Source: Candidatus Eiseniibacteriota bacterium
GTDB taxonomy: Bacteria > Eisenbacteria > RBG-16-71-46
Reading direction: 5' to 3'
Length of the DNA stretch: 58,306 bases
Assembly: GCA_035691845.1 (NCBI GenBank)
Contig: DASSIN010000161.1
Coordinates: 1-58,306, forward strand
A program made the translations under genes and the position numbers. Under the pieces are notes generated by a model that was not told where the DNA came from, searched no databases, and worked only from the letters and a program-made list of their open reading frames with translations. Shown here piece by piece: positions 1-58,306 of the stretch; positions within the stretch are counted from its first letter, which is position 1, and the number at the start of each line of letters is the position of its first letter.

Positions 1-651
1 GCGGTCGTGCTCGCGACCGCGGCGCCGGACGCCGCCGCGCTGGCCGCGCCGCTCGTGCGCGACTGGCCGGGCGGCCGCGCCGCGATCGCGCGGCTCGAGG
101 CGATCCCGGGCGTGCCGACGCTCACGCTGATCGCGGCCTACCCCGAGCGCGGCGAGCCGCTCGAGTTCGATCTGTGGTTCCCGCTCGAGACCACCATGCT
201 GCACGCGATCTCCAACGAATCCGGCAAGCGCGCGCCGGCCGGCCGCCGTGTGCTGGTGCTGCAGGCGCGGCCCAACTACTCGGCCGCCCACCTCGACGCC
301 GATCCCGCGGTCTGGAGCGCCGAGCTGCTGTGGGAGGCGTCCGAGCTGCTCGGCCGCTGGGCGGCGAAGCCGGCGTGGATCAGGACGCACGTGTGGCCGT
401 TCGCGCGCGTGCGCGCGCGCCATCAGCTGGCGGAGCCGATCGTGCTGCGCGCCCCGGGCGGCGCCGCGCTCGCGTTCGCGGGCGACGCGTTCGGGCCCGA
501 GGCGGGACTGGAAGCCGCCTACCTGTCCGGGCTCGCGGTGGGCGAGCGCATCGCCGCGCTGCTGCACGACCGCCAGCGCCGGCACGCACGCGCGTCGCGC
601 GCGAGCGGCGCCGGCATCGCGCACGGCGGCGGCGTGGCCGATCCCGTCTAG
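1..651 (+). CDS. FAD/NAD-dependent oxidoreductase, renalase-like (5'-truncated by window edge)
   Basis: Frame open from base 1; C-terminal 'LAFAGDAFGPEAGLEAAYLSGLAVGERI' matches the GD..(G/V)ExAxxSG ending of renalase/amine-oxidase-type flavoproteins. Confidence 0.7.
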   Translation, partial: AVVLATAAPDAAALAAPLVRDWPGGRAAIARLEAIPGVPTLTLIAAYPERGEPLEFDLWFPLETTMLHAISNESGKRAPAGRRVLVLQARPNYSAAHLDADPAVWSAELLWEASELLGRWAAKPAWIRTHVWPFARVRARHQLAEPIVLRAPGGAALAFAGDAFGPEAGLEAAYLSGLAVGERIAALLHDRQRRHARASRASGAGIAHGGGVADPV

Positions 652-668
652 CGGCTTTGGCCCCCAGC

Positions 669-1535
669 GTGGCCAGGCCCCAGGTTCCGTTGCTCGTCTC
701 GAGCGAGTGGCTGGCCGGCCACCTGAACGACCCTGGGCTGCGCATCGCCGACGTGCGCTGGTCGCTGCTCGAGCGCGACAAGGGCCGGAACGCGTACGCC
801 GGCGCGCACATCCCGGGCGCGGTGTTCGTGGACCTGGACACCGAGCTGGCGGCGGCGCCGGGGCAGGGGCCGGGACGGCACCCGCTGCCGGGCGCGGCCG
901 GGTTCGCGGCGGCGATGTCGCGCGCCGGCGTAGGTCCCGACACGCACGTGATCGCGTACGACTTCGGCGACGGCTCGACCGCCGCGCGGCTGTGGTGGCT
1001 GTTGCGCCATTTCGGGCACGAGCGCGTGTCGCTGCTGGACGGCGGGATCGCGCGCTGGCAGGCCGAGGGCCGGCCGCTCGAATCGCGCGTGCCCGAACCC
1101 GCGCCGGGATCGTTCGGCGCGCGGCCCCGCCCGGAGCTGGTGGTGGACGCCGAATTCGTGGAGCGCGCGCGCCACGATCCGCGCACGCTGCTGCTCGACA
1201 CGCGCGCCAGGGAGCGCTACGAGGGCCGGTTGGAGCCGGTGGACCCGGCCGCGGGCCACATCCCGGGCGCGAACAGCCATCCCTACGCCGCCAACGTGCG
1301 CTCGCCCGAGGACCCGCGCTTCCTGCCGCCCGCGGCGCTGCGCGCGCGGTTCGAGTCGCTCGGCGCCGGCCGCGCGCGGCGCATCGTGTGCTATTGCGGC
1401 AGCGGCGTGAACGCGTGCCAGAACGTGTTCGCGCTGGCGCTGGCGGGATTCGAGGACGCGCTGCTGTACGAGGGCTCGTGGAGCGACTGGTGCAGCGTGC
1501 CCACGCACGCGGTGGCCACCGGCCCGCGACCCTGA
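669..1535 (+). CDS. sseA: Two-domain rhodanese / 3-mercaptopyruvate sulfurtransferase
   Basis: LVSSEWL, HIPGAVFVD, GRHPLP, AARLWWLL, LDGG, GHIPGA, active loop CGSGVNAC, YEGSWSDW. GTG at 669 chosen inside ORF 174..1535. Confidence 0.9.
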   Translation: MARPQVPLLVSSEWLAGHLNDPGLRIADVRWSLLERDKGRNAYAGAHIPGAVFVDLDTELAAAPGQGPGRHPLPGAAGFAAAMSRAGVGPDTHVIAYDFGDGSTAARLWWLLRHFGHERVSLLDGGIARWQAEGRPLESRVPEPAPGSFGARPRPELVVDAEFVERARHDPRTLLLDTRARERYEGRLEPVDPAAGHIPGANSHPYAANVRSPEDPRFLPPAALRARFESLGAGRARRIVCYCGSGVNACQNVFALALAGFEDALLYEGSWSDWCSVPTHAVATGPRP

Positions 1536-1602
1536 TCGCGCGCGCACGCGCGAACGGCCCGGGCGTTGGCCCGGGCCGTTCCGTTTCCGGCGCGTGCGGC
1601 GG

Positions 1603-2565
1603 CTACCAGCGCGGCGGCCGCGCGAACCCCACCTGGCCGTGCTCGCGCTCCCACAGCCGGTCGTCGCCGTGGTCGGGGACGATGCCGAGCGCGCGCAGGC
1701 CGGACTCGTACTCGTAGCGCAGCACCAGCCGGTCGGTGGCGTTGCGCTGGGCGTCGAAGTGCGTCTCCGCCACGGGATCGTGCTTCGCCTCGCCCCAGCC
1801 GGTGCCGGGGTAGTTCTGCGCCTCGGGCGCCAGGCCCTGCGCGTCCGGCGCCGCCTTGCGCATGCCGTCGGCCTGCGCGCGCGGCGCGGCCTCGGGCGCC
1901 TCGTTCGAGCGATAGCCGTCGCGCAGCAACGGCTGCCACACCGGCGTCACCTCGGCGAACGTCGTCACGCGGATCCAGCCCATGTCGCCGTTCGCCTGCC
2001 CGCTGCGCTCGGCGTACGAGCGGCTCTCGTCCACGAACCGGAACTGCCGCACCTCGTCCAGCGACGTGCGCCAGCCGCGGATGGTCGCCGTCTCCCACGG
2101 CCCGAGCACGTACATCGGCTCGTTGCGCGAGCCCGACGAGCGCTCGCCGTTCACCACGTTGAGCCCGTCCACCGCCAGCACCACGCCCACGCGGCGGCCG
2201 GTGCGGTTGGTGAGCTGGAGCGCGTACGGACGACCCTGCTCCGCCTCGAAGTACCAGCGCACGCCCGGGCTCCAGAACCGGCCGGCGTCCGCTTTGGGGT
2301 AGAGCGGCGCGCTCTCGCCGCCGACCAGCACCTGCACCGACACCAGCCGGCCGGTGACGGCATCGTCGCTGGGGGACACGGCATCGCGCTCGCGCCAGTC
2401 CTGCGCGTGAGCCGGAACGGCGCACGCCAGCGCGGCGAGCAATGCCAGCGCCGCGATGCGCGGCTGCGGGCGGCGGATCGGCACGGGGACGGGCTCGGGA
2501 GCGCGCGGCGGCTGCGACCAACCGCGCGCGAGCCGGATGTTCGTGGGGTGGACGACGGCGTTCAT
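1603..2565 (-). CDS. Conserved hypothetical secreted protein
   Basis: Strong RBS (GAGGAGG) before ATG; hydrophobic stretch AALALLAALACAVPAHA; conserved-looking core NRTGRRVGVVLAVDGLNVVNG...YVL...IRGWR..LDEVRQFRF...SYAERSG. Confidence 0.75.
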   Translation of the reverse strand: MNAVVHPTNIRLARGWSQPPRAPEPVPVPIRRPQPRIAALALLAALACAVPAHAQDWRERDAVSPSDDAVTGRLVSVQVLVGGESAPLYPKADAGRFWSPGVRWYFEAEQGRPYALQLTNRTGRRVGVVLAVDGLNVVNGERSSGSRNEPMYVLGPWETATIRGWRTSLDEVRQFRFVDESRSYAERSGQANGDMGWIRVTTFAEVTPVWQPLLRDGYRSNEAPEAAPRAQADGMRKAAPDAQGLAPEAQNYPGTGWGEAKHDPVAETHFDAQRNATDRLVLRYEYESGLRALGIVPDHGDDRLWEREHGQVGFARPPRW

Positions 2566-2857
2566 GGCAACCTCCTCGCGGGTGCGCCGGCGGTCAGGTC
2601 GCCGGCCTCGTTGACGGTGATTGCACGAACTACGCCGCGTCCGGGCCGCGCATTCCCGGGCCCCGCAATCGCCACGTTTCCGTGGGGTTGCACGCGCAGC
2701 AGGGGAAGCGGCGTGGCCGCCGGTGTCCCGTTCCGTTCAGCACCCGCGAATCGCCCGCGCCACGCAGGTCGTGAATCCGCCACACCTGCTGGGCCGCGCG
2801 AAGAGTCGCGTGCCATCCCGAGTCAGGCCGGCGCGCCCGTCCCGGCTCAGGCGGCCA

Positions 2858-3631
2858 TCACCACGCCATGATGCTGTAGCCGGCGTCGACCATCAGCACT
2901 TCACCGGTGACGCCGCTCGACAGGTCGGACAGCAGGAACAAGCCCGCGCGGCCGACCTCCTCCTTGGTGATGTTGCGCTTGAGCGGGGCCTTGTCGGCGT
3001 GCTTCTTCAGCATGTCGGTGAAGCCGTGGATGCCGCGCGCGGCCAGCGTGCTGACCGGGCCGGCCGAGATCGCGTTGACGCGCACGTTCATGGGCCCGAG
3101 CTCGAACGCCAGCTGGCGCACGCTCTGCTCCAGCACCGCCTTGGCGCTGCCCATCACGTTGTAGCTCGGCACCGCGCGCTCGGCGGCGAGGTAGGACAGC
3201 GTCACGATGCTGCCGCCCTGCTTCATCAGCGGCAGCACGTGGCGGGTGACGCGCAGCAGCGAATAGGCGCTGACGTCGAGCGCGAGCTGGAACCCCTCGA
3301 CCGGCGTGTCCACGAACCGGCCTTCGAGATCCTCCTTGCGCGCGAACGCGACCCCGTGCACCAGCATCTCGATCGACCCCCACGCCGCTTCCAGCGCGTG
3401 CGCCACCGCCGCCACCTGGTCCTCGCGCGTGACGTCGCACTCGAGCACGCGCGTGCCCGGCAGCGTCGCCGCCAGCTCCTCGACGCCCGCCTTCAGCCGC
3501 TCGCCGGCGTAGGTGAGGCACAGCGCCGCGCCGGCGGCGTGGAGTTGCTGGGCGATGGCCCACGACAGGCTGCGATGATTGGCCACGCCCAGCACCAGCG
3601 CGTGGCGGCCATTGAGATCGATCGACACCAT
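2858..3631 (-). CDS. fabI: Enoyl-[acyl-carrier-protein] reductase FabI
   Basis: LVLGVANHRSLSWAIA, SAYSL, LSYLAAERAVPSYNVMGSAKA (Y-x6-K), VNAISAGPVSTLAA, SGVTGEVLMVDAG; GGAGG RBS before ATG 3631. Confidence 0.95.
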   Translation of the reverse strand: MVSIDLNGRHALVLGVANHRSLSWAIAQQLHAAGAALCLTYAGERLKAGVEELAATLPGTRVLECDVTREDQVAAVAHALEAAWGSIEMLVHGVAFARKEDLEGRFVDTPVEGFQLALDVSAYSLLRVTRHVLPLMKQGGSIVTLSYLAAERAVPSYNVMGSAKAVLEQSVRQLAFELGPMNVRVNAISAGPVSTLAARGIHGFTDMLKKHADKAPLKRNITKEEVGRAGLFLLSDLSSGVTGEVLMVDAGYSIMAW

Positions 3632-3660
3632 GCGTCCTCCGCCCGGGATGTGCGGCTGGG

Positions 3661-5640
3661 TCACGCCGCCCTGCGCGACTCCCACACGCGGATCGGCAGG
3701 ATGATCACCTGCACGCCCGCGAACTGCAGCCGGCGCTGGATCGAGAACGCGGTTTCGTGGTGCAGCGAGCGCGAGAACAGGTTCTCGCGCTGGAACACGA
3801 GCTGGCCCGCGAACACCACCGAGCGCCGGAACTCCTTCACCAGGTCGAGCACCATGTTCTCCAGCTCGGCGATCAGATCGGTGCCGATCACGTAGCGGTA
3901 CTCGGCGTACACCCCGAGCCGCTGCGCGAACTGCACGTACTGCTCGAGATCGCCGCGCACCTTGCCCTCCAGCGCCTCCAGGTCCTGCACGCCCTTGAAC
4001 TGGCCGGAGTCCACCACGCCCACGGCGCAGAACACGAAGTTCTTGTAGTAGCGTGGGAACATGCGCTGGATGGTGAGCAGCGTGTGCAGCCCGAGCCCGC
4101 CGTAGGATTCGACCAGCACGATCGCGGTCGGGCCGTCCACCGACAGCTCGGCGGTGTGCGCGGGCTCGTGCAGCGGCAGGTTGGACAGCTCCTCGTCCAG
4201 CGAGCGCAGCATCGCGCGCACGCGCACGTAGTGCCGGCGCACCACGCTGCAGTAGGCGATCAGGAACCCGGTCGCGACCAGCGTCACCCAGCCGCCCTGC
4301 CCGAACTTGATCACCGACGTGACGAGCAGGATCACGCCCGTCACGCACGTGCCGAGCGCGGCCACGAAGATGCGCCGGCGCCAATGGTGCTGCTCGCGGC
4401 GCGTGAGCCACCAGTGCCGCACCATGCCGAGCTGCGACAGCGTGAACGTCATGAACACGTTGATCGAGTACATCACGATCAGGATGTGCACCTGGCCGCG
4501 CGTGTAGGCCAGCACCAGCAGCGCGGCCAGCCCCATGCCGATGACGCCGTTCTGGGTGACGAGCCGCTCGGACAGGTGCGCGAACCGCTTCGGCACCCAC
4601 AGATCCACCGCCATCGCCGCCAGCGTGCGCGGGCCGGCCACGAACCCGGTCTGCGCGGCCACGAACAGCAGCGCGCCCTCGGCCAGCAGCGTCAGCGTCA
4701 CCACCGCGGGCCCGATCTGGAATCCGCCCACGCGCCAGCCGGCGGTGAGCGCCGACCACAGCGACGCGTTCAGCGTGCGGCCCTCCTCGAACCGGACGTT
4801 GGCGAGCAGGTAGCACAGCAGGATGCCGCCGGCCATGAACGCCAGCGAGCACGCCATGTACAGCATCGTGCGCCGGCCGGTGGCCACGCGCGGCTCGCGC
4901 AGGATGTCGGTGCTGTTGCTGACCGCCTCGATGCCGGTGAACGTGCCGCCGCCGAGCGAGTAGGCGCGCAGGAACACCACGATCACGCCCCACAGGCCGA
5001 TCTCGCCGATCGCGCGGCGCGTGTCGGCCAGCGTGTCGGGCACGACGCTCGGCACCTGCGCGCCGTGCACGACCACGCCGTACAGGATCAGCGCCACGTG
5101 CGTGAGCATGAACGCGACGAAGATCGGCGTCAGCACCTTCACCGATTCCTTGACGCCGCGCAGGTTCAAGCCGGTGAGCATCGCCACCACCGCGAACTCG
5201 ACCGGCACCCGCCACGGCAGCCAGCCGTGCGGCAGGAACGAGAAGATCGCGTCCACGCCGGAGGCGATCGAGATCGCGATCGTGAGCACGTAGTCCACGA
5301 CCAGCGCGCACCCCGACACCAGCCCGGGCACGGGCCCGAGCAGCTTGGTGCCCACCAGGTAGCCGCCGCCGCCGCTCGGGAACAGCTCGATGATCTGGCT
5401 GTACGAGGCCGAGATCAGGAACACGGTCACCATCATCGCGACGGCGAGGTAGAGCGCCAGGTGGACGTGGCCGCCGAGGTGGAGGTAGGCCTCCTCGGGG
5501 CCGTAGGAGGAGGACGACAGGCCGTCCGAGCCCAGCCCCACCCACGCGAAGAACGCGACCAGCGCGAGGGTGTGATGGATGCCCGGGTCGAGCAGATTTC
5601 GGGGGCCACCGAGCAGAATCGAGCGCCAGCGTCCGGGCAC
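3661..5640 (-). CDS. APC-family permease with C-terminal soluble domain (KimA/YdaO-like); start approximate
   Basis: DGLSSSSYGPEEA, SYSQIIELFPSGGGGY, LNLRGVKES, FTGIEAVSN, multiple hydrophobic helices followed by a ~130 aa soluble tail. Confidence 0.88.
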   Translation of the reverse strand: MPGRWRSILLGGPRNLLDPGIHHTLALVAFFAWVGLGSDGLSSSSYGPEEAYLHLGGHVHLALYLAVAMMVTVFLISASYSQIIELFPSGGGGYLVGTKLLGPVPGLVSGCALVVDYVLTIAISIASGVDAIFSFLPHGWLPWRVPVEFAVVAMLTGLNLRGVKESVKVLTPIFVAFMLTHVALILYGVVVHGAQVPSVVPDTLADTRRAIGEIGLWGVIVVFLRAYSLGGGTFTGIEAVSNSTDILREPRVATGRRTMLYMACSLAFMAGGILLCYLLANVRFEEGRTLNASLWSALTAGWRVGGFQIGPAVVTLTLLAEGALLFVAAQTGFVAGPRTLAAMAVDLWVPKRFAHLSERLVTQNGVIGMGLAALLVLAYTRGQVHILIVMYSINVFMTFTLSQLGMVRHWWLTRREQHHWRRRIFVAALGTCVTGVILLVTSVIKFGQGGWVTLVATGFLIAYCSVVRRHYVRVRAMLRSLDEELSNLPLHEPAHTAELSVDGPTAIVLVESYGGLGLHTLLTIQRMFPRYYKNFVFCAVGVVDSGQFKGVQDLEALEGKVRGDLEQYVQFAQRLGVYAEYRYVIGTDLIAELENMVLDLVKEFRRSVVFAGQLVFQRENLFSRSLHHETAFSIQRRLQFAGVQVIILPIRVWESRRAA

Positions 5641-5675
5641 GGCGCGCAATCTACGGGGGCGGCGGGATTTCGGCA

Positions 5676-5744
5676 ACGGCCCGCCCGCCGCGGCCGCGTG
5701 CGCCGGGCGCGGATTCCACGGCCCGCCCGTCGCGGCCGCGTGCG
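5676..5744. repeat. 27-nt direct repeat, 2 copies (5676-5702, 5718-5744), 1 mismatch, period 42 nt
   Basis: ACGGCCCGCCCG(C/T)CGCGGCCGCGTGCG read twice in the divergent intergenic gap. Confidence 0.85.
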
Positions 5745-5769
5745 TTACCCTCGATGGCTGGAGCGCACG

Positions 5770-7308
5770 ATGACACCCACTCGCGAACACCCGGGCCGCG
5801 CGGCGGCCGCGCTGGCGCTGACGCTGGCGCTCGGCGCCGGCCGGGCGCACGCCGCGCCGCCGGCGTTCACGCTGTTCGGCTGGGTGAGTCCGCCGCCCGC
5901 CTACACCACGGACGCCCACGTGGCCGAGATGGCGGCGGCCGGGCTCACGCTGATGCTGCCCGCCCAGGACGACTCCGGGCGGGTCGAGGACAACCGCGTG
6001 CGCCTCGACCTGGCGGCCGCGCACGGGCTGAAGTGCATCGTGTGGGACAACCGCTTCGAGCGCGTGGCGAGCCTGGGCGACACCACGGCGGCCGGCGGAG
6101 CGCTGCTCGATTCCATCGTGGCCGACTATCGCGACCATCCGGCGATGTTCGGCTACTACCTGGGCGACGAGCCGACGCGCGACCTGTGGCCGCTGCTCGG
6201 GCGGCTGTTCGCCGAACTGCACGCGCGCGACCCGGTCCATCCGGCGTGGAACAACCTGCTCGGTCGGATCGTCTATCCCGACACGGCCAGCTTCCACGCC
6301 GAACTGCACGACTACGTCGCGGCCGTGCATCCGGCGGTGCTGTCCGACGACCACTACGATTTCGCGGTCGACGGCGACGTGCACGAGTTCTTCGAGAATC
6401 TCTCCGGCCTGGCGGCCGAGGCGCGCGGCGACGGCCTGCCGTTCTGGGTCACGGTGCTGCTCGTCCAGCACACCGGGTTCCGGCAGCCGACGCCCGCGAT
6501 GCTGTCGTGGCAGGCGGCGATGGCGGTGGCGTACGGCGCGCGGGGCGTTGGCTACTTCACGTGGTGGACGCCGCAGCCGGTGTCGTTCTACACGTTCGCG
6601 CCCGCCGTGATCGACACCGACGGGCGGCAGACCGCGTGGTATCCGTTCCTCGAGTGGTTCGATCCCGCCCTGCGCGCGGCGGGGGAGACGCTGGCGCCGC
6701 TCGCATGGCGGGCCACGCTGCACGCTGGCGGAACGCCGCCCGGCGCGCAGCCGTTCGTGCCCGACGCGGACCTCGCCGGCGTCCAGGGCCGCGCCGCGAT
6801 CGGCGAGTTCGCGGACGCCTCGGGCCGGCGCACGGTGATGGTGGTGAACGCCGATTCGCTGGCGCCGCAGCGCGTGACGCTGGCGTTCGCGCCCGTGTTC
6901 GATCTCGAACGCCTGGGTGGTGCCCAGGGGAGCTGGGGTCCGATCGCGGTGCCCGGCGACGGCACCGTGCCGCTCGACCTGCCGGCTGGCGGGTTCGCGG
7001 TGCTGCGGTTCCGCGGACTTTCGGCGGTTTCACCCACCGGGATGGCCCGGTTGACTGCCATCCCGTCACCCGCGCGCGGCCGCGTCTCCCTGGCAGTGTC
7101 CGGGGCGCTCGAAGCCGGCCAATTGGAGGTGCTGGACGCCGCGGGGCGCAAGGTATGGTCGACCCGAACGCGTGCCGGAGACGTCACGTTGGCATGGGAG
7201 GGACAACGCGACGGGGCGGGCTTCGCGGCCCCGGGGGGCTATTTCGCCCGACTGACGACCCGGCAGGGCGTTGCGACGACGCGCTTCGTTTGGCTCGGGA
7301 AACACTGA
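5770..7308 (+). CDS. Secreted glycoside-hydrolase-like TIM-barrel protein with FlgD/T9SS-like CTD
   Basis: Signal peptide ending AHA; GYYLGDEP, VLSDDHYDF, AYGARGVGYF; CTD 'IPSPARG...VLDAAGRKV...WEGQRDGAGFAAPGGYFARL'. Confidence 0.75.
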   Translation: MTPTREHPGRAAAALALTLALGAGRAHAAPPAFTLFGWVSPPPAYTTDAHVAEMAAAGLTLMLPAQDDSGRVEDNRVRLDLAAAHGLKCIVWDNRFERVASLGDTTAAGGALLDSIVADYRDHPAMFGYYLGDEPTRDLWPLLGRLFAELHARDPVHPAWNNLLGRIVYPDTASFHAELHDYVAAVHPAVLSDDHYDFAVDGDVHEFFENLSGLAAEARGDGLPFWVTVLLVQHTGFRQPTPAMLSWQAAMAVAYGARGVGYFTWWTPQPVSFYTFAPAVIDTDGRQTAWYPFLEWFDPALRAAGETLAPLAWRATLHAGGTPPGAQPFVPDADLAGVQGRAAIGEFADASGRRTVMVVNADSLAPQRVTLAFAPVFDLERLGGAQGSWGPIAVPGDGTVPLDLPAGGFAVLRFRGLSAVSPTGMARLTAIPSPARGRVSLAVSGALEAGQLEVLDAAGRKVWSTRTRAGDVTLAWEGQRDGAGFAAPGGYFARLTTRQGVATTRFVWLGKH

Positions 7309-7338
7309 TCTTGGACCTTGCGACTGCCGATATTTCTC

Positions 7339-7366
7339 TTGACGAACCCGCTGCCCAGGCGAGAAT
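7339..7366 (+). promoter_or_regulatory. Candidate sigma70 promoter for 7591..8331
   Basis: TTGACG (7339-7344), 16-nt spacer, GAGAAT (7361-7366) in a locally AT-richer patch. Confidence 0.4.
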
Positions 7367-7590
7367 TTCAAGGAAGGAAATGCGCAGGTTCCGGTGCGGT
7401 CGTCCCATGGATCGGGTTCGCTTGTCCGCATTCGCGCGGGCGGGCACGGCCGGACCCCCCACCTCGGGACGGCGCCGGGCTCCGCAGATCGCGCGGGGTC
7501 GAATTGGGTAGCGGCTCAGATGAAGAAACGGATGTCTCCAGCTGGCCTGCATCTTCGCCTCGTCGTCTTCCAAACACCCAAGGAGGAATC

Positions 7591-8331
7591 ATGAAGAAGT
7601 CTCTACTCCTCACCGGCGCCATGATGCTGTTCGCCGCCGCCGCGTTCGCGAGCGGGGTGAACCTGACGTGGTCGTCCACCGGTTGCTGGACCGAAGATCC
7701 GCATGCGAACAAGGCGTTCGCGTGCAACTCGAACACCGGCAGCAACGTGCTCACCTGCTCGTTCGCGCCCGCCAACGACGAGCCCACGTTCGTGGGCATC
7801 GAGAGCATCGTCGATCTGCAGGCGGACGCCGCGACCGTGCCCGCGTGGTGGGAGTTCTTCTCGGGCGGCTGCCGTTCGACGGCGCTGTCGGCCAGCGCGG
7901 ACTTCACGACCGCCTCGCAGGTGTCGTGCGTTGACGTGTTCGCGGGCCTCGCGGGCGGCGGCATCACCGCGTACAAGACCATGGCCAACTTCGTCGGCGT
8001 GCCCGAGGTGTTCACGCCTTACGGCGGGCGCATCAAGGCGGCATTCGCGGTGGCGACCGAGGCTCCGCTCACGGCCGGCACCGAGTACTACGCCGACAAG
8101 ATGTCGATCAGCAACGCCAAGAGCACCGGCACGGGTTCGTGCGCGGGCTGCGCGACCGGCGTGACGATCGTGCTGAACCAGATCCGCTCGGGCGAGACCT
8201 CGGGTGCCTTCGAGATCCTGAACAACGCCATCAGCAGCCAGTGCGTGACCTGGCAGACCAGCAGCATCTCGTGCGCCGCGGTGCCGGTGCACAACAGGAG
8301 CTGGGGCCAGATCAAGTCGCTGTACCGGTAG
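7591..8331 (+). CDS. Secreted Cys-rich hypothetical protein with C-terminal SWGxIKxLYR motif
   Basis: AAGGAGG RBS, classical signal peptide (MKK...AAFA), 9 Cys, ends VPVHNRSWGQIKSLYR*, followed by a terminator hairpin. Confidence 0.9.
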   Translation: MKKSLLLTGAMMLFAAAAFASGVNLTWSSTGCWTEDPHANKAFACNSNTGSNVLTCSFAPANDEPTFVGIESIVDLQADAATVPAWWEFFSGGCRSTALSASADFTTASQVSCVDVFAGLAGGGITAYKTMANFVGVPEVFTPYGGRIKAAFAVATEAPLTAGTEYYADKMSISNAKSTGTGSCAGCATGVTIVLNQIRSGETSGAFEILNNAISSQCVTWQTSSISCAAVPVHNRSWGQIKSLYR

Positions 8332-8349
8332 TCATTCGCATCAGGCGCG

Positions 8350-8385
8350 AGGCGGCCGCCCGCAGGGGCGGCCGCCTTCGTGTTG
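8350..8385 (+). terminator. Intrinsic terminator-like hairpin
   Basis: Perfect 12-bp stem AGGCGGCCGCCC (8350-8361) / GGGCGGCCGCCT (8366-8377), 4-nt loop, then TCGTGTT; 18 nt after the stop. Confidence 0.75.
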
Positions 8386-8437
8386 GGGGGCCGATCGCCG
8401 CGTGCCAATTGCACGCCGCCTGGGGCATGCTTCCGCC

Positions 8438-9151
8438 GTGACCCGCGCCCGCGCATCGCTCGCTTCGCTGTCGCGCGCCATCGTGCGCTGCGAGCGCTGT
8501 CCCCGGCTGCGCGCGTGGTGCGGCGAGGTGGCGAGCGTCAAACGCCGCGCGTACCGTGACGAGACCTACTGGGGCCGCCCGGTCCCCGGGTTCGGCGATC
8601 CGCACGCCCGGCTGCTGGTCGTGGGGCTCGCGCCCGCGGCGCACGGTGGCAATCGCACGGGCCGCGTGTTCACGGGCGACTCCAGCGGCGACTGGTTGTA
8701 CGAGGCGCTGCACCGGTTCGGGTTCGCGAGCCAGCCGCAGTCGGTGAGCCGCGACGACGGGCTGACGCTGAATGACGCGTGGATCACCGCCGCCGCGCGC
8801 TGCGCGCCGCCCGACAACCGTCCGACGCCAGCCGAGCTCGAGACGTGCGGCCGGTGGCTCCAAGCCGAGCTGGCGCTGCTCGAGCGCGTGCGCGTGGTCG
8901 TCACCCTGGGCCGCATCGCGCACGAGCGCTGGCTGCGCGCGGCGGGGCACTGGCGGCGCCCGGCCGCGGCGCGACCGAAGTTCGCGCACGGCGCCGAGTG
9001 CCGGATCGAGGACGGCACCTGGCTGATCGCCTCGTACCACCCGAGCCGCCAGAACACCCAAACGGGCCGGCTCACGCGCGCGATGTGGCACGAGGTGTTC
9101 CGCCGCGCGCGCGCGCGCCTCGAACCCGGCGGCCCGCGCGATCGCGCTTGA
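8438..9151 (+). CDS. udgB: Uracil-DNA glycosylase family 5 (UdgB, 4Fe-4S type)
   Basis: CERCPRL, YWGRPVPGFGD, GLAPAAHGGNRTGRVFTGDSSG, RCAPPDNRP, SYHPSRQNTQTGRL. Start could be 8402 or 8438. Confidence 0.93.
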   Translation: MTRARASLASLSRAIVRCERCPRLRAWCGEVASVKRRAYRDETYWGRPVPGFGDPHARLLVVGLAPAAHGGNRTGRVFTGDSSGDWLYEALHRFGFASQPQSVSRDDGLTLNDAWITAAARCAPPDNRPTPAELETCGRWLQAELALLERVRVVVTLGRIAHERWLRAAGHWRRPAAARPKFAHGAECRIEDGTWLIASYHPSRQNTQTGRLTRAMWHEVFRRARARLEPGGPRDRA

Positions 9152-9185
9152 CGGCCGCCGCCGGGCGGGCGCAAGGTGCGCGCAT

Positions 9186-9342
9186 CGTTCGGGTGCCCGC
9201 ATTCGCGGGTGAAAAGGGAAGGGGGTGCGAATCCCCCGCGGTCCCGCCACTGTGATGGGCTTCCCGGGTTCACGACGCCACTGTTCGCAAGAATGGGAAG
9301 GCGAGCCCGGGTGACGCTCTCAGTCAGGAAACCTGCCCGGGC
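9186..9342 (+). ncRNA. Cobalamin (AdoCbl-class) riboswitch
   Basis: Ordered hallmark elements AAAAGGGAA-GGGGGTGCGAATCCCCC-GCGGTCCCGCCACTGTGA ... GCCACTG ... TGGGAAGGC ... AGTCAGGAAACCTGCC, upstream of a TonB-dependent receptor. Confidence 0.93.
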
Positions 9343-9407
9343 TGTACGAGCCTGTCTGCTCCGGTGAAGAGCGGCGCCCGATCGAGCCCACGTTCCCGTG
9401 GCTCCCG

Positions 9408-9440
9408 AGGTCCCGTTCGCGGCCGCGAGCGGGGCCTTTC
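9408..9440 (+). terminator. Riboswitch expression-platform terminator hairpin
   Basis: 13-bp stem AGGTCCCGTTCGC / GCGAGCGGGGCCT (three G-U pairs), loop GGCC, followed by TTC; lies between aptamer and GTG 9461. Confidence 0.65.
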
Positions 9441-9460
9441 GATTGGGCGCGCGCGACGCC

Positions 9461-11569
9461 GTGATCGGACTCCTGCTGCTGGCCGTGCTCGCCGTTGCGG
9501 CGCGCGATTCGCTCACGCCTGGGCCCTCGCCGGCCGCGCCCGATTCCGTCGGCGCGCGTTCCGCCGCGCCTTTCGCCGGCGCCCGCGACTCGGTGCTGCT
9601 GTTGCCCGAGGTGCGCGTGCGCGCGCCGCGCGTGCCGGCCGCCCTGCGCCGCATGCCGACGGTGTTCGTGCGCGAGCTGGACGCCGCCCATCAGCTGCAG
9701 GCGGTGCGCTCGCTGCCCGAGCTGCTGGCGCGGGCGCCGGGCGTCAGGGTGCTGGACTACGGCGGGCTCGGGGCGTTCAGCACGATCTCGCTGCGCGGCA
9801 GCGCGCCCGACCAGGTGGCGGTGCTGCTCGACGGCGTGCCGCTGACGGGCGCCGCCCGCGGCGTCGTCAACCTGGCCGATCTGCCCGCCACCGCGATCGA
9901 ACGGGTCGAGGTGTATCCCTACGCCGCGCCGCTGGCGTGGGGCGCGGCGCTGCCGGCGGGAGCGGTCAACTTCGTGACCGCCGCGGACGCGGGGCTGCGG
10001 GCGTTGCGCGTCGCGCGCGGCTCGTTCGGCACGTGGGAGACCGCGGGTGGCGCAGGCTGGGGCGGTCCCATGGCGAGCGCCGTGGTGCATGCCGGCTACC
10101 AGGGTTCGCGCGGCGACTTCCGCTACCTCGACACCCACGGCACGCCGTTCGAGCCCGGCGACGACGCGGAGCGCACGCGCGCCAACGATCGCTTCGACGC
10201 GTTCGCGGGCCTCGCCTCGCTGCGCGCGCGACGCGGCGCGTGGTTCGCGCGCGCGCACGAGGACCTGCTGCGCCACGCGCAGGGCCTGCCCGGGCTGGGC
10301 GCGGTGCCGGCGCTGCATGCGCGGCTCTCGATGCTGCAGTCGCTCACCGTGCTCGACGCCGGTCGCGACCCCTCCGCGGACTGGCCGGGCGTGGAGCTGG
10401 AAGCGGGCATGGACCGCCAGCGATCCCGGTTCCAGGACCTGGGCCTGCCGGATCGCGGCGAGCTGGGCGGCACGCGCCACGACACGGACGACATGATCGG
10501 CGCCGAGCGCGGGCGCGTCGCGGCGGTGGAGAGCTGGCGCGCGTGGCGGCTGGAGGGCGAGGCCGACGTGCGCGCCGAGCACGCGCGGCTCGCCGACGCC
10601 GCGGACGGGCTGCCCGATCCCGCGCCGAGCTGGCGCCACGCGCACGGCGCCTCGGGCACGCTGCGATGGTCGCCGTGGCGCGGCCGCATCACGCTGCAGG
10701 GCGCGCGCCGCTGGGAGCGCGTGACGGATCGCCTGCACCCGGCCGGCCTGGGCGTGCCCGCGATCGTGGTGGCGCGCGAGGTCGCCACGCCGCAGCTCGG
10801 CGCGCGCGTGGCGCTGCCGGCGGGATGCGAGCTGCGCGGCAACGCCACCGACGCCGAGCGCGTGCCCGATTTCACCGAGCTGTTCGGCAATCAGGGCACG
10901 GTGTCGGCCAACCCCCGGCTGCGCCCCGAGCGCGTCCGCTCGGCCGACGCCGGGCTCGCGTGGCACGGCGCGCGCGGCGCGTGGCGGGCGAGCGGCTCGT
11001 GGGCGCACTTCGGCTCGCGCGCCCGCGATCTCGTGCTGTGGTGGAAGAACTCGCCCAACACCGTGCAGGCGCTGAACGTGCTCTCGGCGCGCATCACGGG
11101 CGACGAGCTGGCATGGGCGGCGGCGACGCCGGGCGGGTTCGAGCTGTCCGCCTCCGGCACCTGGCAGGACGCGCGCAACACCGCCGCCGTGCCGGCGTAC
11201 GCCGCCGGCAAGGCGCTGCCGCTGCGCCCGCGCGCGCTGGTCTCGGCCGCGCTGGCGTGGCGCCACGGGCCGCTCGCGCTCTCCGCCGACCTCCAGCACC
11301 TCGGCGCCGACGCGCTCGACCCCGCCAACCGCCAGCGCGTGCCCGCCCGCACGCTCACCGGCGCCACGCTGGCGTGGGCGTGGGGCGCGGACGCGGCCGA
11401 CGCGCCCGCGGCCGACGCGCCCGCGGCGCGCAGCCTGACCGTGATGTTCGAAGTCCGCAATCTCGGCGACGTGCGCGCCTCCGATCTCGGCGGCTTTCCG
11501 CTGCCCGGTCGCAGCGTGTTCGTCGCGCTCGAAGCCCGCCATTCGCGTTCCCAGGATTCCGCGCCATGA
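9461..11569 (+). CDS. btuB: TonB-dependent receptor, probable cobalamin importer (BtuB-like)
   Basis: Plug motif ELLARAPGV...STISLRGSAPDQVAVLLDGVPL...IERVEV; barrel motifs PDFTELF, NPRLRPER, VRNLGD, LPGRSVF. Substrate inferred from the riboswitch. Start placed after the terminator hairpin. Confidence 0.85.
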   Translation: MIGLLLLAVLAVAARDSLTPGPSPAAPDSVGARSAAPFAGARDSVLLLPEVRVRAPRVPAALRRMPTVFVRELDAAHQLQAVRSLPELLARAPGVRVLDYGGLGAFSTISLRGSAPDQVAVLLDGVPLTGAARGVVNLADLPATAIERVEVYPYAAPLAWGAALPAGAVNFVTAADAGLRALRVARGSFGTWETAGGAGWGGPMASAVVHAGYQGSRGDFRYLDTHGTPFEPGDDAERTRANDRFDAFAGLASLRARRGAWFARAHEDLLRHAQGLPGLGAVPALHARLSMLQSLTVLDAGRDPSADWPGVELEAGMDRQRSRFQDLGLPDRGELGGTRHDTDDMIGAERGRVAAVESWRAWRLEGEADVRAEHARLADAADGLPDPAPSWRHAHGASGTLRWSPWRGRITLQGARRWERVTDRLHPAGLGVPAIVVAREVATPQLGARVALPAGCELRGNATDAERVPDFTELFGNQGTVSANPRLRPERVRSADAGLAWHGARGAWRASGSWAHFGSRARDLVLWWKNSPNTVQALNVLSARITGDELAWAAATPGGFELSASGTWQDARNTAAVPAYAAGKALPLRPRALVSAALAWRHGPLALSADLQHLGADALDPANRQRVPARTLTGATLAWAWGADAADAPAADAPAARSLTVMFEVRNLGDVRASDLGGFPLPGRSVFVALEARHSRSQDSAP
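11396..11425 (+). repeat. 15-nt in-frame tandem duplication (ADAPA x2) in a late loop of the receptor
   Basis: GCCGACGCGCCCGCG repeated exactly twice. Confidence 0.85.
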
Positions 11570-11601
11570 CCATGGCGCCCGTGATGCCGAACGAGGAGAC
11601 C

Positions 11602-13035
11602 ATGATGCCGTATCCGCGCCACACCCTCGCGCTGCTGCTGCTGGCCGCCACCGCCGTTTCCGCCCATGCCTCGACGCATGCCTACGTGCTCACCAGCGAC
11701 TACTCGAATGGCGGCGTGAGCGTGGCCGACCTCGCCACGCGCACGATGACACGCGACGTCGCCACCGTGTACGAGGACGCGGTCGAGCGCTGGTATCAGG
11801 GCAGGCTGTACGTCGTGAACCGCTACGGCGCCGACAACGTGCAGGTGATCGATCCGGCCGCCGGCTACGCCACCGTCAAGCAGTTCTCGGTCGGCAGCGG
11901 CAGCAATCCGCAGGACATCGCGCTGGTGTCGCCGACGCGCGCATACGTGTCGCGCCTGGGTTCGCCCGATCTGCTGATCGTGAACCCCACGACCGGCGCC
12001 ACGCTCGGCAGCGTGTCACTGGCGGCGTTCGCGGACGCCGACGGCAATCCCGAGGCGGCGCGCATGACGCTGGTGCCGCCGTTCCTGTTCGTGGCGCTGC
12101 AGCGGCTCACGAACTTCCAGCCGCAGCAGGCGGCGATGGTGGCGGTGGTGGACACGCGCGCCGACACGCTGTACGACACCGACCTCGCGACCCCCGGCGT
12201 GCAGGCGATCACGCTGCCGGCGAAGAACCCGGTCACCACGTTCACCGTGCTGCCCGACGGGGCGCCGTATCCCGATCTCCATCTGCTGATCGGCTGCGCC
12301 GGGGCCTACGGCGCGGCCGACGGCGGGATCGCGGACATCGTCGTCACCGGGCTGGCCGAGAACCCGCACCCGGCGATGGCGAGCGCGGGGCTGATCGCGA
12401 CCGAGGCCGCACTCGGCGGCGACGTGGTGGGCGTCGCCTACTATCTGCCGGATCACTCGTACGCCGTCGTCAGCGACGCGTCGTTCAACACCCGGCTCGT
12501 GGCATGGGATCCGCGCACCGGCGGCGTGGTCGGCACCGTCTACGATCCGGGCGGATTCTCGATCGCCGATGCCGCGGTGAACGACCGCCGCGAGCTGTGG
12601 GTGTGCGACAACGGCCTCGCCGCGCCCGGCGTGCGCGTGTTCCGCGCGGGCGCCGACAGCCTGCTCGCCGGCCCGCTCGATGCCGGCCTGCCGCCCGTCG
12701 GCGTCACCTTCGACGAGCTGGAGGACGTTCCGGCCGGCGTTCCAGGCCCGACGCCGCCCGCGTTCGCGCTCGCGCGGCCGACCCCAAACCCGGCGCTGCG
12801 TGTCGCGCATCTCGCGCTCGCGACGCCGCGCGACACGCGCGTGCGCGTTCAGGTGTTCGACGCCGCCGGACGTCGTGTCGCCACGCTGTTCGACGGCATC
12901 GCGCGAGCCGGAACCCTCGCGCTCGACTGGGACCTGAAGGATCGGTCCGGGAACGCGGTGGCGGCTGGGGTGTATGTCGTCCAGGCCGACGGCGAAGGGG
13001 CGAGATCGGAAGGGAAAATCGTCGTCCTGCGCTGA
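11602..13035 (+). CDS. YncE/BtuG-like beta-propeller with FlgD/T9SS-like CTD
   Basis: GAGGAG RBS; signal peptide ending AHA with no lipobox Cys; blades such as LYVVNRYGADNVQVID and NPQDIALVSPTRAYVSR; CTD PTPNPALR...VFDAAGRRVATL...WDLKDRSGNAVAAGVY. Confidence 0.85.
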   Translation: MMPYPRHTLALLLLAATAVSAHASTHAYVLTSDYSNGGVSVADLATRTMTRDVATVYEDAVERWYQGRLYVVNRYGADNVQVIDPAAGYATVKQFSVGSGSNPQDIALVSPTRAYVSRLGSPDLLIVNPTTGATLGSVSLAAFADADGNPEAARMTLVPPFLFVALQRLTNFQPQQAAMVAVVDTRADTLYDTDLATPGVQAITLPAKNPVTTFTVLPDGAPYPDLHLLIGCAGAYGAADGGIADIVVTGLAENPHPAMASAGLIATEAALGGDVVGVAYYLPDHSYAVVSDASFNTRLVAWDPRTGGVVGTVYDPGGFSIADAAVNDRRELWVCDNGLAAPGVRVFRAGADSLLAGPLDAGLPPVGVTFDELEDVPAGVPGPTPPAFALARPTPNPALRVAHLALATPRDTRVRVQVFDAAGRRVATLFDGIARAGTLALDWDLKDRSGNAVAAGVYVVQADGEGARSEGKIVVLR

Positions 13036-13489
13036 CACTCCGGGTTTTGGCCTTGCATTGCGGCAGAAAATGGGCGACAAACTGCCCCGCCGGGAGACAG
13101 AGTGTCGCGTGTCGCCGCAACGCCAAGGCGGCCGCGACGCTCCACGATCGATTCGCACGCGGGCCGTGACAGGCTGTCCCGATTCGCTACGGAACGCGTG
13201 CGATGGCGATGTGCCGCGAGGCCGCGCGGCATCGCGCAAGTCGTTCCACCCCAGGAGATTTCACCGGCTGCGAGAATTGCGGCTCGTTGGCCCCGTGCTT
13301 GCTGCGCGATGAGGCGGAAGTGACGGCCTCGCCGACGCCGCGCGCGGGCGTCATTTCGACCGGAGCGCGATTCGCGACCGGGCGCACGCCTGGTCAACCC
13401 CTGCGAACGTTCCTCCACACTCCGAAGCCACGCCGTTGCTGTTTCGGTCCGCCCCCGAGGGACTTGCTCGCCCTCCGCATGGAGGAATA

Positions 13490-14230
13490 TTGCGTTTTCG
13501 ACCCTTGCCGATGCTCCTCGTCGTTGCATGCGCAGCATGGCCGCTGCTCGCGCAAGGTTCCGAAATCGACTCCGATCCTTCGACTCCGCCCCCCGCCCCA
13601 GGCAGCCCTTCGCCCACGATCGCGCAGAGTCCCACCGGCAACGCCATCACCGTCACGCTGGCCTGGACGGCGCCCGGTGACGACAGCTTGAGCGGGATCG
13701 CGACCGCGTACGACATGCGCTACTCCAGCGCGCCGATCTACGACTGGAACTTCGGCAGCGGCACGAAGGTGATCGGCATGCCGGTGCCGGGCGCGCCCGG
13801 CACGCTGCAGTCGGTGGCGGTGTCGAACCTGCTGTCCGGCACCACCTACTACTTCGCCATCAAGACCGCCGACGAGCGCGGCAACTGGTCCGGGATCTCG
13901 AACGTCGTGGTCAAGACCGGCGGCACCGCGTCCACGCCGGGGATCGCGATGGGCGAGCTCGATTTCGCCGCGCCCAGCCCCAATCCGGCGCGTTCGAGCA
14001 CCAGCTTCCAGTTCGCGCTTCCGCACGAGGACCGCGTGCAGGCCGACGCCTTCGACATCATGGGCCGGCACGTGCGCACGCTGCTCTCCGGCACCAGGCC
14101 GGCGGGCCACGGCCAGGTGTCGTGGGACTTGAGCGACGAGGCGGGGGCCGCGCTGCCGGCCGGCATCTACCTGGTGCGCGCGACGCTCGGGAACCAGAGC
14201 TTCAACCGGCGCGTGGTCATCGTGAGGTGA
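13490..14230 (+). CDS. Secreted fibronectin type III + FlgD/T9SS-like CTD protein
   Basis: GGAGGA RBS before TTG 13490 gives an RFR-led signal peptide; Pro-rich linker; FN3 'LAWTAPGDD...YDMRYS...L.SGTTYYFAIKTADERGNWSGISN'; CTD PSPNPARS...WDLSDEAG...AGIYLVR. Confidence 0.85.
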   Translation: MRFRPLPMLLVVACAAWPLLAQGSEIDSDPSTPPPAPGSPSPTIAQSPTGNAITVTLAWTAPGDDSLSGIATAYDMRYSSAPIYDWNFGSGTKVIGMPVPGAPGTLQSVAVSNLLSGTTYYFAIKTADERGNWSGISNVVVKTGGTASTPGIAMGELDFAAPSPNPARSSTSFQFALPHEDRVQADAFDIMGRHVRTLLSGTRPAGHGQVSWDLSDEAGAALPAGIYLVRATLGNQSFNRRVVIVR

Positions 14231-14380
14231 CGTGGCGGCGCACGAGCGCCATTCGACGGCCGGGCGGCATCGGATCCTGCATCTCGCCATGCGGCCTGCT
14301 TCCGACCCGCCCGCGATCCGGGCCCCGGCATCCGCTGGGGCCCGTCTTGCTGCCGGCTCTGGCGTCCCTGCGCGCGGCGT

Positions 14381-16216
14381 TCAGCCGGCGAGCGTGATGC
14401 GGGTGGTGCAGCGTTCGCCCGGGATCGGCGCCACCAGGCGCGGGGCCGGGGCGCGCAGCGCGAACCGCGACGCCACCTCGCCGGGCTCGATCCGCCACGG
14501 ACCGGCGCCCTCGGCCTCGAACACGGCGCACACTGCGCCCACGCGCACGTCGGCGCGCGCCCCGGACAGGCGCGGTTCGGCGCCGGCGCCGAGCGGGAAC
14601 GCGAGCATGGCGTCGGCGCCGCGCACGCGGTCGCGCACCGTCATCGCCTGCGGCGTCACCTCCACCGCGCGCCAGTGCCATTCGCCGCTCCACCATTCGC
14701 ACCGCCAGCCGTCCTCCGCCGCCGCCACCTGCGCACGCGCGCCCCACAGGAACGGCCCCAGCGCGCGGCTCTGGCTGCGCCCGCCGAACGTCACGGTGGC
14801 GTGCGCCGGCGTCGAACGGCAGCGCTCGCGGGCGGCCGGATCGCCGTGGTACGCGAACGTGCCGGGATCGGCGATCACCGCGCGATCGCCGTGGTGGAGC
14901 GTGACCGACAGCGCATCGGCGTGGCCGTGCGCGGCCAGCGAGCCCAGGCCGAGCGGTCCGTGGTCGAACGTGACGAGCCAGGGTCCCTGCCGCCACACGG
15001 TGTAGCCGCCGGCGGGGAACGCGTGGCGACCGTCCCCGGCCGCGCGCGGCGCGGTCGTGCGGCCGGCGAGCACGCGCGCGAGCGCGGCATCGTCCGCCAG
15101 CGCCGGCTGGCCGAGCCAGGCGGCCAGGGCATCGCCCACGCGGTCGAGACGGGTGGCGTCGTCGCCGGCCAGCAGGATGCGGCCGTCGTCCTCGTCGCCG
15201 ACGTGCGGCATGCCGCCACCCGGCAGCCGGATCGCGCGCGCGAATTCCAGCGAGCGCGCGAGCCGCGCCCGCAGCGCGTCCGGCGCCTTGCGCCCGGCGG
15301 CTTCGCCCGCGATCAGCGCCGCCAGCGCCAGCTCCCACACGAACGGCAGGTAGCCGAACGCCTGCTCGGCGGGCACGCCGTCGTCCAGGATCTGGCGCGG
15401 CAGCTCGTGCGCGATGCCGGCGAGTCCGCGCTCCAGCAGCGGCTCGGCCGCCACCAGCGCCGGGAACGCGCCGCCCGCCACGGCGAGCGCGGCGTACTCC
15501 GCCAGCAGGTGGTTGTTGGCGCTCGAGCCCAGGCTCAAGTGATCGCGGCACCACAGTGCCTGCTGGCCCGCGAAGCTCGCCAGCTCGCGCGCGTCGAACG
15601 CGCGGCGCTCGCCCGGGTCCAGCAGCGCCAGCGTCCAGGTCAGCGCGATCGTCCGCACCGCCATCTCGATCCCGCTCGTGTGATGGATCCCGAACCCGAC
15701 CGGCTGGCGCTGCACGAAGTCGTGCGCCCAGCGCGCGGCGCGCGCGATCGGGGCGGGATCGCCGGTCACGTGGCCGGCGAGCGCGAGCACCGGCAGCGTG
15801 GTGAGCCGGCCCAGCTCCCACGTCCACTTGGGATCGCCCGCGGCGGCGGCGTGGTAGTCGAGCGTGCGCGCGGGCTGGGCGGGCCAGCGCGCGCCGGAGC
15901 GCGGATCGGCGTCCCACGCCGGCGGATCGGCGAGCCGCACCGGGCGCCCGAACGCGCTCCACTCGCCGCGGCCGAGCGCGCTCGCCTGCTCGATCGCCGC
16001 CTCGAATCCGGCCGCGCCGCGCCCCGGCCGGTGCGCGAACCGGTCGAGCCGGTCGGGCGCGGAGGCGCGCGGCAGCATCTTGTCGGCGAGCGCTCCGGCC
16101 GGACCCAGGTACCACGCGGCTCCGGCGCGATCGCGCAGCGCGATGCCGGCGCGGTGCAGCACCTCGCCCGGGCTCATCGCGCGCAGGCGATCGAGCTTCC
16201 AGCGCGCGCCGCTCAC
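14381..16216 (-). CDS. Heparinase II/III-family protein (alginate-lyase-like N-terminal region)
   Basis: WELGRL, SSANNHLLAE, HVGDEDDG, HGHADALS, DPGTFAY, RSTPAH; GTG start overlaps the GT4 stop. Confidence 0.85.
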   Translation of the reverse strand: MSGARWKLDRLRAMSPGEVLHRAGIALRDRAGAAWYLGPAGALADKMLPRASAPDRLDRFAHRPGRGAAGFEAAIEQASALGRGEWSAFGRPVRLADPPAWDADPRSGARWPAQPARTLDYHAAAAGDPKWTWELGRLTTLPVLALAGHVTGDPAPIARAARWAHDFVQRQPVGFGIHHTSGIEMAVRTIALTWTLALLDPGERRAFDARELASFAGQQALWCRDHLSLGSSANNHLLAEYAALAVAGGAFPALVAAEPLLERGLAGIAHELPRQILDDGVPAEQAFGYLPFVWELALAALIAGEAAGRKAPDALRARLARSLEFARAIRLPGGGMPHVGDEDDGRILLAGDDATRLDRVGDALAAWLGQPALADDAALARVLAGRTTAPRAAGDGRHAFPAGGYTVWRQGPWLVTFDHGPLGLGSLAAHGHADALSVTLHHGDRAVIADPGTFAYHGDPAARERCRSTPAHATVTFGGRSQSRALGPFLWGARAQVAAAEDGWRCEWWSGEWHWRAVEVTPQAMTVRDRVRGADAMLAFPLGAGAEPRLSGARADVRVGAVCAVFEAEGAGPWRIEPGEVASRFALRAPAPRLVAPIPGERCTTRITLAG

Positions 16217-17412
16217 GCGCGCTCCGCGATCGCGCGCGCCGGCAGCGGCGCCAGGGGCGGCACGGCGGTCGCGGGATCGCCGGGCAGGAACTCGAGCGGG
16301 CTGCCGGCGAGCACGGCGCGCACGTGGCCCGCGAGCCGCGCGCAGATGCGGTCGGGATGGAACAGGGCGATGTCGTGGGTGAGCGCGTCCGCCAGTCGCT
16401 GGCGCAGCGCGGGGTCGCCCACCAGCCGCTCGATCGCGTCCGCCAGCGCGGCCACGTCGCCCGAAGGCACGAGCAGGCCGTTCGCGCCGTCGCGCACCAG
16501 ATCGGGGATCGCGCCGACCGGCGTCGTGACCACCGCCAGCCCGAACGCGCCGGCCTCGTGCAGCACCACGGGCACGCCCTCGGCGTGGCTCGGCAGCACG
16601 AACAGCGTCGCGCGCCGGTACTCGCGCCACAGCGCCTCGCCCATCTTGAGCCCGGCCATCTCCACCTGCTGCTCCAGGTTCAGCGCCGCGCGCCGGGCCA
16701 GCACCGCCGCCTCGTCGCCGGGGCGCTGCGGCGGCCCCACGATCGTGAGCGGCACGACGAGCCCGCGCTCGCGCAGCCGCGCCAGCGACTCCAGCAGCTC
16801 CCCCGTGCCCTTGCCGGCGCCGAACTGCCCGACCACGAGCGCGCGCAACTCGCGCGCCCGCTCCGGGCGCGGCGCCGCGGCCGCGGCCAGCACCTCGCGG
16901 CGGAACGTGGACGGCACGACGAACGTGGGACAGCGGCAGAACGCGGCCAGCAGCGGGCGCCACGGCTCGCCCAGCAGCAGCATGCGGTCGAACGCGCCGA
17001 ACATGGCGCGCATCCACGCGCGCTCGGGTCCGCGGCGCGCGAGCGTGCGCGCGATGTCGCCGGCGTGCTGGTGCCCGATCACGCGCGCGCCGGCGCGGCG
17101 CACCACGCCCGCCAGCGCGAGGTCGCGCAGCACGGCCGAGAAGTTGCCCGCCACCGGCACGTACGCGACGTCCGGCCGGAACCGCGCCGCCCGCGTCGCG
17201 GTGCGGGAGATGTGGCGCGCCGCCCACGCGAAGTTGGCGGCGTCGAACCGACCCTGCGTCTCCTTGGGGCGGTGCTTGGTGATGTCGGCGTGCGCCAGCT
17301 CGAACGCGTCGAAGGCGTGCGACTCCAGCACCGCCTGCGTCATCGTCTCCACGCCGCCGACGGGCGGAGGGAGCGGCCCCACCACGAGCAGCCGCGGTTT
17401 CAGCGCCGCCAC
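16213..17412 (-). CDS. Glycosyltransferase family 4
   Basis: PPPVGGVE N-terminus; LFVLPSHAEGVPVVLHEAGAFGLAVVTTPVGAIPDLVRDGANGLLV (E-x7-E motif). Confidence 0.92.
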   Translation of the reverse strand: MAALKPRLLVVGPLPPPVGGVETMTQAVLESHAFDAFELAHADITKHRPKETQGRFDAANFAWAARHISRTATRAARFRPDVAYVPVAGNFSAVLRDLALAGVVRRAGARVIGHQHAGDIARTLARRGPERAWMRAMFGAFDRMLLLGEPWRPLLAAFCRCPTFVVPSTFRREVLAAAAAPRPERARELRALVVGQFGAGKGTGELLESLARLRERGLVVPLTIVGPPQRPGDEAAVLARRAALNLEQQVEMAGLKMGEALWREYRRATLFVLPSHAEGVPVVLHEAGAFGLAVVTTPVGAIPDLVRDGANGLLVPSGDVAALADAIERLVGDPALRQRLADALTHDIALFHPDRICARLAGHVRAVLAGSPLEFLPGDPATAVPPLAPLPARAIAERA

Positions 17413-17464
17413 CGCCCACGATCCACGCGCATCGCGAACCGCCCGCGATCCACGCGCATCGCGA
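17411..17464. repeat. 27-nt tandem duplication, 1 mismatch, at the GT4 start
   Basis: ACCGCCC(A/G)CGATCCACGCGCATCGCGA at 17411-17437 and 17438-17464. Confidence 0.85.
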
Positions 17465-17479
17465 CGCGCGGCGAGCCGC

Positions 17480-20059
17480 TCACCGCAGCACCACGATCGG
17501 CCGCGTGATCGCTTGCGCTCCCGCCGCGAGCCGCGCCAGGTAGACGCCGGGCGCGACCGGCCGGCCGAGATCGTCGGCCAGATCCCACGCCAGCGCGTAG
17601 CGGCCGGCGGCGTACGGCGCGGCCGCCAGCGTGCGCACGCGGCGGCCCTGCACGTCGAGCACGTCGAGCGCCACGCGCGCGGCGCGCGGCAGATCGAACG
17701 CCAGCCGCGCCAGCCCCCGCGCCGGGTTGGGCGAGGGGCGATCGAACGCCAGGCGCGCCGCGGGCGGCGCGCCCGGCACGGCGGTCGGCACCGGCTGCAC
17801 GGCGGGATCGAACACCAGCACGCGCAGCGAGTCCAGGTTCATGCCGTCCAGGTCGAGGCCGGAATCGGAGCGCGAGCGCAGCCGGATGCGGATCTTCGTG
17901 CGGCCCGGGCCCGCGAACGGCGACAGGTCCACCCGGTCCGCGCTCCACAGCCAGCGGCCGCCGGTCCATTCGGGCACGCCGTTCGGGATCGAGTTCCCGG
18001 ACTGCGTGCCCACCGCGCTCGCGCGCGCCGGAAGCGGCGTCCACGTCACCGAATCGGGGCTGGCCTCGAACACCGCGCCATCGTAGAACTGCTCCAGGTT
18101 GAAGCGGTCGTCGAGCAGCGCCCAGGCGTGCACGCCGTGCGACAGATCGAGCGGGGCGCTCGCGATCAGCGCGGCGCTCATGTTGGTGGGATAGATGCCC
18201 GCCGGGCTGTCCGAGGCGTAGCGGCTCGGGTGGCGCGGATCGTTCTGCACGATTCCGTAGCCGCCGGAGGCGCTCCACGCGCCGAGCGTGTTGAACGGCT
18301 CGATCCGCAGCGTGGTGGGCGTGCCGAGCAGCACTTCGACCGTGTCGCGCGCGAAGCATTCGCCGGCCCCCGAGAACTCCAGCGCGAACCGCACCAGCCG
18401 GCCCGGCGTCACCGTGTCGGAGCACGACACCGCGAACGTGGCGCCGCCGATGGCGTCGGCGCTGGTGCGGCTCGCCATCGCGGGATAGCTGACCGTGGCC
18501 GTGTCCACGAACACGCCCGCATCCAGCGGGGACAGCGTGGCGGTGAGCGGCGCGGGCGTGGCGGCCAGGCCCAGGTTGCGCGCGCGCACCGACAGGTGCG
18601 CGCGGAAGCCGGCGTCGAGCGCGCCCTCCACGATCGCCGAGCGCTCGACCCGCGGGTAGGGGCCGGCGATCGCGGCCACGAACCACGCCTTGCGCAGGTT
18701 GTCCTCGGCCAGCGGCACGATGCGCGAGGGCGCGGGCCAGAACCCGTCGTCCGCGGTGCCGATCTCGGGCGTCCACGTGAACCCGCGCGGCTTGGCGAGC
18801 GTGTCGCCGTACACCCAGTCGTTGAACTCGCCGTTCACGCGGTACAGCACGCGCGAGGAGTTGCCGCTGGAGTAGCCGCTGCCGATCGTGGCCGCGTCGT
18901 TCCATTCGTAGAACGCCTGCGAATCGGGCGCGGCCGCCGCCTGGTAGCCCCATGGGTGCAGGAACAGATCGCTGTAGGTGTGGTACGCGAGCCCGGTCCT
19001 GGGCTGCAGCCGGACGACGACGTCGCGTTGCGCCTGTGTCTCCGGCTCCGACACCGGGGCCGGGCCGCGATAGTCTTCGGTCGAGCTGTCCGGCTCCGAG
19101 CCGATGTCGTCGAGCCCCCACATGAAGCTGAAGTTGCGGTTGATGTCCACGCCGTCGAAACCGTAGTCCACGATGCCGTTGCCGTTGACGTCGCGCACGT
19201 TCTTGCGGTGGAATCCGCCGCCCGCCGGATGCGTGATGCGGTTCAGCTCGTAGCCATCCGGGTTCACCACCGGCACGATGTACAGCCGGCGCGTGTCGAG
19301 CAGCGAGGTGGCGAACGGATCGCTGCCGTACTTCGACAGGATGTCGTGCACGAAGTAGAGCAGCGCCTGCATCCCCTCCGGCTCGCGCGCGTGGGTCAAG
19401 GCGCTGTAGAACACGACCGGCCGCGGATCGGGGCCGGTCACGCGCCGCCCCAGCGCGAGCCCCCAGATCGGCCGGCCCTGCAGCGTGTAGCCCAGCGTGT
19501 CGAGCTGGTCGGCGACGATGTCGTGCGTGTCGGCGGCCACCAGCGAATCGAGCTCCATCTTCACTTCGTCGAGCGTCCAGTAGCCGCCCATGCTGCCGGA
19601 GCCGAACGGCGGCAGGCTCTGCGCGCGGAACGCGCCGTCCGGAGCGGTCGCGCTGATCACGCGCGCGGGCATGGCACGCGGTCGGGCGGCCAGCTCGCGC
19701 GCGGCGCGCGCGGCCGCGGAGCGCGCCGGGTCGGGATCGAGCACCTCGGTCGCGGCGCCGAGCGCGGCCAGCTTCGCCGCGTCGCCCGGCCACTCCAGCA
19801 CGTCCGCCCACGCGCCGCCGCGCACGCCCACCACGTCGAGCCCGGCCGCGAGCACGCGATCGAGCGTGAGCGCCGCCGTCAGCCGGACGCGCACGAGCTG
19901 CGGCTCCGAGACCGCGATCGCCGCGTTGCGCCACGCGATCGCGGACGCCGGAACCACGGCGCCTGCGCCCGGGGCCGGACCCAGGGCGAGCGCCAGCGCG
20001 AACGCCGCGCCCGCCCGGCAGGCGGGCCGCGGCGCCGGGGCCGGGCGGGGGAGCGTCAT
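17480..20059 (-). CDS. M14 zinc carboxypeptidase with Ig-like/jelly-roll accessory domains and FlgD/T9SS-like CTD
   Basis: HAREPE (H-x2-E), VNPDGY, RKN, GVDINRNF, YHTYS, PEIG; CTD PSPNPARG...WDLADDLGRPVAPGVYLARL. Confidence 0.92.
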   Translation of the reverse strand: MTLPRPAPAPRPACRAGAAFALALALGPAPGAGAVVPASAIAWRNAAIAVSEPQLVRVRLTAALTLDRVLAAGLDVVGVRGGAWADVLEWPGDAAKLAALGAATEVLDPDPARSAAARAARELAARPRAMPARVISATAPDGAFRAQSLPPFGSGSMGGYWTLDEVKMELDSLVAADTHDIVADQLDTLGYTLQGRPIWGLALGRRVTGPDPRPVVFYSALTHAREPEGMQALLYFVHDILSKYGSDPFATSLLDTRRLYIVPVVNPDGYELNRITHPAGGGFHRKNVRDVNGNGIVDYGFDGVDINRNFSFMWGLDDIGSEPDSSTEDYRGPAPVSEPETQAQRDVVVRLQPRTGLAYHTYSDLFLHPWGYQAAAAPDSQAFYEWNDAATIGSGYSSGNSSRVLYRVNGEFNDWVYGDTLAKPRGFTWTPEIGTADDGFWPAPSRIVPLAEDNLRKAWFVAAIAGPYPRVERSAIVEGALDAGFRAHLSVRARNLGLAATPAPLTATLSPLDAGVFVDTATVSYPAMASRTSADAIGGATFAVSCSDTVTPGRLVRFALEFSGAGECFARDTVEVLLGTPTTLRIEPFNTLGAWSASGGYGIVQNDPRHPSRYASDSPAGIYPTNMSAALIASAPLDLSHGVHAWALLDDRFNLEQFYDGAVFEASPDSVTWTPLPARASAVGTQSGNSIPNGVPEWTGGRWLWSADRVDLSPFAGPGRTKIRIRLRSRSDSGLDLDGMNLDSLRVLVFDPAVQPVPTAVPGAPPAARLAFDRPSPNPARGLARLAFDLPRAARVALDVLDVQGRRVRTLAAAPYAAGRYALAWDLADDLGRPVAPGVYLARLAAGAQAITRPIVVLR

Positions 20060-21244
20060 CTAACGGTTCAGCGTGCGCGCGAGGAACTCGAGCGCCGGGC
20101 GCTGCACCATGGCCGGGTTGAGCGCGTGCGTGCCGTTCGGCACGTACTTGTCCTCGACGGCAACGCCCTGCGCGCGCAGCGCGGCGGCGAGACCGTGCGC
20201 CTGCGCCACCGGAACGTCGGCGTCCTTGTCGCCGTGCGCGATGAACACCGCCGCCTTCACCTTCGCCGCGGCGAGCAGCGGGGCGCGCGCGCGCCACGCC
20301 GCGCTGTCGCTGCCGGCCTCGGCCGCGATCGCCTGGCCGATCGCGCCACGCGCGTCCGCGCGCCACGTCGCCCACGGATCGTAGATCCCCGATTGCGCGA
20401 TCACGCCCGCGACGTCGTGGCGCTGCGCGGCGAGCAGCATTGCGACCGTCGCGCCGCGCGAGATGCCCCATACGATGAGCCGGGCGCGATCGACGCCCGG
20501 TGTCGCGGCCAGCGCGTCCAGCGCGGCGGAGGCCGCCGCCACCGACGCCGGCCCCGCGAAGTCGGCCGGCCCGTCCGAGCCGCCGTAGCCGGGCAGGCTG
20601 ACGAGCACGACGTGGAAGCCATGCGCCGCCAGCGCGCGCGCGACCGACATCAGCCGCCGTGCGTCCGAGCCCTCGCCGTGGATCAGCACCATGCCGCCGC
20701 CGTGGGAGGAGTCGGGCGCCACCCGCACCAGCTCGACCTTGCGGCCGCCCGCGCGCACGAACTCCGACGGATGCGAATCCGAATAGGCGCCGGGCAGCAC
20801 TTCCTCGGTGATCGTGCGCGTCCAGTGGTGGCCCTGCTGGTCGTGCATCAGCAACGTGAAGGTCAGCGTGGCGTGCTCGGTGGCCGCCGGACCGCTGTAC
20901 TGGAAGTAGCCATCCTCGCCTCCGCTCAACGACGGATGCAGCTGCAGCAGGAACGTCAGGTTCGTGCGCGTGGTGGCGGGGCCGTGGATGCGCGCGGCGT
21001 CGTGATCGGCGACGTCGAGGAACAGGCTGTCCAGGTAGAGCCCACGCCCGGTGGGGTTCTGGATGTGCATCGGCACCGACCACTGCAGGTCGTCCGTGGC
21101 GTGCGTCGTCTTGTCGTCGCCGTAGAACGTCGGCGCCTGGTCCGCGGTTTCAGCGGCCGCGACGCGGGCGGGGTGCAGCAGGGCGGCGGCGAGGGCGAGG
21201 GGCAGGAGCCAGGGCAGCCGATCGGTCACGGGAGCCTCGAACAT
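20060..21244 (-). CDS. Secreted alpha/beta hydrolase (S9-like) with unannotated N-terminal domain; start 21244 or 21229
   Basis: Signal peptide; GISRG nucleophile elbow, HGDKD, THAL triad motifs; stop abuts the ATG of the M14 gene. Confidence 0.85.
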   Translation of the reverse strand: MFEAPVTDRLPWLLPLALAAALLHPARVAAAETADQAPTFYGDDKTTHATDDLQWSVPMHIQNPTGRGLYLDSLFLDVADHDAARIHGPATTRTNLTFLLQLHPSLSGGEDGYFQYSGPAATEHATLTFTLLMHDQQGHHWTRTITEEVLPGAYSDSHPSEFVRAGGRKVELVRVAPDSSHGGGMVLIHGEGSDARRLMSVARALAAHGFHVVLVSLPGYGGSDGPADFAGPASVAAASAALDALAATPGVDRARLIVWGISRGATVAMLLAAQRHDVAGVIAQSGIYDPWATWRADARGAIGQAIAAEAGSDSAAWRARAPLLAAAKVKAAVFIAHGDKDADVPVAQAHGLAAALRAQGVAVEDKYVPNGTHALNPAMVQRPALEFLARTLNR

Positions 21245-21272
21245 TGGGGGGACGGGAGCGTGCGGACCGAGA

Positions 21273-21292
21273 ATTCTAGCATGCGCTAGCAT
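21273..21292. promoter_or_regulatory. Back-to-back -10 boxes of divergent genes
   Basis: TAGAAT on - strand (21273-21278) and TAGCAT on + strand (21287-21292) in a 57-nt divergent gap. Confidence 0.45.
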
Positions 21293-21301
21293 GGAGCCGG
21301 C

Positions 21302-22060
21302 ATGAACCAGCCCCCCGCATCCGCGCTCCCGCGCGCCGCCGGTCCCGCGGCTGCGGCCGGTCCGCCTGCGCCCGCCGCCTCGGTGGCGTGGCTGTTCGAC
21401 GTGGACGGCACGCTGCTGCTGACGGGCGGCGCCTCGCGCGAGGCATTCGCGGCCGCGCTCGCCGAGCGCTGCGGCATCGCGGACGATCTCGCCACGATCG
21501 CGTTCGCCGGCCGCACCGAGCCCCTGATCCTGGCCGACGTGCTCGCGCGCCACGGGCTCGTGTTCGACGCCGAGGAGGAGGCGCGCTTCTGGCAGGCGGT
21601 GTTCGCCCACATGCGCCGGCTGCTCGTGCCCGGGCGCGGCGGGCTGCTGCCGGGCGTGACCGAGCTGCTGCGGACGGTGGCCGCCGAGCCACGCTGGGCG
21701 GCCGGGCTGCTGACCGGCAACATGAGCGAGATGGCGCGCATCAAGCTCGGGCACTATTCGCTGGCCGGCTACTTCGCGTTCGGCGCATTCGGCGAGCAGG
21801 CGCCCGATCGCGATGCGCTGGCGTGCGGGGCCGTGGCGCGCATCGAGCGCACGCTCGGCGTGCCGGCCGCGCGCTGCGTGGTGGTGGGCGACACCGAGCA
21901 CGACGTGGCGTGCGCACGCGCCGCGGGCGCGCGCGTGGTGGCGGTGGCGAGCGGCGGCGTGCCGCGCGAGCGGCTGGCGCGCTCCGCGCCCGATCTGCTG
22001 CTCGACAGCCTGGAGCAGCGCGACACGCTGCTCGCCTGGGTGCGCGCGCTGGAAGGCTGA
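21302..22060 (+). CDS. HAD-superfamily hydrolase (phosphoglycolate-phosphatase-like)
   Basis: LFDVDGTLL (motif I), LLTGN (II), VVVGDTEHDVACA (IV). Confidence 0.9.
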   Translation: MNQPPASALPRAAGPAAAAGPPAPAASVAWLFDVDGTLLLTGGASREAFAAALAERCGIADDLATIAFAGRTEPLILADVLARHGLVFDAEEEARFWQAVFAHMRRLLVPGRGGLLPGVTELLRTVAAEPRWAAGLLTGNMSEMARIKLGHYSLAGYFAFGAFGEQAPDRDALACGAVARIERTLGVPAARCVVVGDTEHDVACARAAGARVVAVASGGVPRERLARSAPDLLLDSLEQRDTLLAWVRALEG

Positions 22061-22088
22061 TCGCGCCGGCGTGGCGCCGGCGCGCGCG

Positions 22089-22718
22089 TCAGCCGCGCTC
22101 GAATCCGCCGTTCTCCTCGGCGCGCGCGGCTTCGGCCAGGAACGCCAGCGCCTCGTCCAGGTTGGTGGCCACCGCCGCACCGGGAAACTCGCGTCGCAGC
22201 GCCTCGACCGGCCGATAGAGCACCGGGAAGTCGCACGACCGCAGGATCGACAGATCGTTCAGGCTGTCGCCCATCGCCGCCACCGGGAACCCGGCCGCGT
22301 GGAAGCCGGACACGATGCGCTCCTTCTGGCCGCGGATCCGCAGCTTGAAGCCGCGCAGCATGCGCTGTTCATCCAGCTCGAACCGGTTGGCGAACAGGCT
22401 GTGGCCGCCGAGCTTCCGCGCCAGCGGCTCCGAGAACTCGTGGAACGTGTCCGAGATGATGACCACCTGCCCCAGCGAACGCAGGCGCGACAGGAACTCG
22501 GTGGCGCCGAGGTAGGGCTCGACCGCGTGCGCAACGGCCTGCAGGTCGGCGAGCCGCAGGCCGCCGCGCCGCGTGGCTTCCACCCGACGCCGCATCAGCT
22601 CGCCGAAGTCCGCCACGTCACGCGTGGTCAGCCCCAGCTCCGGCAAGTCGAAGCGGCTCCCCAGGATGGGCCAGATCTCCGGCGCCAGCACGCCTTCCAG
22701 GTCGATCGCGTAGAGCAC
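22089..22718 (-). CDS. thrH: Phosphoserine phosphatase / homoserine phosphotransferase ThrH
   Basis: DLEGVLAPEIW, TTRDVADF, IISDTFHEFSEPL, AMGDSLND match the ThrH pattern. Confidence 0.88.
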   Translation of the reverse strand: MLYAIDLEGVLAPEIWPILGSRFDLPELGLTTRDVADFGELMRRRVEATRRGGLRLADLQAVAHAVEPYLGATEFLSRLRSLGQVVIISDTFHEFSEPLARKLGGHSLFANRFELDEQRMLRGFKLRIRGQKERIVSGFHAAGFPVAAMGDSLNDLSILRSCDFPVLYRPVEALRREFPGAAVATNLDEALAFLAEAARAEENGGFERG

Positions 22719-22782
22719 GAGAACGTCGAGTCTAGCACGTGGCCGGAGTCGTCAGCCCGTGGCCATTCCGAACTTCATTAAG

Positions 22783-22811
22783 TTGCAGACCAGATCAGCC
22801 GAAAATATACT
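22783..22811 (+). promoter_or_regulatory. Sigma70 promoter giving a probably leaderless lrp mRNA
   Basis: TTGCAG (22783-22788), 17-nt spacer, TATACT (22806-22811); ATG begins 7 nt later at 22818 with no SD. Confidence 0.7.
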
Positions 22812-22817
22812 AGTCAT

Positions 22818-23315
22818 ATGCCACTTTCAGCGAACGCCGATCGGATCGTTGACCAGACCGACCGCCGCATCCTCGCCCTCGTCCAGCGCGACGCCAAGCT
22901 GCCGCAGGCCGAGGTGGCGAAGCGGGTCGGGCTGTCCACGGCGGCGGTCAACGAGCGGCTGAAGAAGCTGGAGCGGGCCCAGGTGATCCGCGGCTACGTG
23001 GCGCGCGTGGACGCGCGCGCCGTGGGGGCGCCGATCACCGCGTTCGTCGAGGTGTTCGTCGAGCATCCGCGCTACGAGGCGGCGTTCCTCGAGCGGCTGA
23101 TGGGCCTGGACGAAGTGCAGGAGTGTCATCACATCACGGGCGAGTTCTCGCTGCTGCTCAAGGTGCGCGTGCGCGACATCGACGCGCTGCAGCACCTGCT
23201 GCTCGAGCAGCTCGGCACCACCGAGGGCGTGCGCCAGACGAAGACCGTGATGGTGCTCTCCACCGTCAAGGAGGAGAGCTTCGTTCCGACCGGAGCCGGA
23301 CGCGAACCGGCGTGA
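22818..23315 (+). CDS. Lrp/AsnC family transcriptional regulator
   Basis: DQTDRRILALVQRDAKL...LS..AVNERLKKLE HTH; ECHHITGEFSLLLKV RAM domain. Confidence 0.93.
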   Translation: MPLSANADRIVDQTDRRILALVQRDAKLPQAEVAKRVGLSTAAVNERLKKLERAQVIRGYVARVDARAVGAPITAFVEVFVEHPRYEAAFLERLMGLDEVQECHHITGEFSLLLKVRVRDIDALQHLLLEQLGTTEGVRQTKTVMVLSTVKEESFVPTGAGREPA

Positions 23316-23351
23316 GCCGCGCGCGTCACGCCGCGCGCACCAGGAGACACC

Positions 23352-24701
23352 ATGAACCCCATCACGACTCCGGCCCGACGGATCACACCCGATCAGGTGC
23401 ACGGCGTGCTCGCCCGCCACATGCTGGCCGACGGCTACGACCTCGTGCTCGACATGGACAAGAGCCGCGGCCGGCGGCTGCACGACGCCAGGACCGGCCG
23501 CAACTGGCTCGACATGTTCTCGTTCTTCGGCACGCTTCCGCTCGGGATCAACCATCCCGGGCTGGCGGATCGCGAGTTCCAGGCGAAGCTGCTGCGCGCG
23601 GCGCTGGTCAATCCCGCCAACTCCGACGTGTACACGGTCGAGATGGCGGAGTTCGTCGAGACGTTCGCGCGCATCGCCATGCCCGCCCATCTGCCGCACG
23701 TGTTCTTCATCGCCGGCGGCACGCTGGGCGTTGAGAACGCGCTCAAGGCGGCGTTCGACTGGAAGGTGCGCCGCAACTTCGCGCGCGGCGTCAAGACCGA
23801 GCGCGGCCACCAGGTGATCCACTTCCGCGAGTCGTTCCACGGCCGTTCGGGCTACACGCTGTCGCTCACCAACACCGCCGACCCGCGCAAGTACGAGTAC
23901 TTTCCGAAATTCGACTGGCCGCGCGTGTCGAATCCCAAGCTGCGCTTCCCGGTGGACGACGCCGAGCGCGAGCGCGTGGCCGCGGCCGAGCGCGCCGCGC
24001 TGGCCGAGATCGAGCGCGCGTTCGAGCAGCGCGGCGACGACATCGCATGCGTCCTGATCGAGCCGATCCAGGCCGAGGGCGGCGACAACCACTTCCGCCC
24101 CGAGTTCCTGCGCGCGCTGCGCGACGCCGCCCACGCGCACGAGGCGCTGCTGGTGTTCGACGAGGTGCAGACCGGCATCGGGCTCACCGGCCGGATGTGG
24201 GCGCACCAGTGGGACGACGTGCGGCCCGACCTGATGGCGTTCGGCAAGAAGGCGCAGGTGTGCGGGTTCATGGGCGGCGGCAAGCTGGACGAGGAGCCGG
24301 ACAACGTGTTCCGCGTGTCGAGCCGCATCAACTCGACGTGGGGCGGCAGCCTCACCGACATGGTGCGCATCGCGCGCATCCTCGAGATCATCGAGTCCGA
24401 TCGGCTGGTGGAGCACGCCGCCACCGCGGGCGAACATCTGCGGCGGGGGCTGCAGGGCCTGGCGGGCGAGCGCCCGGAGGTGTTCTCGAACGCGCGCGGC
24501 CGCGGGCTGATGTGCGCGGTCGACCTGCCCGACGGCGCGGCCCGCGACGCCGCGGTCGAGCGCTGCTTCGAGCTCGGCATGCTGATCCTGCCGTGCGGCA
24601 CCCGCAGCATCCGCTTCCGCCCGCCGCTCGACGTCGAGTTGGGCGAGCTGGACGAGGGGCTGGGCATCTTGAAGCGCGCCGCCGAGCCGGCGCGCGGCTG
24701 A
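23352..24701 (+). CDS. lat: L-lysine 6-aminotransferase (class III PLP)
   Basis: LDMFSFF, NPANSDVYT, GTLGVENALKAAFDWK, FHGRSGYTLSLTNT, FDEVQTG, FGKKAQVCG, SRINSTWGG; AGGAG RBS. Confidence 0.92.
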   Translation: MNPITTPARRITPDQVHGVLARHMLADGYDLVLDMDKSRGRRLHDARTGRNWLDMFSFFGTLPLGINHPGLADREFQAKLLRAALVNPANSDVYTVEMAEFVETFARIAMPAHLPHVFFIAGGTLGVENALKAAFDWKVRRNFARGVKTERGHQVIHFRESFHGRSGYTLSLTNTADPRKYEYFPKFDWPRVSNPKLRFPVDDAERERVAAAERAALAEIERAFEQRGDDIACVLIEPIQAEGGDNHFRPEFLRALRDAAHAHEALLVFDEVQTGIGLTGRMWAHQWDDVRPDLMAFGKKAQVCGFMGGGKLDEEPDNVFRVSSRINSTWGGSLTDMVRIARILEIIESDRLVEHAATAGEHLRRGLQGLAGERPEVFSNARGRGLMCAVDLPDGAARDAAVERCFELGMLILPCGTRSIRFRPPLDVELGELDEGLGILKRAAEPARG

Positions 24702-24814
24702 CGCGGCGCGAGCCCGACCCGGCGCCGCTGACGCGGCGCGCGGCGGCATCTGCTAGCCTTCCGCATTCCAGGTCCGGCACCCGCCCCGGGGCCGGCGAGC
24801 GCCGTGGAGGCTCC

Positions 24815-25741
24815 ATGCAGACCCGCGCCATCGGTTCGCTGCGCGTTTCCATCGTCGGGATCGGCTGCAACAACTTCGGACGTCGCATCGACGCCGCCGC
24901 CACGGACGAGGTCGTGCACGCCGCGCTCGATGCCGGCATCAACTTCTTCGACACCGCCGACATCTACGGCGACGGCCACAGCGAGGAGTTCCTCGGCCAC
25001 GCGCTCGGCGCGCGGCGGAGCGAGGCCCTGATCGCCACCAAGTTCGGCTCGGCCTACAGCGGCGGCGCCGGCGGGGCGAAGCCGGACTACATCCGCAACG
25101 CGGTCGAGGACAGCCTGCGCCGGCTCGGCACGGACCGGATCGATCTCTACCAGCTCCACAAGCCCGATCCCGTGACGCCGATCGGCGAAACGCTCGCGGC
25201 GCTGAACGCGCTGGTATCGGCCGGCAAGGTGCGCGAGATCGGCTGCTCCAACTTCTCGGTCGGGCAGCTGCGCGAGGCGCGCGCGGCGGCGGCCCCGGGG
25301 GCGGCGCGGTTCGTGAGCGTGCAGAACGAGTACAGCCTGATCCAGCGCGAGCCCGAACAGGGGGTGCTGGCCGAGTGCGAGCGGGAGGGACTCGCGTTCC
25401 TGCCGTACTTCCCGCTCGCGAGCGGACTGCTGTCGGGCAAGTACCGCAAGGGCGAGCCGGCGCCGCAAGGCACGCGGCTCGCAGGCAGCCCGCGCGCGGG
25501 CGAGATCCTGACCGACCCCCACCTCGACATGGTGGAGGCGCTCGCTGCGTTCGCGCGCGCGCGCGGCCACTCGGTGCTGGAGCTGGCGATCGCGTGGCTG
25601 CTGTCGCGCCGCCCGGTGGCGTCGGTGATCGCCGGCGCCACGAAGCCCGAGCAGGTGCGCGCCAACGCCGCGGCCGCCGCGTGGACGCTGACGCCGGTGG
25701 AGCTCATCGACGTGGACGCGATCCTGCACCAGCACGCGTGA
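24815..25741 (+). CDS. Aldo/keto reductase
   Basis: GIGCNNFG, FFDTADIYG, SEE, IATKFG, SLRRLGTDRIDLYQLH, GKVREIGCSN, QNEYSL, PYFPLASGLL; GGAGG RBS. Confidence 0.93.
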   Translation: MQTRAIGSLRVSIVGIGCNNFGRRIDAAATDEVVHAALDAGINFFDTADIYGDGHSEEFLGHALGARRSEALIATKFGSAYSGGAGGAKPDYIRNAVEDSLRRLGTDRIDLYQLHKPDPVTPIGETLAALNALVSAGKVREIGCSNFSVGQLREARAAAAPGAARFVSVQNEYSLIQREPEQGVLAECEREGLAFLPYFPLASGLLSGKYRKGEPAPQGTRLAGSPRAGEILTDPHLDMVEALAAFARARGHSVLELAIAWLLSRRPVASVIAGATKPEQVRANAAAAAWTLTPVELIDVDAILHQHA

Positions 25742-25776
25742 GCCCGAGGCGGCGCGCCGCCGCGTGCGCGCCGCGC

Positions 25777-26589
25777 TCACTCGCGCGGGAACGGCTGCTC
25801 GACCTCGGATGACGGCGCGGCGGCGCCCAGGTGCTGGAACGTGCCGTTGTTGGCGATCTCGCGCGCCGCGTCCAGGAAGCCGCGCCACGCGCTGCGCGCC
25901 AGCGCCCCGCCCACGCTGATCCGGCGCACGCCGAGCGCGCGCAGCTCGGCGACGGTGGTGAACGGGCCGCCGACCAGCACGTTCACGGCCCTCGGCGCCA
26001 CGGCCGCGACGATGGCCGCGATCTGTTCGCGCGTGCGCACGCCGGGCGCGTACAGGCATTCGGCCCCCGCTTCGGCATAGGCGACGAGCCGGCGCAGCGT
26101 CTCGTCCAGATCCGGGCGGCCGGCGATGAAGCCCTCCGTGCGCGCGGTGAGCAGCACGCCCGTGCCCTCCAGCGCCTCGCGCGCGGCGAGCACCCGCGCC
26201 ACCGCCAGCCCGAACTCGAACAGCGGCTCCGCGGAGTCGCCGGTCGAGTCCTCGATCGACAGTCCGGCCACGCCGGTGGCGGCCGCCAGCCGCACGTTGG
26301 CGGCGACGTGTGCGGGCTCGCGCGCGAAGCCGCCCTCGAAGTCGGCGTTGACGGGGATCGCCACGCTGCCGGCGATCGTCTCCAGATGCGCGAGCACGGC
26401 CTCCAGCGGCACGTGGTTGTCGCGCCGGCCCTGCGACCACGCGAACCCCGAGCTGGTGGTGGCGAGCGCCTGGAACCCGAGCGAGGCCAGATGGCGCGCG
26501 CTGCCCGGATCCCAGGGGTTCGGGATCACGAAGCAGCCCGCGCGGTGCAGCTCGCGGAACGTGGCGCGCTTGCCGGCGGCCGATGGCAT
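25777..26589 (-). CDS. Isocitrate lyase / PEP mutase superfamily protein
   Basis: IPNPWDPGSA, ATTSSG, PVNADFEGG, GLSIEDST, LTARTE, AYAEAGAECLYAPG, RRISVG. Confidence 0.9.
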   Translation of the reverse strand: MPSAAGKRATFRELHRAGCFVIPNPWDPGSARHLASLGFQALATTSSGFAWSQGRRDNHVPLEAVLAHLETIAGSVAIPVNADFEGGFAREPAHVAANVRLAAATGVAGLSIEDSTGDSAEPLFEFGLAVARVLAAREALEGTGVLLTARTEGFIAGRPDLDETLRRLVAYAEAGAECLYAPGVRTREQIAAIVAAVAPRAVNVLVGGPFTTVAELRALGVRRISVGGALARSAWRGFLDAAREIANNGTFQHLGAAAPSSEVEQPFPRE

Positions 26590-26677
26590 GCGCGGGAAGG
26601 CTATGCCCCCGCGGTGCGCGGGGCAACCCGCCGGCGCGTTACGCGCTCCGATCGCGCCCGGGGTATGTTCGCCGGCC

Positions 26678-27247
26678 GTGAACCCCTACGGCCTGATTCG
26701 CTACGAGTGGTTCGCGTGGTTCGCATCCTGGATGCTGGCCGCGTGGTGGCGCTCGCGCGCGCAGGCGCGCGCCGGCATCGGCCGCGAGGGCGCATCGCGG
26801 ATCGCGATCATCGGCGGAGCGCTGCTGATGTTCGCGTCGGAGCGGTTCGCGCGCGTGCTGGCATGGCCGGTGAGCGTGCCGCTGGCCTGGGCGCTGGATG
26901 CCGTGGCGCTGGCCGGATTCCTGTTCACGTGGTGGGCGCGGCTGACGCTCGGCCGATTGTGGTCCGGCAACGTGACGCGCAAGGCCGACCACCACATCGT
27001 GGACACGGGCCCCTACGCGCTGGTGCGTCACCCGATCTACACCGGCCTCGCGCTGGCGCTGATCGCCACGGCCGCCATGACCGGCAGTTTCGGCGGCCTG
27101 TTGGGCGGCGCGCTCGTGATCTACGGCCTGTACCTCAAGGCGCGCGTCGAGGAGCAGTTCCTGCGCGAGGAGCTGGGGGCCCAAGGCTACGACGCCTACG
27201 CGCGGCGCGTGCCGATGCTGGTGCCGTTCACGCGGTTCTCCGCGTGA
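26678..27247 (+). CDS. Isoprenylcysteine carboxyl methyltransferase (ICMT/Ste14) family membrane protein
   Basis: WARLTLGRLWS, HIVDTGPYALVRHPIYTG, KARVEEQFL, Y..Y.RRVP. Confidence 0.88.
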   Translation: MNPYGLIRYEWFAWFASWMLAAWWRSRAQARAGIGREGASRIAIIGGALLMFASERFARVLAWPVSVPLAWALDAVALAGFLFTWWARLTLGRLWSGNVTRKADHHIVDTGPYALVRHPIYTGLALALIATAAMTGSFGGLLGGALVIYGLYLKARVEEQFLREELGAQGYDAYARRVPMLVPFTRFSA

Positions 27248-28737
27248 GCGAGCCGCCGCGGTTCCGCGGCTCCGCCGCGGTGGTGCTGGTGCGGGGCCAC
27301 GGTCGCGAGCTCGAGACGTTCTGGGTGCGCCGCAGCGAGGCGGTGAGCTTCATGCCGGAGTTCGATGCGTTCATCGGCGGCAGCACCGAGCCCGCCGACG
27401 CCGAGCTACCGCTGGCGGGCGCCGCCGACGACGCCGGCCGCATGCTGCGCGCGTGCGCGATCCGCGAGGCGTTCGAGGAGGCGGGCGTGCTCGTGGCGCT
27501 CGACCCCGCCGGCGCGCCCGGGGCCGATCCCGCCACGCTCGCCGCGGCGCGCGCGCAGCTGCTCGCGGGCGGGGTGTCGTTCGCGGCGCTGGCCGCGCGC
27601 CACGGCTGGCGGTTCCGCGCCGACGCGCTCGCGCCCGCCGGGCGCTGGCAGACGCCGCCGTTCGCGACCACGCGCTTCGACACGCAGTACTTCCTGGCGC
27701 GCGTGCCCGATGGCCAGCAGGCGAGCGTGCACGCGGGGGAGCTGGCATCGGGCCAATGGACCACGCCCGCCGAGGCGATCGCGCGCTGGAAGCAGGGCGA
27801 CGCCACGTTCGCGGCGCCGATCCTGCACACGCTGCTCGGAATCGCCGCGGGCGAGGACGGGCTCGCCGCGCGGCTCGAGGCGGCGCCGGAACGCAGCCGC
27901 ACCCCGGTGCGTCGCATCGAGCTGCAGTGGGGCGTGGTGCTGCACCCCATGCGCACGAAGCCGCTGCCGCCCGCCACGCACACCAACTGCTACGTCGTCG
28001 GCGAGCGTGACGCCGCGCTGATCGATCCCGGCGGCGCCGATCCCGAGGACCTGGAGGAGCTGTTCACGCTGCTGGACGTGCTGGCGCGCGAGCAGCGGCG
28101 CGTGACCATCGTGCTCGTCACGCATCACCATCCCGACCACGTCGCCGGGCTCGAGGCCGTGCGCGCGCACACCAGCGCGCCGGTGGCCGCGCACGCCGCC
28201 ACCGCGCGCCACGTGCACGCCGACGTGGTGCTGAAGGACGGCGACCTCGTGCCGCTCGCGCCCGGCCCGGCGGGCGAGTGGGGCCTGCGCGCGCTGCACA
28301 CGCCCGGCCACGCGGCCGGCCACATGTGCTTCCTGCTGCCACGGACGGGCGCGCTGTTCACCGGCGATCACATCCCGGGCGGGCGCGGCACCGTGATCAT
28401 CGACCCGCCCGATGGCGACATGCACGCCTACCTGGCCGCGCTCGAGCGGCTGCTGGAGGAGCCGGTGCGCACGCTGTTCCCCGGACACGGCTCGCCGCAG
28501 GGCGCGCCGCAGCGGCGGATCCGCGGGCTGATCGCGCATCGGCTGGAGCGCAAGGCGAAGGTGCTCGCCGCGCTCGGCGCCGATCCCGAGCCGCCCCAGG
28601 CGCTGGTGCCGCGCGCCTACGACGACACGCCCGAGAGCCTGTGGCGCTACGCCGAGCGCTCGCTGCTCGCGCATCTGATCGAGCTCGAGGCCGAGGGCCA
28701 TGCGGCGCGGGCGGGGGAGCGCTGGCGGCGCGCGTGA
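27244..28737 (+). CDS. NUDIX + metallo-beta-lactamase-fold fusion protein (LACTB2-like C-terminus)
   Basis: Nudix box with insertion GG...AIREAFEEAGV and RFDTQYF; MBL motifs THHHPDH, HTPGHAAGH, FTGDH, PGHG; GTG overlaps the upstream TGA. Confidence 0.88.
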   Translation: MSEPPRFRGSAAVVLVRGHGRELETFWVRRSEAVSFMPEFDAFIGGSTEPADAELPLAGAADDAGRMLRACAIREAFEEAGVLVALDPAGAPGADPATLAAARAQLLAGGVSFAALAARHGWRFRADALAPAGRWQTPPFATTRFDTQYFLARVPDGQQASVHAGELASGQWTTPAEAIARWKQGDATFAAPILHTLLGIAAGEDGLAARLEAAPERSRTPVRRIELQWGVVLHPMRTKPLPPATHTNCYVVGERDAALIDPGGADPEDLEELFTLLDVLAREQRRVTIVLVTHHHPDHVAGLEAVRAHTSAPVAAHAATARHVHADVVLKDGDLVPLAPGPAGEWGLRALHTPGHAAGHMCFLLPRTGALFTGDHIPGGRGTVIIDPPDGDMHAYLAALERLLEEPVRTLFPGHGSPQGAPQRRIRGLIAHRLERKAKVLAALGADPEPPQALVPRAYDDTPESLWRYAERSLLAHLIELEAEGHAARAGERWRRA

Positions 28738-28776
28738 CGCGCTCGCGCGCGTGAACGCGACGCCAGGCGCCCGCGC

Positions 28777-29622
28777 GTGAATCCCGCCTACGCGCTGGCC
28801 GTGCTCACCGCCGCCGTGTACGGCAGCGCCGACTTCCTCGGGGGCCTCGCCACGCGGCGCGCCTCGGCGATCGTGGTGACGTTCGTGTCCGGCGCCGCCG
28901 GACTGCTGACGCTGGCCGCCGGCACGCCGTGGATCCACGGCGTCCCCATGCCCGGCGATTTCGCGTGGGCGATCGGCTCGGGCGTGTGCGGCGCGCTCGG
29001 CATCATCGCGCTGTACCGCGCGCTCGCGCTCGGGACGGTGAGCGTGGCCGCGCCCGTGATCTCGCTCACCATGCTGGCCGTGCCCGTCGCGGCCGGCCTC
29101 GCGCTGGGCGAGCGGCCCGGGGCGCTCGCGCTGCTCGGCATGGCGCTGGCCGCGGGCGCGTTTCCGCTGTTGTCGCACACCGGCGCGCGGGAGCACGCGG
29201 AGCGCGCCCGGCTGCGCGCGATGCTGCGCGTGGCGGTGGCGTCCGGGGTCATGCTGGGCGGGTTCCTGGTGTGCATCCGCCCGCTCGCGCCCGGGGCCGG
29301 GCTCGCGCCGTTGATCGTGGCGCGACTCACGATCGTGCTGGTCTCGGGGCTGATCCTGCTCGTCCGCCGCCAGCCGGTGCGCATCCCGCCGGCGGCTCAG
29401 CCCGCCACGCTGTTCGCCGGTTTGTGCGACTCCGGCGCCAACATCAGCTACTTCTTCGCCGTCCACCGCGCCCCGCTCGCCGGCGTCGGCACGATCGTGG
29501 CGCTGTCGCCGGCCGCCACGCTGCTGCTGGCGCGCGTCATCCTGCGCGAGCGCTGGACGCTGCCGCAGCAGGCCGGCCTCGTGCTCGCCGCCGCCGCGAT
29601 CGTGTGCGTTTCGCTGGGGTGA
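28777..29622 (+). CDS. EamA/DMT-family transporter
   Basis: YGSADFLGG, LYRALALGTVSVAAPV, ALSPAATLLLARVILRER; about 10 hydrophobic helices in two repeats. Confidence 0.9.
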   Translation: MNPAYALAVLTAAVYGSADFLGGLATRRASAIVVTFVSGAAGLLTLAAGTPWIHGVPMPGDFAWAIGSGVCGALGIIALYRALALGTVSVAAPVISLTMLAVPVAAGLALGERPGALALLGMALAAGAFPLLSHTGAREHAERARLRAMLRVAVASGVMLGGFLVCIRPLAPGAGLAPLIVARLTIVLVSGLILLVRRQPVRIPPAAQPATLFAGLCDSGANISYFFAVHRAPLAGVGTIVALSPAATLLLARVILRERWTLPQQAGLVLAAAAIVCVSLG

Positions 29623-29688
29623 CGCGCCCGGCGGCCTTGCGATCGCCGGAGGCGTCGGTCCGCCGGCGCCGTCACCGCAGCGGCGATG

Positions 29689-30855
29689 TCACCGGCTCGG
29701 GCTCGCCGCCCATCCCCCATGCGGGGTCGCGCGCGTGACGATCCGCAGCGGCTGGAGCGACACGAAGAATCCCCGCCGGTGGACGTCCGACAACCCCGCG
29801 GCCTCCGGAACCGAACCCTCGTCGTACCGGATGCCGGCGTAAGGCGTCTCGAAACCGACGCCCCATCCGAACGTGTCGGCGACGATGTCCCCGGCGCGGT
29901 CCTCGACGTGCCCGAACCGGAGCCACGCGACGTGCGCGAACCCGAGCTCGAGGCCGGCGTGCGTGACGTGGTAGCTCTCTGGGCCGCTGCCGGCGTGGAC
30001 GGACTCGTGCTCGAACGCGCCCGCGAGAGAGATCATCGGCGTCAGCGTTTCCAGCAGCCAGGGTGCCATGCGGACGCCCTCGGGCCAGCCCAGCGTGGTG
30101 CGCAGCGCGGCGCCATCGCGGGCGATGCGCGAGGTGGGCGCGCGCTCGCTCAGGAACGTGATCGCGGCGTCGTTGCTGTTCTCGATCGAGTGCCCGTACG
30201 ACGCGTCGATACGCAGCGGCAGCGCGGCGCCCGCCATCCGCGAGCCGTCGAAGGGGGTCATGCGGACCAGCACCCCGATGTCGGTGGCGGGCGTGGAGCC
30301 CTGCGCCCCCAGGATCGGCGCCAGCGCCACATCGACGTGCTTGCGATTGTATCCGAACGCCACGTCGACGAACCGGCCGACTCCGGGCGCATCCCGTCCG
30401 AATAGCCGTGCCGCGCCATCCACCAGCGACGCCGCGCTCACCCCGACTCCCCACGACGAGATCTTCTCGTACGATGAAAATATCCCCACCACGTTGCCGG
30501 ATTCGTCGGTCACCATCGATGGGCCGTAGTCGAGCCTCGAGTAACCGCCCAGTGAAGCGCCGACGCCGCCCGCGGCGACGATGTAGCGGTCGGTGGTGAA
30601 GAACACGTCGGAGGACAGGTCCGGCACGAGCTGCTCGCGCATGTGCTCGTAACGCAGGCCGTCGTGGTACGCCAGCAGCGCGGGATTGGCCCAATGGTTG
30701 GGATCGCCCCAGAACACGGCGTTGCTGGCGCCCCCCATCCCGGCGGAGATGGGCGAGGGGTCGAGGTCGAGGCTGCGCGCGGTGCCTTGGGCGAATGACG
30801 TGCGCGGCGAGGCGAGCGTGACCAGGGCGAAGGCGATGATCGGCCAACGGCTCAT
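29689..30855 (-). CDS. PorV-family outer-membrane beta-barrel protein
   Basis: Signal peptide; 'LDPSPISAGMGGA...WANPALLAY', 'QLVPDLSSD' and 'YGPSMVTDESGNVVGIFSSYE' parallel the PorV N-terminal motifs; alternating strand pattern. Confidence 0.75.
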   Translation of the reverse strand: MSRWPIIAFALVTLASPRTSFAQGTARSLDLDPSPISAGMGGASNAVFWGDPNHWANPALLAYHDGLRYEHMREQLVPDLSSDVFFTTDRYIVAAGGVGASLGGYSRLDYGPSMVTDESGNVVGIFSSYEKISSWGVGVSAASLVDGAARLFGRDAPGVGRFVDVAFGYNRKHVDVALAPILGAQGSTPATDIGVLVRMTPFDGSRMAGAALPLRIDASYGHSIENSNDAAITFLSERAPTSRIARDGAALRTTLGWPEGVRMAPWLLETLTPMISLAGAFEHESVHAGSGPESYHVTHAGLELGFAHVAWLRFGHVEDRAGDIVADTFGWGVGFETPYAGIRYDEGSVPEAAGLSDVHRRGFFVSLQPLRIVTRATPHGGWAASPSR

Positions 30856-31143
30856 GGCGTGAGGCCTTCCTGGGGGAGGATACGACCGGAACGTTATCAC
30901 GCGACTGCCCGACCGGTTCGTGGATTTTCGGAGCCGGCGAACGTGGCGGGGACCGACGGTCCCCGCCCGATTCCGAAACCACGTTCGATTGAAGGGTTTG
31001 CGCCGCGCCTGGCGCGGGGTAGGCTTGTCGCGCTGGTACCGTGCCGTCGGCCGACCCCTCGCACTTCGAAGCGCCGCCCTCGAGACACCCGCATGGTGAC
31101 TCCGGCCGCGGCGCGGCACCCCGCTCCGAAAGGCTCGATCCCC

Positions 31144-33501
31144 GTGCGTTCAGCGCTCCCGAGAAGCCTCGCCCTGGTGCTGGTGCTCGCCTTTGCGCTC
31201 GGCCCCGTGACGTCGTCCCTCGCGGCCACCCCGTTCCCGATGGCGGGCGGCAATTACTTCGAGAACTTCGACGACATCGCGAACTGGACCAACAACTTCG
31301 CGGCCGGGATCGGCGCGCAGTATTGGGCCTCGGTGCCCGTCAACAGCAGCGGCACGATCCCCGACGGCGTCAGGATCACCGTGAGCACGGCCACGTTCGT
31401 GTCGGGCACGACGGGCGGCGTGCAGAAAGGCACGGGCACGATCGAGCTGCTGTCCACGAACGGCACCGACAACATCAACGCCGACGCCATCGACCTGCTG
31501 CTCGACTTCACCGGCATGACGGCCGGCACGTTGAGCTACGACTTCGCCACGGTGTTCAACACCACCGGCAACCGCAACGGCTCGCTGCGCGTCTACACCA
31601 GCACCGACGGCGTCACGTTCACCGAGCTCACCGCCGCCTCGGTCGTCAACTTCCAGAACAACGTCACGTTCTCGAAGCAGGTCTCGCTGGTCCAGCTGCC
31701 GGCGTCGTTCACGAACTGCGCGACGGCGCGCATCCGGTTCTACGACTACAACGGCACCGGGCCATCCGGCTCGTCGGGCGCGCGGCCCAAGGCCTCGATC
31801 GACAACGTCGCCGTGACCGCCACACCGATCAGCGCGGGCGGCCCCGGCGGGCCCGTGATCTCGAACATCGCGACGTTGCCGGCGACGCCGCTGGACACGC
31901 TCGGCGTCGACGTCCAGGCCAGCGTTGTGGACAGCGCGCGCGCGTTGGATGCGGTCTCGCTGGCGTGGGGGCTGAACAGCGCCACGCTCACCAACGTCAT
32001 CAGCATGGGACCCACGGGCGGAGACACGTGGCAGACGGCGCAACCGGTCCCGCCCGAGCCCGGCGGCACCCACGTCTACTACCAGATCACCGCCGTCGAC
32101 GACTCCGCCACCGTGCAGTCGCCGATCCTCGACTACACCGTCACCGCCACGGGCGGTGGCGGCAGCGCGGCGCCCGTTATCACCTCGGTGTACGAGGCCA
32201 GCGACTCGACGCTGCAGGTGTGGTTCAACGAGCCGGTCGACTCCGCCAGTGCGCAGACGCCGGGCAACTACGACGTGAACGGCATCGTGGCCGTGGCCGC
32301 CGCGCGCGACCCGGGCTCGGCCGCTCGCGTGATCATCACCGTGCGCGCCATTCCCGCCGGCGACCGGACGCTCACCGTGAACGGCGTCGGCGATCTGGCC
32401 GATGCGCACTTCACCCGCAACGCCACGTTCGCATTCCACTTCGTGGACGTGTCGATCCCGGCCGCCTACTACGCCAGCGCCGCCGGCCTGCGCGGCTCGG
32501 CGCTGCTGATCGCGCTCCACAACATCATCAAGGGGCACACGGCGCTCACCTACACCGCCACCGCCACCGCGTTCCAGCACACCGACAAGCGCCCCGACGG
32601 CAACGTGTGGGACGTGTATTCCGACGTGCCGGGCGGGACGCCGCCGTACGAGTACGCGTTCGGCCCGCTGGGCTCGGGCAGCACCGAGGGCGTTGCGTAC
32701 AACCGCGAGCACTCGTTCCCGCAGTCGTGGTTCGGCGGCAGCGTGCTGCCGATGTACTCGGACCTGTGGATCATCTACCCGACCGACTCCAAGGTGAACA
32801 GCGAGCGCGGCAACTACCCCTACGGCAAGGTCGGCACCGCGACGTGGACGTCGCTGAACGGCACCCGGCTCGGCAACTGCGTGTCGCCGGGGTACACCGG
32901 CACCTGCTTCGAGCCGATCGACGGCTACAAGGGCGATCTCGCCCGCAGCCAGTTCTACGTGGCCACGCGCTACTACGGCGAGGACGCCTCGTGGCCGGGC
33001 GGCGCTTCGACCGACAAATCGCAGCTGCTGCCGTGGGCGGCCGACCAGTACATGCTGTGGAGCCTGGCCGACTCCGTGAGCTGGAAGGAGCGCGTGCGCA
33101 ACGCCGCGATCTACGAATACCAGCACAACCGCAACCCGTTCGTCGATCACCCCGAGTACGTGAGCGCGATCTGGGACTCCGCCAACGTCACCGGCGTCGG
33201 CGGCGGGACAGCCACGCCGCGGCACGCCATGCTGCGCGCCGCGATGCCGAACCCGTTCCAGGCGCGCACCACGCTTCGCTACGACCTGCCGCGGCGCGAC
33301 CGCGTGACGCTGCGCGTCTACGACCTCTCCGGACGGCTGGTGCGCTCGCTCGTGTCCGGCGCGCTGCAGGACGCCGGACGGCACGCGTGCGAGTGGGATG
33401 GCCGCGACGACGCCGGCGCCCCGATGGCCGCGGGGCTCTACTTCGGCCGGCTCGAGGCGGGCGCGGAACACGACGTGAGCCGGCTGGTGCGGATCCGCTG
33501 A
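31144..33501 (+). CDS. Secreted endonuclease I (EndA/Bsn-type) with N-terminal accessory domains and FlgD/T9SS-like CTD
   Basis: Signal peptide; VWDVYS, YNREHSFPQSW, YPTDSKVNSERGNYPYG, KGDLARSQFYVATRY, ERVRNAAIYEYQHNRNPFVDHPE; CTD PNPFQ...YDLSGRLVRSL...WDGRDDAG. Confidence 0.9.
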   Translation: MRSALPRSLALVLVLAFALGPVTSSLAATPFPMAGGNYFENFDDIANWTNNFAAGIGAQYWASVPVNSSGTIPDGVRITVSTATFVSGTTGGVQKGTGTIELLSTNGTDNINADAIDLLLDFTGMTAGTLSYDFATVFNTTGNRNGSLRVYTSTDGVTFTELTAASVVNFQNNVTFSKQVSLVQLPASFTNCATARIRFYDYNGTGPSGSSGARPKASIDNVAVTATPISAGGPGGPVISNIATLPATPLDTLGVDVQASVVDSARALDAVSLAWGLNSATLTNVISMGPTGGDTWQTAQPVPPEPGGTHVYYQITAVDDSATVQSPILDYTVTATGGGGSAAPVITSVYEASDSTLQVWFNEPVDSASAQTPGNYDVNGIVAVAAARDPGSAARVIITVRAIPAGDRTLTVNGVGDLADAHFTRNATFAFHFVDVSIPAAYYASAAGLRGSALLIALHNIIKGHTALTYTATATAFQHTDKRPDGNVWDVYSDVPGGTPPYEYAFGPLGSGSTEGVAYNREHSFPQSWFGGSVLPMYSDLWIIYPTDSKVNSERGNYPYGKVGTATWTSLNGTRLGNCVSPGYTGTCFEPIDGYKGDLARSQFYVATRYYGEDASWPGGASTDKSQLLPWAADQYMLWSLADSVSWKERVRNAAIYEYQHNRNPFVDHPEYVSAIWDSANVTGVGGGTATPRHAMLRAAMPNPFQARTTLRYDLPRRDRVTLRVYDLSGRLVRSLVSGALQDAGRHACEWDGRDDAGAPMAAGLYFGRLEAGAEHDVSRLVRIR

Positions 33502-33571
33502 ACGCCCTGTTGCGCGCCGCGGCGCCCGCGCGCGGCAGCGCGGCCGCGGCGCGGAGCCGCCGCGGAACGCC

Positions 33572-33598
33572 TGTGATACTTCGGCCTCCGGTTCCGTA
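33572..33598 (+). promoter_or_regulatory. Candidate ECF-type autoregulatory promoter
   Basis: TGTGATA-N16-CGTA directly upstream of the ECF gene, same architecture as TGTCACA-N16-CGTC ECF promoters. Confidence 0.45.
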
Positions 33599-33609
33599 AC
33601 ATCGACACC

Positions 33610-34149
33610 ATGGCCATGGAACAGGTGATCCCGGGCTGGCGGTGGTTGAGCCCGGCGCGCGAGCAGGACTGGGACGCGCTGTACGCCGAGCAGATGCCGC
33701 GCGTCTACAACTTCCTGCGGTTCCGGGTGGGCAACGACACGGTGGCCGAGGACCTCACCTCGATCGTGTTCGAGAAGGCATGGCGGGCGCGCAGCCGCTA
33801 CCGGCGCGACCTGGCGGCGTTCGGCACCTGGCTGTTCGCGATCGCGCGCAACGTCGCCACCGATCACTTCCGCCAGCGCCGCGAGCACGCGCCGCTGGCG
33901 GCGGCGGCCGGTGTCGCCTCGGGCGCCACGCCCGAGGAGCTGGCCGAGCGGCGCTCGGACGGCGAACGGCTGGCGCGGTTGCTGGCGCCGCTTCCCGCGC
34001 GCGAACGCGAGCTGGTGGCGCTGAAGTATGGCGCCGGCCTCACCAACCGCGCGATCGCGCGGCTGACGGGGCTCGGCGAATCCAACGTCGGCACGATCCT
34101 GCACCGCGTGGTGGTGCAGCTTCGGGCCGAGTGGGGAGAGAGGAGCTGA
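33610..34149 (+). CDS. ECF RNA polymerase sigma factor
   Basis: VAEDLTSIVFEKAW, WLFAIARNVATDHFR, LPARERELVALKY, GESNVGTILHR. Confidence 0.93.
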   Translation: MAMEQVIPGWRWLSPAREQDWDALYAEQMPRVYNFLRFRVGNDTVAEDLTSIVFEKAWRARSRYRRDLAAFGTWLFAIARNVATDHFRQRREHAPLAAAAGVASGATPEELAERRSDGERLARLLAPLPARERELVALKYGAGLTNRAIARLTGLGESNVGTILHRVVVQLRAEWGERS

Positions 34150-34151
34150 CG

Positions 34152-35135
34152 ATGGACGACCGTTTTCTCGAGGCGCAGCGCCGCGCCCCGCGCGGCGAGT
34201 TCGCGAATGCGTTGCGCGAGCGCCTGACCGCGCTCGAGCGCGACGCCGAGGTGCATCCGGCGCGCCGCGGGCGGCGCTGGCTGGCGGCCGGGCTGGCGGC
34301 GGCGGCGCTGGCCGTGGCGTTCACGTTCCCGGCCGTGCGCGCCGCCGCGCAGCAGATGCTGGACGTGTTCCGCGTGCGTGATTTCGCCGCGGTGCAGGTG
34401 GATGCCGCGCGCATCCAGCAGCTCGAGAACCGGCATCTCGACCCCGGCTCCGTGCTGGGCGGCAAGGTGGAGACGGTGCACGAGGGGGGTCCGCCGCAGC
34501 GGTTCGCGAACGTGGATGCCGCCGCGGCGGCCGCAGGGTTCACGCCGGCGCGCCCCACGTTGCTGCCGGCGGCGCTGGCGCCCGAGAGCGTGTTCGTGAC
34601 CGGCGCCGCCACCATGCGCATGACGGTGGACGAAGCCAAGCTGCGCTCGCTGCTCGAGAGCCTCGACGTGCGCGACCTCGAGCTGCCGCCCGGGCTCGAC
34701 CAGGCGCCGATCGAGGTGCGCCGGCCCACGGTGGTGGTGCAGACGTTCGCGGGCCCGCGCCACCGGCGCGTGGCGCTGGTGCAGTGCGCGAGCCCCGAGG
34801 TGTCGCTGCCGCGCGGGCTGGACCTGGCGCGGCTCGGCGAGATCGGCATGCGCGTGCTGGGGGTGGCGCCGGCCGAGGCGCATCGCATCGCGACTTCGAT
34901 CGACTGGCGCACGACGCTGGTGGTGCCGGTGATGTCGTCGGCCACGCGCTTCCAGCAACTCGACGTCAACGGCGCGCGCGGCCTGCTGCTCGAGACCACG
35001 CAGACCCAGGTGCCGGGCGGTCCCGACCGCGGCCCCGGACGGGTGCTGCTGTGGACGCACGACGGCCGCGTCTACGCCGTGATGGGCGACCTCGAGTCCC
35101 TGGACATCGTACAGATCGCGCAATCGGTGCATTAG
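34152..35135 (+). CDS. Putative membrane-anchored anti-sigma factor
   Basis: Starts 2 nt after the sigma stop; short charged N-terminus, one TM (WLAAGLAAAALAVAFTFPAV), large extracytoplasmic domain. Confidence 0.7.
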   Translation: MDDRFLEAQRRAPRGEFANALRERLTALERDAEVHPARRGRRWLAAGLAAAALAVAFTFPAVRAAAQQMLDVFRVRDFAAVQVDAARIQQLENRHLDPGSVLGGKVETVHEGGPPQRFANVDAAAAAAGFTPARPTLLPAALAPESVFVTGAATMRMTVDEAKLRSLLESLDVRDLELPPGLDQAPIEVRRPTVVVQTFAGPRHRRVALVQCASPEVSLPRGLDLARLGEIGMRVLGVAPAEAHRIATSIDWRTTLVVPVMSSATRFQQLDVNGARGLLLETTQTQVPGGPDRGPGRVLLWTHDGRVYAVMGDLESLDIVQIAQSVH

Positions 35136-35146
35136 GCTCCCGCCTC

Positions 35147-36061
35147 ATGTCCGGGGCCGTGGTCCAGGTGCGGGGGTTGCGCAAGCGGTTCGGCGCAACG
35201 CTCGCCGTCGCGGATCTCTCCCTGTCGCTCGGGCCGGGGGAGATCTTTGGCTTCCTGGGGCCGAACGGGGCCGGGAAGACGACGGCGATCAAGATGCTGC
35301 TCGGCCTGGTGCGGCCGAGCGCGGGCGGCGGCCGCCTGCTGGGGGCGCCGCTGGGCGACCGCGCCACGCGCGCGCGCGTCGGGTTCCTGCCCGAACACTT
35401 CCGGTTCCAGGAGTGGCTCACGGGCCGCGAGCTGCTGCGTTTCCACGGCCGGCTGCTCGGGCTCGGCGCCGGGGCGCTGTCAGGGCGCATCGCCGCGCTG
35501 CTCGCCCGCGTCGATCTCACCCACGCCGCCGACCGCCGGCTGGCCACCTACAGCAAGGGCATGGTGCAGCGCATCGGGCTCGCCGCCGCGCTGCTGAACG
35601 AGCCCGCGCTCGTGATCCTGGACGAGCCCACATCCGGCCTCGATCCCATCGGCCGCCTGCTGGTACGCGACATCCTGCGCGAGCTGAAGCAGCGCGGCGT
35701 CACCGTGTTCCTGAACTCGCACCTGCTGGGCGAGGTGGAGCAGACCTGCGACCGGGTCGCGTTCCTGAACCACGGGCGCATCGTGCTCGAGCACGCGCTG
35801 GGCGCCGATCGAAGCGGCGTGGAGGTCGAGGTGCGGGCGGACGGCATCGACGGCGAGGCGCTGGCGGCGCTCGGGCGCATCGGCGGCGTGACGCGCACGG
35901 CCGACGGCCTGGTGGTGCGCCTCCCGGACGCCGAACGCGTGCCCGAGGTCGCGCGCTGCCTCGTGACCCGAGGCGCGCGGCTGCGCCACCTGGCGCTCGT
36001 CCACACCTCGCTCGAAGCGCTGTTCATGCAGGTGATGGGCGACGAGGCGCGGCCCGGATGA
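35147..36061 (+). CDS. ABC exporter ATP-binding protein
   Basis: Walker A GPNGAGKTT, signature YSKGM, Walker B LVILDEP, H-loop NSH. Confidence 0.95.
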   Translation: MSGAVVQVRGLRKRFGATLAVADLSLSLGPGEIFGFLGPNGAGKTTAIKMLLGLVRPSAGGGRLLGAPLGDRATRARVGFLPEHFRFQEWLTGRELLRFHGRLLGLGAGALSGRIAALLARVDLTHAADRRLATYSKGMVQRIGLAAALLNEPALVILDEPTSGLDPIGRLLVRDILRELKQRGVTVFLNSHLLGEVEQTCDRVAFLNHGRIVLEHALGADRSGVEVEVRADGIDGEALAALGRIGGVTRTADGLVVRLPDAERVPEVARCLVTRGARLRHLALVHTSLEALFMQVMGDEARPG

Positions 36062-36894
36062 GCCGGCTCGTGACGATGGTGCAGCTGTCGCTGCACGAGG
36101 CGCTGCGCCGGCGCATCCTCGGCGCCGCGCTGCTCGGCGCGCTGGCGTTCCTGGCGCTGTATGTGACCGGCTTTCACTTCGTGGCGCGCGAGCTGTCGCG
36201 GCACGGCCCCGCCTCCATCCTGCAGCGCCGGCTGGTGCTCAACTTCTTCACGCTGGCGGGCCTGTACGCCACCAACTTCCTGGGCGCGCTGTCGGCGGTG
36301 CTGCTGCCGCTCGACACGCTGTCGGGCGAGATCGCCTCGGGCGTGATCCAGACCGTGGCCGCGCGGCCCGTGCGCCGCACCGAGATCCTGCTCGGCAAGT
36401 GGCTCGCCTACTGGCTGATCGCCGTCGCATATCTGCTGACGGTGGCCGGCGGCGTGCTGGCGATCGCGCGCGGGCTGGGCGGATTCCAGATCCCGAATCC
36501 GGCCCTGGGCCTCGCGCTGATGATGCTCGAGGTGACCTGCCTGGTGTCGCTGTCGATCGCGGGCGGCGCGCGGCTGACCACCGTCACCAACGGCGTGGTG
36601 GCGTTCTCGCTCTACGGCCTGGCGTTCATCGGCGGCTGGATCGAGCAGGTGGGTGCACTCGCAAACAATGTCGCCGCCCGCAACGTGGGCACGATCGCGA
36701 GTCTGCTCGTCCCCACCGAGTCCATGTGGCAGCTGGCCGCGCACCTGATGCAGCCGCCGCTGATGGCGCAGCTCCACGTGACGCCGTTCTCGCCCGCCTC
36801 GGTGCCGAGCCCGGCGATGGTGGCATGGGCGGCCGGCTGGACGGTGGTCGTGCTCGCGATCGGCGTGCGGCAGTTCTCGCGCCGCGAGCTGTGA
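36058..36894 (+). CDS. ABC-2 type permease
   Basis: ATGA overlap with the ATPase; EIASGVI...RPVRRTEILLGKW; six hydrophobic segments; ends FSRREL. Confidence 0.9.
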   Translation: MSRLVTMVQLSLHEALRRRILGAALLGALAFLALYVTGFHFVARELSRHGPASILQRRLVLNFFTLAGLYATNFLGALSAVLLPLDTLSGEIASGVIQTVAARPVRRTEILLGKWLAYWLIAVAYLLTVAGGVLAIARGLGGFQIPNPALGLALMMLEVTCLVSLSIAGGARLTTVTNGVVAFSLYGLAFIGGWIEQVGALANNVAARNVGTIASLLVPTESMWQLAAHLMQPPLMAQLHVTPFSPASVPSPAMVAWAAGWTVVVLAIGVRQFSRREL

Positions 36895-36934
36895 TCCGCG
36901 CTCCGGCCGGGGGCGCTCGCGGGTTGCGCGTCCG

Positions 36935-38287
36935 TCAGCGCGCGCGCGCCGACCACGTCACGCGATACAGCTCGCCGGTGCCGGCCGGCAGGTGGCGCAC
37001 CACGATCGCGCGCAGGCCGGCGCCCACGCGCCGCGCGACGCCGTCGCTGCGCCCGATGCGATCCACCGCCTGCGCGCGCGCGGCCAGGTCGATCGTGAAC
37101 GACTGCGGCGCCTCGGTGTTCTGGTTGACGACCAGCAGGTAGCGGGTGCGCGCGCGCGCGCTCGCACGCAGCTCGCCCACCATGCACCAGCGGTTGTGCC
37201 CGCGCTCGCCCAGCACCGTGCGGGGCGCGGCCGCGCCACCCGGCAGCTCGTCGCCCACCAGCACCTGCGCCAGCGTGTCCTCGTGCATCACCGCCACCGA
37301 TTCGAGCGCGAGCAGCGTGCGCCCGAGCGCGTGCAGCTCGCGGTTCAGCGCGCGGATCGCGCTGTAGCGGCCGGGCGGCGCGGTGGTGGTGTCGCCCGTC
37401 GCCGACAGCAGGCCGTCGCGGTAGTTGCCGCCCGCGCCGAAATCGACCGGCGACACGGTCCAGTAGAAGATGCCCTTGGCGCCATAGGCGAGCGCCGTAT
37501 AGGCCGCGAATCGGATCTGGCCGAGCGTGGGCGTCGGGTTGGCGGGCGCGCTGGCGTTGCGCGCGAGCTGGATCCACACCCACACCGGCGTACGGCGCGC
37601 GGACGCGGCGTGGCGCGCCACCGCGTCGCGCACCACGCGCAGCGTGAAGTAGAAGTCGTCGCGCGGGACGGGCGGCTCGAACATGTAATGGTCAACGCTC
37701 ACGACCGGCGCCGGCTCGGCGCCGAACCGGGACAGAAACGATTCCACGTAGTCCGGATAGGCGGTCGCCTTGTCGGTGGGGAACGCATAGGCGGGGAACA
37801 GATTCGCGAGCGCGAGCGGCGGACTCGCGCGCGAGCGCGACACGCGCGCGACGCGCTCGGCCGCGAGCGGCGTCTGCGCGGCCGAGGGCTCGTCCCACAC
37901 CCACAGCTCGCGCGACGTGGGATAGCGCAGCAGCGAGTCGAGCACCGCCACGCTGTCCACTCCGTAGCCCAGCATCCGCAGATGAAAGCGCGGGCCCTGG
38001 AGCTTGAGCAGCGTGCGCGCCGCGAGCGCGCGCTCGCGCTGGGAGCCCTCGTAGCCGCCGACGGGCGCGGGGACGACGAGGTCCAGGCCCGCCTGGTCGA
38101 GCCGCCGGAACACGGCCGGGTCGCCGAAGCTGGTCGAGCCGAAGCCGCCGACCATGAACTGCGTCTGCCGCCATGGCGAACCGTGCGCGGCCCCGGCGAT
38201 CGCGGCCAGCAGCAGCGCCGCCGCCAACGGCGCCCCTCCGGGCGTGCGCCGTCTCGTGGCGATCCGTGACGCCCAGCGCTTCGCCAA
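36935..38287 (-). CDS. Secreted glycoside-hydrolase-like TIM-barrel protein (related to 5770..7308, no CTD); start approximate
   Basis: Signal-like LAAALLLAAIAGAAHG; WVWDEP, VSVDHYMF, ALAYGAKGIFYW, C-terminal beta domain ending LPAGTGELYR. Confidence 0.75.
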   Translation of the reverse strand: MAKRWASRIATRRRTPGGAPLAAALLLAAIAGAAHGSPWRQTQFMVGGFGSTSFGDPAVFRRLDQAGLDLVVPAPVGGYEGSQRERALAARTLLKLQGPRFHLRMLGYGVDSVAVLDSLLRYPTSRELWVWDEPSAAQTPLAAERVARVSRSRASPPLALANLFPAYAFPTDKATAYPDYVESFLSRFGAEPAPVVSVDHYMFEPPVPRDDFYFTLRVVRDAVARHAASARRTPVWVWIQLARNASAPANPTPTLGQIRFAAYTALAYGAKGIFYWTVSPVDFGAGGNYRDGLLSATGDTTTAPPGRYSAIRALNRELHALGRTLLALESVAVMHEDTLAQVLVGDELPGGAAAPRTVLGERGHNRWCMVGELRASARARTRYLLVVNQNTEAPQSFTIDLAARAQAVDRIGRSDGVARRVGAGLRAIVVRHLPAGTGELYRVTWSARAR

Positions 38288-38439
38288 TGTTCGCCCCCTC
38301 GCGCTCGCGCGGTCCTCGCGGCGGGCACCGTACCGCAGCGCGCGCCGGCATCGCCATGGTCGCCGCGCGCCGCCCCGCGCTGTTACACTCGTGAGCGCCG
38401 CGGCAGCGGACGCCCCACCCGATCGCGGCTGGAGGAGCC

Positions 38440-38859
38440 ATGCGTCCGCAGCTCGTGCGTTTCAGCCTCGTCCTCTGTGCCCTGGCCGTCGCGTCGTGCA
38501 GCAGCAAGAGCGGCCCCACGTATCCGTCGTCGTCAACGGGCGGCGGGCCGCTGTCCGGCAGCCTCGCCGGCAGCGGCGCCCAGTACGCCCACGCGTTCGC
38601 CACCGCCGGCACGTTCCACTACGCGTGCACGATCCATCCCGCGTGCGCGAGCCTGCAGGGCACGATCGTGGTGGTGGCCCCGGGCACGCCGATCACGAAC
38701 CGCGTGCTCGCGATCTCGATCGACGGCGGCAGCGCCGGGGGTCCGTACGGTGGCGCGACCTGTTCGTCGCTGTCCACGCAGCTCGACACCGTGCAGGTCG
38801 GCGATCAGGTGACGTGGACCAACAACAGCACCCTGCCGCACAACGTGACGAGCCAGTAG
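38440..38859 (+). CDS. Lipoprotein with circularly permuted cupredoxin (plastocyanin/amicyanin-like) domain
   Basis: GGAGG RBS; lipobox VASC (Cys20); YAHAFATAGTFHYACTIHP...GTIVV precedes VQVGDQVTWTNNSTLPHNVTS, the reverse of the normal order. Confidence 0.85.
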   Translation: MRPQLVRFSLVLCALAVASCSSKSGPTYPSSSTGGGPLSGSLAGSGAQYAHAFATAGTFHYACTIHPACASLQGTIVVVAPGTPITNRVLAISIDGGSAGGPYGGATCSSLSTQLDTVQVGDQVTWTNNSTLPHNVTSQ

Positions 38860-38866
38860 CCCCGCG

Positions 38867-39853
38867 CTACTTCGGCCCGCGCCGCAGCGATTCGAGCTGT
38901 GCGCGCGCCTCGGCGTCCGCCGAGTCGAGGGCGGCGGCCCTCGTGTAGGCGGCGATCGCCCTGTCGCGATCGCCGGTGGCCGCGTAGCCCGCGCCCAGCC
39001 CGTCCTGCGCACCGGCCGAACGGGGATGCTCCGACGCGTTCAGCTCGAACACCGCCACCGCCGCGGCCGCGTGTCCACCGCCGATCAGCGCGTGGCCCAG
39101 GTCGTCGAGCAGGTTCTCGTTGACCACCGCCGGCCCGTACTCCGCCGTCAGCCGCCGGTACGCGGCGCGGCCCGAATCGGCACTGCCCGAGTTGAACGCC
39201 AGCGCCATCGCCGCCGCCGCGTGCTGGCGTTTGGCGAACGCCGAGCCCGGGTTCATCTCGACATTGAATGCCAGCAGCCTGACCGCGTCGTCCGGGTGCC
39301 CGTCGGCGCGCACCAAGGTGGCCACGTCCACCAGCGGCACCTCGCCGAAGTCGTAGGTAAAGCGTCCGTAGTAGCGATCCCGCAGCGCGTGGTAGCGGGC
39401 GAGCGTGGTGTCGAGTCCGCCCTCCACGTACGCCGCCGCGAGCACGTCCTGCAGCATGCGCGGCTGCGGCGCGCCGCGATGGCAGGTGGCGCACTGCACG
39501 TGCACGGCCGGGTCGGAGCGGTGCGCGAGGCTCGCCAGGTACTTGTCGTTCAGGTCGCGCGTCATCTGCATCATCACGCGCGCCGTGCGCTTGGGCGGCT
39601 TGTCGTCCCGCGCGAAGTCCTCGTGTCGTGGTCCCGGCCCTTCCTCGATCACGTGGCAATACGCGCACCGCACGCCGAGCGCGCGCGTGAACCCGGACAT
39701 CGTGGCGCGCAGCTCGGCGGGGGAGACGTCCTTCGGCAGCACCTTCAGGTTGGTGAACTTCTCCGGCGGCCGCGCCTGGCCCATTGCCGCGAGCGCCGTC
39801 GCCGCCAGGATCAGCGCCGCCGCCGCGCGGCGAAACCATGCAGATCGGATCAT
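38867..39853 (-). CDS. Dihaem c-type cytochrome (reaction-centre cytochrome c family) fused to TPR-like repeats
   Basis: Signal peptide; NLKVLPKD, ALGVRCAYCH, VQCATCHRG; helical C-terminus with TPR-like pattern (AQDGLGAGYAATGDRDRAIAAYTRA). Confidence 0.88.
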   Translation of the reverse strand: MIRSAWFRRAAAALILAATALAAMGQARPPEKFTNLKVLPKDVSPAELRATMSGFTRALGVRCAYCHVIEEGPGPRHEDFARDDKPPKRTARVMMQMTRDLNDKYLASLAHRSDPAVHVQCATCHRGAPQPRMLQDVLAAAYVEGGLDTTLARYHALRDRYYGRFTYDFGEVPLVDVATLVRADGHPDDAVRLLAFNVEMNPGSAFAKRQHAAAAMALAFNSGSADSGRAAYRRLTAEYGPAVVNENLLDDLGHALIGGGHAAAAVAVFELNASEHPRSAGAQDGLGAGYAATGDRDRAIAAYTRAAALDSADAEARAQLESLRRGPK

Positions 39854-39972
39854 GCGCGCCACGCTGGGGCCACGCGCGCCGCGCCGTCAACGACAATCCG
39901 CCGCGCGCCGGCCGGCCGCGTACGAGCGCCGGCCTTCGCCCCGGGCCGGCCGCTCGTGCGACAGTGCCGCGC

Positions 39973-41277
39973 ATGACCCGCACCGTGATCGTGGTGGGCG
40001 CCGGCGCCGCCGGCCTGACCGCCTCACTGCGCGCCGCGGAATCGGGCGCCCGCGTCACGTTGGTGAACGCGCACCCCAGGATCGGGCTCAAGATCCTGAT
40101 GTCGGGCGGCACGCGCTGCAACGTCACGCATGCGGAAGTCACCGAGCGCGATTACCACGGCGGCTCGCGGCACTTCGTGGCGCGCGTGCTGCGCGCGTTC
40201 TCCGCCCAGGCCGCGCGCGCGTGGATGGAATCGCTCGGCGTGCACTTGAAGCTCGAACCCACCGGCAAGCTGTTCCCCGAGACCGACGACGCCCGGGCCG
40301 TGCTCGACGCGCTGCTCGCCGCCGTCGCGCGCGCGGGCGTGGAGGTGCGCGCGGGCGCGCGGGTCGTGCGGCTCGAGCGCGCCGATGCGCCGGGGTCGCG
40401 CTGGCGGCTCGGCGTCCAGCGCGTGGCGGCGAGCAGCGCGTTCCCGTCGTCGGTGGCCGCCGTCGGCGTCAGCGAATGGCCGCTGCCCGCGATCGCGCCC
40501 GACGAGTGGCTCGAGGCCGATGCCGTGATCCTCGCCACCGGCGGGCTGTCGTTCCCGCGCACCGGCAGCGACGGCGTTGGCTTCGCGCTGGCGCGCGCAC
40601 TCGGCCACACCATCGTGCCCACCACGCCAGCGCTCACGCCGCTCGCCGCCGCCGATCCGCTGTGCGGCTTGCTGCAGGGGGTCACGCTGGAGGCCGAGCT
40701 GACGCTGTGGACGGACGAACGCCGCACCGAGACCGTGCGCGGCTCGCTCCTGTTCACCCACTTCGGCTACTCGGGCCCGCCCGCGCTCGATCTGTCGGGC
40801 GCATGGCTGCGCGCCGAGGGCGCGCGCCGCGTCACCGCCAGCTTCCTGCCCGGCGAGCGCGAGGACGCGCTGCGCGAGCAGTGGGTGCGCGCCGGCGGCG
40901 CGCAGCCGGCGCTCACCGTGCGGCGCTGGCTGGGCGAGCGGCTGCCCGATGCGCTGGTCGTGGCGCTGGCGGCCGAGTGCGCGCTCGATCCCGCCACGCG
41001 CCTGGCCCAGGTCGGCCGCGCCCAGCGCCGCGACCTGTGCGACCGCCTGCTCGAGCGCGAGCTGCACGTCACCGGCACGCTCGGCTACGAAAAGGCGGAA
41101 GCCACCGCCGGCGGCGTCGCGTTGTCCGAGGTCGACCCGGGCACGCTGGAATCACGCAAAGCGCCCGGCGTCCACCTGTGCGGCGAGATGCTGGACGTGG
41201 ACGGCAGGCTCGGCGGATTCAACTTCCAGTGGGCGTGGTCGAGCGGGACGGTGGCGGGGCGGGCGGCGGGACGATGA
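39973..41277 (+). CDS. HI0933/YhiN (BaiN)-family flavoprotein
   Basis: VVGAGAAG, KILMSGGTRCNVT, GKLFP, LATGGLSFPRTGSDG, LFTHFGYSGP, ATAGGV, GEMLDVDGRLGGFNFQWAWSSG. Confidence 0.93.
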   Translation: MTRTVIVVGAGAAGLTASLRAAESGARVTLVNAHPRIGLKILMSGGTRCNVTHAEVTERDYHGGSRHFVARVLRAFSAQAARAWMESLGVHLKLEPTGKLFPETDDARAVLDALLAAVARAGVEVRAGARVVRLERADAPGSRWRLGVQRVAASSAFPSSVAAVGVSEWPLPAIAPDEWLEADAVILATGGLSFPRTGSDGVGFALARALGHTIVPTTPALTPLAAADPLCGLLQGVTLEAELTLWTDERRTETVRGSLLFTHFGYSGPPALDLSGAWLRAEGARRVTASFLPGEREDALREQWVRAGGAQPALTVRRWLGERLPDALVVALAAECALDPATRLAQVGRAQRRDLCDRLLERELHVTGTLGYEKAEATAGGVALSEVDPGTLESRKAPGVHLCGEMLDVDGRLGGFNFQWAWSSGTVAGRAAGR

Positions 41278-41301
41278 GGCCGTTCCGCCGCTGCTGAGGG
41301 G

Positions 41302-43047
41302 CTAGTCGAGGACCGCCACCCGGATCCCTCGCACTCCCGTGCCCTGGCGCAGTCGAACCAAGTAGATCCCCGGGGCGATGTGCCGGTCTTTCCCGAGTTC
41401 GAGCGTGTAGGTTCCGGGAGCAAATGCATCCAGCGCGCGCGCCCAGATGCGACGTCCGGCGACGTCGAGCAGCTCCAGCGAGCCGGAGCCACCCGGACCG
41501 AGCGAGAACCGCACCGAGATTCGCCCGGAGCGGGCCGGATTCGGACCCGCCAGATCCAGACTCATCGAAGCGTGCGCGTCGGGCCTCACGCCCGCCGTGC
41601 CGCCGCCGAGCCCGCCGGAAGACAAGATGCGCTGGGCGTAGATGTCCGTCGTGCCATTTCGCATGTCCTGCCAGGTGACGATCGCGCCGCCCGAACCGTC
41701 CGTCGTGATCATCGGCAGGTACTGGGTTTCAGCAGCCGTCGAGACGGGCGTTCCTTTGGTCGCCGCGCTCCAGAGCACGGAACCGGCGGAATTGACGCGC
41801 CGCGCGTACACGTCCGCGTTGGCGCCGTCCACCCGGTAGTCGGCCCACGCCACGATTGCCCCGCCCGCGCCGTCGGTCGTCACCACCGGAGACTGCTGCA
41901 TCCCGGCGAAGTCGCAGACCGCCACGCCCGACGCGGCCCACTGCGCCACGCCGGCCGAAGAGATCCGCTGTGCGCGGATGTCTGCCTGGCTGGTGGAGAA
42001 GTGGCTGAAATCCACCCACGCGACGATGGCTCCACCCGCTCCGTCCGCGACGATCGAAGGAAGCGTTTCGCCGGCAGCATCCGACATGGGCACGCCGTCG
42101 GCGGCCCACTGGACGCTGCCGGTGGACGAGATCCTCTGTGCGTAGATCTTCTCCGCCGAGCGCAGGTCGTCCCAGGCGACGATGGCCCCACCCGATCCGT
42201 CCGCGGCGATCGCCGCGCTGGTCTGATCGTTCGCCGCGTTGCAGAGCGCGACGCCGTTGGTCGTCCATAGCCGGTTGCCGCCGGCGTCGACGCGCTGCGC
42301 GTAGATGTCGCGGTTCGAACTCCCATTGCGGGCATCCGCCCACGTGATGATCCCGCCACCGACGCCGTCGGGAACGATCATCGGGTACTGCTGGCTTCCA
42401 GCGGCGACGCAGATCGGCACACCGTCGGCCTCCCAGATGGGATTGCCCAGGGCCGTGACCCGCCGGGCGTAGATGTCTCCGATCACCTGAGTGGGATCGT
42501 CGCGTCGATCCCACCACGTGATGATCGCGCCACCCGCCCCGTCCGAAATCACGGCCTCGTCGTGCTGGGGCCCGGGGGCGGTGCACACCGGCACGCCGTT
42601 CGGGTCCCAGAGGAGCTCGCCGTTGGCCGAAAGGTGCTGGCAGTAGATGTCGGAGAGCCCCGCGCGCGAATCGTTCCAGGTGACGATCGCGCCTCCCGAG
42701 CCGTCGCTCGTGATGTGGGGAACCAGTTGATCGCCCGTCCCCGTGCAGATCGGGATTCCGTCCGGGCCCCACTGCGCGACGCCGTCGGCCGAGACGCGCT
42801 GGGCGAAGATCTGGTAGTTGGATTCGTTCCGGTAGTCCTGCCAGACGATGAACGCCCCGCCCGTTCCGTCGGGGAGGATCGCGGGGAACTCCTGGTCGAA
42901 GTCCGCGGTGCACACGCCCAGGTTGACCGTGGGATCGCTTGGCCAGGCCGCGACCGCTGGGGAGGGAGCCGCGATGCAGGCGAGCACGGCGGCCAGCCCG
43001 ATCCAACGCCGCGGCGCCATCGTTCGGATGTGTGGGTGATCTCGCAT
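41302..43047 (-). CDS. Secreted repeat (probable 8-bladed beta-propeller) protein with short T9SS-like CTD
   Basis: Signal peptide; eight ~55-aa repeats DGxGGAIVxWxDxR...DIYAQRV...G...W; CTD GPNPARS...LLDVAGRR...PGIYLVRL; GGAAGGAG RBS. Confidence 0.88.
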   Translation of the reverse strand: MRDHPHIRTMAPRRWIGLAAVLACIAAPSPAVAAWPSDPTVNLGVCTADFDQEFPAILPDGTGGAFIVWQDYRNESNYQIFAQRVSADGVAQWGPDGIPICTGTGDQLVPHITSDGSGGAIVTWNDSRAGLSDIYCQHLSANGELLWDPNGVPVCTAPGPQHDEAVISDGAGGAIITWWDRRDDPTQVIGDIYARRVTALGNPIWEADGVPICVAAGSQQYPMIVPDGVGGGIITWADARNGSSNRDIYAQRVDAGGNRLWTTNGVALCNAANDQTSAAIAADGSGGAIVAWDDLRSAEKIYAQRISSTGSVQWAADGVPMSDAAGETLPSIVADGAGGAIVAWVDFSHFSTSQADIRAQRISSAGVAQWAASGVAVCDFAGMQQSPVVTTDGAGGAIVAWADYRVDGANADVYARRVNSAGSVLWSAATKGTPVSTAAETQYLPMITTDGSGGAIVTWQDMRNGTTDIYAQRILSSGGLGGGTAGVRPDAHASMSLDLAGPNPARSGRISVRFSLGPGGSGSLELLDVAGRRIWARALDAFAPGTYTLELGKDRHIAPGIYLVRLRQGTGVRGIRVAVLD

Positions 43048-43092
43048 GCAGCACTCTCCTTCCAGCGTCGTTTCCGATGCGGGACCGCTCCG

Positions 43093-44163
43093 CTAACGCA
43101 GCCGCACGATCCGCTGAACGGCGCCGCGGCCGCCCGCTTCGGCTCTTGCGAAGAACACGCCGCAGCCCGCCGGCGATCCGGCATTGGTGCGACCGTCCCA
43201 TGCGAGCATGAGATTTCCCGCTTCGTGCCAGCCCTTGGCAAGCGTGCGGACCCGCCGGCCAGAAAGGTCGAAGATCGCCACGTCGATTGGGCCGGCGGCA
43301 GGCAGCACACACGCGAGCTGCGTGGGCCCGGCCGCGGGATTCGCTCCGGCCATGCTCAGCGAGAGCTCAGCCGCGGCCCTCGGCCCGCCGACGCCGGCCG
43401 GGGGGGACCAGATGCTGTTCGCGATGGACCACGACGCCGAGTTCAGCGTGTAACCGTTGGGCAGATCCATGACCGGACCGAACGACTCGTCCAACAGCGC
43501 CGTCACCGTTGCCTCGGCCAGGCCGGGGTTGTAGCTGACGTTTCCGTACGTTCCTGCGTCGGCCTGCAGGCTGAACGACACGCCGAATGGTGAGTTGACC
43601 GGGAAGCTTCCGGTCAGGCTCACCGGCACCCGGATCGACGTTCCCGACGCGGCGGCGAAGAGGCCGGTGCCGTGCGGGCCATTCGAGTCCAGCGTAAAGT
43701 CGCCGTAGGTGCCGATGCCGTTGACGTTCAGGTTCGCCCAGACGTGCGACTGTCCGCCGGCGGGCGGGAACCCGCCCTCCAGCCGGAGCGCCGCCGACAC
43801 CAGCAGGCGGAGCGTTCCCGTCACGGAGCCGCCCGGTCCGCTGATGACGAAATCGTCGGTGCTCGTGCCGGCGTAGGTCTCGCCACCGCCGCCGCCCGAG
43901 AGTCCGTTCGACCACTCCGTATCGATGTGACAGGAGGCCGTGTTCACCCCGTTGTCGCTCGCTCCGTGGCCGGTATACCAGCTCGTGCTGTTGCTGCTGC
44001 TCACCTCGAAGTTGCCGTCGCGCGAGAACGGCGTGCCCTGGATCGCCGTGTTGTAGTTGAGGTCGACGCGATAACTCGGGGCCGCGAAGCTGGCCCCGGC
44101 CCCGGCCGCGAGGGCCAGGATGGCAAGGCCGACGATGCGGTTCGACCGCTCGATGCGACTCAC
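43093..44163 (-). CDS. Secreted Gly/Ser/Thr-rich beta protein with FlgD/T9SS-like CTD
   Basis: GAGGAGG RBS, signal peptide; CTD ANPAAG...IFDLSGRRVRTL...WDGRTNAG...GVFFAR. Confidence 0.82.
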   Translation of the reverse strand: MSRIERSNRIVGLAILALAAGAGASFAAPSYRVDLNYNTAIQGTPFSRDGNFEVSSSNSTSWYTGHGASDNGVNTASCHIDTEWSNGLSGGGGGETYAGTSTDDFVISGPGGSVTGTLRLLVSAALRLEGGFPPAGGQSHVWANLNVNGIGTYGDFTLDSNGPHGTGLFAAASGTSIRVPVSLTGSFPVNSPFGVSFSLQADAGTYGNVSYNPGLAEATVTALLDESFGPVMDLPNGYTLNSASWSIANSIWSPPAGVGGPRAAAELSLSMAGANPAAGPTQLACVLPAAGPIDVAIFDLSGRRVRTLAKGWHEAGNLMLAWDGRTNAGSPAGCGVFFARAEAGGRGAVQRIVRLR

Positions 44164-44388
44164 GGAAGTGCCCTCCTCACGGCTGCGAGCCCGCCCAACG
44201 ATCCGATCCTGGACTTCCGGGACCGGCGCCTACGAGTCCCAAAGCGCAATTCGCGGACGAATCGGACCATCGGGCGCCCGCGGCGGCCCGAGGGGTTGGA
44301 AACGCACGCTCCACCATGATGCAATCGACGCAGCGGGCGAGCCGGTCGTAGGATCGAGCCGCAATGGACCCCGGAGGCCGATCCGACG

Positions 44389-46968
44389 GTGACCCCACAC
44401 GATGACACTCCCGAGCCCCCGTCGCGCACGTGGAACGAATTGCAGGCGCTGTTCCACGAGCTCGCCGCCCTCCCCGGGCCCGGGCGGGAGGCAAGGCTCG
44501 CCGAACTCGCGCGGGACGACCCCGCCCGGGCCCGCGAGGTGCTGTCGCTGCTCGATGCGCACGCCGCGTCGGGGGAGTTTCTCGAGGATCCGCCCATCCC
44601 GGCCGCGCCGTCTCCGGCGATGGTGGGGCAGCGGCTCGGACCCTACCGCATTGTCGGGGAGATCGGCCGCGGCGGCATGGGCGTCGTGTACCGGGCCGAG
44701 CGCGATGACGCCGAGTTCTCGAAGCAGGTCGCGATCAAGCTGATCGAGCCGGGCATGCGTTCGCACGACATCCTGCGCCGCTTCAACAACGAGCGGCAGA
44801 TCCTCGCGATGCTCGAGCACCCGCACATCGCGCGGCTCCTGGACGGCGGCACGGCGCCGGACGGCGGCCCCTACATCGTGATGGAGTACGTGTCGGGGCA
44901 GCCGCTGCTCGGCTACTGCGACGAGCGCCGGCTGGGGCTCGAGGCGCGGCTCGCGTTGTTCCTGACGGTCTGTGACGCCGTGCAGTTTGCGCACCAGCGC
45001 CTGGTGGTGCACCGCGACCTCAAGTCGGACAACGTGCTCGTCACGCCCGAGGGCTCACCGCGCCTGCTCGATTTCGGCATCGCCAAGCTGATCACGCCCG
45101 ACACGGGCGAGGCCACGGTCACGATGCCGATGCACCGCATGCTCACGCCCGACTACGCGAGCCCCGAGCAGATCCGGGGTGAGCCCGCGACGGTGGCGAG
45201 CGACATCTACTCGCTGGGCGTGATCCTCTACGAGCTGATGTGCGGCGAGCGCCCGCACCGTTTCACGACGACCAGCCCCGACGGGGCCTCCCGGGTCCTG
45301 CGCGAGATCGACCCCGTGCGACCGAGCACTGCGATCGCCCGCGCCGCGGCCGCGGAGGTGGCCGAGCGTCGGGGCGAGACCATCCGCCGCCTGGCGCGCC
45401 GGCTCGCGGGTGATCTCGACTTCATCGTCCTGAAGGCCCTCGAGTACGACCCGACGCGGCGCTACGGCTCCGTGGAACAATTCGCCCGCGATCTACGCCG
45501 CCACCTCGACGGGCGTCCCGTGCTCGCCCGGGGCCGGTTCACGCTCTACCGGACGTCCCGGTTCCTGCGCCGGAACCGTGCCGGCGTCATCGCCGGCGCG
45601 CTGGTGACCGGCGCGCTGATCGCCGGGCTGGTGGGCACGGCCTGGCAGGCGCGCATCGCGGACCGCGAGCGGGATCTCGCGCGCCGCCGCTTCGACGAGA
45701 GTCGCGGGCTGACCCATGCCGTGATGTTCGACATCCACGACGCGATCGCCCCCCTGCCGGGATCGACGCGCGCGCGCGAGCTGCTCGTCCAGCACGCCAT
45801 TCACTACCTCGACGGGCTCAGCCGCGACGCCAGGGGCGATGCGTCGCTCGAGCGCGAGCTCGCGCTCGCGTACGCCAAGATCGGCGACGTTCAGGGCCGG
45901 CCGCTGTTCCCGAACCTCGGTCGTGCCGCGGACGCGCTGCGCAGCTACGACCAGGCGTTGCAGATCCTGTCCGGGCTCTCGGCCGCCCAGCCCGAATCGC
46001 TCGCCATCTTCCACGACTGGATCGTCGTGGTGCAGCGGCGCGCCGACCTGCTCGACGTGTTGGGGCGTCATCGTGAAGCGCTGGCGCAGGCGGTCGACGC
46101 GCGCGAGCGGGTGGAGCGCGCTCTGGCGCGGCGCCGGGACGACGCCGTGCTGCTCGCGGATCTGTGCATCTCGTGCGACCATCTCGTCGACCTCCGGCTC
46201 AACGCGGCCGACACGCTGGGAGCCATATCGGAGTGCACCACGAACCTGGTGCTGGCCGAGCAGGACTTCCGCCGGCACCCCCGGGACGCCGGTGCCCGCC
46301 GCGGCGCGCTCATCGCGTGCACCAAGATGGCGAACCTCCGCGGCATGCGCGGTGACCGCGACTCGGCACAGGTGTTCTTTCGACGCGGCGAGGAGCTGGC
46401 GTCGGAGGCGTTGGCGACGCAACCCAACAACACGGAAGCGAACCGCGATCTGTCGATCGTCTACACCATGCACGGCCTGTTCCTCGCCGGTTGCGGCGCC
46501 ATCGACTCCGCTTTGGCGGTGTACGGGCACGCCCAGCAGATCGCCGAGATGCTGGCCGCGGCCGACACGAACAACGCCCTGGTGCGGGCCGACGTCGCGG
46601 ACGGGCATCTCGACCTGGGCAACATCCTGATGAAGGGGCGTCGGTTTCCGGAGGCGGAGCGCCGGTTCCGGGCGGCGTACGAGGGGTTCGCGAAGATGGC
46701 TGCAGCGGACACCGGGAACAGCGAGAACCGTGTCTACATGGCGCGGAGCAGCCGGGGCGTGGGCGAGGCGAGCCGGGAGCTCTCCCGCCAGGCCGGGTCG
46801 GCGGCCGAGCGCGCGCGCTGGCGCGCGCAGGCGCTGGCGTGGTTCACGCGCAGCCTCGAGCTGTACCGCGGGCTCGTTCGCGCGGGCGCTCTGAACGGCG
46901 AGGACACCCGCGCGCCGAACGAGCTGGGACTGGTGATCGCAAAGCTCCGCGGGCCGCACGGCGGGTAG
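44389..46968 (+). CDS. Membrane-anchored Hanks-type Ser/Thr protein kinase with TPR-like C-terminal domain
   Basis: GRGGMGVVY, VAIK, HRDLKSDN, DFG, YASPEQ, DIYSLG; one TM; long helical C-terminal region. Confidence 0.95.
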   Translation: MTPHDDTPEPPSRTWNELQALFHELAALPGPGREARLAELARDDPARAREVLSLLDAHAASGEFLEDPPIPAAPSPAMVGQRLGPYRIVGEIGRGGMGVVYRAERDDAEFSKQVAIKLIEPGMRSHDILRRFNNERQILAMLEHPHIARLLDGGTAPDGGPYIVMEYVSGQPLLGYCDERRLGLEARLALFLTVCDAVQFAHQRLVVHRDLKSDNVLVTPEGSPRLLDFGIAKLITPDTGEATVTMPMHRMLTPDYASPEQIRGEPATVASDIYSLGVILYELMCGERPHRFTTTSPDGASRVLREIDPVRPSTAIARAAAAEVAERRGETIRRLARRLAGDLDFIVLKALEYDPTRRYGSVEQFARDLRRHLDGRPVLARGRFTLYRTSRFLRRNRAGVIAGALVTGALIAGLVGTAWQARIADRERDLARRRFDESRGLTHAVMFDIHDAIAPLPGSTRARELLVQHAIHYLDGLSRDARGDASLERELALAYAKIGDVQGRPLFPNLGRAADALRSYDQALQILSGLSAAQPESLAIFHDWIVVVQRRADLLDVLGRHREALAQAVDARERVERALARRRDDAVLLADLCISCDHLVDLRLNAADTLGAISECTTNLVLAEQDFRRHPRDAGARRGALIACTKMANLRGMRGDRDSAQVFFRRGEELASEALATQPNNTEANRDLSIVYTMHGLFLAGCGAIDSALAVYGHAQQIAEMLAAADTNNALVRADVADGHLDLGNILMKGRRFPEAERRFRAAYEGFAKMAAADTGNSENRVYMARSSRGVGEASRELSRQAGSAAERARWRAQALAWFTRSLELYRGLVRAGALNGEDTRAPNELGLVIAKLRGPHGG

Positions 46969-46983
46969 GAGCGAGGTCGCCCG

Positions 46984-47559
46984 TCACGGCTCGGGTGGCG
47001 CCGCCCCGCTCAGCTCGCGGTAAAGCCACGCGCGGGCGAACGCCCAGTCCCGCTTCACCGTCATCGGCGAAATCCCGAGTGCGCCCGCAGTCTCCTCGAT
47101 GGTGAGGCCGCCGAAGTAGCGGAGCTCCACGATTCGCGCTTGGCGTTCGCTGTGGCGCGCGAGCGTTTCGAGCGCGCGGTCCAGGTCATCGAACCCGACC
47201 GGGGTCGTGCCGGCGACCAGGCGGTCCGTATCGAGCGACACGGGCTGCTGCGCGCCGCCCCGCTTCTGCGCCGAGCGACGGCGGGCATGGTCCACGAGCA
47301 CGGCGCGCATCGCCCGGGCCGCCACGCACATGAAGTGGCGGCGCCCCGACCACGGCCGTTCGGCGCGACCGACCAGCCGCAGGTAGACCTCGTGCGCAAG
47401 AGCGGTTGGCTGCAATGTGTGATCGGGGCGCTCGCTTCGAAGCTGGCGGGCCGCCATCTGCTTCAGCTCCGCGTAGACGATCGGGAGCAGCTGGTCGAGG
47501 GCCTCAGGGTCGCCGGCCGCAACGCCTCTCAGGGTGTCGGAAATCGGCTCGCGTTCCAC
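46984..47559 (-). CDS. ECF sigma factor of the kinase-associated type (TIGR02999-like)
   Basis: LLPIVYAELKQMA, HTLQPTALAHEVYLRL, RRHFMCVAARAMRAVLVDHAR...KRGG, VELRYFGGLTIEETA, KRDWAFARAWL. Confidence 0.92.
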   Translation of the reverse strand: MEREPISDTLRGVAAGDPEALDQLLPIVYAELKQMAARQLRSERPDHTLQPTALAHEVYLRLVGRAERPWSGRRHFMCVAARAMRAVLVDHARRRSAQKRGGAQQPVSLDTDRLVAGTTPVGFDDLDRALETLARHSERQARIVELRYFGGLTIEETAGALGISPMTVKRDWAFARAWLYRELSGAAPPEP

Positions 47560-47871
47560 CGTCGTCTCCCCGCTGGCCGCCGTTCGCTGTGGAGTCTCAC
47601 CAGGTGGTTCACACCCGACACTGTCCAGCTGGAGTCCTCCTGGCGGACGATCGTGGTGTCGAGGCCACGGACAACCGAGCCGGAAGCCCGGATGATCCTC
47701 CACAGTGGAGCACGGAAGCGCCCGGCGAGTCGAGCCCTGCTCGCACGCGGGGGTGCGAGAATCTGTTCCGATCCAATAAGTGACTTCGGCCCTGACAGAC
47801 TCTTCATAGCTCGAGACGCTGCCGACGACCTGCCCGTCACAGACGATGGTTCGGTTGATGGAGGTCGGCTC

Positions 47872-50085
47872 CTAGCCGAGCACCGCGACACGAGCCCGCG
47901 CGACATGCGGTCCCTGCGTGAGGCGCATGAAGTACAAACCGGGGACCAGGCGAGTTCCCGTGCTCAGATCGAGCGTGTGCCGTCCGGGCCCGAGCGATCC
48001 GACCTCGCGGCTGGCCACGGTCCGTCCGCTCACGTCGACGAGCTCGAGTCGTGCCGGTTCGCCGCTGAGCAGCGAGAACGAGATCACCAGTCCAAGGTTG
48101 TGCGCAGGGCTCGCCGGAGCATCCAGGGCGAACGCCACGGGGCCGCCGCCGTTCGCGCTCAGCGTTCCGGCTGGCGAGATGAGTGCGAACGCGCTCTCGT
48201 TGCCGTGGATGTCCACCGCGCTCAGCTTGTAGTAGGAACCGGCCGGACCGACGTCCGCGTAGCCGGTGTCGGGCTGGCTGGCTAGCAGGTTCCCCGGGCC
48301 CGGCGTGAATCCGGCCGAGGCGCCCTTGTAGATTCGGTACAGGGAGAAATCAGACTCCGGGTTCACGCCCCAATGAAGAAGCGTCGCTCCCGCCTGATAG
48401 GCCGCAGCGACGGGAGTCGGCGTCCCGGGAGGGAGGTTGTCCACCGAATACCCGCTGTCGGGAGCGGATGACCAGTAGAGGCCGGTCGAGAGTTGCTCGG
48501 CTTCCACCATGATCAGCGTGTTGGGGTTCGATGTGGGCGTCGAGTCGGAAAGCGTCGGCACGCTGTAGCTGTAGCCGGGGAAGCCGTGCGACGCCTGGCT
48601 GCCGACGAACTCCCAGTAGATGACCTGGCCGGCCTCAATCGAGGTGCGGATCGCGCCTGGCCGTGGCGCCGGCCCACCGGCCTCCGTGAGCGACGCAGTG
48701 CTCGTCGGCGTCGCTTCGGAGGTGCCGGTTGGGACTTGCCGCCAGATCCAGTAGGCGTCGATCGGATTGCCGGGCGCAAAGTCCATCATGCTCTTGTTCC
48801 AGCGCACGGTCAGCTTGCCGCCCTCGTCGTTGGGAACGTCCGCGACCGTGACGATCCCTGGCGCGGGATCGACGAACACCCATGCCGCTCCGGCATTCGA
48901 GTTGTCGGCGGTCCCGCCTTCGATTGCGGTGTACCCATCGGCAGAGAGCGCGACCGAGATCGCCTGGCTCGCGGCTCCCGCGGCGCCGGTGCCCACCAGC
49001 TTCGCACCCGGCTGGGTCCACGTCCCGTTGTTGCGCGTGAAGACCCACGCGGCTCCGGTATTCGAGTTGTCGGCGAACCCGCCCACGATCGCGGTGTTGC
49101 CATCGCCCGAGAGGGCGAGCGAGTGCCCTTGGAACGCCCCTCCGATCGGGCCACTTCCCACCAGCTTCGCGCCCTGCTGACTCCACACGCCGCCGCTGCG
49201 CGTGTAGACGAACGCCGCTCCGGCGCCCGAGTTGTCGCCCGACCCTGCCACCATCGCGGTGTTCCCGTCCGCCGAGAGGGCGACCGAGAATCCTTGCTGC
49301 GCGCCCGCCGTCGCATCGACTCCCGTCAGCTTCGCGCCCTGCTGGGTCCACACCCCGCCGCTGCGCGTGAACACCCACGCGGCTCCGAGGTTCGAGTTGT
49401 CGGCAAAGCCGCCCACGATCGCGGTGTTCCCGTCCGCCGACAGGGCGACCGAGAGTCCCTGCCGCGCGCTTCCCACCGCGCCGCTCCCCACCAACTTCGC
49501 GCCCTGCTGACTCCACACGCCGCCGCTGCGCGTGTAGACCCACGCGGCTCCGACGTTCGAGTTGTCGGTGTTGCCACCCACGATCGCCGTGTTGCCGTCC
49601 GCCGAGAGAGCGACCGACAGCCCCTGGTTCGCGGCTCCCGCCGCGCCACTTCCCACCAGCTTCGCGCCCTGCTGGGTCCACAATCCGGCGTTGCGCGTGA
49701 AGACCCACGCCGCTCCGACATTCGTGTTGTCGCCGTTCCCGCCGATGATCACGGTGTTCCCGTCCGCCGACACGGCGACCGATGCTCCTTCCAGCGCGGT
49801 TCCCACCGGGCCCGAGCCGATCAGCTTCGTCTGCTGACTCCACACGTTGCCGCTCCGCGTATAGACCCACGCCGCTCCGGTGCCGCTCGCGCCGTCATGG
49901 AATCCACCCACGATCGCGGTGGTCCCATCCGCGGAGAGCGCGACCGAGGATCCCTGCTGCGCAGCTCCCACGGCCGCCGTGCCCACGAGCTTCGCGCCCT
50001 GCTGGTAGTTGGGCGCAGGGCTCGCTCCGGCGCTTGCCGAGATCACGGTGAGCACAGTGACGAAGATGAGCGCTTTGGGGAGCAT
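47872..50085 (-). CDS. Secreted FG-GAP/integrin-like 7-repeat propeller + Ig/FN3-like domains + short T9SS-like CTD
   Basis: GAGGAG RBS, signal peptide; seven ~55-aa repeats QQGAKLVG...SVALSADGNTAIVGG..DNS..GAAWVFTR; CTD LVDVSGR...PGLYFMRL. Confidence 0.92.
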   Translation of the reverse strand: MLPKALIFVTVLTVISASAGASPAPNYQQGAKLVGTAAVGAAQQGSSVALSADGTTAIVGGFHDGASGTGAAWVYTRSGNVWSQQTKLIGSGPVGTALEGASVAVSADGNTVIIGGNGDNTNVGAAWVFTRNAGLWTQQGAKLVGSGAAGAANQGLSVALSADGNTAIVGGNTDNSNVGAAWVYTRSGGVWSQQGAKLVGSGAVGSARQGLSVALSADGNTAIVGGFADNSNLGAAWVFTRSGGVWTQQGAKLTGVDATAGAQQGFSVALSADGNTAMVAGSGDNSGAGAAFVYTRSGGVWSQQGAKLVGSGPIGGAFQGHSLALSGDGNTAIVGGFADNSNTGAAWVFTRNNGTWTQPGAKLVGTGAAGAASQAISVALSADGYTAIEGGTADNSNAGAAWVFVDPAPGIVTVADVPNDEGGKLTVRWNKSMMDFAPGNPIDAYWIWRQVPTGTSEATPTSTASLTEAGGPAPRPGAIRTSIEAGQVIYWEFVGSQASHGFPGYSYSVPTLSDSTPTSNPNTLIMVEAEQLSTGLYWSSAPDSGYSVDNLPPGTPTPVAAAYQAGATLLHWGVNPESDFSLYRIYKGASAGFTPGPGNLLASQPDTGYADVGPAGSYYKLSAVDIHGNESAFALISPAGTLSANGGGPVAFALDAPASPAHNLGLVISFSLLSGEPARLELVDVSGRTVASREVGSLGPGRHTLDLSTGTRLVPGLYFMRLTQGPHVARARVAVLG
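48871..50010 (-). repeat. Intragenic tandem repeats, ~165-nt period, 7 units
   Basis: GCCCTGCTG anchor recurs at 49171, 49336, 49501, 49666 (165-nt steps) with long identical flanks. Confidence 0.9.
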
Positions 50086-50328
50086 GGGGATCTCCTCGCA
50101 GGATGAGGACCTCGAACGCGACCCGGTTCCGCGCCGGCGCCGACAAGGGAACACGCGGAGGAAACGGGCGGGACAGGGGAAACGAACGCGCGAAATCGCC
50201 GCGCCGGCTCGGCGCTGCGGGCCCGAGGGCATGCAGGCGCCGGCGCCAGCTGGCGATGGGTCGCGGGCGGTCTCTGGTTTCTTGACGCATCGCTCGCGCG
50301 GGTGGTGGGATCGCGCCCAGGAGGTCGT

Positions 50329-51087
50329 ATGGCCACGTTCGTGCTCGTCCATCCCGCCTGGTTCGGCGGGTGGTGCTGGAACAAGGTCGCAGACCGGCTC
50401 CGCGCGCAGGGGCACACGGTCTACACGCCGACGCTGACTGGCCTCGCGGAGCGCAGCCACCTTGCCAGTCGCGACGTGGGCTTGACGACGCACATCGACG
50501 ATATTGCCGGCGTCGTGACGTTCGAGGGGCTGGCCGATGTCGTCCTGGTCGGGTCGAGCTCCGGCGGGACGGTCATCACCGGCGTGGCCGATCGGCTGCC
50601 GGACCGTATTGGGGCGCTCGTCTACCTCGATGCGTTCGTCCCATCCGACGGGCAGAGCACCCTCGATCTGCTGCCGCCCGAGCGACGGGCAGCGCTCGAT
50701 GCGCAAGTGGAGACGGAGGGCGGCGGCTGGCTCCTGCCCCGCTTCGCCCCGCCGCCGTGGCCGACCATCGTGCGCACCATGTGGCATATCGTCGATGAGG
50801 CCGACCTCCAGTGGGTGCTGCCGCGCCTGCGACCGACGCCCTACCGCCATTTCACCGATCCGATTCGCCTCACGGCGTCGAACCTGCAAGCGATCGATCG
50901 TGTCTACGTGCGATGCCCCCGTGTTCCGGCGCCCTTCGACGTGTTCGCGGCGGCGGCGAAGTCCGACCCGGCCTGGAGATATCGCGAACTCGACACTCCG
51001 CACGTCCCGTTCGTGACTCACCCCGACGAGGTCACGACCGTCCTGCTCGAAGTGGCTGCCTCGCATCCGCGAGCGGCGTCCCCGTAG
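50329..51087 (+). CDS. Alpha/beta-fold esterase
   Basis: MATFVLVHPAWFGGWCW, PTLTGL, VLVGSSSGG nucleophile elbow, LVYLDAFVP; GGAGG RBS. Confidence 0.9.
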   Translation: MATFVLVHPAWFGGWCWNKVADRLRAQGHTVYTPTLTGLAERSHLASRDVGLTTHIDDIAGVVTFEGLADVVLVGSSSGGTVITGVADRLPDRIGALVYLDAFVPSDGQSTLDLLPPERRAALDAQVETEGGGWLLPRFAPPPWPTIVRTMWHIVDEADLQWVLPRLRPTPYRHFTDPIRLTASNLQAIDRVYVRCPRVPAPFDVFAAAAKSDPAWRYRELDTPHVPFVTHPDEVTTVLLEVAASHPRAASP

Positions 51088-51153
51088 ACCCAGGCGGTGC
51101 TCCCGACCGCCGCGTAGCCGCGCGACGCGGCCAACCCGCCTCGCGGCCGGTCG

Positions 51154-52908
51154 TCATCCGGGAACGCGCACGGCCCGTGGTCCGCTGGCGCCGCCGGGGC
51201 GGATCGCCAGGATCGCACCGTGCGCGTCGCGCTCGATCGCAATGGGCACGAGGCGCTGCCGGAGCAGATCGAGCGCGACCAGGTCGCCCGTGGGCAGCGC
51301 CGCGACGGGCAGGTTCACGGCGCTGCGAAATCCCGTGCCCGTGCTCACGTCGTTGAGCGCGCCGCCGGCGCGGCCGAGGTAGAGATCGAGGTCTCCGCGC
51401 TCGAAGCGGAGCAGCCCGTACGTGCGCCAGGCCCCGGGATCCCAGGGGATCGGCGCGGTTCCCAGCAGCGCGAAGCCCGTGAGCGGTCCGTTCGCGGCAC
51501 GGTTGGCCGCGATCTCCGAGGCCAGGAATGATCCGCCGAAACCCATCTCCGCCGGGTCCGGCCGGCTCTGCGCCGCCGTGGTGTCGCCACCCGAAACCGC
51601 CAGCAGCAACGCGCGCGTGCGGCGGTCGAACGATCGCTGCGTGGCCGCCAGCGTGTCGGACTCAGGCAGCAACGCCTCCGCCGCGCGGGAGCCGCTGGCC
51701 CGGATGCGCATCCCCCCAGGCGCGCGACTCAACTCGAGCCTCTCGCCGTCGCCCATGTCGTAGTGCCCCGCGAGCGCCGCAGCGGCGCGCGGACCCGGCG
51801 CCGCGACGGCCGGCAGCGCGATCCCGGTCGGGCGACCCAGCAGGATGCGCCGAAGGTCGCGGGCGATCATGCGCTTGGCGACCGCACCGCCATCGATGTC
51901 GTAGACGTCCTGGTTGGTGAGGATCACGATCAGCCGCTGCTCGCCCGGGAACCAGTTCAGCTCGGAGTGGAAGCCGTCGGTGTCACCGCCGTGGAAGATC
52001 ATGGTCGAGTCTGTGCCCGGCGATGCCACGAACCAGCCGTAGCCGTAGCGCGTGCCCTCGCCGGTGTCGACCCGCGGCGCCATCGCGCGCTCGCGCGCGG
52101 CGGCAGGGACGATACGGCCGGCGAGCAGCGCCGCGTGCCAGCGCGCGAGATCTTCCGCCGTGGAAACGGCCGAGCCCGAGCCGGTGCTCTTCCAGCCGGG
52201 CTGCGGATCGACCGGCAGGCCGTTCGGCGCTCCGTCCCGGTTCCCGCGCGCGAGCGGCGCGGACGGGTCCGGCGCGTCCACGAAACCGCTCTCGACCATG
52301 CCCGCGGGCGCGAACACGCGCCGCCGCACGAAACGGTCGTACGACTCGCCCGATGCCCGTTCGACGATCGCCGCCAGCAGCTCGTAGCCGCTGTTCGAGT
52401 AGGCGAAATGGAGGCCCGGCGTTTCGCGCAGCGACGATTGGAGGATGCGCCGCACCGCCTCGTCGCGGCCCAGGCTGTCGCTGGCGCGCAGGGCGTCGCG
52501 GCGCAGCCCGGCCGTGTGGGTGAGCAGGTGCTCGATGGTGATCGAACGCTTGTCGGGCGGCACGTCCGCGAGGAAACGGCCGAGCGTGTCGGCGAGCGCC
52601 AGGCGGCCGTCGCTCTCGAGCGCCAGAATCGCGAGCGCCGTGAACGACTTGGAGAGCGAGGCCACCGGGAACCGCGTGCGGGACGTCACCCGGACCCCGC
52701 GCGCCGCGTCGGCGAGGCCGCGCGATTCATCGAGCACGATCCTGCCGTGCTCGGCGATCAGCACCTGGCCCGAGAATCCGAACGCCGCCAGGCGGTCGAG
52801 GTAGGTGCGGGCCGCGGCGAGCCGCGCGCGATCCACGCCTTCGCCCCGCGCCGCGGCGGCGGACGTCGCGATGATGACGCAGGCCAGGCACGATAGCGCG
52901 ATCCTCAC
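51154..52908 (-). CDS. Secreted serine hydrolase (beta-lactamase/PBP-like family) with C-terminal extension
   Basis: Signal peptide; SLSK (S-x-x-K), LLTHTAG, AYSNSGY, YGYGW, HGGDTDGF. Confidence 0.9.
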   Translation of the reverse strand: MRIALSCLACVIIATSAAAARGEGVDRARLAAARTYLDRLAAFGFSGQVLIAEHGRIVLDESRGLADAARGVRVTSRTRFPVASLSKSFTALAILALESDGRLALADTLGRFLADVPPDKRSITIEHLLTHTAGLRRDALRASDSLGRDEAVRRILQSSLRETPGLHFAYSNSGYELLAAIVERASGESYDRFVRRRVFAPAGMVESGFVDAPDPSAPLARGNRDGAPNGLPVDPQPGWKSTGSGSAVSTAEDLARWHAALLAGRIVPAAARERAMAPRVDTGEGTRYGYGWFVASPGTDSTMIFHGGDTDGFHSELNWFPGEQRLIVILTNQDVYDIDGGAVAKRMIARDLRRILLGRPTGIALPAVAAPGPRAAAALAGHYDMGDGERLELSRAPGGMRIRASGSRAAEALLPESDTLAATQRSFDRRTRALLLAVSGGDTTAAQSRPDPAEMGFGGSFLASEIAANRAANGPLTGFALLGTAPIPWDPGAWRTYGLLRFERGDLDLYLGRAGGALNDVSTGTGFRSAVNLPVAALPTGDLVALDLLRQRLVPIAIERDAHGAILAIRPGGASGPRAVRVPG

Positions 52909-53159
52909 GGCGGCGGACTATCCGGATCGCGGGCGCACGAAATCAACCGGTTTCCGCCGATCGCGGTGAGGCATGCGACCGTCGGCACGGCCAGATGTCT
53001 GGTGTTCGCGACCTGTGGCCGTGCGCTAGAATCCCGGCTCACGCCTGTGGTCCCCGCACACGCGCCGGCCGCCGCGAGGTGATCCCTTCGCGGCGATGAG
53101 CGCGCCAGGATGCGGCGGGGAACGACGATCTCGGACGGCACGACGTAGGAGCGTTTGCC

Positions 53160-55700
53160 ATGCCGCAGCCCTCCGGCCCATCACCCCGCCGGCTGGCACG
53201 GACGCTCGCGCTGACGACCGCCTGGGCGGCGTTGGCGCTGGCCGTGCGTGTCGCCCCGACCTCCGCGCAGGTGATCCGCGACGACCTGTGGGTCACGAAC
53301 GGCCCGGTGTACACGGAGCTGATCTCGGGCAGCACGCTCTATCTGGGCGGCCGCTTCGAGCGCGTGGGTCCGCCGATCGGGGGATGGGCGCCGCTCGATC
53401 CCTCGGGCACGCCGATTCCGCCCGCGCCGCAGCTCTCCGGCACCGTGTACTGCACGGTCCCAGACGGCGAAGGCGGCTGGTACGTGGGCGGCTCGTTCGA
53501 CGCCGTGGGCAAGCAGCCGCGCACCCATCTCGCGCGCTTCGACCAGAACGGCCACCTCACCTCATGGGCGCCGAACGTGAACGGGCCGGTGTACGCCATG
53601 TACCTGTTCGCGGGCGTGCTGTACGTGGGTGGCTCGTTCACCAGTGCCGGCGGCCTGGCGCGCACGTGCCTCGCCGCGCTCGACACGCTGACCGGCGGCG
53701 CGCACCCATGGAATCCGGGCGCCGACGGCGAGGTGCACGCCATCTGCCCGTTCGGCTCGTCCATGTTCGTGGGCGGCCAGTTCTTTCATCTGGGCGGTCT
53801 CGCGCGCGGGCGCATCGCCGCGGTCGATACCGCCGGCGTGGTGTGGCCGACCTGGGATCCGGAGGCGAACGGGCAGGTGCTGACGATCGGCGTGCGCCAC
53901 ACGCTCGTCCCCAACACGGTCACGGTGTACGCGGGCGGCGACTACAGCGCGATCGGCGGCCAGGCGCGCAACAGTCTCGCCGCCATCGACGCCACCAGCG
54001 GGTCCGCCACCTTCGGCCAGGCGACGGCGTTCAATCCCAACGCCAACAATGCGGTGCGCACGATGATCATCGTCGGGACGCTGTCGCCCACGATCTACGT
54101 GGGTGGCGACTTCACCGCGATCGGCGGCGTGGGCCGCAACGCGCTGGCGGCGCTGAACGGCTCGGGCGCGGCCACGGCGTGGAATCCGGGCATCACCAAC
54201 GGCGGTGGACGCCTCGTGTCCCCGTCGGTGTTCGCGCTGGCGTTGAGCGGGACCACCATGTACGTCGGCGGCAGCTTCGACTTCATCAACGGGCAGCCGC
54301 GCTTCGACGCCGGCGCCCTGGACACGGGCACGGGCGCGGTGTCGGCGTGGAATCCCGACCCCGCGGGACGCGTCAACGCCATCGGCCTCGGGATGTTTTC
54401 AGAGTACCTGGGCGGCGAGTTCGCGAGCCTGGGCGGCGTGGTGCGGCACAACGTCGCGGCGCTCGACCTCGTCACCGGCGAGGCGAACGGATGGGATCCC
54501 AACAGCGATGGCGAGGTGGACGCGCTGCAGGTCGTGAACGGGCTGATCTACGCCGGCGGTCAGTTCGCGAACATCGGTGGCGGGGCGCACGCCTACGTCG
54601 CGCAGCTCGACGCCACGACCGGCGTGGCCGGGGGATGGAACCCGAATGCCAATGGCGGCGTCACCTCGATTGGCGGGCGCACGGCCATGAGTCGCAGCAC
54701 GATCTTCATGGGCGGCGCGTTCACGAACGTGAACGGAGTGACGCGCCATCATCTGGCGGCGTGGCTCATGGACCCGATCTCGCCCGGCGTGACGAGCTGG
54801 AATCCCGCGCCCGACAGCACGGTCAACGCACTCACCGTATCCGGCAGCACGGTGTTCGTGGGCGGCGCGTTTCACAACGTCGGGGGGGCGGGGCGCAACT
54901 TCGTGGCCGCGCTGGACCTCACCGGCGCCGCGACGGCGTGGAACGGTGCCATCGCAGACGGCGCGGTGACGGCGCTGGCCGCCACCGGCACGCGGGTGTA
55001 CGCGGGCGGGGCGTTCACGCAGGCGGCCGGCGCCCTGCATCGCGGCATCGTAGCAATGGACCAGGGCACCGGCGCCACGCAGTCCTGGCCGGCGCAGGTG
55101 TTCGGGCAGGTGTACGCGATCGCGCCCACGGCAGCCGCGATCTATGCCGCCGGAACCTTCACCAACGTCGGCGGCTCCACGCGCACGAACCTCGCGGCGC
55201 TCGATCCCACCTCCGGCGCGCCGAGCGCGTGGGATCCGGAGCCATGGAACCCGATCCAGTTCCCGGCGGCGCTCCTGCCCAGGTTCGGGATCGCGCTGGC
55301 CGAGCAATCCGGGCGCGTCTACGCCGCCGGCGACTTCGGCACCATCCTCGACACTCCGCACGCGCGCGTGGCCGGCATCTTCGAGAGCACGGCCGCGGTC
55401 GATCCGGGAACGCCGGCGATGACGCACGTGCCCGCGATCGAGGCCGAGCCGAACCCGTTCCGCGCCGGCGTGATGCTCGGGTTCGCGCCTCCGCGCGCGG
55501 TCGAGGTCGCGGTGCGCATCTACGACCTCTCGGGCCGCATCGTGCGCACGCTCACCGGCGCGCAGGCGGCGGCCGGCATGCAGCACGTGCGCTGGGACGG
55601 CCGCGACCAATCAGGCCGGCTCGTCCCGCCCGGCGTATACGTGGTGCGCGCGCGCGCGGACGGCTGGCAGGCGAGCGGCCGGCTGCTGCGCATCCGCTGA
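53160..55700 (+). CDS. Secreted ~14-repeat beta-propeller protein with FlgD/T9SS-like CTD
   Basis: AGGAG RBS, signal peptide; repeats WNPxxNGxVxAL...LYVGGxFTxIGGxxRxxLAALD; CTD EPNPFR...IYDLSGRIVRTL...WDGRDQSG...GVY. Confidence 0.92.
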   Translation: MPQPSGPSPRRLARTLALTTAWAALALAVRVAPTSAQVIRDDLWVTNGPVYTELISGSTLYLGGRFERVGPPIGGWAPLDPSGTPIPPAPQLSGTVYCTVPDGEGGWYVGGSFDAVGKQPRTHLARFDQNGHLTSWAPNVNGPVYAMYLFAGVLYVGGSFTSAGGLARTCLAALDTLTGGAHPWNPGADGEVHAICPFGSSMFVGGQFFHLGGLARGRIAAVDTAGVVWPTWDPEANGQVLTIGVRHTLVPNTVTVYAGGDYSAIGGQARNSLAAIDATSGSATFGQATAFNPNANNAVRTMIIVGTLSPTIYVGGDFTAIGGVGRNALAALNGSGAATAWNPGITNGGGRLVSPSVFALALSGTTMYVGGSFDFINGQPRFDAGALDTGTGAVSAWNPDPAGRVNAIGLGMFSEYLGGEFASLGGVVRHNVAALDLVTGEANGWDPNSDGEVDALQVVNGLIYAGGQFANIGGGAHAYVAQLDATTGVAGGWNPNANGGVTSIGGRTAMSRSTIFMGGAFTNVNGVTRHHLAAWLMDPISPGVTSWNPAPDSTVNALTVSGSTVFVGGAFHNVGGAGRNFVAALDLTGAATAWNGAIADGAVTALAATGTRVYAGGAFTQAAGALHRGIVAMDQGTGATQSWPAQVFGQVYAIAPTAAAIYAAGTFTNVGGSTRTNLAALDPTSGAPSAWDPEPWNPIQFPAALLPRFGIALAEQSGRVYAAGDFGTILDTPHARVAGIFESTAAVDPGTPAMTHVPAIEAEPNPFRAGVMLGFAPPRAVEVAVRIYDLSGRIVRTLTGAQAAAGMQHVRWDGRDQSGRLVPPGVYVVRARADGWQASGRLLRIR

Positions 55701-55820
55701 TCGCGACAACGCGGCACGTGGAGCCGACGTGAACTGTTCCACGCGGTGGGTGCCGACGTCGCTGCTGCGGTAGGATGGGCGATCACGAACGCCACTCACG
55801 TCCCACCCCAGGAGCGCGCG

Positions 55821-56249
55821 ATGCCCGCACAGGATGCAGTCCGCAACGCCTCGAAGTCGTTCTACGCTGCGCTCAACAGCATGGCGAAGGGTGACGCCGC
55901 CCCGATGCTGGCCGTCTGGTCGCACAGCCCCGACGTCACGACCATGCACCCGATCGGCGGCCGCGAGGCGGGGTGGAACAAGGTGCAGGGCCCGTGGAAG
56001 CAGGTCGCCAGCCTGTGCAGCGGCGGCAAGATCACGCTGCGCGGCCAGCGCATCCACGTCGCCGGCAGCGCGGCATTCGAGACGGGCGTCGAGAAGGGCC
56101 AGATCACGATGGCCGGCAGGAAGGTGAGCTTCGAGCACCGTGTCACGAACGTCTACAGACGCGACGGCCGGACCTGGAAGATCGTCCATCATCACACGGA
56201 CCTCTCGCCGGACATGATCGACGTCGTGAGGAAGCTGCAGGCGAAGTAG
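55821..56249 (+). CDS. NTF2/SnoaL-like (DUF4440-type) protein
   Basis: AGGAG RBS; FYAALN, HPIGG...GW, RVTNVYRRDGRTWKIVHHH. Confidence 0.85.
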   Translation: MPAQDAVRNASKSFYAALNSMAKGDAAPMLAVWSHSPDVTTMHPIGGREAGWNKVQGPWKQVASLCSGGKITLRGQRIHVAGSAAFETGVEKGQITMAGRKVSFEHRVTNVYRRDGRTWKIVHHHTDLSPDMIDVVRKLQAK

Positions 56250-56318
56250 CCACGACATTGGCCTCGATCTGGTAGGGGGTCGTCACCCGACCCTTCGGGC
56301 CGAGGTGCTTCGTTGCCA

Positions 56319-57110
56319 TCACGCGGGCGTGGACCTGTGGCTGAGCCGCAGCGATTCCCAGCTGCCGTCGGCGGTCCAGCCACCGTCCACCGCGAGCGTG
56401 GCGCCGTTGACGAATGCGCTCCGCGCGTCATCGGCCAGGAACAGGATCGCGTTCGCGACGTCGTCGGCGGTGGCGAACCGACCCATCGGAACGCGGCCGA
56501 TGATGTCGCGATCGGTGTAGTGGCCGCCCGACTGCGAGGCCACGTCCATCTCGGTCTTGACCCAGCCCGGGCACACCGCGTTGACGCGGACGCCACGCCC
56601 GCCCCATTCGGCGGCGAGCGTGCGCGTGAGGCCGATCAGGCCGTGCTTGGAGGCGTTGTACGCCACGCGATCCGTGACGCCCATGAGCCCGGCGACCGAG
56701 GCCACGTTGACGACGCTGCCGCGCCCCGCTTCGAGCATTCGCGCGCCGAACGCCTTCGCCAGCAGGAACGGGGCGACGAGGTTCACGTCGAGCACGCGTC
56801 GATAGTCCGCTGCCGAGGTGCGCTCCGCCGGCGAGATGAACGCGATGCCGGCGTTGTTCACGAGCACGTCGGCCACGCCGAAACGGTCGTGGGTGTCCCG
56901 CGCGAACGCTTCGACGACGCGATCGTCGGTGATGTCGCCAACGCGCGCGATGCTCTCGACGCCGAGCGCGTGCAGCGCCGCGAGCGTGTCTTCGGGTTCG
57001 CGCACATCGACGAGCGCCAGCGAAAAGCCGGCCCGACCGAATGCCTCGGCGGTGCGGCGCCCGATCCCCTGGGCGGCGCCCGTGATCACGGCGCATCTCG
57101 GTGTCGCCAT
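56319..57110 (-). CDS. Short-chain dehydrogenase/reductase (SDR); start 57110 or 57122
   Basis: ITGAAQGIG, LVNNAG, VNVAS, YNASK, VRVNAVCPG, VNGATLAVDGG. Confidence 0.93.
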   Translation of the reverse strand: MATPRCAVITGAAQGIGRRTAEAFGRAGFSLALVDVREPEDTLAALHALGVESIARVGDITDDRVVEAFARDTHDRFGVADVLVNNAGIAFISPAERTSAADYRRVLDVNLVAPFLLAKAFGARMLEAGRGSVVNVASVAGLMGVTDRVAYNASKHGLIGLTRTLAAEWGGRGVRVNAVCPGWVKTEMDVASQSGGHYTDRDIIGRVPMGRFATADDVANAILFLADDARSAFVNGATLAVDGGWTADGSWESLRLSHRSTPA

Positions 57111-57251
57111 GGTGAGGCTCATATCATCTTCGCGGGTTCGCGTACAGGACGGTCGGGGCGAGCGGCATCGAAACCTGTTCGGCCGCACGCGCGTATGGCC
57201 TGTGTCGGCCCGTCGGGCCCGATCATGGAGGGAGCTCTTCCGGAGGCGCTC

Positions 57252-57929
57252 ATGACCCGCAGGACCAACGAACGGCTGGCAGGCGTCGCGTTCCTCGTCT
57301 ACATCGCGCTCGGCATCGGGGCGATGATGCTGTCGGGGCGGGCGGGCCGCGGTGAAGGGATCGCCGCGCAGCTCGCGAGCTTCGCCCGGCACGCGGCCGA
57401 TGTGCGCGCGGCCGCGGTGCTCAACCTGCTCAGCGCCTTCGCCGCCCTGGTGCTCGGGGTGACGCTGTACGCCATCACGCGCGACGAGGACCACGACCTC
57501 GCCATGCTGGGGTTCACGTTCCGCGTGGGCGAGGGGGTGCTCGGTGGGCTTTCGATCCAGAGGTCGCTCGGCCTCCTGTGGCTTTCGAACGCCGGCCGCG
57601 ATGCGCTCGACCCTCGCGCCATGCAGGCCCTCGCGGCATTCCAGTTCCACGGGCAGGCGGGCGGGATCGGCGCTGCCTTTTTCGCGGCCGGAAGCCTGAT
57701 CTTCTCCTGGCTGTTGCTGCGGGGCCGGATGATCCCAACGGCGCTGGCGGGACTGGGCGTGCTCGCGTCGGCGCTGTGGGTGATCGCAGTTCCGCTGCAG
57801 GTGGTCGGTCTGCTGCGCGGAACGGTCCTTCAGCTCCTGTACGCCCCCATGGCGGTGTTCGAGGTCCCGCTCGCGCTATGGCTGCTGGTGCGCGGGACCA
57901 AGGCTCCGGAGCGGTCGTTGCAGGTGTAA
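57252..57929 (+). CDS. DUF4386-like integral membrane protein
   Basis: GGAGG RBS; [50 protein letters not shown]; 6-7 TM. Confidence 0.75.
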
Positions 57930-58304
57930 CGGCCAGGGCCCGCGGTAGGAATCCGCCACCACCCAGGCCGCGGCGGTCAACGCGCAGGAGTCGATGAATT
58001 CGTTCCAATCCGAAGCGTTGGCGCCCACCGCGATGACGGGGATCCACACCAGCAGCGTGAACAGGGTGAGCTCCAGCGCCGAGAGCACAGCCGCCAGCCG
58101 CGCCAAAACGCCGATCGCAATCGCGACGCCCGCCGCAACCAGAGCGCTGCCGGTGAAGTACGCCCAGCCCAGGTGCCACGGCAGCCAACCGGGCACCATC
58201 CCGACCGTCCGTTGCAGAAAGGTGAAGTGCGCGATGCCGAATGGAATCAGACCGAGGCCATAGAGCAGCCGCGCGACGCGCAGGCCGCGCTCGCCGGTGA
58301 GGAA
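57876..58304 (-). CDS. DoxX-like membrane protein (5'-truncated by window edge)
   Basis: Frame open to the window end: [48 protein letters not shown]. Confidence 0.75.
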
Positions 58305-58306
58305 TC

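Follow-up and report, generated by a model that had tools for sequence, protein, structure and literature searches.

Nine genes for secreted proteins lie between positions 5770 and 55700 of the window, by which we mean the whole stretch of Candidatus Eisenbacteria DNA analyzed here (58,306 nucleotides). As the initial annotation had it, all nine products carry an N-terminal signal peptide (judged by eye, without a dedicated predictor), unrelated cargo, and a homologous C-terminal tail (CTD). Seven have a long-form tail. Gene 5770 (5770-7308, forward strand) encodes a 512-aa secreted protein with a signal peptide ending in GRAHA before APP and a CTD at ~7063-7305 (FlgD_ig 21.1 bits, TIGR04183 18.1 bits, and our own CTD HMM 57 bits); codon-position GC identified the forward frame as the real gene and the overlapping reverse ORF as its shadow, and the gene ends at 7308 rather than at 7511 as previously given. 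Gene 11602 (11602-13035, forward), which directly follows a TonB-dependent receptor gene (9443-11569; Plug and TonB_dep_Rec domains), encodes a propeller-like secreted protein of 477 aa with a signal peptide ending in SAHA before ST; its CTD at ~12784-13032 (FlgD_ig 32.3 bits, TIGR04183 22.3 bits) was recovered by the own-tail HMM only when hmmsearch was run with --max. The product of gene 13490 (13490-14230, forward) is a small secreted FN3-domain protein of 246 aa with an fn3 match and a CTD at ~13979-14227, which scored 33.3 bits with FlgD_ig, 23.4 bits with Por_Secre_tail (PF18962), and 29.8 bits with TIGR04183, above the 23-bit cut-off of the last model. Two enzymes follow: a secreted M14 zinc carboxypeptidase of 859 aa (gene 17480; 17480-20059, reverse; Peptidase_M14 E 2.8e-53; CTD 17483-17731, FlgD_ig 29.9 bits, own CTD HMM 98.5 bits) and a secreted Endonuclease I-family nuclease of 785 aa (gene 31144; 31144-33501, forward; Endonuclease_1 E 4.1e-59; CTD ~33247-33498, FlgD_ig 42.3 bits, own CTD HMM 100 bits). 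Gene 43093 (43093-44163, reverse) encodes a secreted protein of 356 aa with a signal peptide ending in GASFA before AP and a CTD at 43096-43344 (FlgD_ig 28.1 bits, own CTD HMM 92 bits), and gene 53160 (53160-55700, forward) a secreted DUF5122 beta-propeller protein of 846 aa (E 5.7e-17) with a CTD at ~55449-55697 (FlgD_ig 42.5 bits; TIGR04183 28 bits on the tail alone).

The remaining two genes have a short-form tail. Gene 41302 (41302-43047, reverse) encodes a secreted beta-propeller-repeat protein of 572-581 aa that belongs to a large paralogous family; its CTD at 41305-41550 scored 25.8 bits with TIGR04183 when scanned alone and 20.1 bits within the whole protein. Gene 47872 (47872-50085, reverse) encodes a secreted FG-GAP/Kelch-type propeller protein of 737 aa (FG-GAP_2 E 2e-16) with a CTD at 47875-48120 (TIGR04183 17.7 bits, own CTD HMM 64 bits). 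Its start had been placed at 51066; we moved it to 50085, where there is a ribosome-binding site, GAGGAG, and the signal peptide is clean (MLPKALIFVTVLTVISASAGA followed by S). The window itself contains no PorV-like gene, contrary to what had been suggested, and no other type IX secretion (T9SS) machinery gene; the machinery sits elsewhere in the genome.

The tail is a beta-sandwich domain of 80-85 residues with the pattern PNP...(F/Y/L)D..GR.V...G.....(W/L)D...G.Y..R....V..R*, and the nine copies align over ~83 residues. We compared them with TIGR04183 and FlgD_ig, and both families match. Pfam FlgD_ig matched seven of the nine, six above its 27-bit cut-off and gene 5770 under it; genes 41302 and 47872 had no FlgD_ig match and weak TIGR04183 matches. 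With whole proteins scanned, TIGR04183 stayed below its cut-off for most of the nine. We built an HMM from the nine tails; it recovered exactly these nine genes in the window and 144 ORFs in the 3.35-Mb genome (~5% of genes), with zero matches in a reversed-sequence control. The domain ends within 8 residues of the stop codon in 127 of the 144 ORFs and within 30 residues in 141. The shared tail pattern is far beyond chance.

The initial annotation had rightly split the tails of the window into seven long and two short, and this division extends genome-wide (91 long, 42 short, and 1 intermediate). The two forms differ by a five-residue loop, WDGRD in the long form. Their profiles align with an hhalign probability of 99.85% (E 1.3e-30), and by this comparison long and short tails clearly form one homologous domain family. 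When tails were scanned alone against NCBIfam, TIGR04183 matched 41 of 42 short tails and 50 of 55 long ones; the long tails also matched FlgD (54/55) and the CTD region of the PorU model (48/55). Against PDB sequences, the short-tail profile found the RgpB CTD (E 3.7e-6), and the long-tail profile found FlgD (1e-12) and the CTDs of PorU (8e-7), RgpB (1.5e-4), and PorZ (6e-4). AF2 models of both forms are seven-strand sandwiches (pLDDT 97.5 for gene 53160, long, and 93.4 for gene 41302, short). In Foldseek searches, the long tail of gene 53160 matched FlgD and the PorU and PorZ CTDs, with a TM-score of 0.76-0.79 on the PorU CTD, and similar Ig domains were found in C5a peptidase and Vpr; the short tail gave generic Ig-like matches only. 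On the tail tree the short form is mostly clustered (15 Fitch changes versus 37 in shuffles). All 13 full-length orthologs of gene 41302 in relatives (41-84% identity) keep the short tail; they span families f1, f3, and possibly f2, and the longer paralogs have long tails. Judging from these alignments, each form is conserved among orthologs, and the two would be conserved sub-lineages of one domain. The earlier proposal of two signal classes is therefore only half supported: two conserved forms are real, but they belong to one family and both match TIGR04183.

Searches of the genome found the outer-membrane T9SS components SprA, PorU, PorV, and PorQ-like barrels. SprA scored 529 bits (cut-off 200) and exceeded the cut-off in 19 of 21 genomes (the source genome and 20 relatives); the neighbor of sprA is a glutaminyl cyclase homolog (6qql, E 4.5e-46). 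PorU scored 439 bits (cut-off 420) and was above the cut-off in 12 of 13 genomes (the source genome and 12 relatives). Both the catalytic His and Cys of this sortase are present, and its C terminus is the same kind of tail, in the long form, as that of the cargo. Directly downstream lies porV, whose product scored 174.6 bits with NF033709 (cut-off 90) and, at 110 bits, stays under the 250 required for the strict PorV equivalog; among PorV relatives at 47-71% identity, every record naming an organism was a Candidatus Eisenbacteria MAG. The porU-porV order is kept in other Eisenbacteria genomes, and the pair is followed by genes for an M6-like tail-bearing protein and two small, outer-membrane-barrel-like proteins that match no family. 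Altogether the genome encodes five PorV/PorQ-family barrels: the PorV beside porU and four more, each in its own receptor-cargo-barrel gene triad with a further tail variant. These four look dedicated to their triad partners. Because SprA, a PorU with its dyad and tail, an adjacent PorV, and four further barrels occur together, a type IX pathway in this genome is well supported by homology.

GldK, GldL, GldM, GldN, and PorP are essential in studied Bacteroidota. Profile searches of the genome detected none of the five, so the PorK, PorL, PorM, PorN, and PorP components that we looked for were not found. Relative to Bacteroidota, the machinery hence appears reduced, with no detectable PorK/N ring, PorL/M motor, or PorP; either the pathway operates in another manner, or sequence divergence has made these parts unrecognizable. 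The second option, a full T9SS whose PorK, PorL, PorM, and PorN equivalents lie beyond HMM reach, so that the reduction is a detection artifact, is in our judgment somewhat unlikely. It gains from the two small barrel-like proteins of the porU operon and from the silence of the GldL, GldM, and GldN models in 14 control genomes, which all lack T9SS and so provide no positive control. Against it, SprA, PorU, and PorV turned up in the same genomes at E 1e-29 to 1e-121, and similarly diverged parts should have been detectable. The GldK model reaches FGE-sulfatase proteins as distant as those of Caulobacter and Methanosarcina, but had no match in the source genome or in eight searched relatives of its family. 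GldM was absent from all 301 relatives' genomes (178 genera); at E <= 1 and with a closed chromosome included, GldL_N (PF22827) gave nothing and GldM_1st (PF12081) three chance-level matches (11-13 bits), none in the source genome. The GldL-type motif FKIxHWPG, a weak test, was also missing from the six-frame ORFs of the genome.

Two further readings concern the tail itself. Short and long tails might be distinct signals for different PorV/PorQ-family barrels, the short form going to PorV and being cleaved by PorU as in RgpB, and the long form staying in place and tethering its cargo to a barrel of the PorV or PorQ type, as PorU and PorZ are held in Porphyromonas. The bimodal loop length (one intermediate among 134 tails), the clustering and conservation of the forms, the matches of the long form to the PorU and PorZ CTDs and of the short form to the RgpB CTD, and the presence of five barrels all speak for such routes. 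We nevertheless consider them unlikely: both forms are one TIGR04183-matching family, 91 long-tailed enzymes and propellers far exceed what five barrels could hold one-to-one, and four of those barrels seem reserved for their triads. A general FlgD/Vpr-type Ig domain that serves adhesion at the surface or folding, with the proteins exported by another route, is a highly improbable reading of the tail, even though FlgD is the best database match of the long form and C5a peptidase and Vpr have similar domains. The near-invariable C-terminal position, the single copy per protein, and the unrelated cargo are hallmarks of a sorting tag; the N-terminal part of FlgD is in none of the proteins; PorU itself bears the tail, as in Porphyromonas; and SprA, PorU, and PorV occur together in almost all searched relatives.

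Our preferred reading is that a type IX secretion pathway of this Candidatus Eisenbacteria bacterium very probably exports the nine proteins as ordinary cargo. Each would cross the inner membrane by Sec via the signal peptide seen in its sequence. By homology, the type-A CTD would then be recognized at the outer membrane by the SprA translocon with a PorV-family barrel, and the C25-family sortase PorU would remove the tail, leaving the cargo released or surface-attached. The short form would be the classical cargo tail, and the WDGRD loop may give the long form its likeness to FlgD, PorU, and PorZ tails. Of the T9SS-related pathway originally proposed, the type-A-like CTDs and SprA, PorU, and PorV stand, but the PorK/L/M/N/PorP set was not detected. 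The host does lie outside Bacteroidota: we take Candidatus Eisenbacteria to be an FCB-group lineage related to Bacteroidota, and NCBI taxonomy places the phylum under unplaced candidate phyla. The claimed novelty was overstated. T9SS and SprA are already described as FCB superphylum-specific in reviews and a 2025 Nature paper (PMC12611786, PMC12398890, and PMC11285876), so Eisenbacteria are a new member rather than a new system.

The tails share with Bacteroidota type-A CTDs (TIGR04183/PF18962; RgpB, 5hfs and 5ag8; mirolase, 8qb1; NucA with SprA-PorV, 8glk) a length of ~80 residues, a place at the extreme C terminus of signal-peptide proteins with unrelated cargo, and a seven-strand Ig-like sandwich, and the short form matches both TIGR04183 and the RgpB CTD. 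They differ in that two thirds have the extra WDGRD loop and match better as FlgD_ig, and in their host; cleavage and attachment are predicted here. The long form resembles two retained tails, the Porphyromonas gingivalis PorU and PorZ CTDs (6za2 and 5m11), whose binding partners are PorV and PorQ, and the PorU of Eisenbacteria likewise ends in the long form; here, however, the PorU-like form extends beyond machinery parts to ~90 ordinary enzymes and propellers. The Ig-like domain of the FlgD hook cap (PF13860; 3osv and 7eh9) is the top sequence and structure match of the long form, but FlgD is exported from the cytoplasm and has an N-terminal domain, whereas the Eisenbacteria proteins combine Sec signals with enzymes or propellers as cargo and bear the domain solely as a tag at the end of the chain. 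The FlgD likeness is one of fold, not function. As in Bacteroidota, there are SprA, a porU-porV pair with an intact dyad, PorQ-like paralogs, and, as in Porphyromonas, a glutaminyl cyclase; unlike there, PorK/L/M/N and PorP were not detected, and the cyclase gene sits beside sprA. A comparably reduced set is reported for Melioribacter and Ignavibacterium of the Ignavibacteriota, with PorV, SprA, and Plug and no other T9SS protein (PMC11705866): both sets are a translocon module without motor and ring in a non-Bacteroidota FCB phylum, but Eisenbacteria keep PorU and a very large cargo set.

The final 80–85 residues can be aligned across all nine window proteins singled out in the initial annotation, and we built an HMM from these tails and iterated it on the six-frame open reading frames (ORFs) of the whole genome (3.35 Mb, 316 contigs, 94% complete), where it converged immediately. 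The census was taken with hmmsearch --max, i.e., with filters off, on the final 130 residues of every ORF; the default hmmsearch lost the tail of gene 11602, its bias filter having discarded a long stop-to-stop ORF. The tail domain was present in 144 ORFs of the genome, and reversed sequences gave zero matches. It ended 8 residues or fewer from the stop codon in 127 of the 144 and 30 or fewer in 141, all nine window genes included, and the matches in the window were exactly the nine genes. With ~2,845 genes called in the genome, roughly 5% carry a tail, and their products are long (median 662 aa versus 290 aa for other genes). A C-terminal Ig-like tail shared by nine secreted proteins, as first described, is real and not a product of chance, given the 144 ORFs and the empty reversed control.

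The window has a G+C content of 72–75%, which gives rise to long spurious ORFs in all six frames, and we told real genes from such shadow ORFs by codon-position G+C. By this measure, all nine genes are real, with two changes of coordinates: gene 5770 stops at 7308 rather than 7511, and gene 47872 starts at 50085, with a GAGGAG ribosome-binding site and a clean signal peptide, an upstream ATG at 51066 yielding no signal peptide. In place of gene 5770, a simple GC3-based caller picked a minus-strand ORF at 3661–7029, which we rejected as an antisense shadow by position-specific G+C. That open frame has 1123 codons and is real only to ~5560, as a membrane permease; the remainder shadows gene 5770, which is a typical artefact at 73% G+C.

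The plus strand carries genes 5770 (5770–7308; no cargo domain assigned), 11602 (11602–13035; propeller), 13490 (13490–14230; FN3), 31144 (31144–33501; Endonuclease I), and 53160 (53160–55700; DUF5122 propeller), and the minus strand carries genes 17480 (17480–20059; M14 carboxypeptidase), 41302 (41302–43047; beta-propeller-repeat protein), 43093 (43093–44163; no cargo domain assigned), and 47872 (47872–50085; FG-GAP/Kelch propeller). Genes 41302 and 47872 end in a short tail; all others end in a long tail, i.e., one with a WDGRD loop. Pfam and NCBIfam scans found the cargo domains to be mutually unrelated. Judged by eye, the N-terminus is signal-peptide-like in 9/9 proteins; genome-wide, a crude regular expression, which serves as a statement of enrichment only, found such a start in 58% of tail-bearing ORFs versus 26% of control genes.

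We rejected the idea of a T9SS gene island: no machinery gene lies in the window, and the nine genes are scattered among others (a permease, a TonB-dependent receptor, heparinase-like, glycosyltransferase, Ser/Thr protein kinase, and beta-lactamase-fold proteins, and others). Tail genes are mildly enriched in the window, which holds 9 of the 144 and makes up 1.7% of the genome. The TonB-dependent receptor (Plug and barrel domains) is followed, 32 nt on, by the tail-bearing propeller gene 11602 (window 9443–13035), and the pair resembles a receptor and its surface partner displayed by T9SS. Two well-scoring window genes have no Pfam match (7591–8331, 246 aa, and 36935–38227, 430 aa).

To which family do the tails belong? 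Scanned as whole proteins against TIGR04183, the NCBIfam model of the T9SS type-A sorting domain, eight of the nine gave weak matches; only g13490 (29.8 bits) exceeds the 23-bit cut-off, and seven lie at 16.7–22.3 bits. The ninth, g43093, went unmatched at E ≤ 0.01. When tails were scanned alone (E ≤ 0.01), matches to this model numbered 41/42 for the short form and 50/55 for the long, with g41302 (25.8 bits) and g53160 (28 bits) both above the cut-off. FlgD was matched by 54/55 long tails alone and 2/42 short ones, and 48/55 long tails also matched the PorU sortase model in its CTD region. In the Pfam scan with FlgD_ig (PF13860; gathering score 27 bits), six of the nine scored above the threshold (28.1–42.5) and g5770 below it (21.1), with no match for the short-tailed 41302 and 47872. 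We rejected a reading of the nine proteins as true FlgD, as they have no FlgD N-terminal region and bear Sec signals and enzyme cargo, and the FlgD_ig matches appear to reflect fold-level kinship only. A literature search found no paper joining "FlgD Ig-like" with "type IX secretion".

Against PDB sequences, the best match of the short-tail profile was the RgpB CTD (E 3.7e-6), and the long-tail profile matched FlgD (1e-12), the PorU CTD (8e-7), the RgpB CTD (1.5e-4), and the PorZ CTD (6e-4). AF2 models of one tail per form are confident seven-strand Ig-like sandwiches (pLDDT 97.5 for the long and 93.4 for the short tail). Foldseek placed the long tail with FlgD, the PorU CTD (TM-score 0.76–0.79), PorZ, and the mirolase CTD. 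For the short tail it returned generic Ig-like matches, with the mirolase CTD (TM-score 0.66) and the NucA CTD lower in the list, so the assignment of this form rests on sequence profiles. What the cargo proteins carry is the known type-A domain (TIGR04183/PF18962), in two conserved variants.

The division into two forms is sharp. In the HMM alignment, the lengths of the loop fall into two modes: it is complete (WDGRD..G) in 91 tails, 88 of which have the Trp, and short in 42, with a single intermediate tail. The short tails have 3–6 residues fewer in the loop, usually 5, and usually Leu, Val, or Phe for Trp. On the tail tree the short form is mostly clustered, requiring 15 state changes versus ~37 with shuffled labels. 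Thirteen of 13 full-length orthologs of gene 41302, from other genera and at 41–84% identity, have kept the short tail; they span families f1 and f3 (possibly f2) of the relatives, i.e., the other Eisenbacteria genomes searched. Within the same propeller family, long tails occur on longer paralogs. Tail form is a stable, inherited property. A profile-profile comparison of long with short tails, in turn, placed both in one family, the alignment showing a gap of 5 columns (99.85% probability, E 1.3e-30). The two subtypes of the initial annotation therefore stand, on the bimodal loop and its conservation in orthologs, and their being two signal classes with separate handling, within what is one family by profile comparison, is a hypothesis. 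The beta-propeller-repeat family of gene 41302 is itself heavily expanded, with 14 matches in this genome; of 61 genomes searched (this one and 60 relatives), 57 have between 1 and 21 matches; its architectures run from ~580 to 1300 aa, and tail form varies between paralogs.

SprA and PorU, sought in this genome at the suggestion of the initial annotation, were both found above cut-off, outside the window. SprA is a 2097-aa ORF on contig C144 with 529 bits on TIGR04189 (cut-off 200), and it exceeds the cut-off in 19 of 21 genomes (this one and 20 relatives). On the minus strand of C144 (2330–9579), sprA is followed by a same-strand gene for a 303-aa secreted glutaminyl cyclase homolog and then by rimP, nusA, and infB; lptF and lptG lie divergently, upstream of sprA. 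The best PDB match of the cyclase is 6qql, deposited as a glutamine cyclotransferase (E 4.5e-46). The glutaminyl cyclase of Porphyromonas acts on exported proteins, modifying their N-terminal Gln; a Gln is apparently exposed after signal-peptide cleavage in only two of the nine window cargo proteins.

PorU lies on contig C223 with 439 bits on NF033707 (cut-off 420), and it is above cut-off in 12 of 13 genomes (this one and 12 relatives). Its GHG and SCD motifs align with the C25 catalytic dyad (His and Cys) of 6za2, a CTD-bearing Porphyromonas PorU structure; an ortholog in the relative L019 matches Peptidase_C25 at E 3e-68. PorU itself ends in a long-form tail. Directly downstream of porU is a PorV-family barrel that scores 174.6 bits on NF033709 (PorV/PorQ family; cut-off 90). 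On the strict PorV equivalog model it reaches 110.6 bits, short of the cut-off of 250. Homologs of PorV at 47–71% identity in organism-named records all come from Candidatus Eisenbacteria MAGs, including a closed 4.16-Mb chromosome (OY970342.1). The order porU-porV, followed by a tail-bearing M6-like protein of ~1136 aa (NF052323, 132 bits, below cut-off), is conserved in L019 (6954–12941) and in three further relatives (L023, L025, and L028). Between the M6-like protein and an NHL propeller lie two Phe-ending proteins of ~262 and 301 aa that match no family. These two proteins resemble small outer-membrane barrels and may be undescribed T9SS-linked outer-membrane components.

Four further PorV/PorQ-family barrels match better as PorQ than as PorV, yet at 77–81 bits against a PorQ cut-off of 220. 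They sit in receptor-cargo-barrel triads on four contigs of this genome (C167: 7860–14614, C100: 7045–14374, C260: 1756–6026, and C266: 4927–11901), each joining a TonB-dependent-receptor-like barrel (~900–1000 aa), a tail protein (~700–1100 aa), and its own PorV/PorQ-family barrel. The triad tail proteins end in a further tail variant (...GIYIFxV...GRFVIIR), and the triads resemble modules in which receptor, partner, and anchor are dedicated to one another.

In the Bacteroidota studied, export through SprA requires the GldLM motor. The initial annotation had also called for PorK, PorL, PorM, and PorN, and none was detected by the GldK, GldL, GldM, and GldN models. For GldL, TIGR03513 had no match in 13 genomes, and PF22827 had none at E ≤ 1 in 10 genomes, the closed chromosome included. 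For GldM, TIGR03517 was negative first in 13 genomes and later in 301 genomes from 178 genera (300 relatives, all close, and this genome); PF12081 at E ≤ 1 gave three chance-level matches in 8 genomes, the closed chromosome included (11–13 bits, E 0.25–0.72), none of them in this genome. TIGR03523 found no GldN in 8 genomes, again with the closed chromosome, and TIGR03525 no GldK in this genome and eight relatives of its family; the latter model does pick up distant FGE-sulfatase proteins in control genomes. For PorP/SprF, TIGR03519 gave only weak cross-matches on PorV-family barrels (at most 24 bits versus a cut-off of 90.55), the closed chromosome included. The motif FKIxHWPG, which we take to be of GldL type, is absent from every ORF of the genome, which is a weak test.

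The 14 control genomes are without T9SS, so the GldL, GldM, and GldN models had no positive control to detect, and very divergent motor homologs may therefore remain. Against a pure detection failure of motor and ring count the strong matches of SprA, PorU, and PorV, which were found in the same genomes at E 1e-29 to 1e-121. On balance, we think it fairly probable that the canonical motor and ring are truly absent.

The interpretation in the initial annotation is supported in part: the tails, SprA, PorU, and PorV speak well for a type IX pathway in Eisenbacteria, but its novelty was overstated. Eisenbacteria, named Candidatus Eiseniibacteriota in the NCBI taxonomy, is presumably a phylum of the FCB group, and a type IX pathway is expected here because of that membership. 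Reviews and a paper in Nature (2025) confine T9SS and SprA to the FCB superphylum (PMC12398890 and PMC12611786), and there is BLAST evidence for T9SS outside Bacteroidetes (PMC5837995). No paper linking Eisenbacteria with type IX secretion was found in a literature search. A secretion system that is well studied elsewhere thus gains a little-known phylum of soil and groundwater, in which about 1 gene in 20 encodes tagged cargo, peptidases, nucleases, propellers, and binding proteins among it. Type IX secretion probably builds a large part of the cell surface in these uncultured bacteria.

More useful as a lead is that motor and ring are apparently lacking beside a very large cargo set. If true, a lineage that keeps SprA, PorV, PorU, and so much cargo without a motor would be a natural experiment on the motor's role. 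A more far-reaching proposal, which we consider unlikely, is that the whole phylum has type IX secretion with the outer-membrane half only (SprA, PorV, PorU, and the sprA-linked glutaminyl cyclase), with no GldLM/PorLM motor or PorKN ring, transport through SprA being unpowered or driven by an unrecognised power source; in addition, the two conserved tail forms may split ~140 cargo proteins into short RgpB-like ones that are cleaved and long PorU-like ones that are retained on PorV/PorQ-type barrels.

The other point worth pursuit is whether RgpB-like and PorU-like tails are handled differently. The split, with each form conserved among orthologs, provides a concrete, testable hypothesis on cargo sorting; as to different handling, the resemblance of the two forms to RgpB and to PorU/PorZ is suggestive and no more. 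Among known systems, PorV, SprA, and Plug are the only T9SS proteins reported in Melioribacter and Ignavibacterium (PMC11705866).

Follow-up and report, generated by a model that had tools for sequence, protein, structure and literature searches.

The gene examined here lies at positions 7591 to 8331 of the forward strand of contig DASSIN010000161.1 of the Candidatus Eiseniibacteriota assembly GCA_035691845.1, within the 58,306-nucleotide stretch of DNA that was analysed (referred to below as the window). It encodes a protein of 246 amino acids, P0001, and stands as a unit with its own putative expression signals, the features of which are as follows.

7339..7366 (+), sigma-70-like promoter match (TTGACG-16-GAGAAT), 225 nt upstream of the start codon
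7580..7587 (+), ribosome-binding site AAGGAGGA, 3 nt before the ATG at 7591
7591..7653 (+), signal peptide (residues 1-21, MKKSLLLTGAMMLFAAAAFA|SG), type I in appearance, without a lipobox
7654..8277 (+), cargo domain (residues 22-229), a Cys-rich, predicted all-beta sandwich of an unnamed family, with a conserved CAGC
8278..8298 (+), tag linker (residues 230-236, AVPVHNR), immediately after Cys228 (8272-8274)
8299..8328 (+), tag core SWGQIKSLYR (residues 237-246), ending the protein
8329..8331 (+), stop codon TAG
8350..8377 (+), 12-bp GC hairpin, terminator-like but without a T-run

The promoter is a consensus match only (1 site found against 0.1 expected). The downstream hairpin has a 12-bp GC stem and a GCAG loop with an RNA dG of -41.4 kcal/mol (z = -4.1), and none of 200 shuffled sequences folds as well, although it is followed by UUCGUGUU rather than a T-run and a consensus terminator scan does not call it. 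The N-termini of all 35 homologues align with the same pattern of K/R, hydrophobic stretch and AxA, and in the AlphaFold (AF2) model this segment has a pLDDT of about 53. There are nine cysteines, at 32, 45, 56, 94, 113, 184, 187, 218 and 228, with CAGC at 184-187; six are invariant (32, 45, 94, 184, 187 and, at >=90%, 113 and 228 nearly so) across the 35 homologues. The first-pass annotation of this locus, which had noted the strong ribosome-binding site, the signal peptide, the nine cysteines, the hairpin and an unusual ending, is confirmed, although its suggestion that the protein is abundant remains unproven.

The body of P0001 matches nothing in Pfam, NCBIfam or the PDB at the sequence level. 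Modelled by AF2 with a 35-sequence alignment it has a mean pLDDT of 85.8, rising above 90 across the strands, and Foldseek finds only weak cohesin-like or Ig-like matches (TMq <0.37). In contrast, residues 230-246 have a pLDDT of 43-53 and are not docked on the cargo, and the model leaves them as a flexible tail with a short free helix at 238-245 (pLDDT <50). The last 16 residues are VPVHNRSWGQIKSLYR, and this is the stretch to which the first-pass annotation had drawn attention as a candidate C-terminal sorting signal. A sequence logo of 142 tagged proteins shows, however, that the conserved module is about 19 residues rather than 16, and reads C-[PA]-[VT]-P-[VT]-[ER]-x-[ST]-[ST]-W-G-x-[IV]-K-[AS]-[LM]-Y-R, with the Cys at -9..-11 present in 48% of instances. 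Among homologues found by whole-protein search W, K and Y are invariant and G, L and R are at least 90% conserved.

To ask whether this ending is peculiar to one family we searched the six-frame translation of the 3.35-Mb genome with the expression [STA]WG.[ILVM]K..[YFW], and found 19 hits against 0.09 expected from composition. All 19 lie in ORFs with signal-peptide-like N-termini, and 16 of 19 lie within 2 residues of the stop. A profile HMM of the tag, which gives 40.6 bits for P0001, extends the number to 26 tagged ORFs with a clean gap in score (>=16 bits against <9 bits); all of these tags lie 0-30 aa from a stop and all of the ORFs look exported, as judged by eye and by a permissive heuristic rather than by a signal-peptide predictor. 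P0001 belongs to the largest tagged family in the genome, with ten paralogues, all tagged, but most tagged cargo is unrelated to it and includes NHL/ScyF-like proteins, M10 and myxosortase-dependent-type metalloproteases, LTD (two), CHRD, a DVUA0089-family protein and several unnamed families.

The tag is also widespread beyond this genome. An exact DNA pattern hits 177 of 206 genomes of the phylum while a reversed control pattern hits none, synonymous codons vary freely, and the tag occurs in genomes from 33% to 73% GC, which is consistent with selection at the protein level. It is present in MAGs labelled Latescibacterota, Krumholzibacteriota, Zixibacteriota, Cloacimonadota, Aegiribacteria, Gemmatimonadota and Fibrobacteraceae, and at least 2,211 representative clusters at 50% identity match it at E <= 0.001. 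In 149 of the 150 best database matches the motif ends within 4 residues of the end of the protein. Extra internal or tandem copies, which the first-pass annotation would have counted against a sorting signal if the motif occurs internally, do occur in 7 of these 150 (about 5%), mostly in one lipoprotein family and always in addition to a terminal copy. R is the last residue in 128 of 142 instances, and the rare extensions beyond the tag are mostly R or K. Moreover, tagged genes use TAG or TAA more, and the leaky TGA stop less, than untagged genes in the same loci (TGA in 31% against 53%; p about 0.001), suggesting that the free C-terminus matters. No Pfam model hits the tails of 19 tagged proteins, nor does any model of NCBIfam release 20.0 at E <= 0.01, and we found no paper describing the motif in full-text literature searches.

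The same cargo families alternate between this tag and a T9SS CTD. In L081, a sequence from another genome, the tagged ORF at 6290-6985 is 38% identical over 220 aa to the adjacent ORF at 4077-6293, which carries a CTD, and L075, L052 and L069 relate to L040 841-3957 in the same way; no protein carries both. Within the genome studied here no such alternating paralogues were found at E 1e-5, so that alternation was seen only in other genomes.

We propose, with a probability of about 0.5, that the last ~19 residues of P0001 are a portable C-terminal address tag, made of a flexible Pro/Val/Thr linker, often starting at a Cys, followed by the near-invariant 10-mer [ST]WGx[IV]Kx[LM]YR-COOH, and that it serves for docking or anchoring in the cell envelope. 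In this model the signal peptide takes the protein across the inner membrane and is removed, as inferred from sequence, and the cargo, which is probably disulfide-rich, folds while the tail stays unstructured, as in the AF2 model. We infer that the terminal 10-mer is then bound as a short linear motif, either as an amphipathic helix or as an added strand, by a conserved envelope component, with the free C-terminus normally being part of what is read, and that binding holds the cargo at a defined location, either the outer membrane and cell surface or the wall. This would be non-covalent docking rather than a translocation signal in itself, and the two to four tandem or internal copies in a lipoprotein family (for example P0037 and P0044) would raise avidity. 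Sorting or anchoring is thus an inference from position, portability and type of cargo, and strict terminal position is also what a cleaved sorting signal or a secretion signal would show.

Attempts to find a partner gene gave no candidate. All-against-all clustering of ORFs within 6 kb of the 26 tagged genes, and within 120 foreign 8-kb loci, gave only tagged paralogues, CTD proteins, Ser/Thr kinase-TPR proteins, amidohydrolases and PD40 proteins, none of them plausible as a reader. In a limited genome subtraction, 809 of 2,053 crudely called genes of this genome have no tblastn hit in the tag-poor genome G204. The 60 cleanest exported candidates among them were tested as 100-aa fragments, joined in two chimeric 3,000-aa queries, against five distant tag-rich genomes, and only a DnaB fragment, a false positive of the signal-peptide filter, was present in all five. 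This screen excluded multi-pass membrane proteins and proteins over 650 aa, and G204 still has three degenerate tags, so the presence/absence profile is not clean. The dedicated processing enzyme suggested by the first-pass annotation was likewise not found in the 120 neighbourhoods or the subtraction. Exosortase (PF09721) is absent from this genome and from 8 other tag-rich genomes and present in several tag-poor ones, a patchy distribution that is uncorrelated with the tag, and we reject it as the enzyme.

An alternative explanation, less likely but not excluded, is that the tail is a minimal or adaptor-mediated T9SS signal which delivers Sec-exported cargo to the type IX secretion system, either directly to SprA/PorV or by binding a CTD-bearing carrier, so that tagged proteins would be exported across the outer membrane like CTD proteins. 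Consistent with this, homologous cargo alternates with the CTD, which is an export signal, no separate machinery was found in the screens above, and 60% of the CTDs of this genome also end in hydrophobic-hydrophobic-Arg. SprA (TIGR04189) scores above the cut-off in this genome, in 37 of 38 panel genomes, among them the 19 that are tag-rich, and in 15 of 15 tag-bearing genomes of other phylum labels, and all labelled hosts belong to the T9SS-bearing FCB group. This co-occurrence is uninformative, however, because the whole clade has T9SS, and SprA and 74 CTD proteins persist in the tag-poor G204, so T9SS alone does not explain the tag. Known T9SS signals are folded Ig-like domains of 70-100 aa, a profile comparison of the tag with the CTDs of this genome gives no similarity, which also rejects the tag as a truncated CTD, and lipoprotein cargo and tandem or internal copies make little sense for a translocation signal.

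It is also conceivable, though unlikely, that the terminal 10-mer is a receptor-independent membrane anchor, an in-plane amphipathic helix like the PBP5/6 C-terminal anchor or the MinD membrane-targeting sequence, which would stick exported proteins to a phospholipid leaflet facing the periplasm. The short helix predicted by AF2, a helical hydrophobic moment of 0.41-0.56 (0.45 for the MinD targeting peptide), a net positive charge with W/I/L/Y on one face and the avidity that tandem copies would add all accord with this. Nevertheless only about 9 residues could be helical, their mean hydrophobicity is negative (-0.1 to -0.2), and lipid-binding helices tolerate sequence drift, whereas here W, G, K, Y and R are near-invariant across phyla and cargo and the motif is held at the very end with stop-codon bias, which points to a protein reader.

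Somewhat less likely still is a peptidoglycan tether, non-covalent or formed covalently by an L,D-transpeptidase through the conserved Lys, in which tagged lipoproteins, some of which combine an N-terminal lipid anchor with 1-4 C-terminal tags, would bridge the outer membrane and the wall. The ending K-x-L-Y-R may resemble that of Braun's lipoprotein, apparently ...KYRK, but the last residue of the tag is Arg rather than Lys, and the conserved Lys is internal and is replaced by Gln in 5 of 26 tags of this genome. An assembly tag, donated to a neighbouring subunit or to a cohesin-like scaffold formed by the P0001 family itself, is the least likely reading, as the cohesin matches of the P0001 body (probability up to 1.0, TMt 0.58), though found in the largest tagged family, are weak and of a generic beta-sandwich type and most tagged cargo is unrelated to P0001. 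Nor does the tag resemble the outer-membrane beta-signal recognised by BAM, which is a C-terminal aromatic residue ending a beta-barrel, as the terminal residue is Arg and the cargo is of soluble type.

C-terminal sorting signals such as LPXTG, PEP-CTERM and the T9SS CTD have each led to a sorting machine and to a rule for predicting surface proteomes. The present tag is as abundant and as conserved, with 5-28 copies per genome, yet is uncatalogued, and its recognition lets thousands of hypothetical proteins of Eisenbacteria, Latescibacterota, Krumholzibacteriota, Cloacimonadota and relatives be marked as one envelope-addressed class, besides giving a defined peptide bait for finding the reader and raising the question of how T9SS-bearing bacteria place proteins that lack a CTD. 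A more far-reaching possibility, which we put forward only tentatively, is that the tag defines a third architectural class of prokaryotic C-terminal sorting signal, a bare linear peptide with neither a membrane-spanning anchor nor a folded domain, read from its free end by a dedicated, still unidentified envelope receptor or enzyme that would be shared by at least six FCB-group phyla and would organise 1% or so of the proteome (20-30 proteins per genome) at the cell envelope.

Of the systems already known, the type A CTD of T9SS (TIGR04183/PF18962, and the FlgD_ig-like form seen in this genome) is among the closest, being found at the C-terminus of Sec-exported proteins with unrelated cargo in the same genomes, with about 139 CTD ORFs here. 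It differs in being a folded Ig-like domain of about 80-90 aa where the tag is about 19 aa and predicted to be unstructured, and hhalign of the tag against the 139 CTDs gives a probability of only 0.13%. The tripartite signals, PEP-CTERM/exosortase, MYXO-CTERM/myxosortase, GlyGly-CTERM/rhombosortase and LPXTG/sortase (Haft et al., bioRxiv 10.1101/2023.06.07.544157), are likewise short, portable signatures at the C-terminus of many paralogous exported proteins, with dozens per genome scattered around the chromosome, and the ScyF-like NHL, MXAN_2677/2678-type metalloprotease, DVUA0089, LTD and CHRD cargo families carry those signals elsewhere; a Cys often precedes the motif, as in MYXO-CTERM, although in only about half of the tags. 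The catalogued members have a signature motif, a transmembrane helix and an Arg cluster, whereas after the linker of the tag only SWGxIKxLYR follows, which contains a Lys and has no transmembrane helix; most instances end in a single Arg, and RR or RK endings are rare. Finally, like the amphipathic anchors of PBP5/PBP6 type and perhaps the wall-attachment end of Lpp, the tag is a short, basic, amphipathic C-terminal peptide on an exported protein, with a possible helix predicted, but it is much more strictly conserved than lipid-binding helices, is shorter, ends in Arg rather than Lys, and is portable across hundreds of cargo families.

Analysis of the sequence shows that the gene encodes a 246-aa protein, P0001, preceded by AAGGAGGA 3 nt upstream of the ATG. 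The N-terminus, MKKSLLLTGAMMLFAAAAFA|SG, looks like a type I signal peptide, and the protein contains nine Cys, including CAGC at residues 184-187, and ends in ...SISCAAVPVHNRSWGQIKSLYR. The two features are as follows.

7591..8331, + strand: open reading frame encoding P0001
8350-8377: 12-bp GC stem

The GC stem is far more stable than shuffled sequences (dG -41.4 kcal/mol, z = -4.1), although it lacks a T-run and is not called by a consensus terminator scan. The first-pass annotation, which had described the ribosome-binding site, signal peptide, nine Cys, 12-bp hairpin and C-terminal ending, is therefore confirmed in every detail.

For P0001 Pfam gives nothing, and NCBIfam gives only a chance-level hit on the signal peptide. 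A whole-protein search finds 34 homologues, among which the only source name is a hypothetical protein of Candidatus Eisenbacteria. In the alignment of these proteins five Cys are invariant and two more are at least 90% conserved, and every member ends in [ST]WGx[IV]KxLY[RH]. AlphaFold2 prediction using this alignment gives a confident all-beta sandwich for residues 22-229 (mean pLDDT 85.8), whereas residues 230-246 have pLDDT values of 43-53 and form a short free helix at 238-245 that is not packed on the body. Foldseek against the PDB gives only weak cohesin/Ig-like matches, with TMq below 0.37, and a profile search of PDB sequences gives nothing. The cargo is therefore an unnamed, disulfide-rich beta-sandwich, as predicted by the model.

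To ask whether the C-terminal tail is confined to this protein we searched the genome from which it comes (G000; 3.35 Mb in 316 contigs at 72% GC). A six-frame regular-expression search finds 19 instances against 0.09 expected, all of them in ORFs of 205-324 aa with signal-peptide-like N-termini. An HMM built from the 19 tails finds 26 ORFs at 16 bits or more, with the next score below 9 bits, and all 26 matches lie 0-30 residues from the stop with none internal. In five of the 26 (contigs C159, C313, C193, C170 and C117) the otherwise invariant Lys is replaced by Gln (TWGRVQSLYR and similar), which could be a tolerated substitution or a functional subclass. P0001 has ten paralogues in the genome, all tagged, but the cargo is otherwise unrelated, and includes an NHL propeller whose best NCBIfam hit is the PEP-CTERM protein ScyF, an M10 metalloprotease that hits the 'myxosortase-dependent metalloprotease' family, two lamin-tail domains, a CHRD domain, a DVUA0089-family protein and several unnamed families. 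In a CHRD-domain protein (contig C272:27539-28213) the tag, TWGRVKSMY, is followed by a 31-residue Cys-rich extension (...MTAGCPATPGCCE) instead of the stop. No Pfam or NCBIfam model touches the tail itself.

The tag is also widespread beyond this genome. A degenerate DNA pattern for WGx[IV]Kx[LIMV]YR-stop hits 177 of 206 genomes of the phylum, typically 5-28 times each, whereas the same pattern read backwards hits none of the 206. Third-codon positions and stop codons vary freely among the hits, so the conservation is at the protein level. Record titles name Candidatus Eisenbacteria/Eiseniibacteriota, Latescibacterota, Krumholzibacteriota, Zixibacteriota, Cloacimonadota, Aegiribacteria, Effluviviaceae, 'uncultured Fibrobacteraceae' and 'uncultured Gemmatimonadota' MAGs, and many unnamed MAGs. 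The only title from a large cultured phylum was one Cellulosilyticum record, and it is a 20-codon chance ORF. All 119 ORFs from the first scan end in the tag, Cloacimonadota examples at 33-44% GC read ...NQNRSWGRIKSIYR, and fifteen genomes reached through these loci carry 1-28 copies each. In three genomes there are tandem arrays of 4-7 tagged genes spaced about 1 kb apart, with near-identical tag codons (G015:C3:410000-416179, G003:C8:141726-144788 and G215:C9:82777-85168). When a profile of the last 36 residues of 110 tagged proteins was searched against 1.84 billion cluster representatives, 2,211 proteins were found at E <= 0.001, which is a lower bound because about 45 bits is the ceiling for so short a profile. 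In 149 of the best 150 of these the last motif ends within 4 residues of the end of the protein.

Across 142 instances the consensus of the tag is C(-9..-11; 48%)-[PA]-[VT]-P-[VT]-[ER]-x-[ST]-[ST]-W-G-x-[IV]-K-[AS]-[LM]-Y-R, and Arg is the last residue in 128 of 142. Although positions W, G, K, Y and R were fixed by the search pattern in the foreign set, they are also invariant or at least 90% conserved in the pattern-independent family alignment. Read as a helix, W, I, L and Y fall on one face, with a hydrophobic moment of 0.41-0.56 and a negative mean hydrophobicity. There is also a bias in stop codons. Among 127 tagged genes in the loci from the first scan of the genome collection and 17 in G000, TAG (51%) and TAA (18%) are used more, and TGA (31%) less, than in untagged genes of the same loci (35%, 12% and 53% respectively; Fisher p = 0.0009). 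This fits selection for a precisely terminated C-terminus, although the background comes from a crude gene caller.

Several lines of evidence bear on what the tag might do. First, it sits where homologues carry other addresses. The NCBIfam names for the cargo point to PEP-CTERM and MYXO-CTERM families, and in other genomes the same cargo occurs with either the tag or a T9SS-type CTD. For example, in the foreign locus L081 the tagged ORF at 6290-6985 and its neighbour at 4077-6293, which has a CTD, are 38% identical over 220 aa, and no protein carries both endings. Second, seven of the 150 best database matches carry extra copies of the tag. P0037 ends in four tandem motifs 8-10 residues apart, P0044 and P0170 end in two, P0053 and P0069 are duplicated modules each ending in the motif, and P0036 has one copy directly after its lipobox and one at the end. 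Five of the seven were scored as lipoproteins by our lipobox heuristic and P0069 also reads as one from its sequence, and only P0139 has a plain signal peptide. The six lipoproteins belong to one NTF2-like family with a weak DUF4440 hit, which forms a six-gene tandem array in another locus (L077:1649-7850) and has a single member in G000 with a degenerate tail (contig C100, minus strand, ending ...TWGYINALYSAPVF). Repeated binding epitopes and lipid-anchored cargo are what one expects of a docking motif, in which repeats add avidity, and are not expected of a translocation signal; it is for this reason that we favor docking or anchoring over T9SS export. Third, the near-invariance of five residues across phyla and cargo argues for a protein reader rather than simple lipid binding.

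We did not succeed in identifying such a reader. No non-cargo family recurs next to tagged genes in 26 loci of this genome or in 120 foreign loci. There is a conserved three-gene module in which a ~1,100-aa Ser/Thr kinase-NB-ARC/AAA-TPR (STAND-like) protein is followed by two divergent tagged secreted paralogues (G000 contig C181:10589-15559, outside the window; also L067:195-5457, L024:2-4299 and L021:624-2014). The kinases are 45-50% identical across loci, and this may be a regulated pair of tagged proteins. We also subtracted from G000 the gene content of G204, a genome from the tag-poor family f18, and tested 60 exported candidates against five distant tag-rich genomes, which left only a DnaB false positive. 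However, this screen was partial, as it used crude gene calls, excluded multi-pass and large proteins and lacked 10% of G204, which is itself not strictly tag-free, and a core envelope machine shared by tag-poor lineages therefore remains possible.

Taking these observations together, the tail is a real, portable and strongly selected C-terminal module of exported proteins, which we could find in no library or paper. That it acts as an envelope address is a strong inference, and our best guess is that it works by receptor-mediated docking, to which we assign a probability of about 0.5. The main alternative, an adaptor-mediated T9SS route, appears to be unlikely but cannot be dismissed.

The genome is rich in T9SS-type cargo, with about 139 ORFs carrying an FlgD_ig-like CTD, eight of them at 5770..55700 of the window, and 80 of the 133 whose CTD reaches the protein end (60%) finish in Arg, usually as hydrophobic-hydrophobic-Arg. 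The tag is not a shortened CTD, as profile-profile comparison gives a probability of 0.13%. Nor does T9SS explain the tag, as SprA is present in all 38 panel genomes, including 19 chosen because the pattern is absent or nearly so, and in 15 of 15 tag-bearing genomes of other labels; T9SS may be necessary but is not sufficient. In G204 (contig C1), SprA is kept, as are 74 CTD proteins in the 2.8 of 3.12 Mb that was read, but there are only three tags, all degenerate at otherwise conserved positions (...IKEQYR, ...IKNTYK and ...IKKLYQ), which looks like decay of the tag system in this lineage. The tag is also not exosortase-dependent, as exosortase is absent from G000 and from eight other tag-rich genomes and is present in several tag-poor ones; in G204 the gene is split into three frames at 1475964-1476715. 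Finally, the catalogued small C-terminal sorting domains all share a signature motif, a transmembrane helix and an Arg cluster (Haft et al., bioRxiv 10.1101/2023.06.07.544157), whereas the tag has no transmembrane segment and is not a tripartite signal of this type.

Follow-up and report, generated by a model that had tools for sequence, protein, structure and literature searches.

The window, by which we mean the whole stretch of 58,306 nt analysed here, carries a gene at 11602-13035 (plus strand) whose 477-residue product is, in our judgement, likely to be a corrinoid-capture partner of a BtuB-like transporter that is exported by the type IX secretion system (T9SS). The propeller fold of the protein and its remote homology to BtuG are observed, as are a gene order conserved among related loci, the near-exclusive use of either a C-terminal tail or a lipid as anchor within the family, and the T9SS core genes in the genome. 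On this evidence, the protein would bind corrinoids, form a complex with the transporter, be co-transcribed with it and be retained at the cell surface.

Few microbes make vitamin B12 and most require it, so that the means of capturing it shape communities. To our knowledge, an extracellular capture step, that of BtuG, has been described only from gut Bacteroidetes. BtuG was reported to be exclusive to Bacteroidetes (PMC6143338). In a later preprint, transporter lids in general were found almost exclusively in Bacteroidota, and it was guessed that other diderms cannot export such lipoproteins (10.1101/2023.03.17.533168). A distant BtuG relative with a T9SS tail in an uncultured Eisenbacteria-type genome indicates that this kind of capture device exists beyond Bacteroidetes and does not depend on a single mode of attachment. 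No paper describing a T9SS-tailed BtuG-like catcher was found in the literature library searched.

Gene order behind the cobalamin riboswitch

Table. Features of the locus, with positions in the window.
Feature	Positions	Strand	Basis or detail
Cobalamin riboswitch aptamer RF00174	9174..9354	+	116 bits, E 2e-28, model positions 1-189 (full length)
BtuB-like TonB-dependent transporter (TBDT)	9398..11569	+	Plug and beta-barrel
Intergenic spacer, 32 nt, Shine-Dalgarno GAGGAG at 11593-11598	11570..11601	+	Sequence reading
Sec type I signal peptide, residues 1-23, predicted cleavage between AHA and S	11602..11670	+	Translation
Seven-bladed BtuG-like beta-propeller, residues 24-370	11671..12711	+	AlphaFold2 model, Foldseek, hhalign
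Pro-rich flexible linker, residues 371-394	12712..12783	+	AlphaFold2 model, translation
T9SS type-A-like C-terminal domain (CTD), residues 395-477, and stop codon	12784..13035	+	Profile matches, motifs
Gene for a small secreted fn3 and CTD protein	13511..14230	+	fn3, FlgD_ig, Por_Secre_tail

The original prediction placed the propeller gene 32 nt downstream of a receptor under riboswitch control, and both statements hold. The aptamer scores 116 bits against an Rfam gathering score of 31.5 bits and precedes a TBDT gene with matches to the Plug (E 1.2e-15) and TonB_dep_Rec_b-barrel (E 1.5e-18) profiles. The stop codon TGA of the TBDT lies at 11567-11569, and the ATG of the propeller gene starts at 11602. 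The TBDT is 723 residues long as translated, its true start codon being uncertain. Its best sequence matches in the PDB are the plugs of E. coli BtuB and B. thetaiotaomicron BtuB1. It fails the BtuB equivalog level, with 95 bits for TIGR01779 (TonB-B12, cut-off 599.7) and 58 bits for NF007926 (cut-off 836). The assignment of the TBDT to B12 rests on the riboswitch.

The TBDT and propeller genes are in different reading frames. Third-position GC in the frame of 11602 is 0.84-0.98 from about 11520 to about 12960, and a second ATG is present at 11605, just inside the start of the gene. The 32-nt spacer was scanned for terminator-like sites and for promoter-like sites of the sigma-70 type, and neither was found. 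The two proteins are probably made from one mRNA, which the cobalamin riboswitch would switch off at high B12. The plus strand 3' of the aptamer showed no terminator-type expression platform, and the RNA fold of 9160-9430 is not stabler than that of shuffled sequence (z -0.46). The riboswitch may therefore control how the TBDT is translated and influence the propeller gene only indirectly.

Among 41 distinct related loci, 40 preserve the order riboswitch-TBDT-propeller. These loci come from Eisenbacteria, Krumholzibacteriota and Latescibacterota, so that the B12 link drawn from this synteny in the original prediction extends over three candidate phyla. In 40 of the 41 loci, five lipoprotein forms included, the riboswitch lies 2.2-2.7 kb upstream of the propeller gene on the same strand. 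A TBDT directly precedes the propeller gene in every related locus with sufficient upstream flank. The propeller gene is single-copy in the window genome and was found in 134 of the 206 genomes of the phylum. Three loci labelled Udaeobacter, Acidiferrales and Limnocylindria were considered as evidence for extra phyla and left uncounted; they are placed inside Eisenbacteria clades in the tree and therefore look mis-binned. The view that the propeller family is always linked to B12 was rejected, because one lipoprotein member (L090) follows a TBDT with TonB/ExbBD and is not accompanied by a riboswitch.

A distant relative of BtuG

The protein is built from a signal peptide, a propeller, a linker and a C-terminal sandwich. 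As read from the translation, the N-terminus (MMPYPRHTLALLLLAATAVSAHA, followed by STHAY after the predicted cleavage site) begins with charged residues, continues with a hydrophobic core and carries AHA as its cleavage motif. A lipobox is absent, the first Cys of the chain being residue 232. In the AlphaFold2 model (pLDDT 88.3), residues 26-370 form 28 strands arranged as seven blades of four, mostly with pLDDT above 85. These features agree with the roughly seven-bladed propeller and the type I signal without a lipobox Cys that had been noted earlier. The mature N-terminus leads directly into blade 1 and has no N-terminal tether. The linker of residues 371-394 (DELEDVPAGVPGPTPPAFALARPT) is modelled without secondary structure at pLDDT 60-63, whereas residues 395-477 fold into a sandwich of six strands with pLDDT above 90. 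More than 500 homologues share the length and architecture of the window protein, so this layout is not due to chance.

Profile searches of Pfam and NCBIfam assign no family to the propeller. The closest solved folds are those of BtuG1, BtuG2 and BtuG3 of B. thetaiotaomicron (BT1490, BT1954 and BT2095; PF16819). In a Foldseek search of the PDB, these three proteins account for 14 of the 15 top matches, with E values from 7e-15 to 1e-12 and TM-scores, normalised to target length, of 0.62-0.72 apart from one outlier at 0.49. The BtuG entries are 3DSM, 8BAI, 8BMX-8BN0, 8OKV, 8PTD and 8P97, and the codes of the matched structures were checked as BtuG in papers. The next propellers are YncE (1.4e-9) and XusB (6.7e-9), which places BtuG1/2/3 ahead of any other propeller by five orders of magnitude in E value. 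No enzyme ranks above BtuG in this search. The original prediction called the propeller both BtuG-like and YncE-like. The first description is supported. The second is right as to a seven-bladed propeller of the YVTN type, which E. coli YncE also is (PDB 3VGZ, 3VH0), but YncE is only a secondary neighbour and lacks a CTD. The yncE gene lies beside that of a TonB-dependent receptor, YncD, and we know of no B12 riboswitch associated with it.

Sequence profiles lead to the same family. A direct sequence search of the PDB matched only FlgD and the tail, and a profile was needed for the propeller. With the family profile, BtuG2 and BtuG3 are the only propellers matched (E 0.002-0.03). A profile of the propeller alone again matches BtuG only among propellers, at a weaker E of 0.012-0.03 that is due to its shallower alignment. 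Alignment of the family with BtuG by hhalign gives a probability of 85.7% and an E value of 5.5e-6 over 181 columns. The full-length BtuG sequences were obtained by embedding a BtuG3 fragment in a length-matched query and scoring that region alone; the fragment by itself named no family in Pfam. PF16819 (DUF5074), the Pfam family of BtuG, is present in 119 of the 120 listed Bacteroides BtuG proteins retrieved and has no match in the window protein at E values up to 1. Identity of the window protein to BtuG is 12-17%. The propeller is a distant relative of BtuG by remote homology, outside Pfam DUF5074. Its own family comprises 2,820 clusters at 50% identity, belongs to no Pfam family and occurs in FCB-group candidate phyla and beyond.

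The corrin contacts of BtuG2 were compared as the set E55, G56, F58, Q93, N107, S131, W149, W194, S195, Q219, W272, Y316 and Y335. In the hhalign alignment, N107 and Q219 correspond to N73 and Q201, which are identical and invariant in the family. S131 and the proline after it align with N102-P103, where N102 is polar and invariant. The aromatic cage of BtuG2 is not kept where it is aligned: W149 corresponds to G120, and W194/S195 correspond to Q167/R168. W272, Y316 and Y335 fall outside the 181-column stretch, the later blades being unaligned. The polar residues that are invariant in the family are D33, D59, N73, R74, N102, Q104, D105, R168, Q201 and C232. By strand order, the invariant polar residues sit in A-B or C-D loops, the ligand face of BtuG. 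The window propeller may thus resemble BtuG at part of the binding site, where several of the aligned corrin-contact positions are invariant polar residues in its family. Its gene, like that of BtuG, is directly 3' of a btuB-type transporter gene in a corrinoid-riboswitch unit. The two differ in distribution and in anchor. BtuG is found in Bacteroidetes and has a lipobox Cys with the Bacteroidota lipoprotein export signal, whereas the window family is found in Eisenbacteria, Krumholzibacteriota and Latescibacterota, and the window protein has a signal-peptidase-I signal and a CTD on a Pro-rich linker.

The C-terminal tail and the exchange of anchors

The tail scores 32.3 bits against PF13860 (FlgD_ig, cut-off 27), 22.3 bits against TIGR04183 (Por_Secre_tail), which is 0.7 bit below the cut-off of 23, and 14 bits against PF18962 (cut-off 27). 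Local matches connect it with the CTDs of PorU and PorZ, and the family profile matches the PorU CTD (6za2) at E 1.9e-5. Five further cargo tails encoded in the window share with the CTD the motifs PxPNP, D..GR.V, AG..W, GxY and a terminal R (or H). Across the genome, over 40 additional reading frames have a match to this tail, and the window contains at least five of these. The matches and motifs agree with the FlgD/T9SS-like character given to this domain in the original prediction. As in type-A cargo of the T9SS (TIGR04183/PF18962; gingipains and PorU of Porphyromonas gingivalis), the domain is a C-terminal beta-sandwich of about 80 residues with PxPNP and GxY. Unlike that family, it scores better as FlgD_ig than as Por_Secre_tail. 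Its cargo also differs from known type-A cargo in being a nutrient-capture propeller from a riboswitch-controlled uptake operon.

The genome encodes SprA (529 bits, contig C144) and a PorU-type sortase (439 bits, contig C223) with an adjoining PorV-family gene. At least eight PorV/PorQ-family genes are above the cut-off. In contrast to the P. gingivalis system, no PorZ was found in this assembly, which is 94% complete; the best match reaches 75 bits (cut-off 260) and covers the C-terminal part only. In the search for an attachment complex of the P. gingivalis type, no PorQ equivalog passed its cut-off either.

Tail and lipid alternate within the family. By a crude pattern match, 138 homologues have a CTD and no lipobox, 42 have a lipobox and no CTD, and 4 have both. 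About 70 CTD-bearing homologues have a signal N-terminus like that of the window protein, without a lipobox. In seven short Eisenbacteria forms, without exception, a lipobox Cys is present in the context -G-C-S (AGCS or GGCS), and the six of these that are complete end 6 residues past the last blade. The lipoprotein members (for example L032, L033, L036-L038, L043, L046 and P0124; about 370 residues) are 53-58% identical to the window protein over the propeller domain and occupy the same slot behind the riboswitch and the TBDT. They differ in having a lipobox, a linker of some 20 residues between the Cys and blade 1 (median 20.5) and no CTD, the chain ending 6 residues beyond the GLPP motif. 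They form one clade nested within CTD-bearing Eisenbacteria clades, and the tree requires at least five anchor changes. The proposal that the CTD stands in place of a lipid is thus borne out: tail and lipobox almost never occur together, both forms are found in one operon slot, and T9SS core genes are present in the genome.

Predicted route, alternatives and significance

On the proposed route, Sec would carry the protein across the inner membrane, where signal peptidase I would cut after AHA. The CTD would then route it through the T9SS, with SprA as the translocon and PorV as the shuttle, and a PorU-type sortase would remove the tail. The propeller would come to lie outside the outer membrane, most likely tethered via its new C-terminus by the 24-residue Pro-rich linker. 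There it may bind cobalamin or other corrinoids on the A-B and C-D loop face round the central channel, as in BtuG, and pass the ligand to the BtuB-like barrel below.

The step from secretion to tethering is where another outcome is conceivable. Once it has lost its tail, the propeller might be released into the medium as a diffusible scavenger of corrinoids, or 'cobalaphore', that docks on the transporter later instead of serving as a tethered lid. Some organisms, such as Flavobacterium, release T9SS type-A cargo instead of anchoring it, and the lack of a PorZ orthologue above its cut-off and the entry of the mature N-terminus into blade 1 without a tether are in keeping with release. We nevertheless regard release as rather unlikely. 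Close relatives in the equivalent operon slot are tethered lipoproteins, so the function of the propeller tolerates or needs attachment. The linker that is kept before the tail is similar in length to that between the lipid-bearing Cys and blade 1 in these relatives, and looks like a relocated tether. In addition, the BtuG-BtuB complex of Bacteroides is stable and has a very large interface (PMC10404256). A periplasmic protein like E. coli YncE, in which the CTD is a structural FlgD-like Ig domain and not a secretion signal, would account for FlgD_ig as the best Pfam match, for the narrow failure with TIGR04183 and for YncE among the structural neighbours. This seems to us very improbable. Over 40 secreted proteins with nothing else in common end in this tail, and they are encoded in a genome with SprA, PorU and PorV. 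The tail also matches the PorU and PorZ CTDs, has the motifs PxPNP and GxY and a basic terminus, and is lost exactly where the lipobox appears.

The aromatic cage of BtuG2, which is not conserved where aligned, bears on the function of the propeller itself. The propeller could be a B12-regulated accessory of the transporter that does not bind corrinoids, serving as a structural cap or as an enzyme whose substrate is a corrinoid or something else that the transporter takes up. This would fit the unconserved cage and the missing Pfam assignment, and the invariant Cys232 and the many invariant Asp, Asn and Arg residues could serve catalysis equally well. Such a role is improbable, given that the invariant residues map to ligand-contact positions of BtuG, two of them identical, that no enzyme is placed ahead of BtuG among the PDB structures, and that the riboswitch and the BtuB-type neighbour are kept across three phyla.

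A tethered, T9SS-exported catcher of corrinoids is the reading that we retain, and it has several consequences. A homologous catcher would be a near-core, single-copy gene in soil and groundwater Eisenbacteria and neighbouring candidate phyla. T9SS delivery would replace lipidation, and both solutions are exchanged within one clade, which offers a testable answer to how bacteria other than Bacteroidota expose a transporter lid. The propeller would also represent a new physiological class of T9SS cargo. The roughly 2,800 sequence clusters may be a source of new corrinoid binders, which would be useful since BtuG2 already serves as a reagent for stripping corrinoids from soil extracts. A broader proposal, which we consider doubtful, is that the lidded BtuB-BtuG importer is not an invention of Bacteroidetes but one branch of a large unnamed family whose anchors (lipid, T9SS tail or other fusions) have been swapped repeatedly. 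It includes the suggestions that the T9SS-exported catcher may be shed as a cobalaphore and that cobalt might be ligated by the invariant Cys232, which lies on the ligand face where the central channel opens.

Downstream of the propeller gene, the small secreted protein matches fn3, FlgD_ig and Por_Secre_tail, the last at 29.5 bits and above the cut-off. It was considered as a second binder like BtuH and rejected in this role, as the AlphaFold2 model and Foldseek gave generic fn3 pairs and PorU Ig and CTD matches only. Beyond synteny, no link of this protein to B12 was found. A protein with fn3 and a CTD is a frequent downstream neighbour, and its membership of the unit is uncertain: an fn3-bearing gene lies 3' of the propeller gene in 23 of 80 distinct Eisenbacteria loci, sometimes in two copies.

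Fold, homology and genomic setting of the propeller

The propeller gene encodes a protein of 477 residues. Its N-terminus, MMPYPRHTLALLLLAATAVSAHA|STHAY, is a signal of the signal-peptidase-I type, and since the first cysteine is residue 232, the protein has no lipobox. Pfam detects only FlgD_ig at residues 412-464 (32.3 bits, cut-off 27) and a weak Por_Secre_tail, and in NCBIfam TIGR04183 reaches 22.3 bits (cut-off 23), accompanied by local matches to the PorU and PorZ C-terminal domains. Residues 24-390 are covered by nothing in either database. In an AlphaFold2 model based on 35 homologues (mean pLDDT 88.3), residues 26-370 form 28 strands, that is, seven four-stranded blades. A proline-rich, low-confidence stretch (residues 371-394) and a six-strand sandwich (residues 395-477) follow. 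The original prediction of a roughly seven-bladed propeller with a type I signal, no lipobox cysteine and a FlgD/T9SS-like C-terminal domain agrees with these results.

The prediction had also called the propeller BtuG-like and proposed a structural comparison, which points the same way. BtuG entries account for 14 of the 15 best Foldseek matches in the PDB (E 7e-15 to 1.2e-12): BtuG2 (8BMY, 8BAI, 8BN0, 8BMZ, 8BMX, 3DSM), BtuG3 (8OKV, 8P97) and BtuG1 (8PTD), with the identity of the codes confirmed against the two structural papers. Normalised to target length, the TM-scores lie in the range 0.62-0.72, apart from 0.49 for 8BMX chain D. The lone other entry is PorZ, matched via the tail, and the propellers that rank after BtuG are YncE (1.4e-9), XusB (6.7e-9) and cd1 nitrite reductase. 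A search of PDB sequences with the family profile recovered nine propellers (E about 0.002), every one of them BtuG2 or BtuG3. The Bacteroides BtuG proteins retrieved carry PF16819 (DUF5074), for which the Pfam search found no match at all in the propeller protein. Nine of them were aligned for profile-profile comparison, and hhalign matched the family to the BtuG profile over 181 columns, blades 1 to 5, with 85.7% probability (E 5.5e-6). Judged from this alignment, the protein is a remote homologue of BtuG outside PF16819.

The gene lies in DNA of high G+C content (72.6% over the window). Third-position G+C of 0.84-0.98 in its frame, from about 11520 to 12960, indicates that the frame is coding. 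As originally described, it begins 32 nt downstream of a riboswitch-controlled receptor: the transporter stop is at 11567-11569 and the ATG at 11602. GAGGAG at 11593-11598 precedes this ATG, and an alternative ATG at 11605 has better spacing from it. The interval contains no terminator-like or sigma-70-like site in scans for intrinsic-terminator and sigma-70-type patterns. The transporter scores far under the BtuB equivalog cut-offs, and among solved structures its sequence best matches the plug domains of E. coli BtuB and B. thetaiotaomicron BtuB1. Upstream of the riboswitch lies a uracil-DNA glycosylase superfamily gene (8402-9151, +), as in the related loci L001 and L002, with no obvious functional link. 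Between the propeller gene and the downstream fn3 gene, about 475 nt (13036-13510) show no convincing coding signal and no Rfam match; the gap is comparable in L001 (437 nt) and only 47 nt in L002.

Features of the propeller locus and of other tailed proteins encoded in the window
Feature	Position	Strand	Remarks
Large 1,183-aa protein	3757-7308	+	FlgD_ig-type tail
Cobalamin riboswitch aptamer	9174-9354	+	Rfam, full-length, 116 bits (gathering score 31.5); sole Rfam element in the window
TonB-dependent transporter	9398-11569	+	Plug and beta-barrel domains; begins forty-four bases past the aptamer
Propeller gene	11602-13035	+	
Small secreted protein	13511-14230	+	One fn3 domain and T9SS tail
M14 carboxypeptidase	17480-20059	-	MAM-like domain; FlgD_ig-type tail
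Endonuclease I	30859-33501	+	FlgD_ig-type tail
DUF5122 propeller	53160-55700	+	FlgD_ig-type tail

Conservation of the locus

More than 500 close homologues share the length and architecture of the protein. Scanning a single genome for each species yielded 500 relatives, the best 80 of which come from Eisenbacteria, Krumholzibacteriota and Latescibacterota. The gene is found in 134 of 206 genomes of the phylum, nearly always as a single copy, and in almost all genomes of the window's own family; the window's genome has one. Forty-three related loci had sufficient upstream sequence for an Rfam search, and a cobalamin riboswitch lies 2.2-2.7 kb upstream on the same strand in 42. Because L001 and L002 duplicate L014 and L020, this corresponds to 40 of 41 distinct loci. 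The sole riboswitch-less locus among those searched is L063, where the transporter was matched just as a fragment. In every locus with flanking sequence, the transporter lies between riboswitch and propeller. The survey of riboswitch, btuB, propeller and tail synteny that had been suggested reveals a conserved order of riboswitch, transporter and propeller.

The family extends further. A propeller-only profile run against 1.84 billion representative proteins gave 2,820 clusters (561 at E <= 1e-30), including lipoproteins, tandem propellers and proteins with additional domains of other kinds at the N- or C-terminus. The lipoprotein form at L089 stands behind a riboswitch and a transporter and adjoins TonB and BtuCDF-like genes. 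At L090 (3084-6454), a lipoprotein form follows a TonB-dependent transporter beside TonB/ExbB/ExbD genes without a cobalamin riboswitch; riboswitch control is therefore not universal in the family. Eight distant members (P0125, P0140, P0158, P0159, P0166, P0181, P0219 and P0269) carry the propeller in varied architectures, such as a tandem double propeller, Cys-rich or large N-terminal domains ahead, or long C-terminal domains behind, and most have a lipobox. A complete Eisenbacteria-type locus (L026, L027, L035) is also present on contigs assigned to Udaeobacter (Verrucomicrobiota), Acidiferrales (Acidobacteriota) and Limnocylindria (Chloroflexota) bins. Since these loci fall inside Eisenbacteria clades in the tree, their presence there probably reflects mis-binning of contigs, not transfer. 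Of the 80 loci, 23 distinct Eisenbacteria loci have an fn3-bearing gene after the propeller, in two tandem copies in L029, L044 and L071.

Anchor exchange and probable export route

The proposal that a secretion domain replaces the lipid is supported by the distribution of the two anchors. About 70 proteins among the 80 loci have 450-505 residues, a signal-peptidase-I type N-terminus and a tail ending in GVY(L/F)VRA...RR(L/I)VV(L/V)R. Seven (L032, L033, L036, L037, L038, L043 and L046) have a lipobox cysteine (-G-C-S) and no tail; the riboswitch is present in all five of their checkable loci. L046 is truncated at a contig end, and the six complete forms (367-379 residues) end six residues past the last blade. 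Among 238 family members with complete N-termini, 138 have a tail and no lipobox, 42 a lipobox and no tail, and four both, by crude pattern match; the 54 with neither are a mixture that comprises fragments, proteins with divergent tails and other fusions. A maximum-likelihood tree built from the propeller domain groups the lipoprotein forms of Eisenbacteria in a single clade (SH-aLRT 99) within tail-bearing clades. Over the whole tree, well-supported branches force at least five anchor changes and parsimony gives eight, and none of 500 label shuffles had as few changes as observed. The cysteine of the lipoprotein forms is a median of 20.5 residues from blade 1, whereas blade 1 of the tail forms begins directly at the mature N-terminus, and their linker, about 24 residues long, comes after the last blade. 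These spans suggest that the flexible tether has been relocated to the opposite end of the chain.

The window's genome (3.35 Mb, 316 contigs, 94% complete) encodes type IX secretion components: SprA (529 bits), a PorU-type sortase (439 bits, contig C223) adjoined by a PorV-family gene, and at least eight PorV/PorQ-family genes above cut-off. No PorZ or PorQ equivalog scored above cut-off in this genome. A barrel at 29689-31119 (-) reaches only 29 bits against PorV_fam (cut-off 90), much less than the eight or more PorV/PorQ-family genes located elsewhere in the genome. The same tail is matched by more than 40 other reading frames of the genome, at least five of them inside the window. The tails of five window cargoes align with that of the propeller and have in common PxPNP, D..GR.V, AG..W, GxY and a terminal R or H. 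Matches to the model of the fn3 protein are limited to generic fn3 pairs and to PorU Ig + CTD.

In Bacteroides, BtuG captures corrinoids and passes them to BtuB (PMC10404256). By analogy, when B12 is scarce the riboswitch would permit expression of the transporter and the propeller, most likely from the same mRNA. The propeller would be exported by Sec and then by the T9SS, its tail being removed, and would remain on the cell surface by way of its C-terminal linker. There it may form a complex with the transporter, taking corrinoids on its central-channel face and handing them to the barrel. The main rival is that the propeller is released as a soluble scavenger, with which the absence of PorZ is compatible. 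However, the sister forms are lipoproteins and the linker is conserved, both of which favour tethering over release.

Compared with published BtuG, the family is alike in device and ancestry but differs in its route of export and attachment and in taxonomic range. According to a report based on BlastP, BtuG is exclusive to Bacteroidetes (PMC6143338). Transporter lids are described as almost confined to Bacteroidota in a later preprint (10.1101/2023.03.17.533168), whose guess is that other diderms are unable to export such lipoproteins. A 2026 review of the Bacteroides relay treats BtuJ and BtuH outside Bacteroidota, though not BtuG in the passages retrieved. A full-text literature search retrieved no paper linking BtuG to type IX secretion in the present sense, or Eisenbacteria to T9SS.

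Putative ligand face

The corrin contacts of BtuG2 have been catalogued (10.1101/2024.02.16.580637, PMC10404256). Row 1 of the BtuG alignment, P0389, is numbered as BtuG2 + 1, an offset checked on E55, G56, F58, Q93, N107, S131, W149, W194, S195, Q219, W272, Y316 and Y335. In the hhalign alignment, BtuG2 N107 corresponds to N73 of the propeller protein, S131-P to N102-P103, the following Arg to Q104, Q219 to Q201 and the DGG turn to D240-G-G, and all these propeller residues are invariant in 35 family members. W149 is matched by G120 and W194/S195 by Q167/R168; the aromatics of the later BtuG2 blades lie beyond the aligned stretch. The ten invariant polar residues of the family (D33, D59, N73, R74, N102, Q104, D105, R168, Q201 and C232) are predicted, from the strand order of the model and the hhalign alignment rather than from superposition, to lie at the C-terminal ends of innermost strands or in C-D loops. 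They would then surround the central channel on a single face, which in BtuG is where B12 is held. Given this placement and the invariant residues at BtuG contact positions, a conserved pocket of partly different chemistry is likely at the BtuG position.

All 35 close family members compared have Cys232 (codon 12295-12297, in LLIGCAG), which lies where the innermost strand of blade 5 ends, on the predicted ligand face. Speculatively, this cysteine could be a cobalt ligand or a redox residue. In some distant lipoprotein relatives, this position is S, N or E.

Follow-up and report, generated by a model that had tools for sequence, protein, structure and literature searches.

The gene considered here occupies positions 38440 to 38859 of the window (the whole stretch of DNA analysed, 58,306 nucleotides), and its product, P0001, is a lipoprotein that carries the two halves of a cupredoxin in exchanged order. 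The initial annotation had quoted, besides the reading frame itself, residues Y61, C63, H66, C69, L72, C108 and H134 and a stop after Q139, and all of these proved correct when the sequence was read again. The parts of the gene and its neighbors are as follows (coordinates, strand, description, with the basis in parentheses).

38431..38435, +, Shine-Dalgarno-like GGAGG, 4 nt 5' of the ATG (read from the sequence)
38440..38859, +, whole open reading frame, stop included, of the 139-amino-acid permuted cupredoxin lipoprotein P0001 (81 members of the same architecture)
38440..38499, +, signal peptide and lipobox V-A-S-C, with Cys20 invariant (alignments; fits [LVI][ASTVI][GAS]C)
38500..38547, +, flexible Ser/Gly/Pro tether, residues 21-36, from lipid anchor to domain (low pLDDT; length and sequence vary in the family)
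38548..38676, +, first half, residues 37-79, homologue of the canonical C-terminal half (PF00127 62-98; amicyanin 63-103)
38626..38655, +, putative copper ligand loop C63-T-I-H66-P-A-C69-A-S-L72 (C63 and H66 invariant in 81 of 81)
38677..38703, +, join A80-PGTPITN-R88, between the former C-terminal (last) strand and the former N-terminal (first) strand (aligned with the linker between the two domains of P0115)
38704..38856, +, second half, residues 89-139, homologue of the canonical N-terminal half (amicyanin profile 14-34 against 117-137; amicyanin 37-55 against 119-137)
38761..38763, +, codon of Cys108, proposed to form a disulfide with Cys69 (always found together with C69 and L72)
38839..38841, +, codon of His134, the putative upstream His ligand of the copper, which has come to lie close to the C-terminus (present in all 81 members; aligns with amicyanin His53)
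36935-38287, -, 450-amino-acid protein with signal peptide, divergent and upstream (sub-threshold GH42, beta-galactosidase; no NCBIfam match)
38867-39862, -, secreted c-type cytochrome of 331 amino acids with two CxxCH and C-terminal TPR repeats (NF033196, E 5.5e-31)
41302-43047, -, secreted protein of 581 amino acids with about 12 repeats of about 35-40 amino acids, motif DG.GGAI[IV][TA]W.D.R (sequence)

The protein begins with a lipoprotein signal, MRPQLVRFSLVLCALAVAS-C20, which agrees with the lipobox pattern given above. Its first half contains the strands that, in canonical order, run from after the first His to the last strand, and its second half stops 5 residues past the His ligand H134. 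Cys108 is in the loop between strands one and two of what was the N-terminal half.

The gene for P0001 is a stand-alone one, and 7 nt separate its stop from that of the convergent cytochrome gene. Scans for sigma-70 promoters and intrinsic terminators around it found nothing. The repeat protein at 41302-43047 has what looks like a T9SS-type sorting domain in its C-terminal part, and Pfam gave it only a weak match to the Lipoprotein_15 repeat.

Order of the two halves and the family that shares it

In canonical cupredoxins the His block comes before the block with the Cys-His-Met loop. The initial annotation claimed that P0001 is a circular permutant of this arrangement, and it expected each half, when searched separately, to find its counterpart in swapped order. 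That is what the profiles return. Pfam PF00127 (Copper-bind) matches P0001 with 31.3 bits (E 2.8e-07), above its curated cut-off of 21.2 bits, but in two stretches, the better of which pairs residues 41-78 of the protein with positions 62-98 of the 99 in the profile. At the other end, positions 14-34 of the 83 in the NCBIfam amicyanin profile pair with residues 117-137. A profile of the family, compared with all PDB sequences, finds amicyanin (E 3.5e-11) in two pieces and in reversed order: amicyanin 37-55 corresponds to query 119-137 and amicyanin 63-103 to query 37-80.

If residues 84-139 and 34-83 are re-joined in silico in that order, the match becomes single and collinear, over positions 20-98 of the 99 in PF00127 and residues 36-98 of amicyanin. 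Only the re-joined sequence behaves in this way; in the HMM alignments the natural one is reversed. The family-profile search of the PDB found no chain collinear with the natural sequence over both halves except tandem-domain nitrite reductases, and these match the natural order across a domain boundary. Complementary halves of a cupredoxin profile are thus found swapped, un-permuting the sequence makes it collinear, and AF2 folds the natural chain as one compact domain (pTM 0.86). These comparisons confirm the swapped order and support the reading of P0001 as a natural, circularly permuted cupredoxin.

A first homology search gave 23 relatives of 120-167 amino acids with the same order of halves, and in their alignment C20, Y61, C63, H66, C69, L72, C108 and H134 are invariant. 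The family was then widened by a profile search of 1.84 billion representatives and by a further search, word-indexed, that started from a broader alignment. All 81 proteins that were aligned, each from an independent contig, have a lipobox, then the Cys/His loop, and the His block last. C63, H66 and H134, which align with amicyanin Cys92, His95 and His53, are invariant in every one.

The chain was said to be cut just after HNVTS, and the cut is a property of the family: all 81 proteins stop 4-6 residues past the His, ending in ...H-[TNS]-V-[TV]-S-x. Because start, order and end are common to 81 proteins from independent contigs, P0001 is not an artefact, and both chance and a mis-assembly within the reading frame are excluded.

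Sequence identity in the family is 30-75%, and its members come from many samples. The survey of homologues, which had been suggested together with one for tandem-domain ancestors, thus produced a family of at least 80 members from uncultured soil bacteria, as well as the candidates for ancestry that are taken up below. Those members that could be placed are mostly from Candidatus Eisenbacteria; three relatives are in named genomes, two of them Candidatus Eisenbacteria MAGs and one a MAG labelled Verrucomicrobiia. Across the phylum of the window, full-length collinear profile matches occur in 28 of 151 genomes and 16 of 72 genera. The source labels on the family proteins are 'plastocyanin' or 'hypothetical protein', and no dedicated Pfam or NCBIfam model for the permuted family matched P0001.

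The family has two subfamilies. In 49 of the 81 proteins the loop is canonical, C-x2-H-x2/3-M-x-G, and the mature domain contains no other Cys. The remaining 32, P0001 among them, have C-x2-H-x2-C-x2-L-x-G and in addition a Cys at position 108. The covariation is perfect and three-way: Cys69, Leu72 and Cys108 are jointly present (n=32) or jointly absent, with Met (n=49).

The genome that contains P0001 encodes two further permuted paralogues and several canonical cupredoxins. One paralogue, at G000:C272:36823-37173 (+) (L008/L023), is a permuted cupredoxin lipoprotein of the Met type, with the loop CIHHAPM and without the extra Cys. The third permuted protein, at G000:C86:~1090-1782 (+) (L010/L024), has a lipobox followed by an extra beta-rich domain of about 90 amino acids that ends ...YTFNSVTANHTIAATF. 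The Cys/His/Met half (CQLHPTLM) follows, and after it the His half. The tail at the end of the protein, ...GTAMKMPHM, is rich in Met and His and recalls tails that bind Cu(I).

As to whether such proteins had been seen before, the initial annotation knew of no described natural permuted cupredoxin, and the full-text literature searched yielded none either; what matched there were engineered permutants of unrelated proteins or passing mentions, and one cupredoxin paper (PMC4532836) mentions circular permutation for GFP only. I could not find the swapped arrangement described for natural cupredoxins, and, as judged from that literature, it is apparently new.

Origin of the swapped order

A permutant that arose by duplication should be collinear with the middle of a tandem duplicate. 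Residues 31-139 of P0001 are collinear with residues 69-157 of the two-domain lipoprotein P0115 (33% identity), and residues 45-128 of the Met-type paralogue align with 76-157 of the same protein with 45% identity and only 4 gap positions. Against the canonical single-domain lipoprotein P0247, both P0001 and the Met-type paralogue align instead in two segments, in swapped order. Collinearity with the middle of a tandem protein, combined with swapped segments against a single domain, is the signature of duplication followed by loss of both ends.

The same pattern recurs on a larger scale. Many of the best matches in the representative library are tandem cupredoxins of 300-1450 amino acids, with up to 14 matched stretches, and query residues 35-139 are matched in one stretch by many of the long ones. 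In these tandem proteins a His block comes first and a Cys-His-Met block last, which means that each of their domains is canonical. Two-domain cupredoxins are present in several genomes of P0001's own phylum. The initial annotation had taken the old termini to be joined by about nine residues, and the join does align with the inter-domain linker of a tandem cupredoxin. Most likely, to judge from these alignments, the permuted gene descends from one with two cupredoxin domains in tandem, in which domain 1 lost its first half and domain 2 its second.

The longest of the tandem proteins deserve mention in their own right. P0025, P0028, P0032, P0040 and P0066, all from metagenomes, are poly-cupredoxins of 1000-1450 amino acids with 9-14 matched stretches. 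The sequence of P0025, the one of the five inspected, consists of about ten tandem type-1 domains with Pro-rich linkers and a C-terminal membrane anchor. These proteins look like extracellular or periplasmic 'copper wires'.

A maximum-likelihood tree of the un-permuted sequences, with the limited resolution that only 90 columns provide, puts all permuted proteins and P0247 on one side of a branch (95% SH-aLRT). Within that side the Cys/Leu subfamily forms a clade of its own (99% support) at the end of a long stem, which makes it the derived one; the Met-type permuted subfamily appears to be the ancestral state of the permuted family.

In this tree the permuted clade is joined by P0247 (metagenome, 122 amino acids), a lipoprotein cupredoxin of canonical order. 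Each of its halves is 53-64% identical to the corresponding half of the Met-type permutants, with ELNSGDI...GG.Y.H.F and WTNNSG..HTVTSN in common, and it is a candidate for the closest non-permuted relative. The tether of the own-genome Met-type paralogue reads ...NNYVTSPAPQLELNSG and aligns with ...HTVTSNSPSTELNSG of P0247. This segment of the tether, NNYVTSPAPQLELNSG, may be a vestige of the strand that follows the His ligand, kept at both ends.

The proposed copper site, the predicted fold and the probable role of the protein

I propose that P0001 is a lipid-anchored, periplasm-facing, permuted type-1 copper carrier, derived from a tandem cupredoxin, with Leu72 in the axial position, a disulfide between C69 and C108, and a raised potential. 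From the lipobox Cys the chain would pass through a flexible tether into the strands that are normally last, including the Cys63/His66 loop, then through the 9-residue join into the strands that are normally first, and it would end 5 residues past His134, so that the three equatorial ligands would meet as they do in amicyanin. In the derived subfamily Leu72 would have replaced the axial Met, and a 3-residue insertion would carry Cys69. The disulfide to Cys108 would staple the ligand loop to a neighboring loop beside the exposed edge of His66. The site would be three-coordinate and of raised potential, by analogy with type-1 sites whose axial residue is Leu or Phe. I consider this whole reading probable. 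The permuted order in it is read from the alignments; that the protein binds copper, forms the disulfide, has a high potential and carries electrons to or from a partner is what I infer.

The equatorial set of a type-1 site, the upstream His, the Cys and the loop His, is present and conserved in the family of P0001. The axial Met (or Gln) is absent from P0001: Leu72 fills the Met column, and the sister subfamily keeps Met. The initial annotation had put Leu72 in the axial position, which stands as likely: in MAFFT and HMMER alignments the Met of the sister subfamily, like that of amicyanin, falls on L72, and C69-x-x is treated as an insertion. The assignment rests mainly on the register of G-x-[IV]-x-V and is alignment-dependent, since a pairwise phmmer alignment to amicyanin sets C69 on Met98 instead. 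Leu is a natural axial variant in high-potential type-1 sites, so its presence does not exclude a site of this type.

A site of the CuA type or the Cys-x-x-Cys type was also considered, and rejected. The motifs do not fit (the CuA motif is H...C-x-E-x-C-x3-H-x2-M, and the P0001 loop, C-x2-H-x2-C-x2-L, differs from it in both spacing and order), and the only matches were weak ones of the PF00127 type.

What do the two extra cysteines do? The initial annotation offered a disulfide as one possibility and a second thiolate as the other. The joint presence of C69 and C108 with L72 in 32 proteins and their joint absence with Met in 49 mark them as a coupled pair, of which a disulfide is the simplest, if unproven, interpretation. 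In an ungapped hand alignment to poplar plastocyanin, C108 falls on Ser11 and C69 on Ala90. Plastocyanin residues 10-12, like residues 89-90, presumably border the hydrophobic patch at the exposed His. Both cysteines would then lie at the patch that flanks the His, and a disulfide between them would be geometrically plausible. In some phytocyanins a ligand-loop disulfide adjoins an axial ligand that is not Met. The pattern of covariation favours a C69-C108 disulfide at the ligand loop, with Leu as the axial residue.

An alternative view is that Cys69 and Cys108 do not form a structural disulfide but belong to the metal site or act as a redox switch: C69 might be an axial thiolate in a bis-thiolate site, the pair might bind a second Cu(I), or it might open and close reversibly and so gate copper binding or potential. 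C69 does stand at His+3, where amicyanin has its Met and where the pairwise alignment places it; the Met of the sister subfamily comes two residues after the C-x2-H-x2 spacing. Loss of Met moreover always coincides with gain of the two cysteines, which could compensate for the lost ligand. Against this, the profile and MAFFT alignments agree in placing Met on L72, with C-x-x as the insertion, and L72 is invariant in the subfamily, as expected of a residue that fills the axial pocket. For two invariant cysteines in an exported protein a disulfide is the simplest explanation, and the phytocyanins supply a precedent for one beside a non-Met axial ligand. I therefore regard a metal-binding or switching role of the cysteines as unlikely. 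There is a slightly smaller chance that the Cys69/Cys108/Leu72 subfamily has no classical blue-copper site at all, and that the missing axial Met and the two invariant thiols at the mouth of the site give a new kind of copper centre on the permuted scaffold. Such a centre might be mononuclear with an axial thiolate or bis-thiolate, or it might be one in which the state of the C69-C108 disulfide switches potential or occupancy by metal.

The proposed type-1 site requires that His134, Cys63 and His66 come together within one chain, and here the predicted structures bear on the matter. An AF2 model of the full length, from an alignment of 24 sequences, has pLDDT 76 and pTM 0.65, with 85-93 in the blocks of the domain and less than 50 at residues 12-34, where the signal and tether are disordered. 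For residues 36-139, from 81 sequences, pLDDT rises to 94.9 and pTM to 0.86, and no residue is below 70. Nine strands are predicted (39-42, 48-52, 57-62, 73-79, 91-98, 107-111, 115-119, 123-128 and 134-138), and each of them coincides with a part of the sequence that is aligned to an amicyanin strand region. A pTM of 0.86 means that the two halves are packed in a fixed mutual arrangement: the mature domain is predicted to fold as a single compact body. The cupredoxin fold, and a meeting of H134, C63 and H66 within it, would be expected. Foldseek comparison of both models with the PDB gave E >= 0.3, rmsd of 10-17 A and no cupredoxin; I attribute this to the use of a sequential aligner on a permuted chain, and it speaks neither for the fold nor against it.

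It might nonetheless be imagined that no permuted monomer exists, and that the halves swap between chains to rebuild canonical domains in a head-to-tail dimer or polymer. P0001 is, after all, collinear with the middle of a tandem protein, where the two halves belong to different domains, and the join is short (6-9 residues in the family). AF2, however, folds the single chain as one rigid body, with pLDDT of about 94-96 across the join A80-R88. In plastocyanin structures the southern end of the sandwich is where the first strand of a cupredoxin begins and where the last one finishes, and 6-9 residues should therefore be enough to connect them. Exchange of halves between chains is very improbable.

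Returning to the permuted monomer, its function is likely to be that of a lipid-anchored periplasmic type-1 copper protein that carries one electron at a time. By analogy, the Leu/disulfide version is predicted to be higher in potential than the Met version. The convergent c-type cytochrome, which matches the NCBIfam model NF033196 ('c_type_nonphoto') and has a PufC-like haem domain, is a possible redox partner close at hand. Possible electron acceptors are the products of two haem-copper oxidase subunit II genes in the genome.

No conserved neighborhood was found: three homologue loci with long flanks have unrelated neighbors, and by tblastn four window neighbors of the gene, the convergent cytochrome c included, are absent from all other loci, many of which have a flank of only about 1.5 kb. 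It could be argued from this lack of conserved respiratory neighbors, and from the stand-alone, monocistronic genes, that the fold has been kept for another role, that of a periplasmic lipoprotein that binds or traffics copper, or of a copper sensor. The tail of the third paralogue in the genome, ...AMKMPHM, is typical of proteins that handle Cu(I). But the invariant His-Cys-His(-Met) of the sister subfamily is the canonical type-1 site of electron transfer, and trafficking proteins generally use Met/His or Cys-x-x-Cys sites. A copper-handling role without redox function seems more improbable still.

That the reading frame is a non-functional remnant of a tandem gene, or a chimeric join, is suggested by its exact resemblance to an internal piece of such a gene, and is effectively refuted by family-wide conservation: 81 proteins on independent contigs, 30-75% identical, that have lipoprotein signals of their own and do not vary in their ligands or in where they end, full-length profile matches in 28 of 151 genomes and 16 of 72 genera of the phylum, and a good ribosome-binding site before the frame.

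Significance and comparison with known systems

Cupredoxins are a textbook fold of electron transfer and one of the main models of metal-site tuning by a protein scaffold. In canonical members the ligands are about 50 residues apart, with the first His before the Cys; in P0001 this order is reversed. A natural and conserved permutant would show that a blue-copper site withstands a complete change in the path of the chain. It is also a clean natural case of permutation by duplication and truncation, since one phylum still has the tandem precursors, the canonical sister and both permuted subfamilies. The occurrence on the same scaffold of Met, or else of Leu with a pair of cysteines at the ligand loop, is a natural experiment for the tuning of potential, for folding and for protein design. 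Current annotation, by way of partial Pfam matches or the labels 'plastocyanin' and 'hypothetical protein', misses the permuted proteins as complete domains. They are not a new kind of system, and their interest, robust at the level of the observation, is for specialists in protein evolution and bioinorganic chemistry.

The nearest well-known proteins are those of the amicyanin/plastocyanin type (PF00127; PDB 1AAC, 1PLC). Both halves of P0001 are homologous to theirs, and the His...Cys-x2-His triad is common to all, as are the motifs VGD.VTW.N...H and G.Y.Y.C..H...G.[IV].V, the length of about 100 residues and, by prediction for P0001, the all-beta structure. P0001 differs from them in that its halves are swapped, its axial Met is replaced, probably, by Leu, and it is lipid-anchored. 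Its ligand loop is 3 residues longer than that of amicyanin and contains an extra Cys that would be paired with the Cys of a neighboring loop.

Closer to P0001 are the Met-type sisters (G000:C272:36823-37173, P0173, P0185 and P0193), which share its lipobox, its swapped order, an ...H-T-V-T-S end and its clade in the tree. They differ in having the canonical C-x2-H-x2/3-M loop and in lacking Cys69 and Cys108, and in their second half a shorter loop joins strands one and two. In tandem cupredoxins (P0115 with two domains, P0025 with about ten), the second half of one domain, the linker and the first half of the next resemble P0001 at 33-45% identity, but these proteins begin with a first half, end with a second half and have Met as axial ligands.

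The features of the site have parallels further afield. In the phytocyanins (stellacyanin, cucumber basic protein) a Cys just after the second His of the loop is disulfide-linked elsewhere in the domain, and stellacyanin has Gln as its axial ligand. These are plant proteins of canonical strand order, the disulfide partner is in a different place from that proposed here, and they are not detectably closer to P0001 in sequence. A non-coordinating axial Leu or Phe is found in fungal laccases, in one site of ceruloplasmin, and in azurin M121L and rusticyanin M148L. Leu at the Met position gives a trigonal His2Cys site with a raised reduction potential. The natural cases of axial Leu or Phe are domains of multicopper oxidases, un-permuted, unlike the single-domain P0001.

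In its attachment P0001 resembles Laz of Neisseria and the auracyanins, membrane-tethered electron carriers in which an N-terminal lipobox and a flexible tether lead into a cupredoxin domain. In those proteins the tether enters the canonical N-terminal strand, whereas in P0001 it enters the segment that normally comes after the first His ligand.
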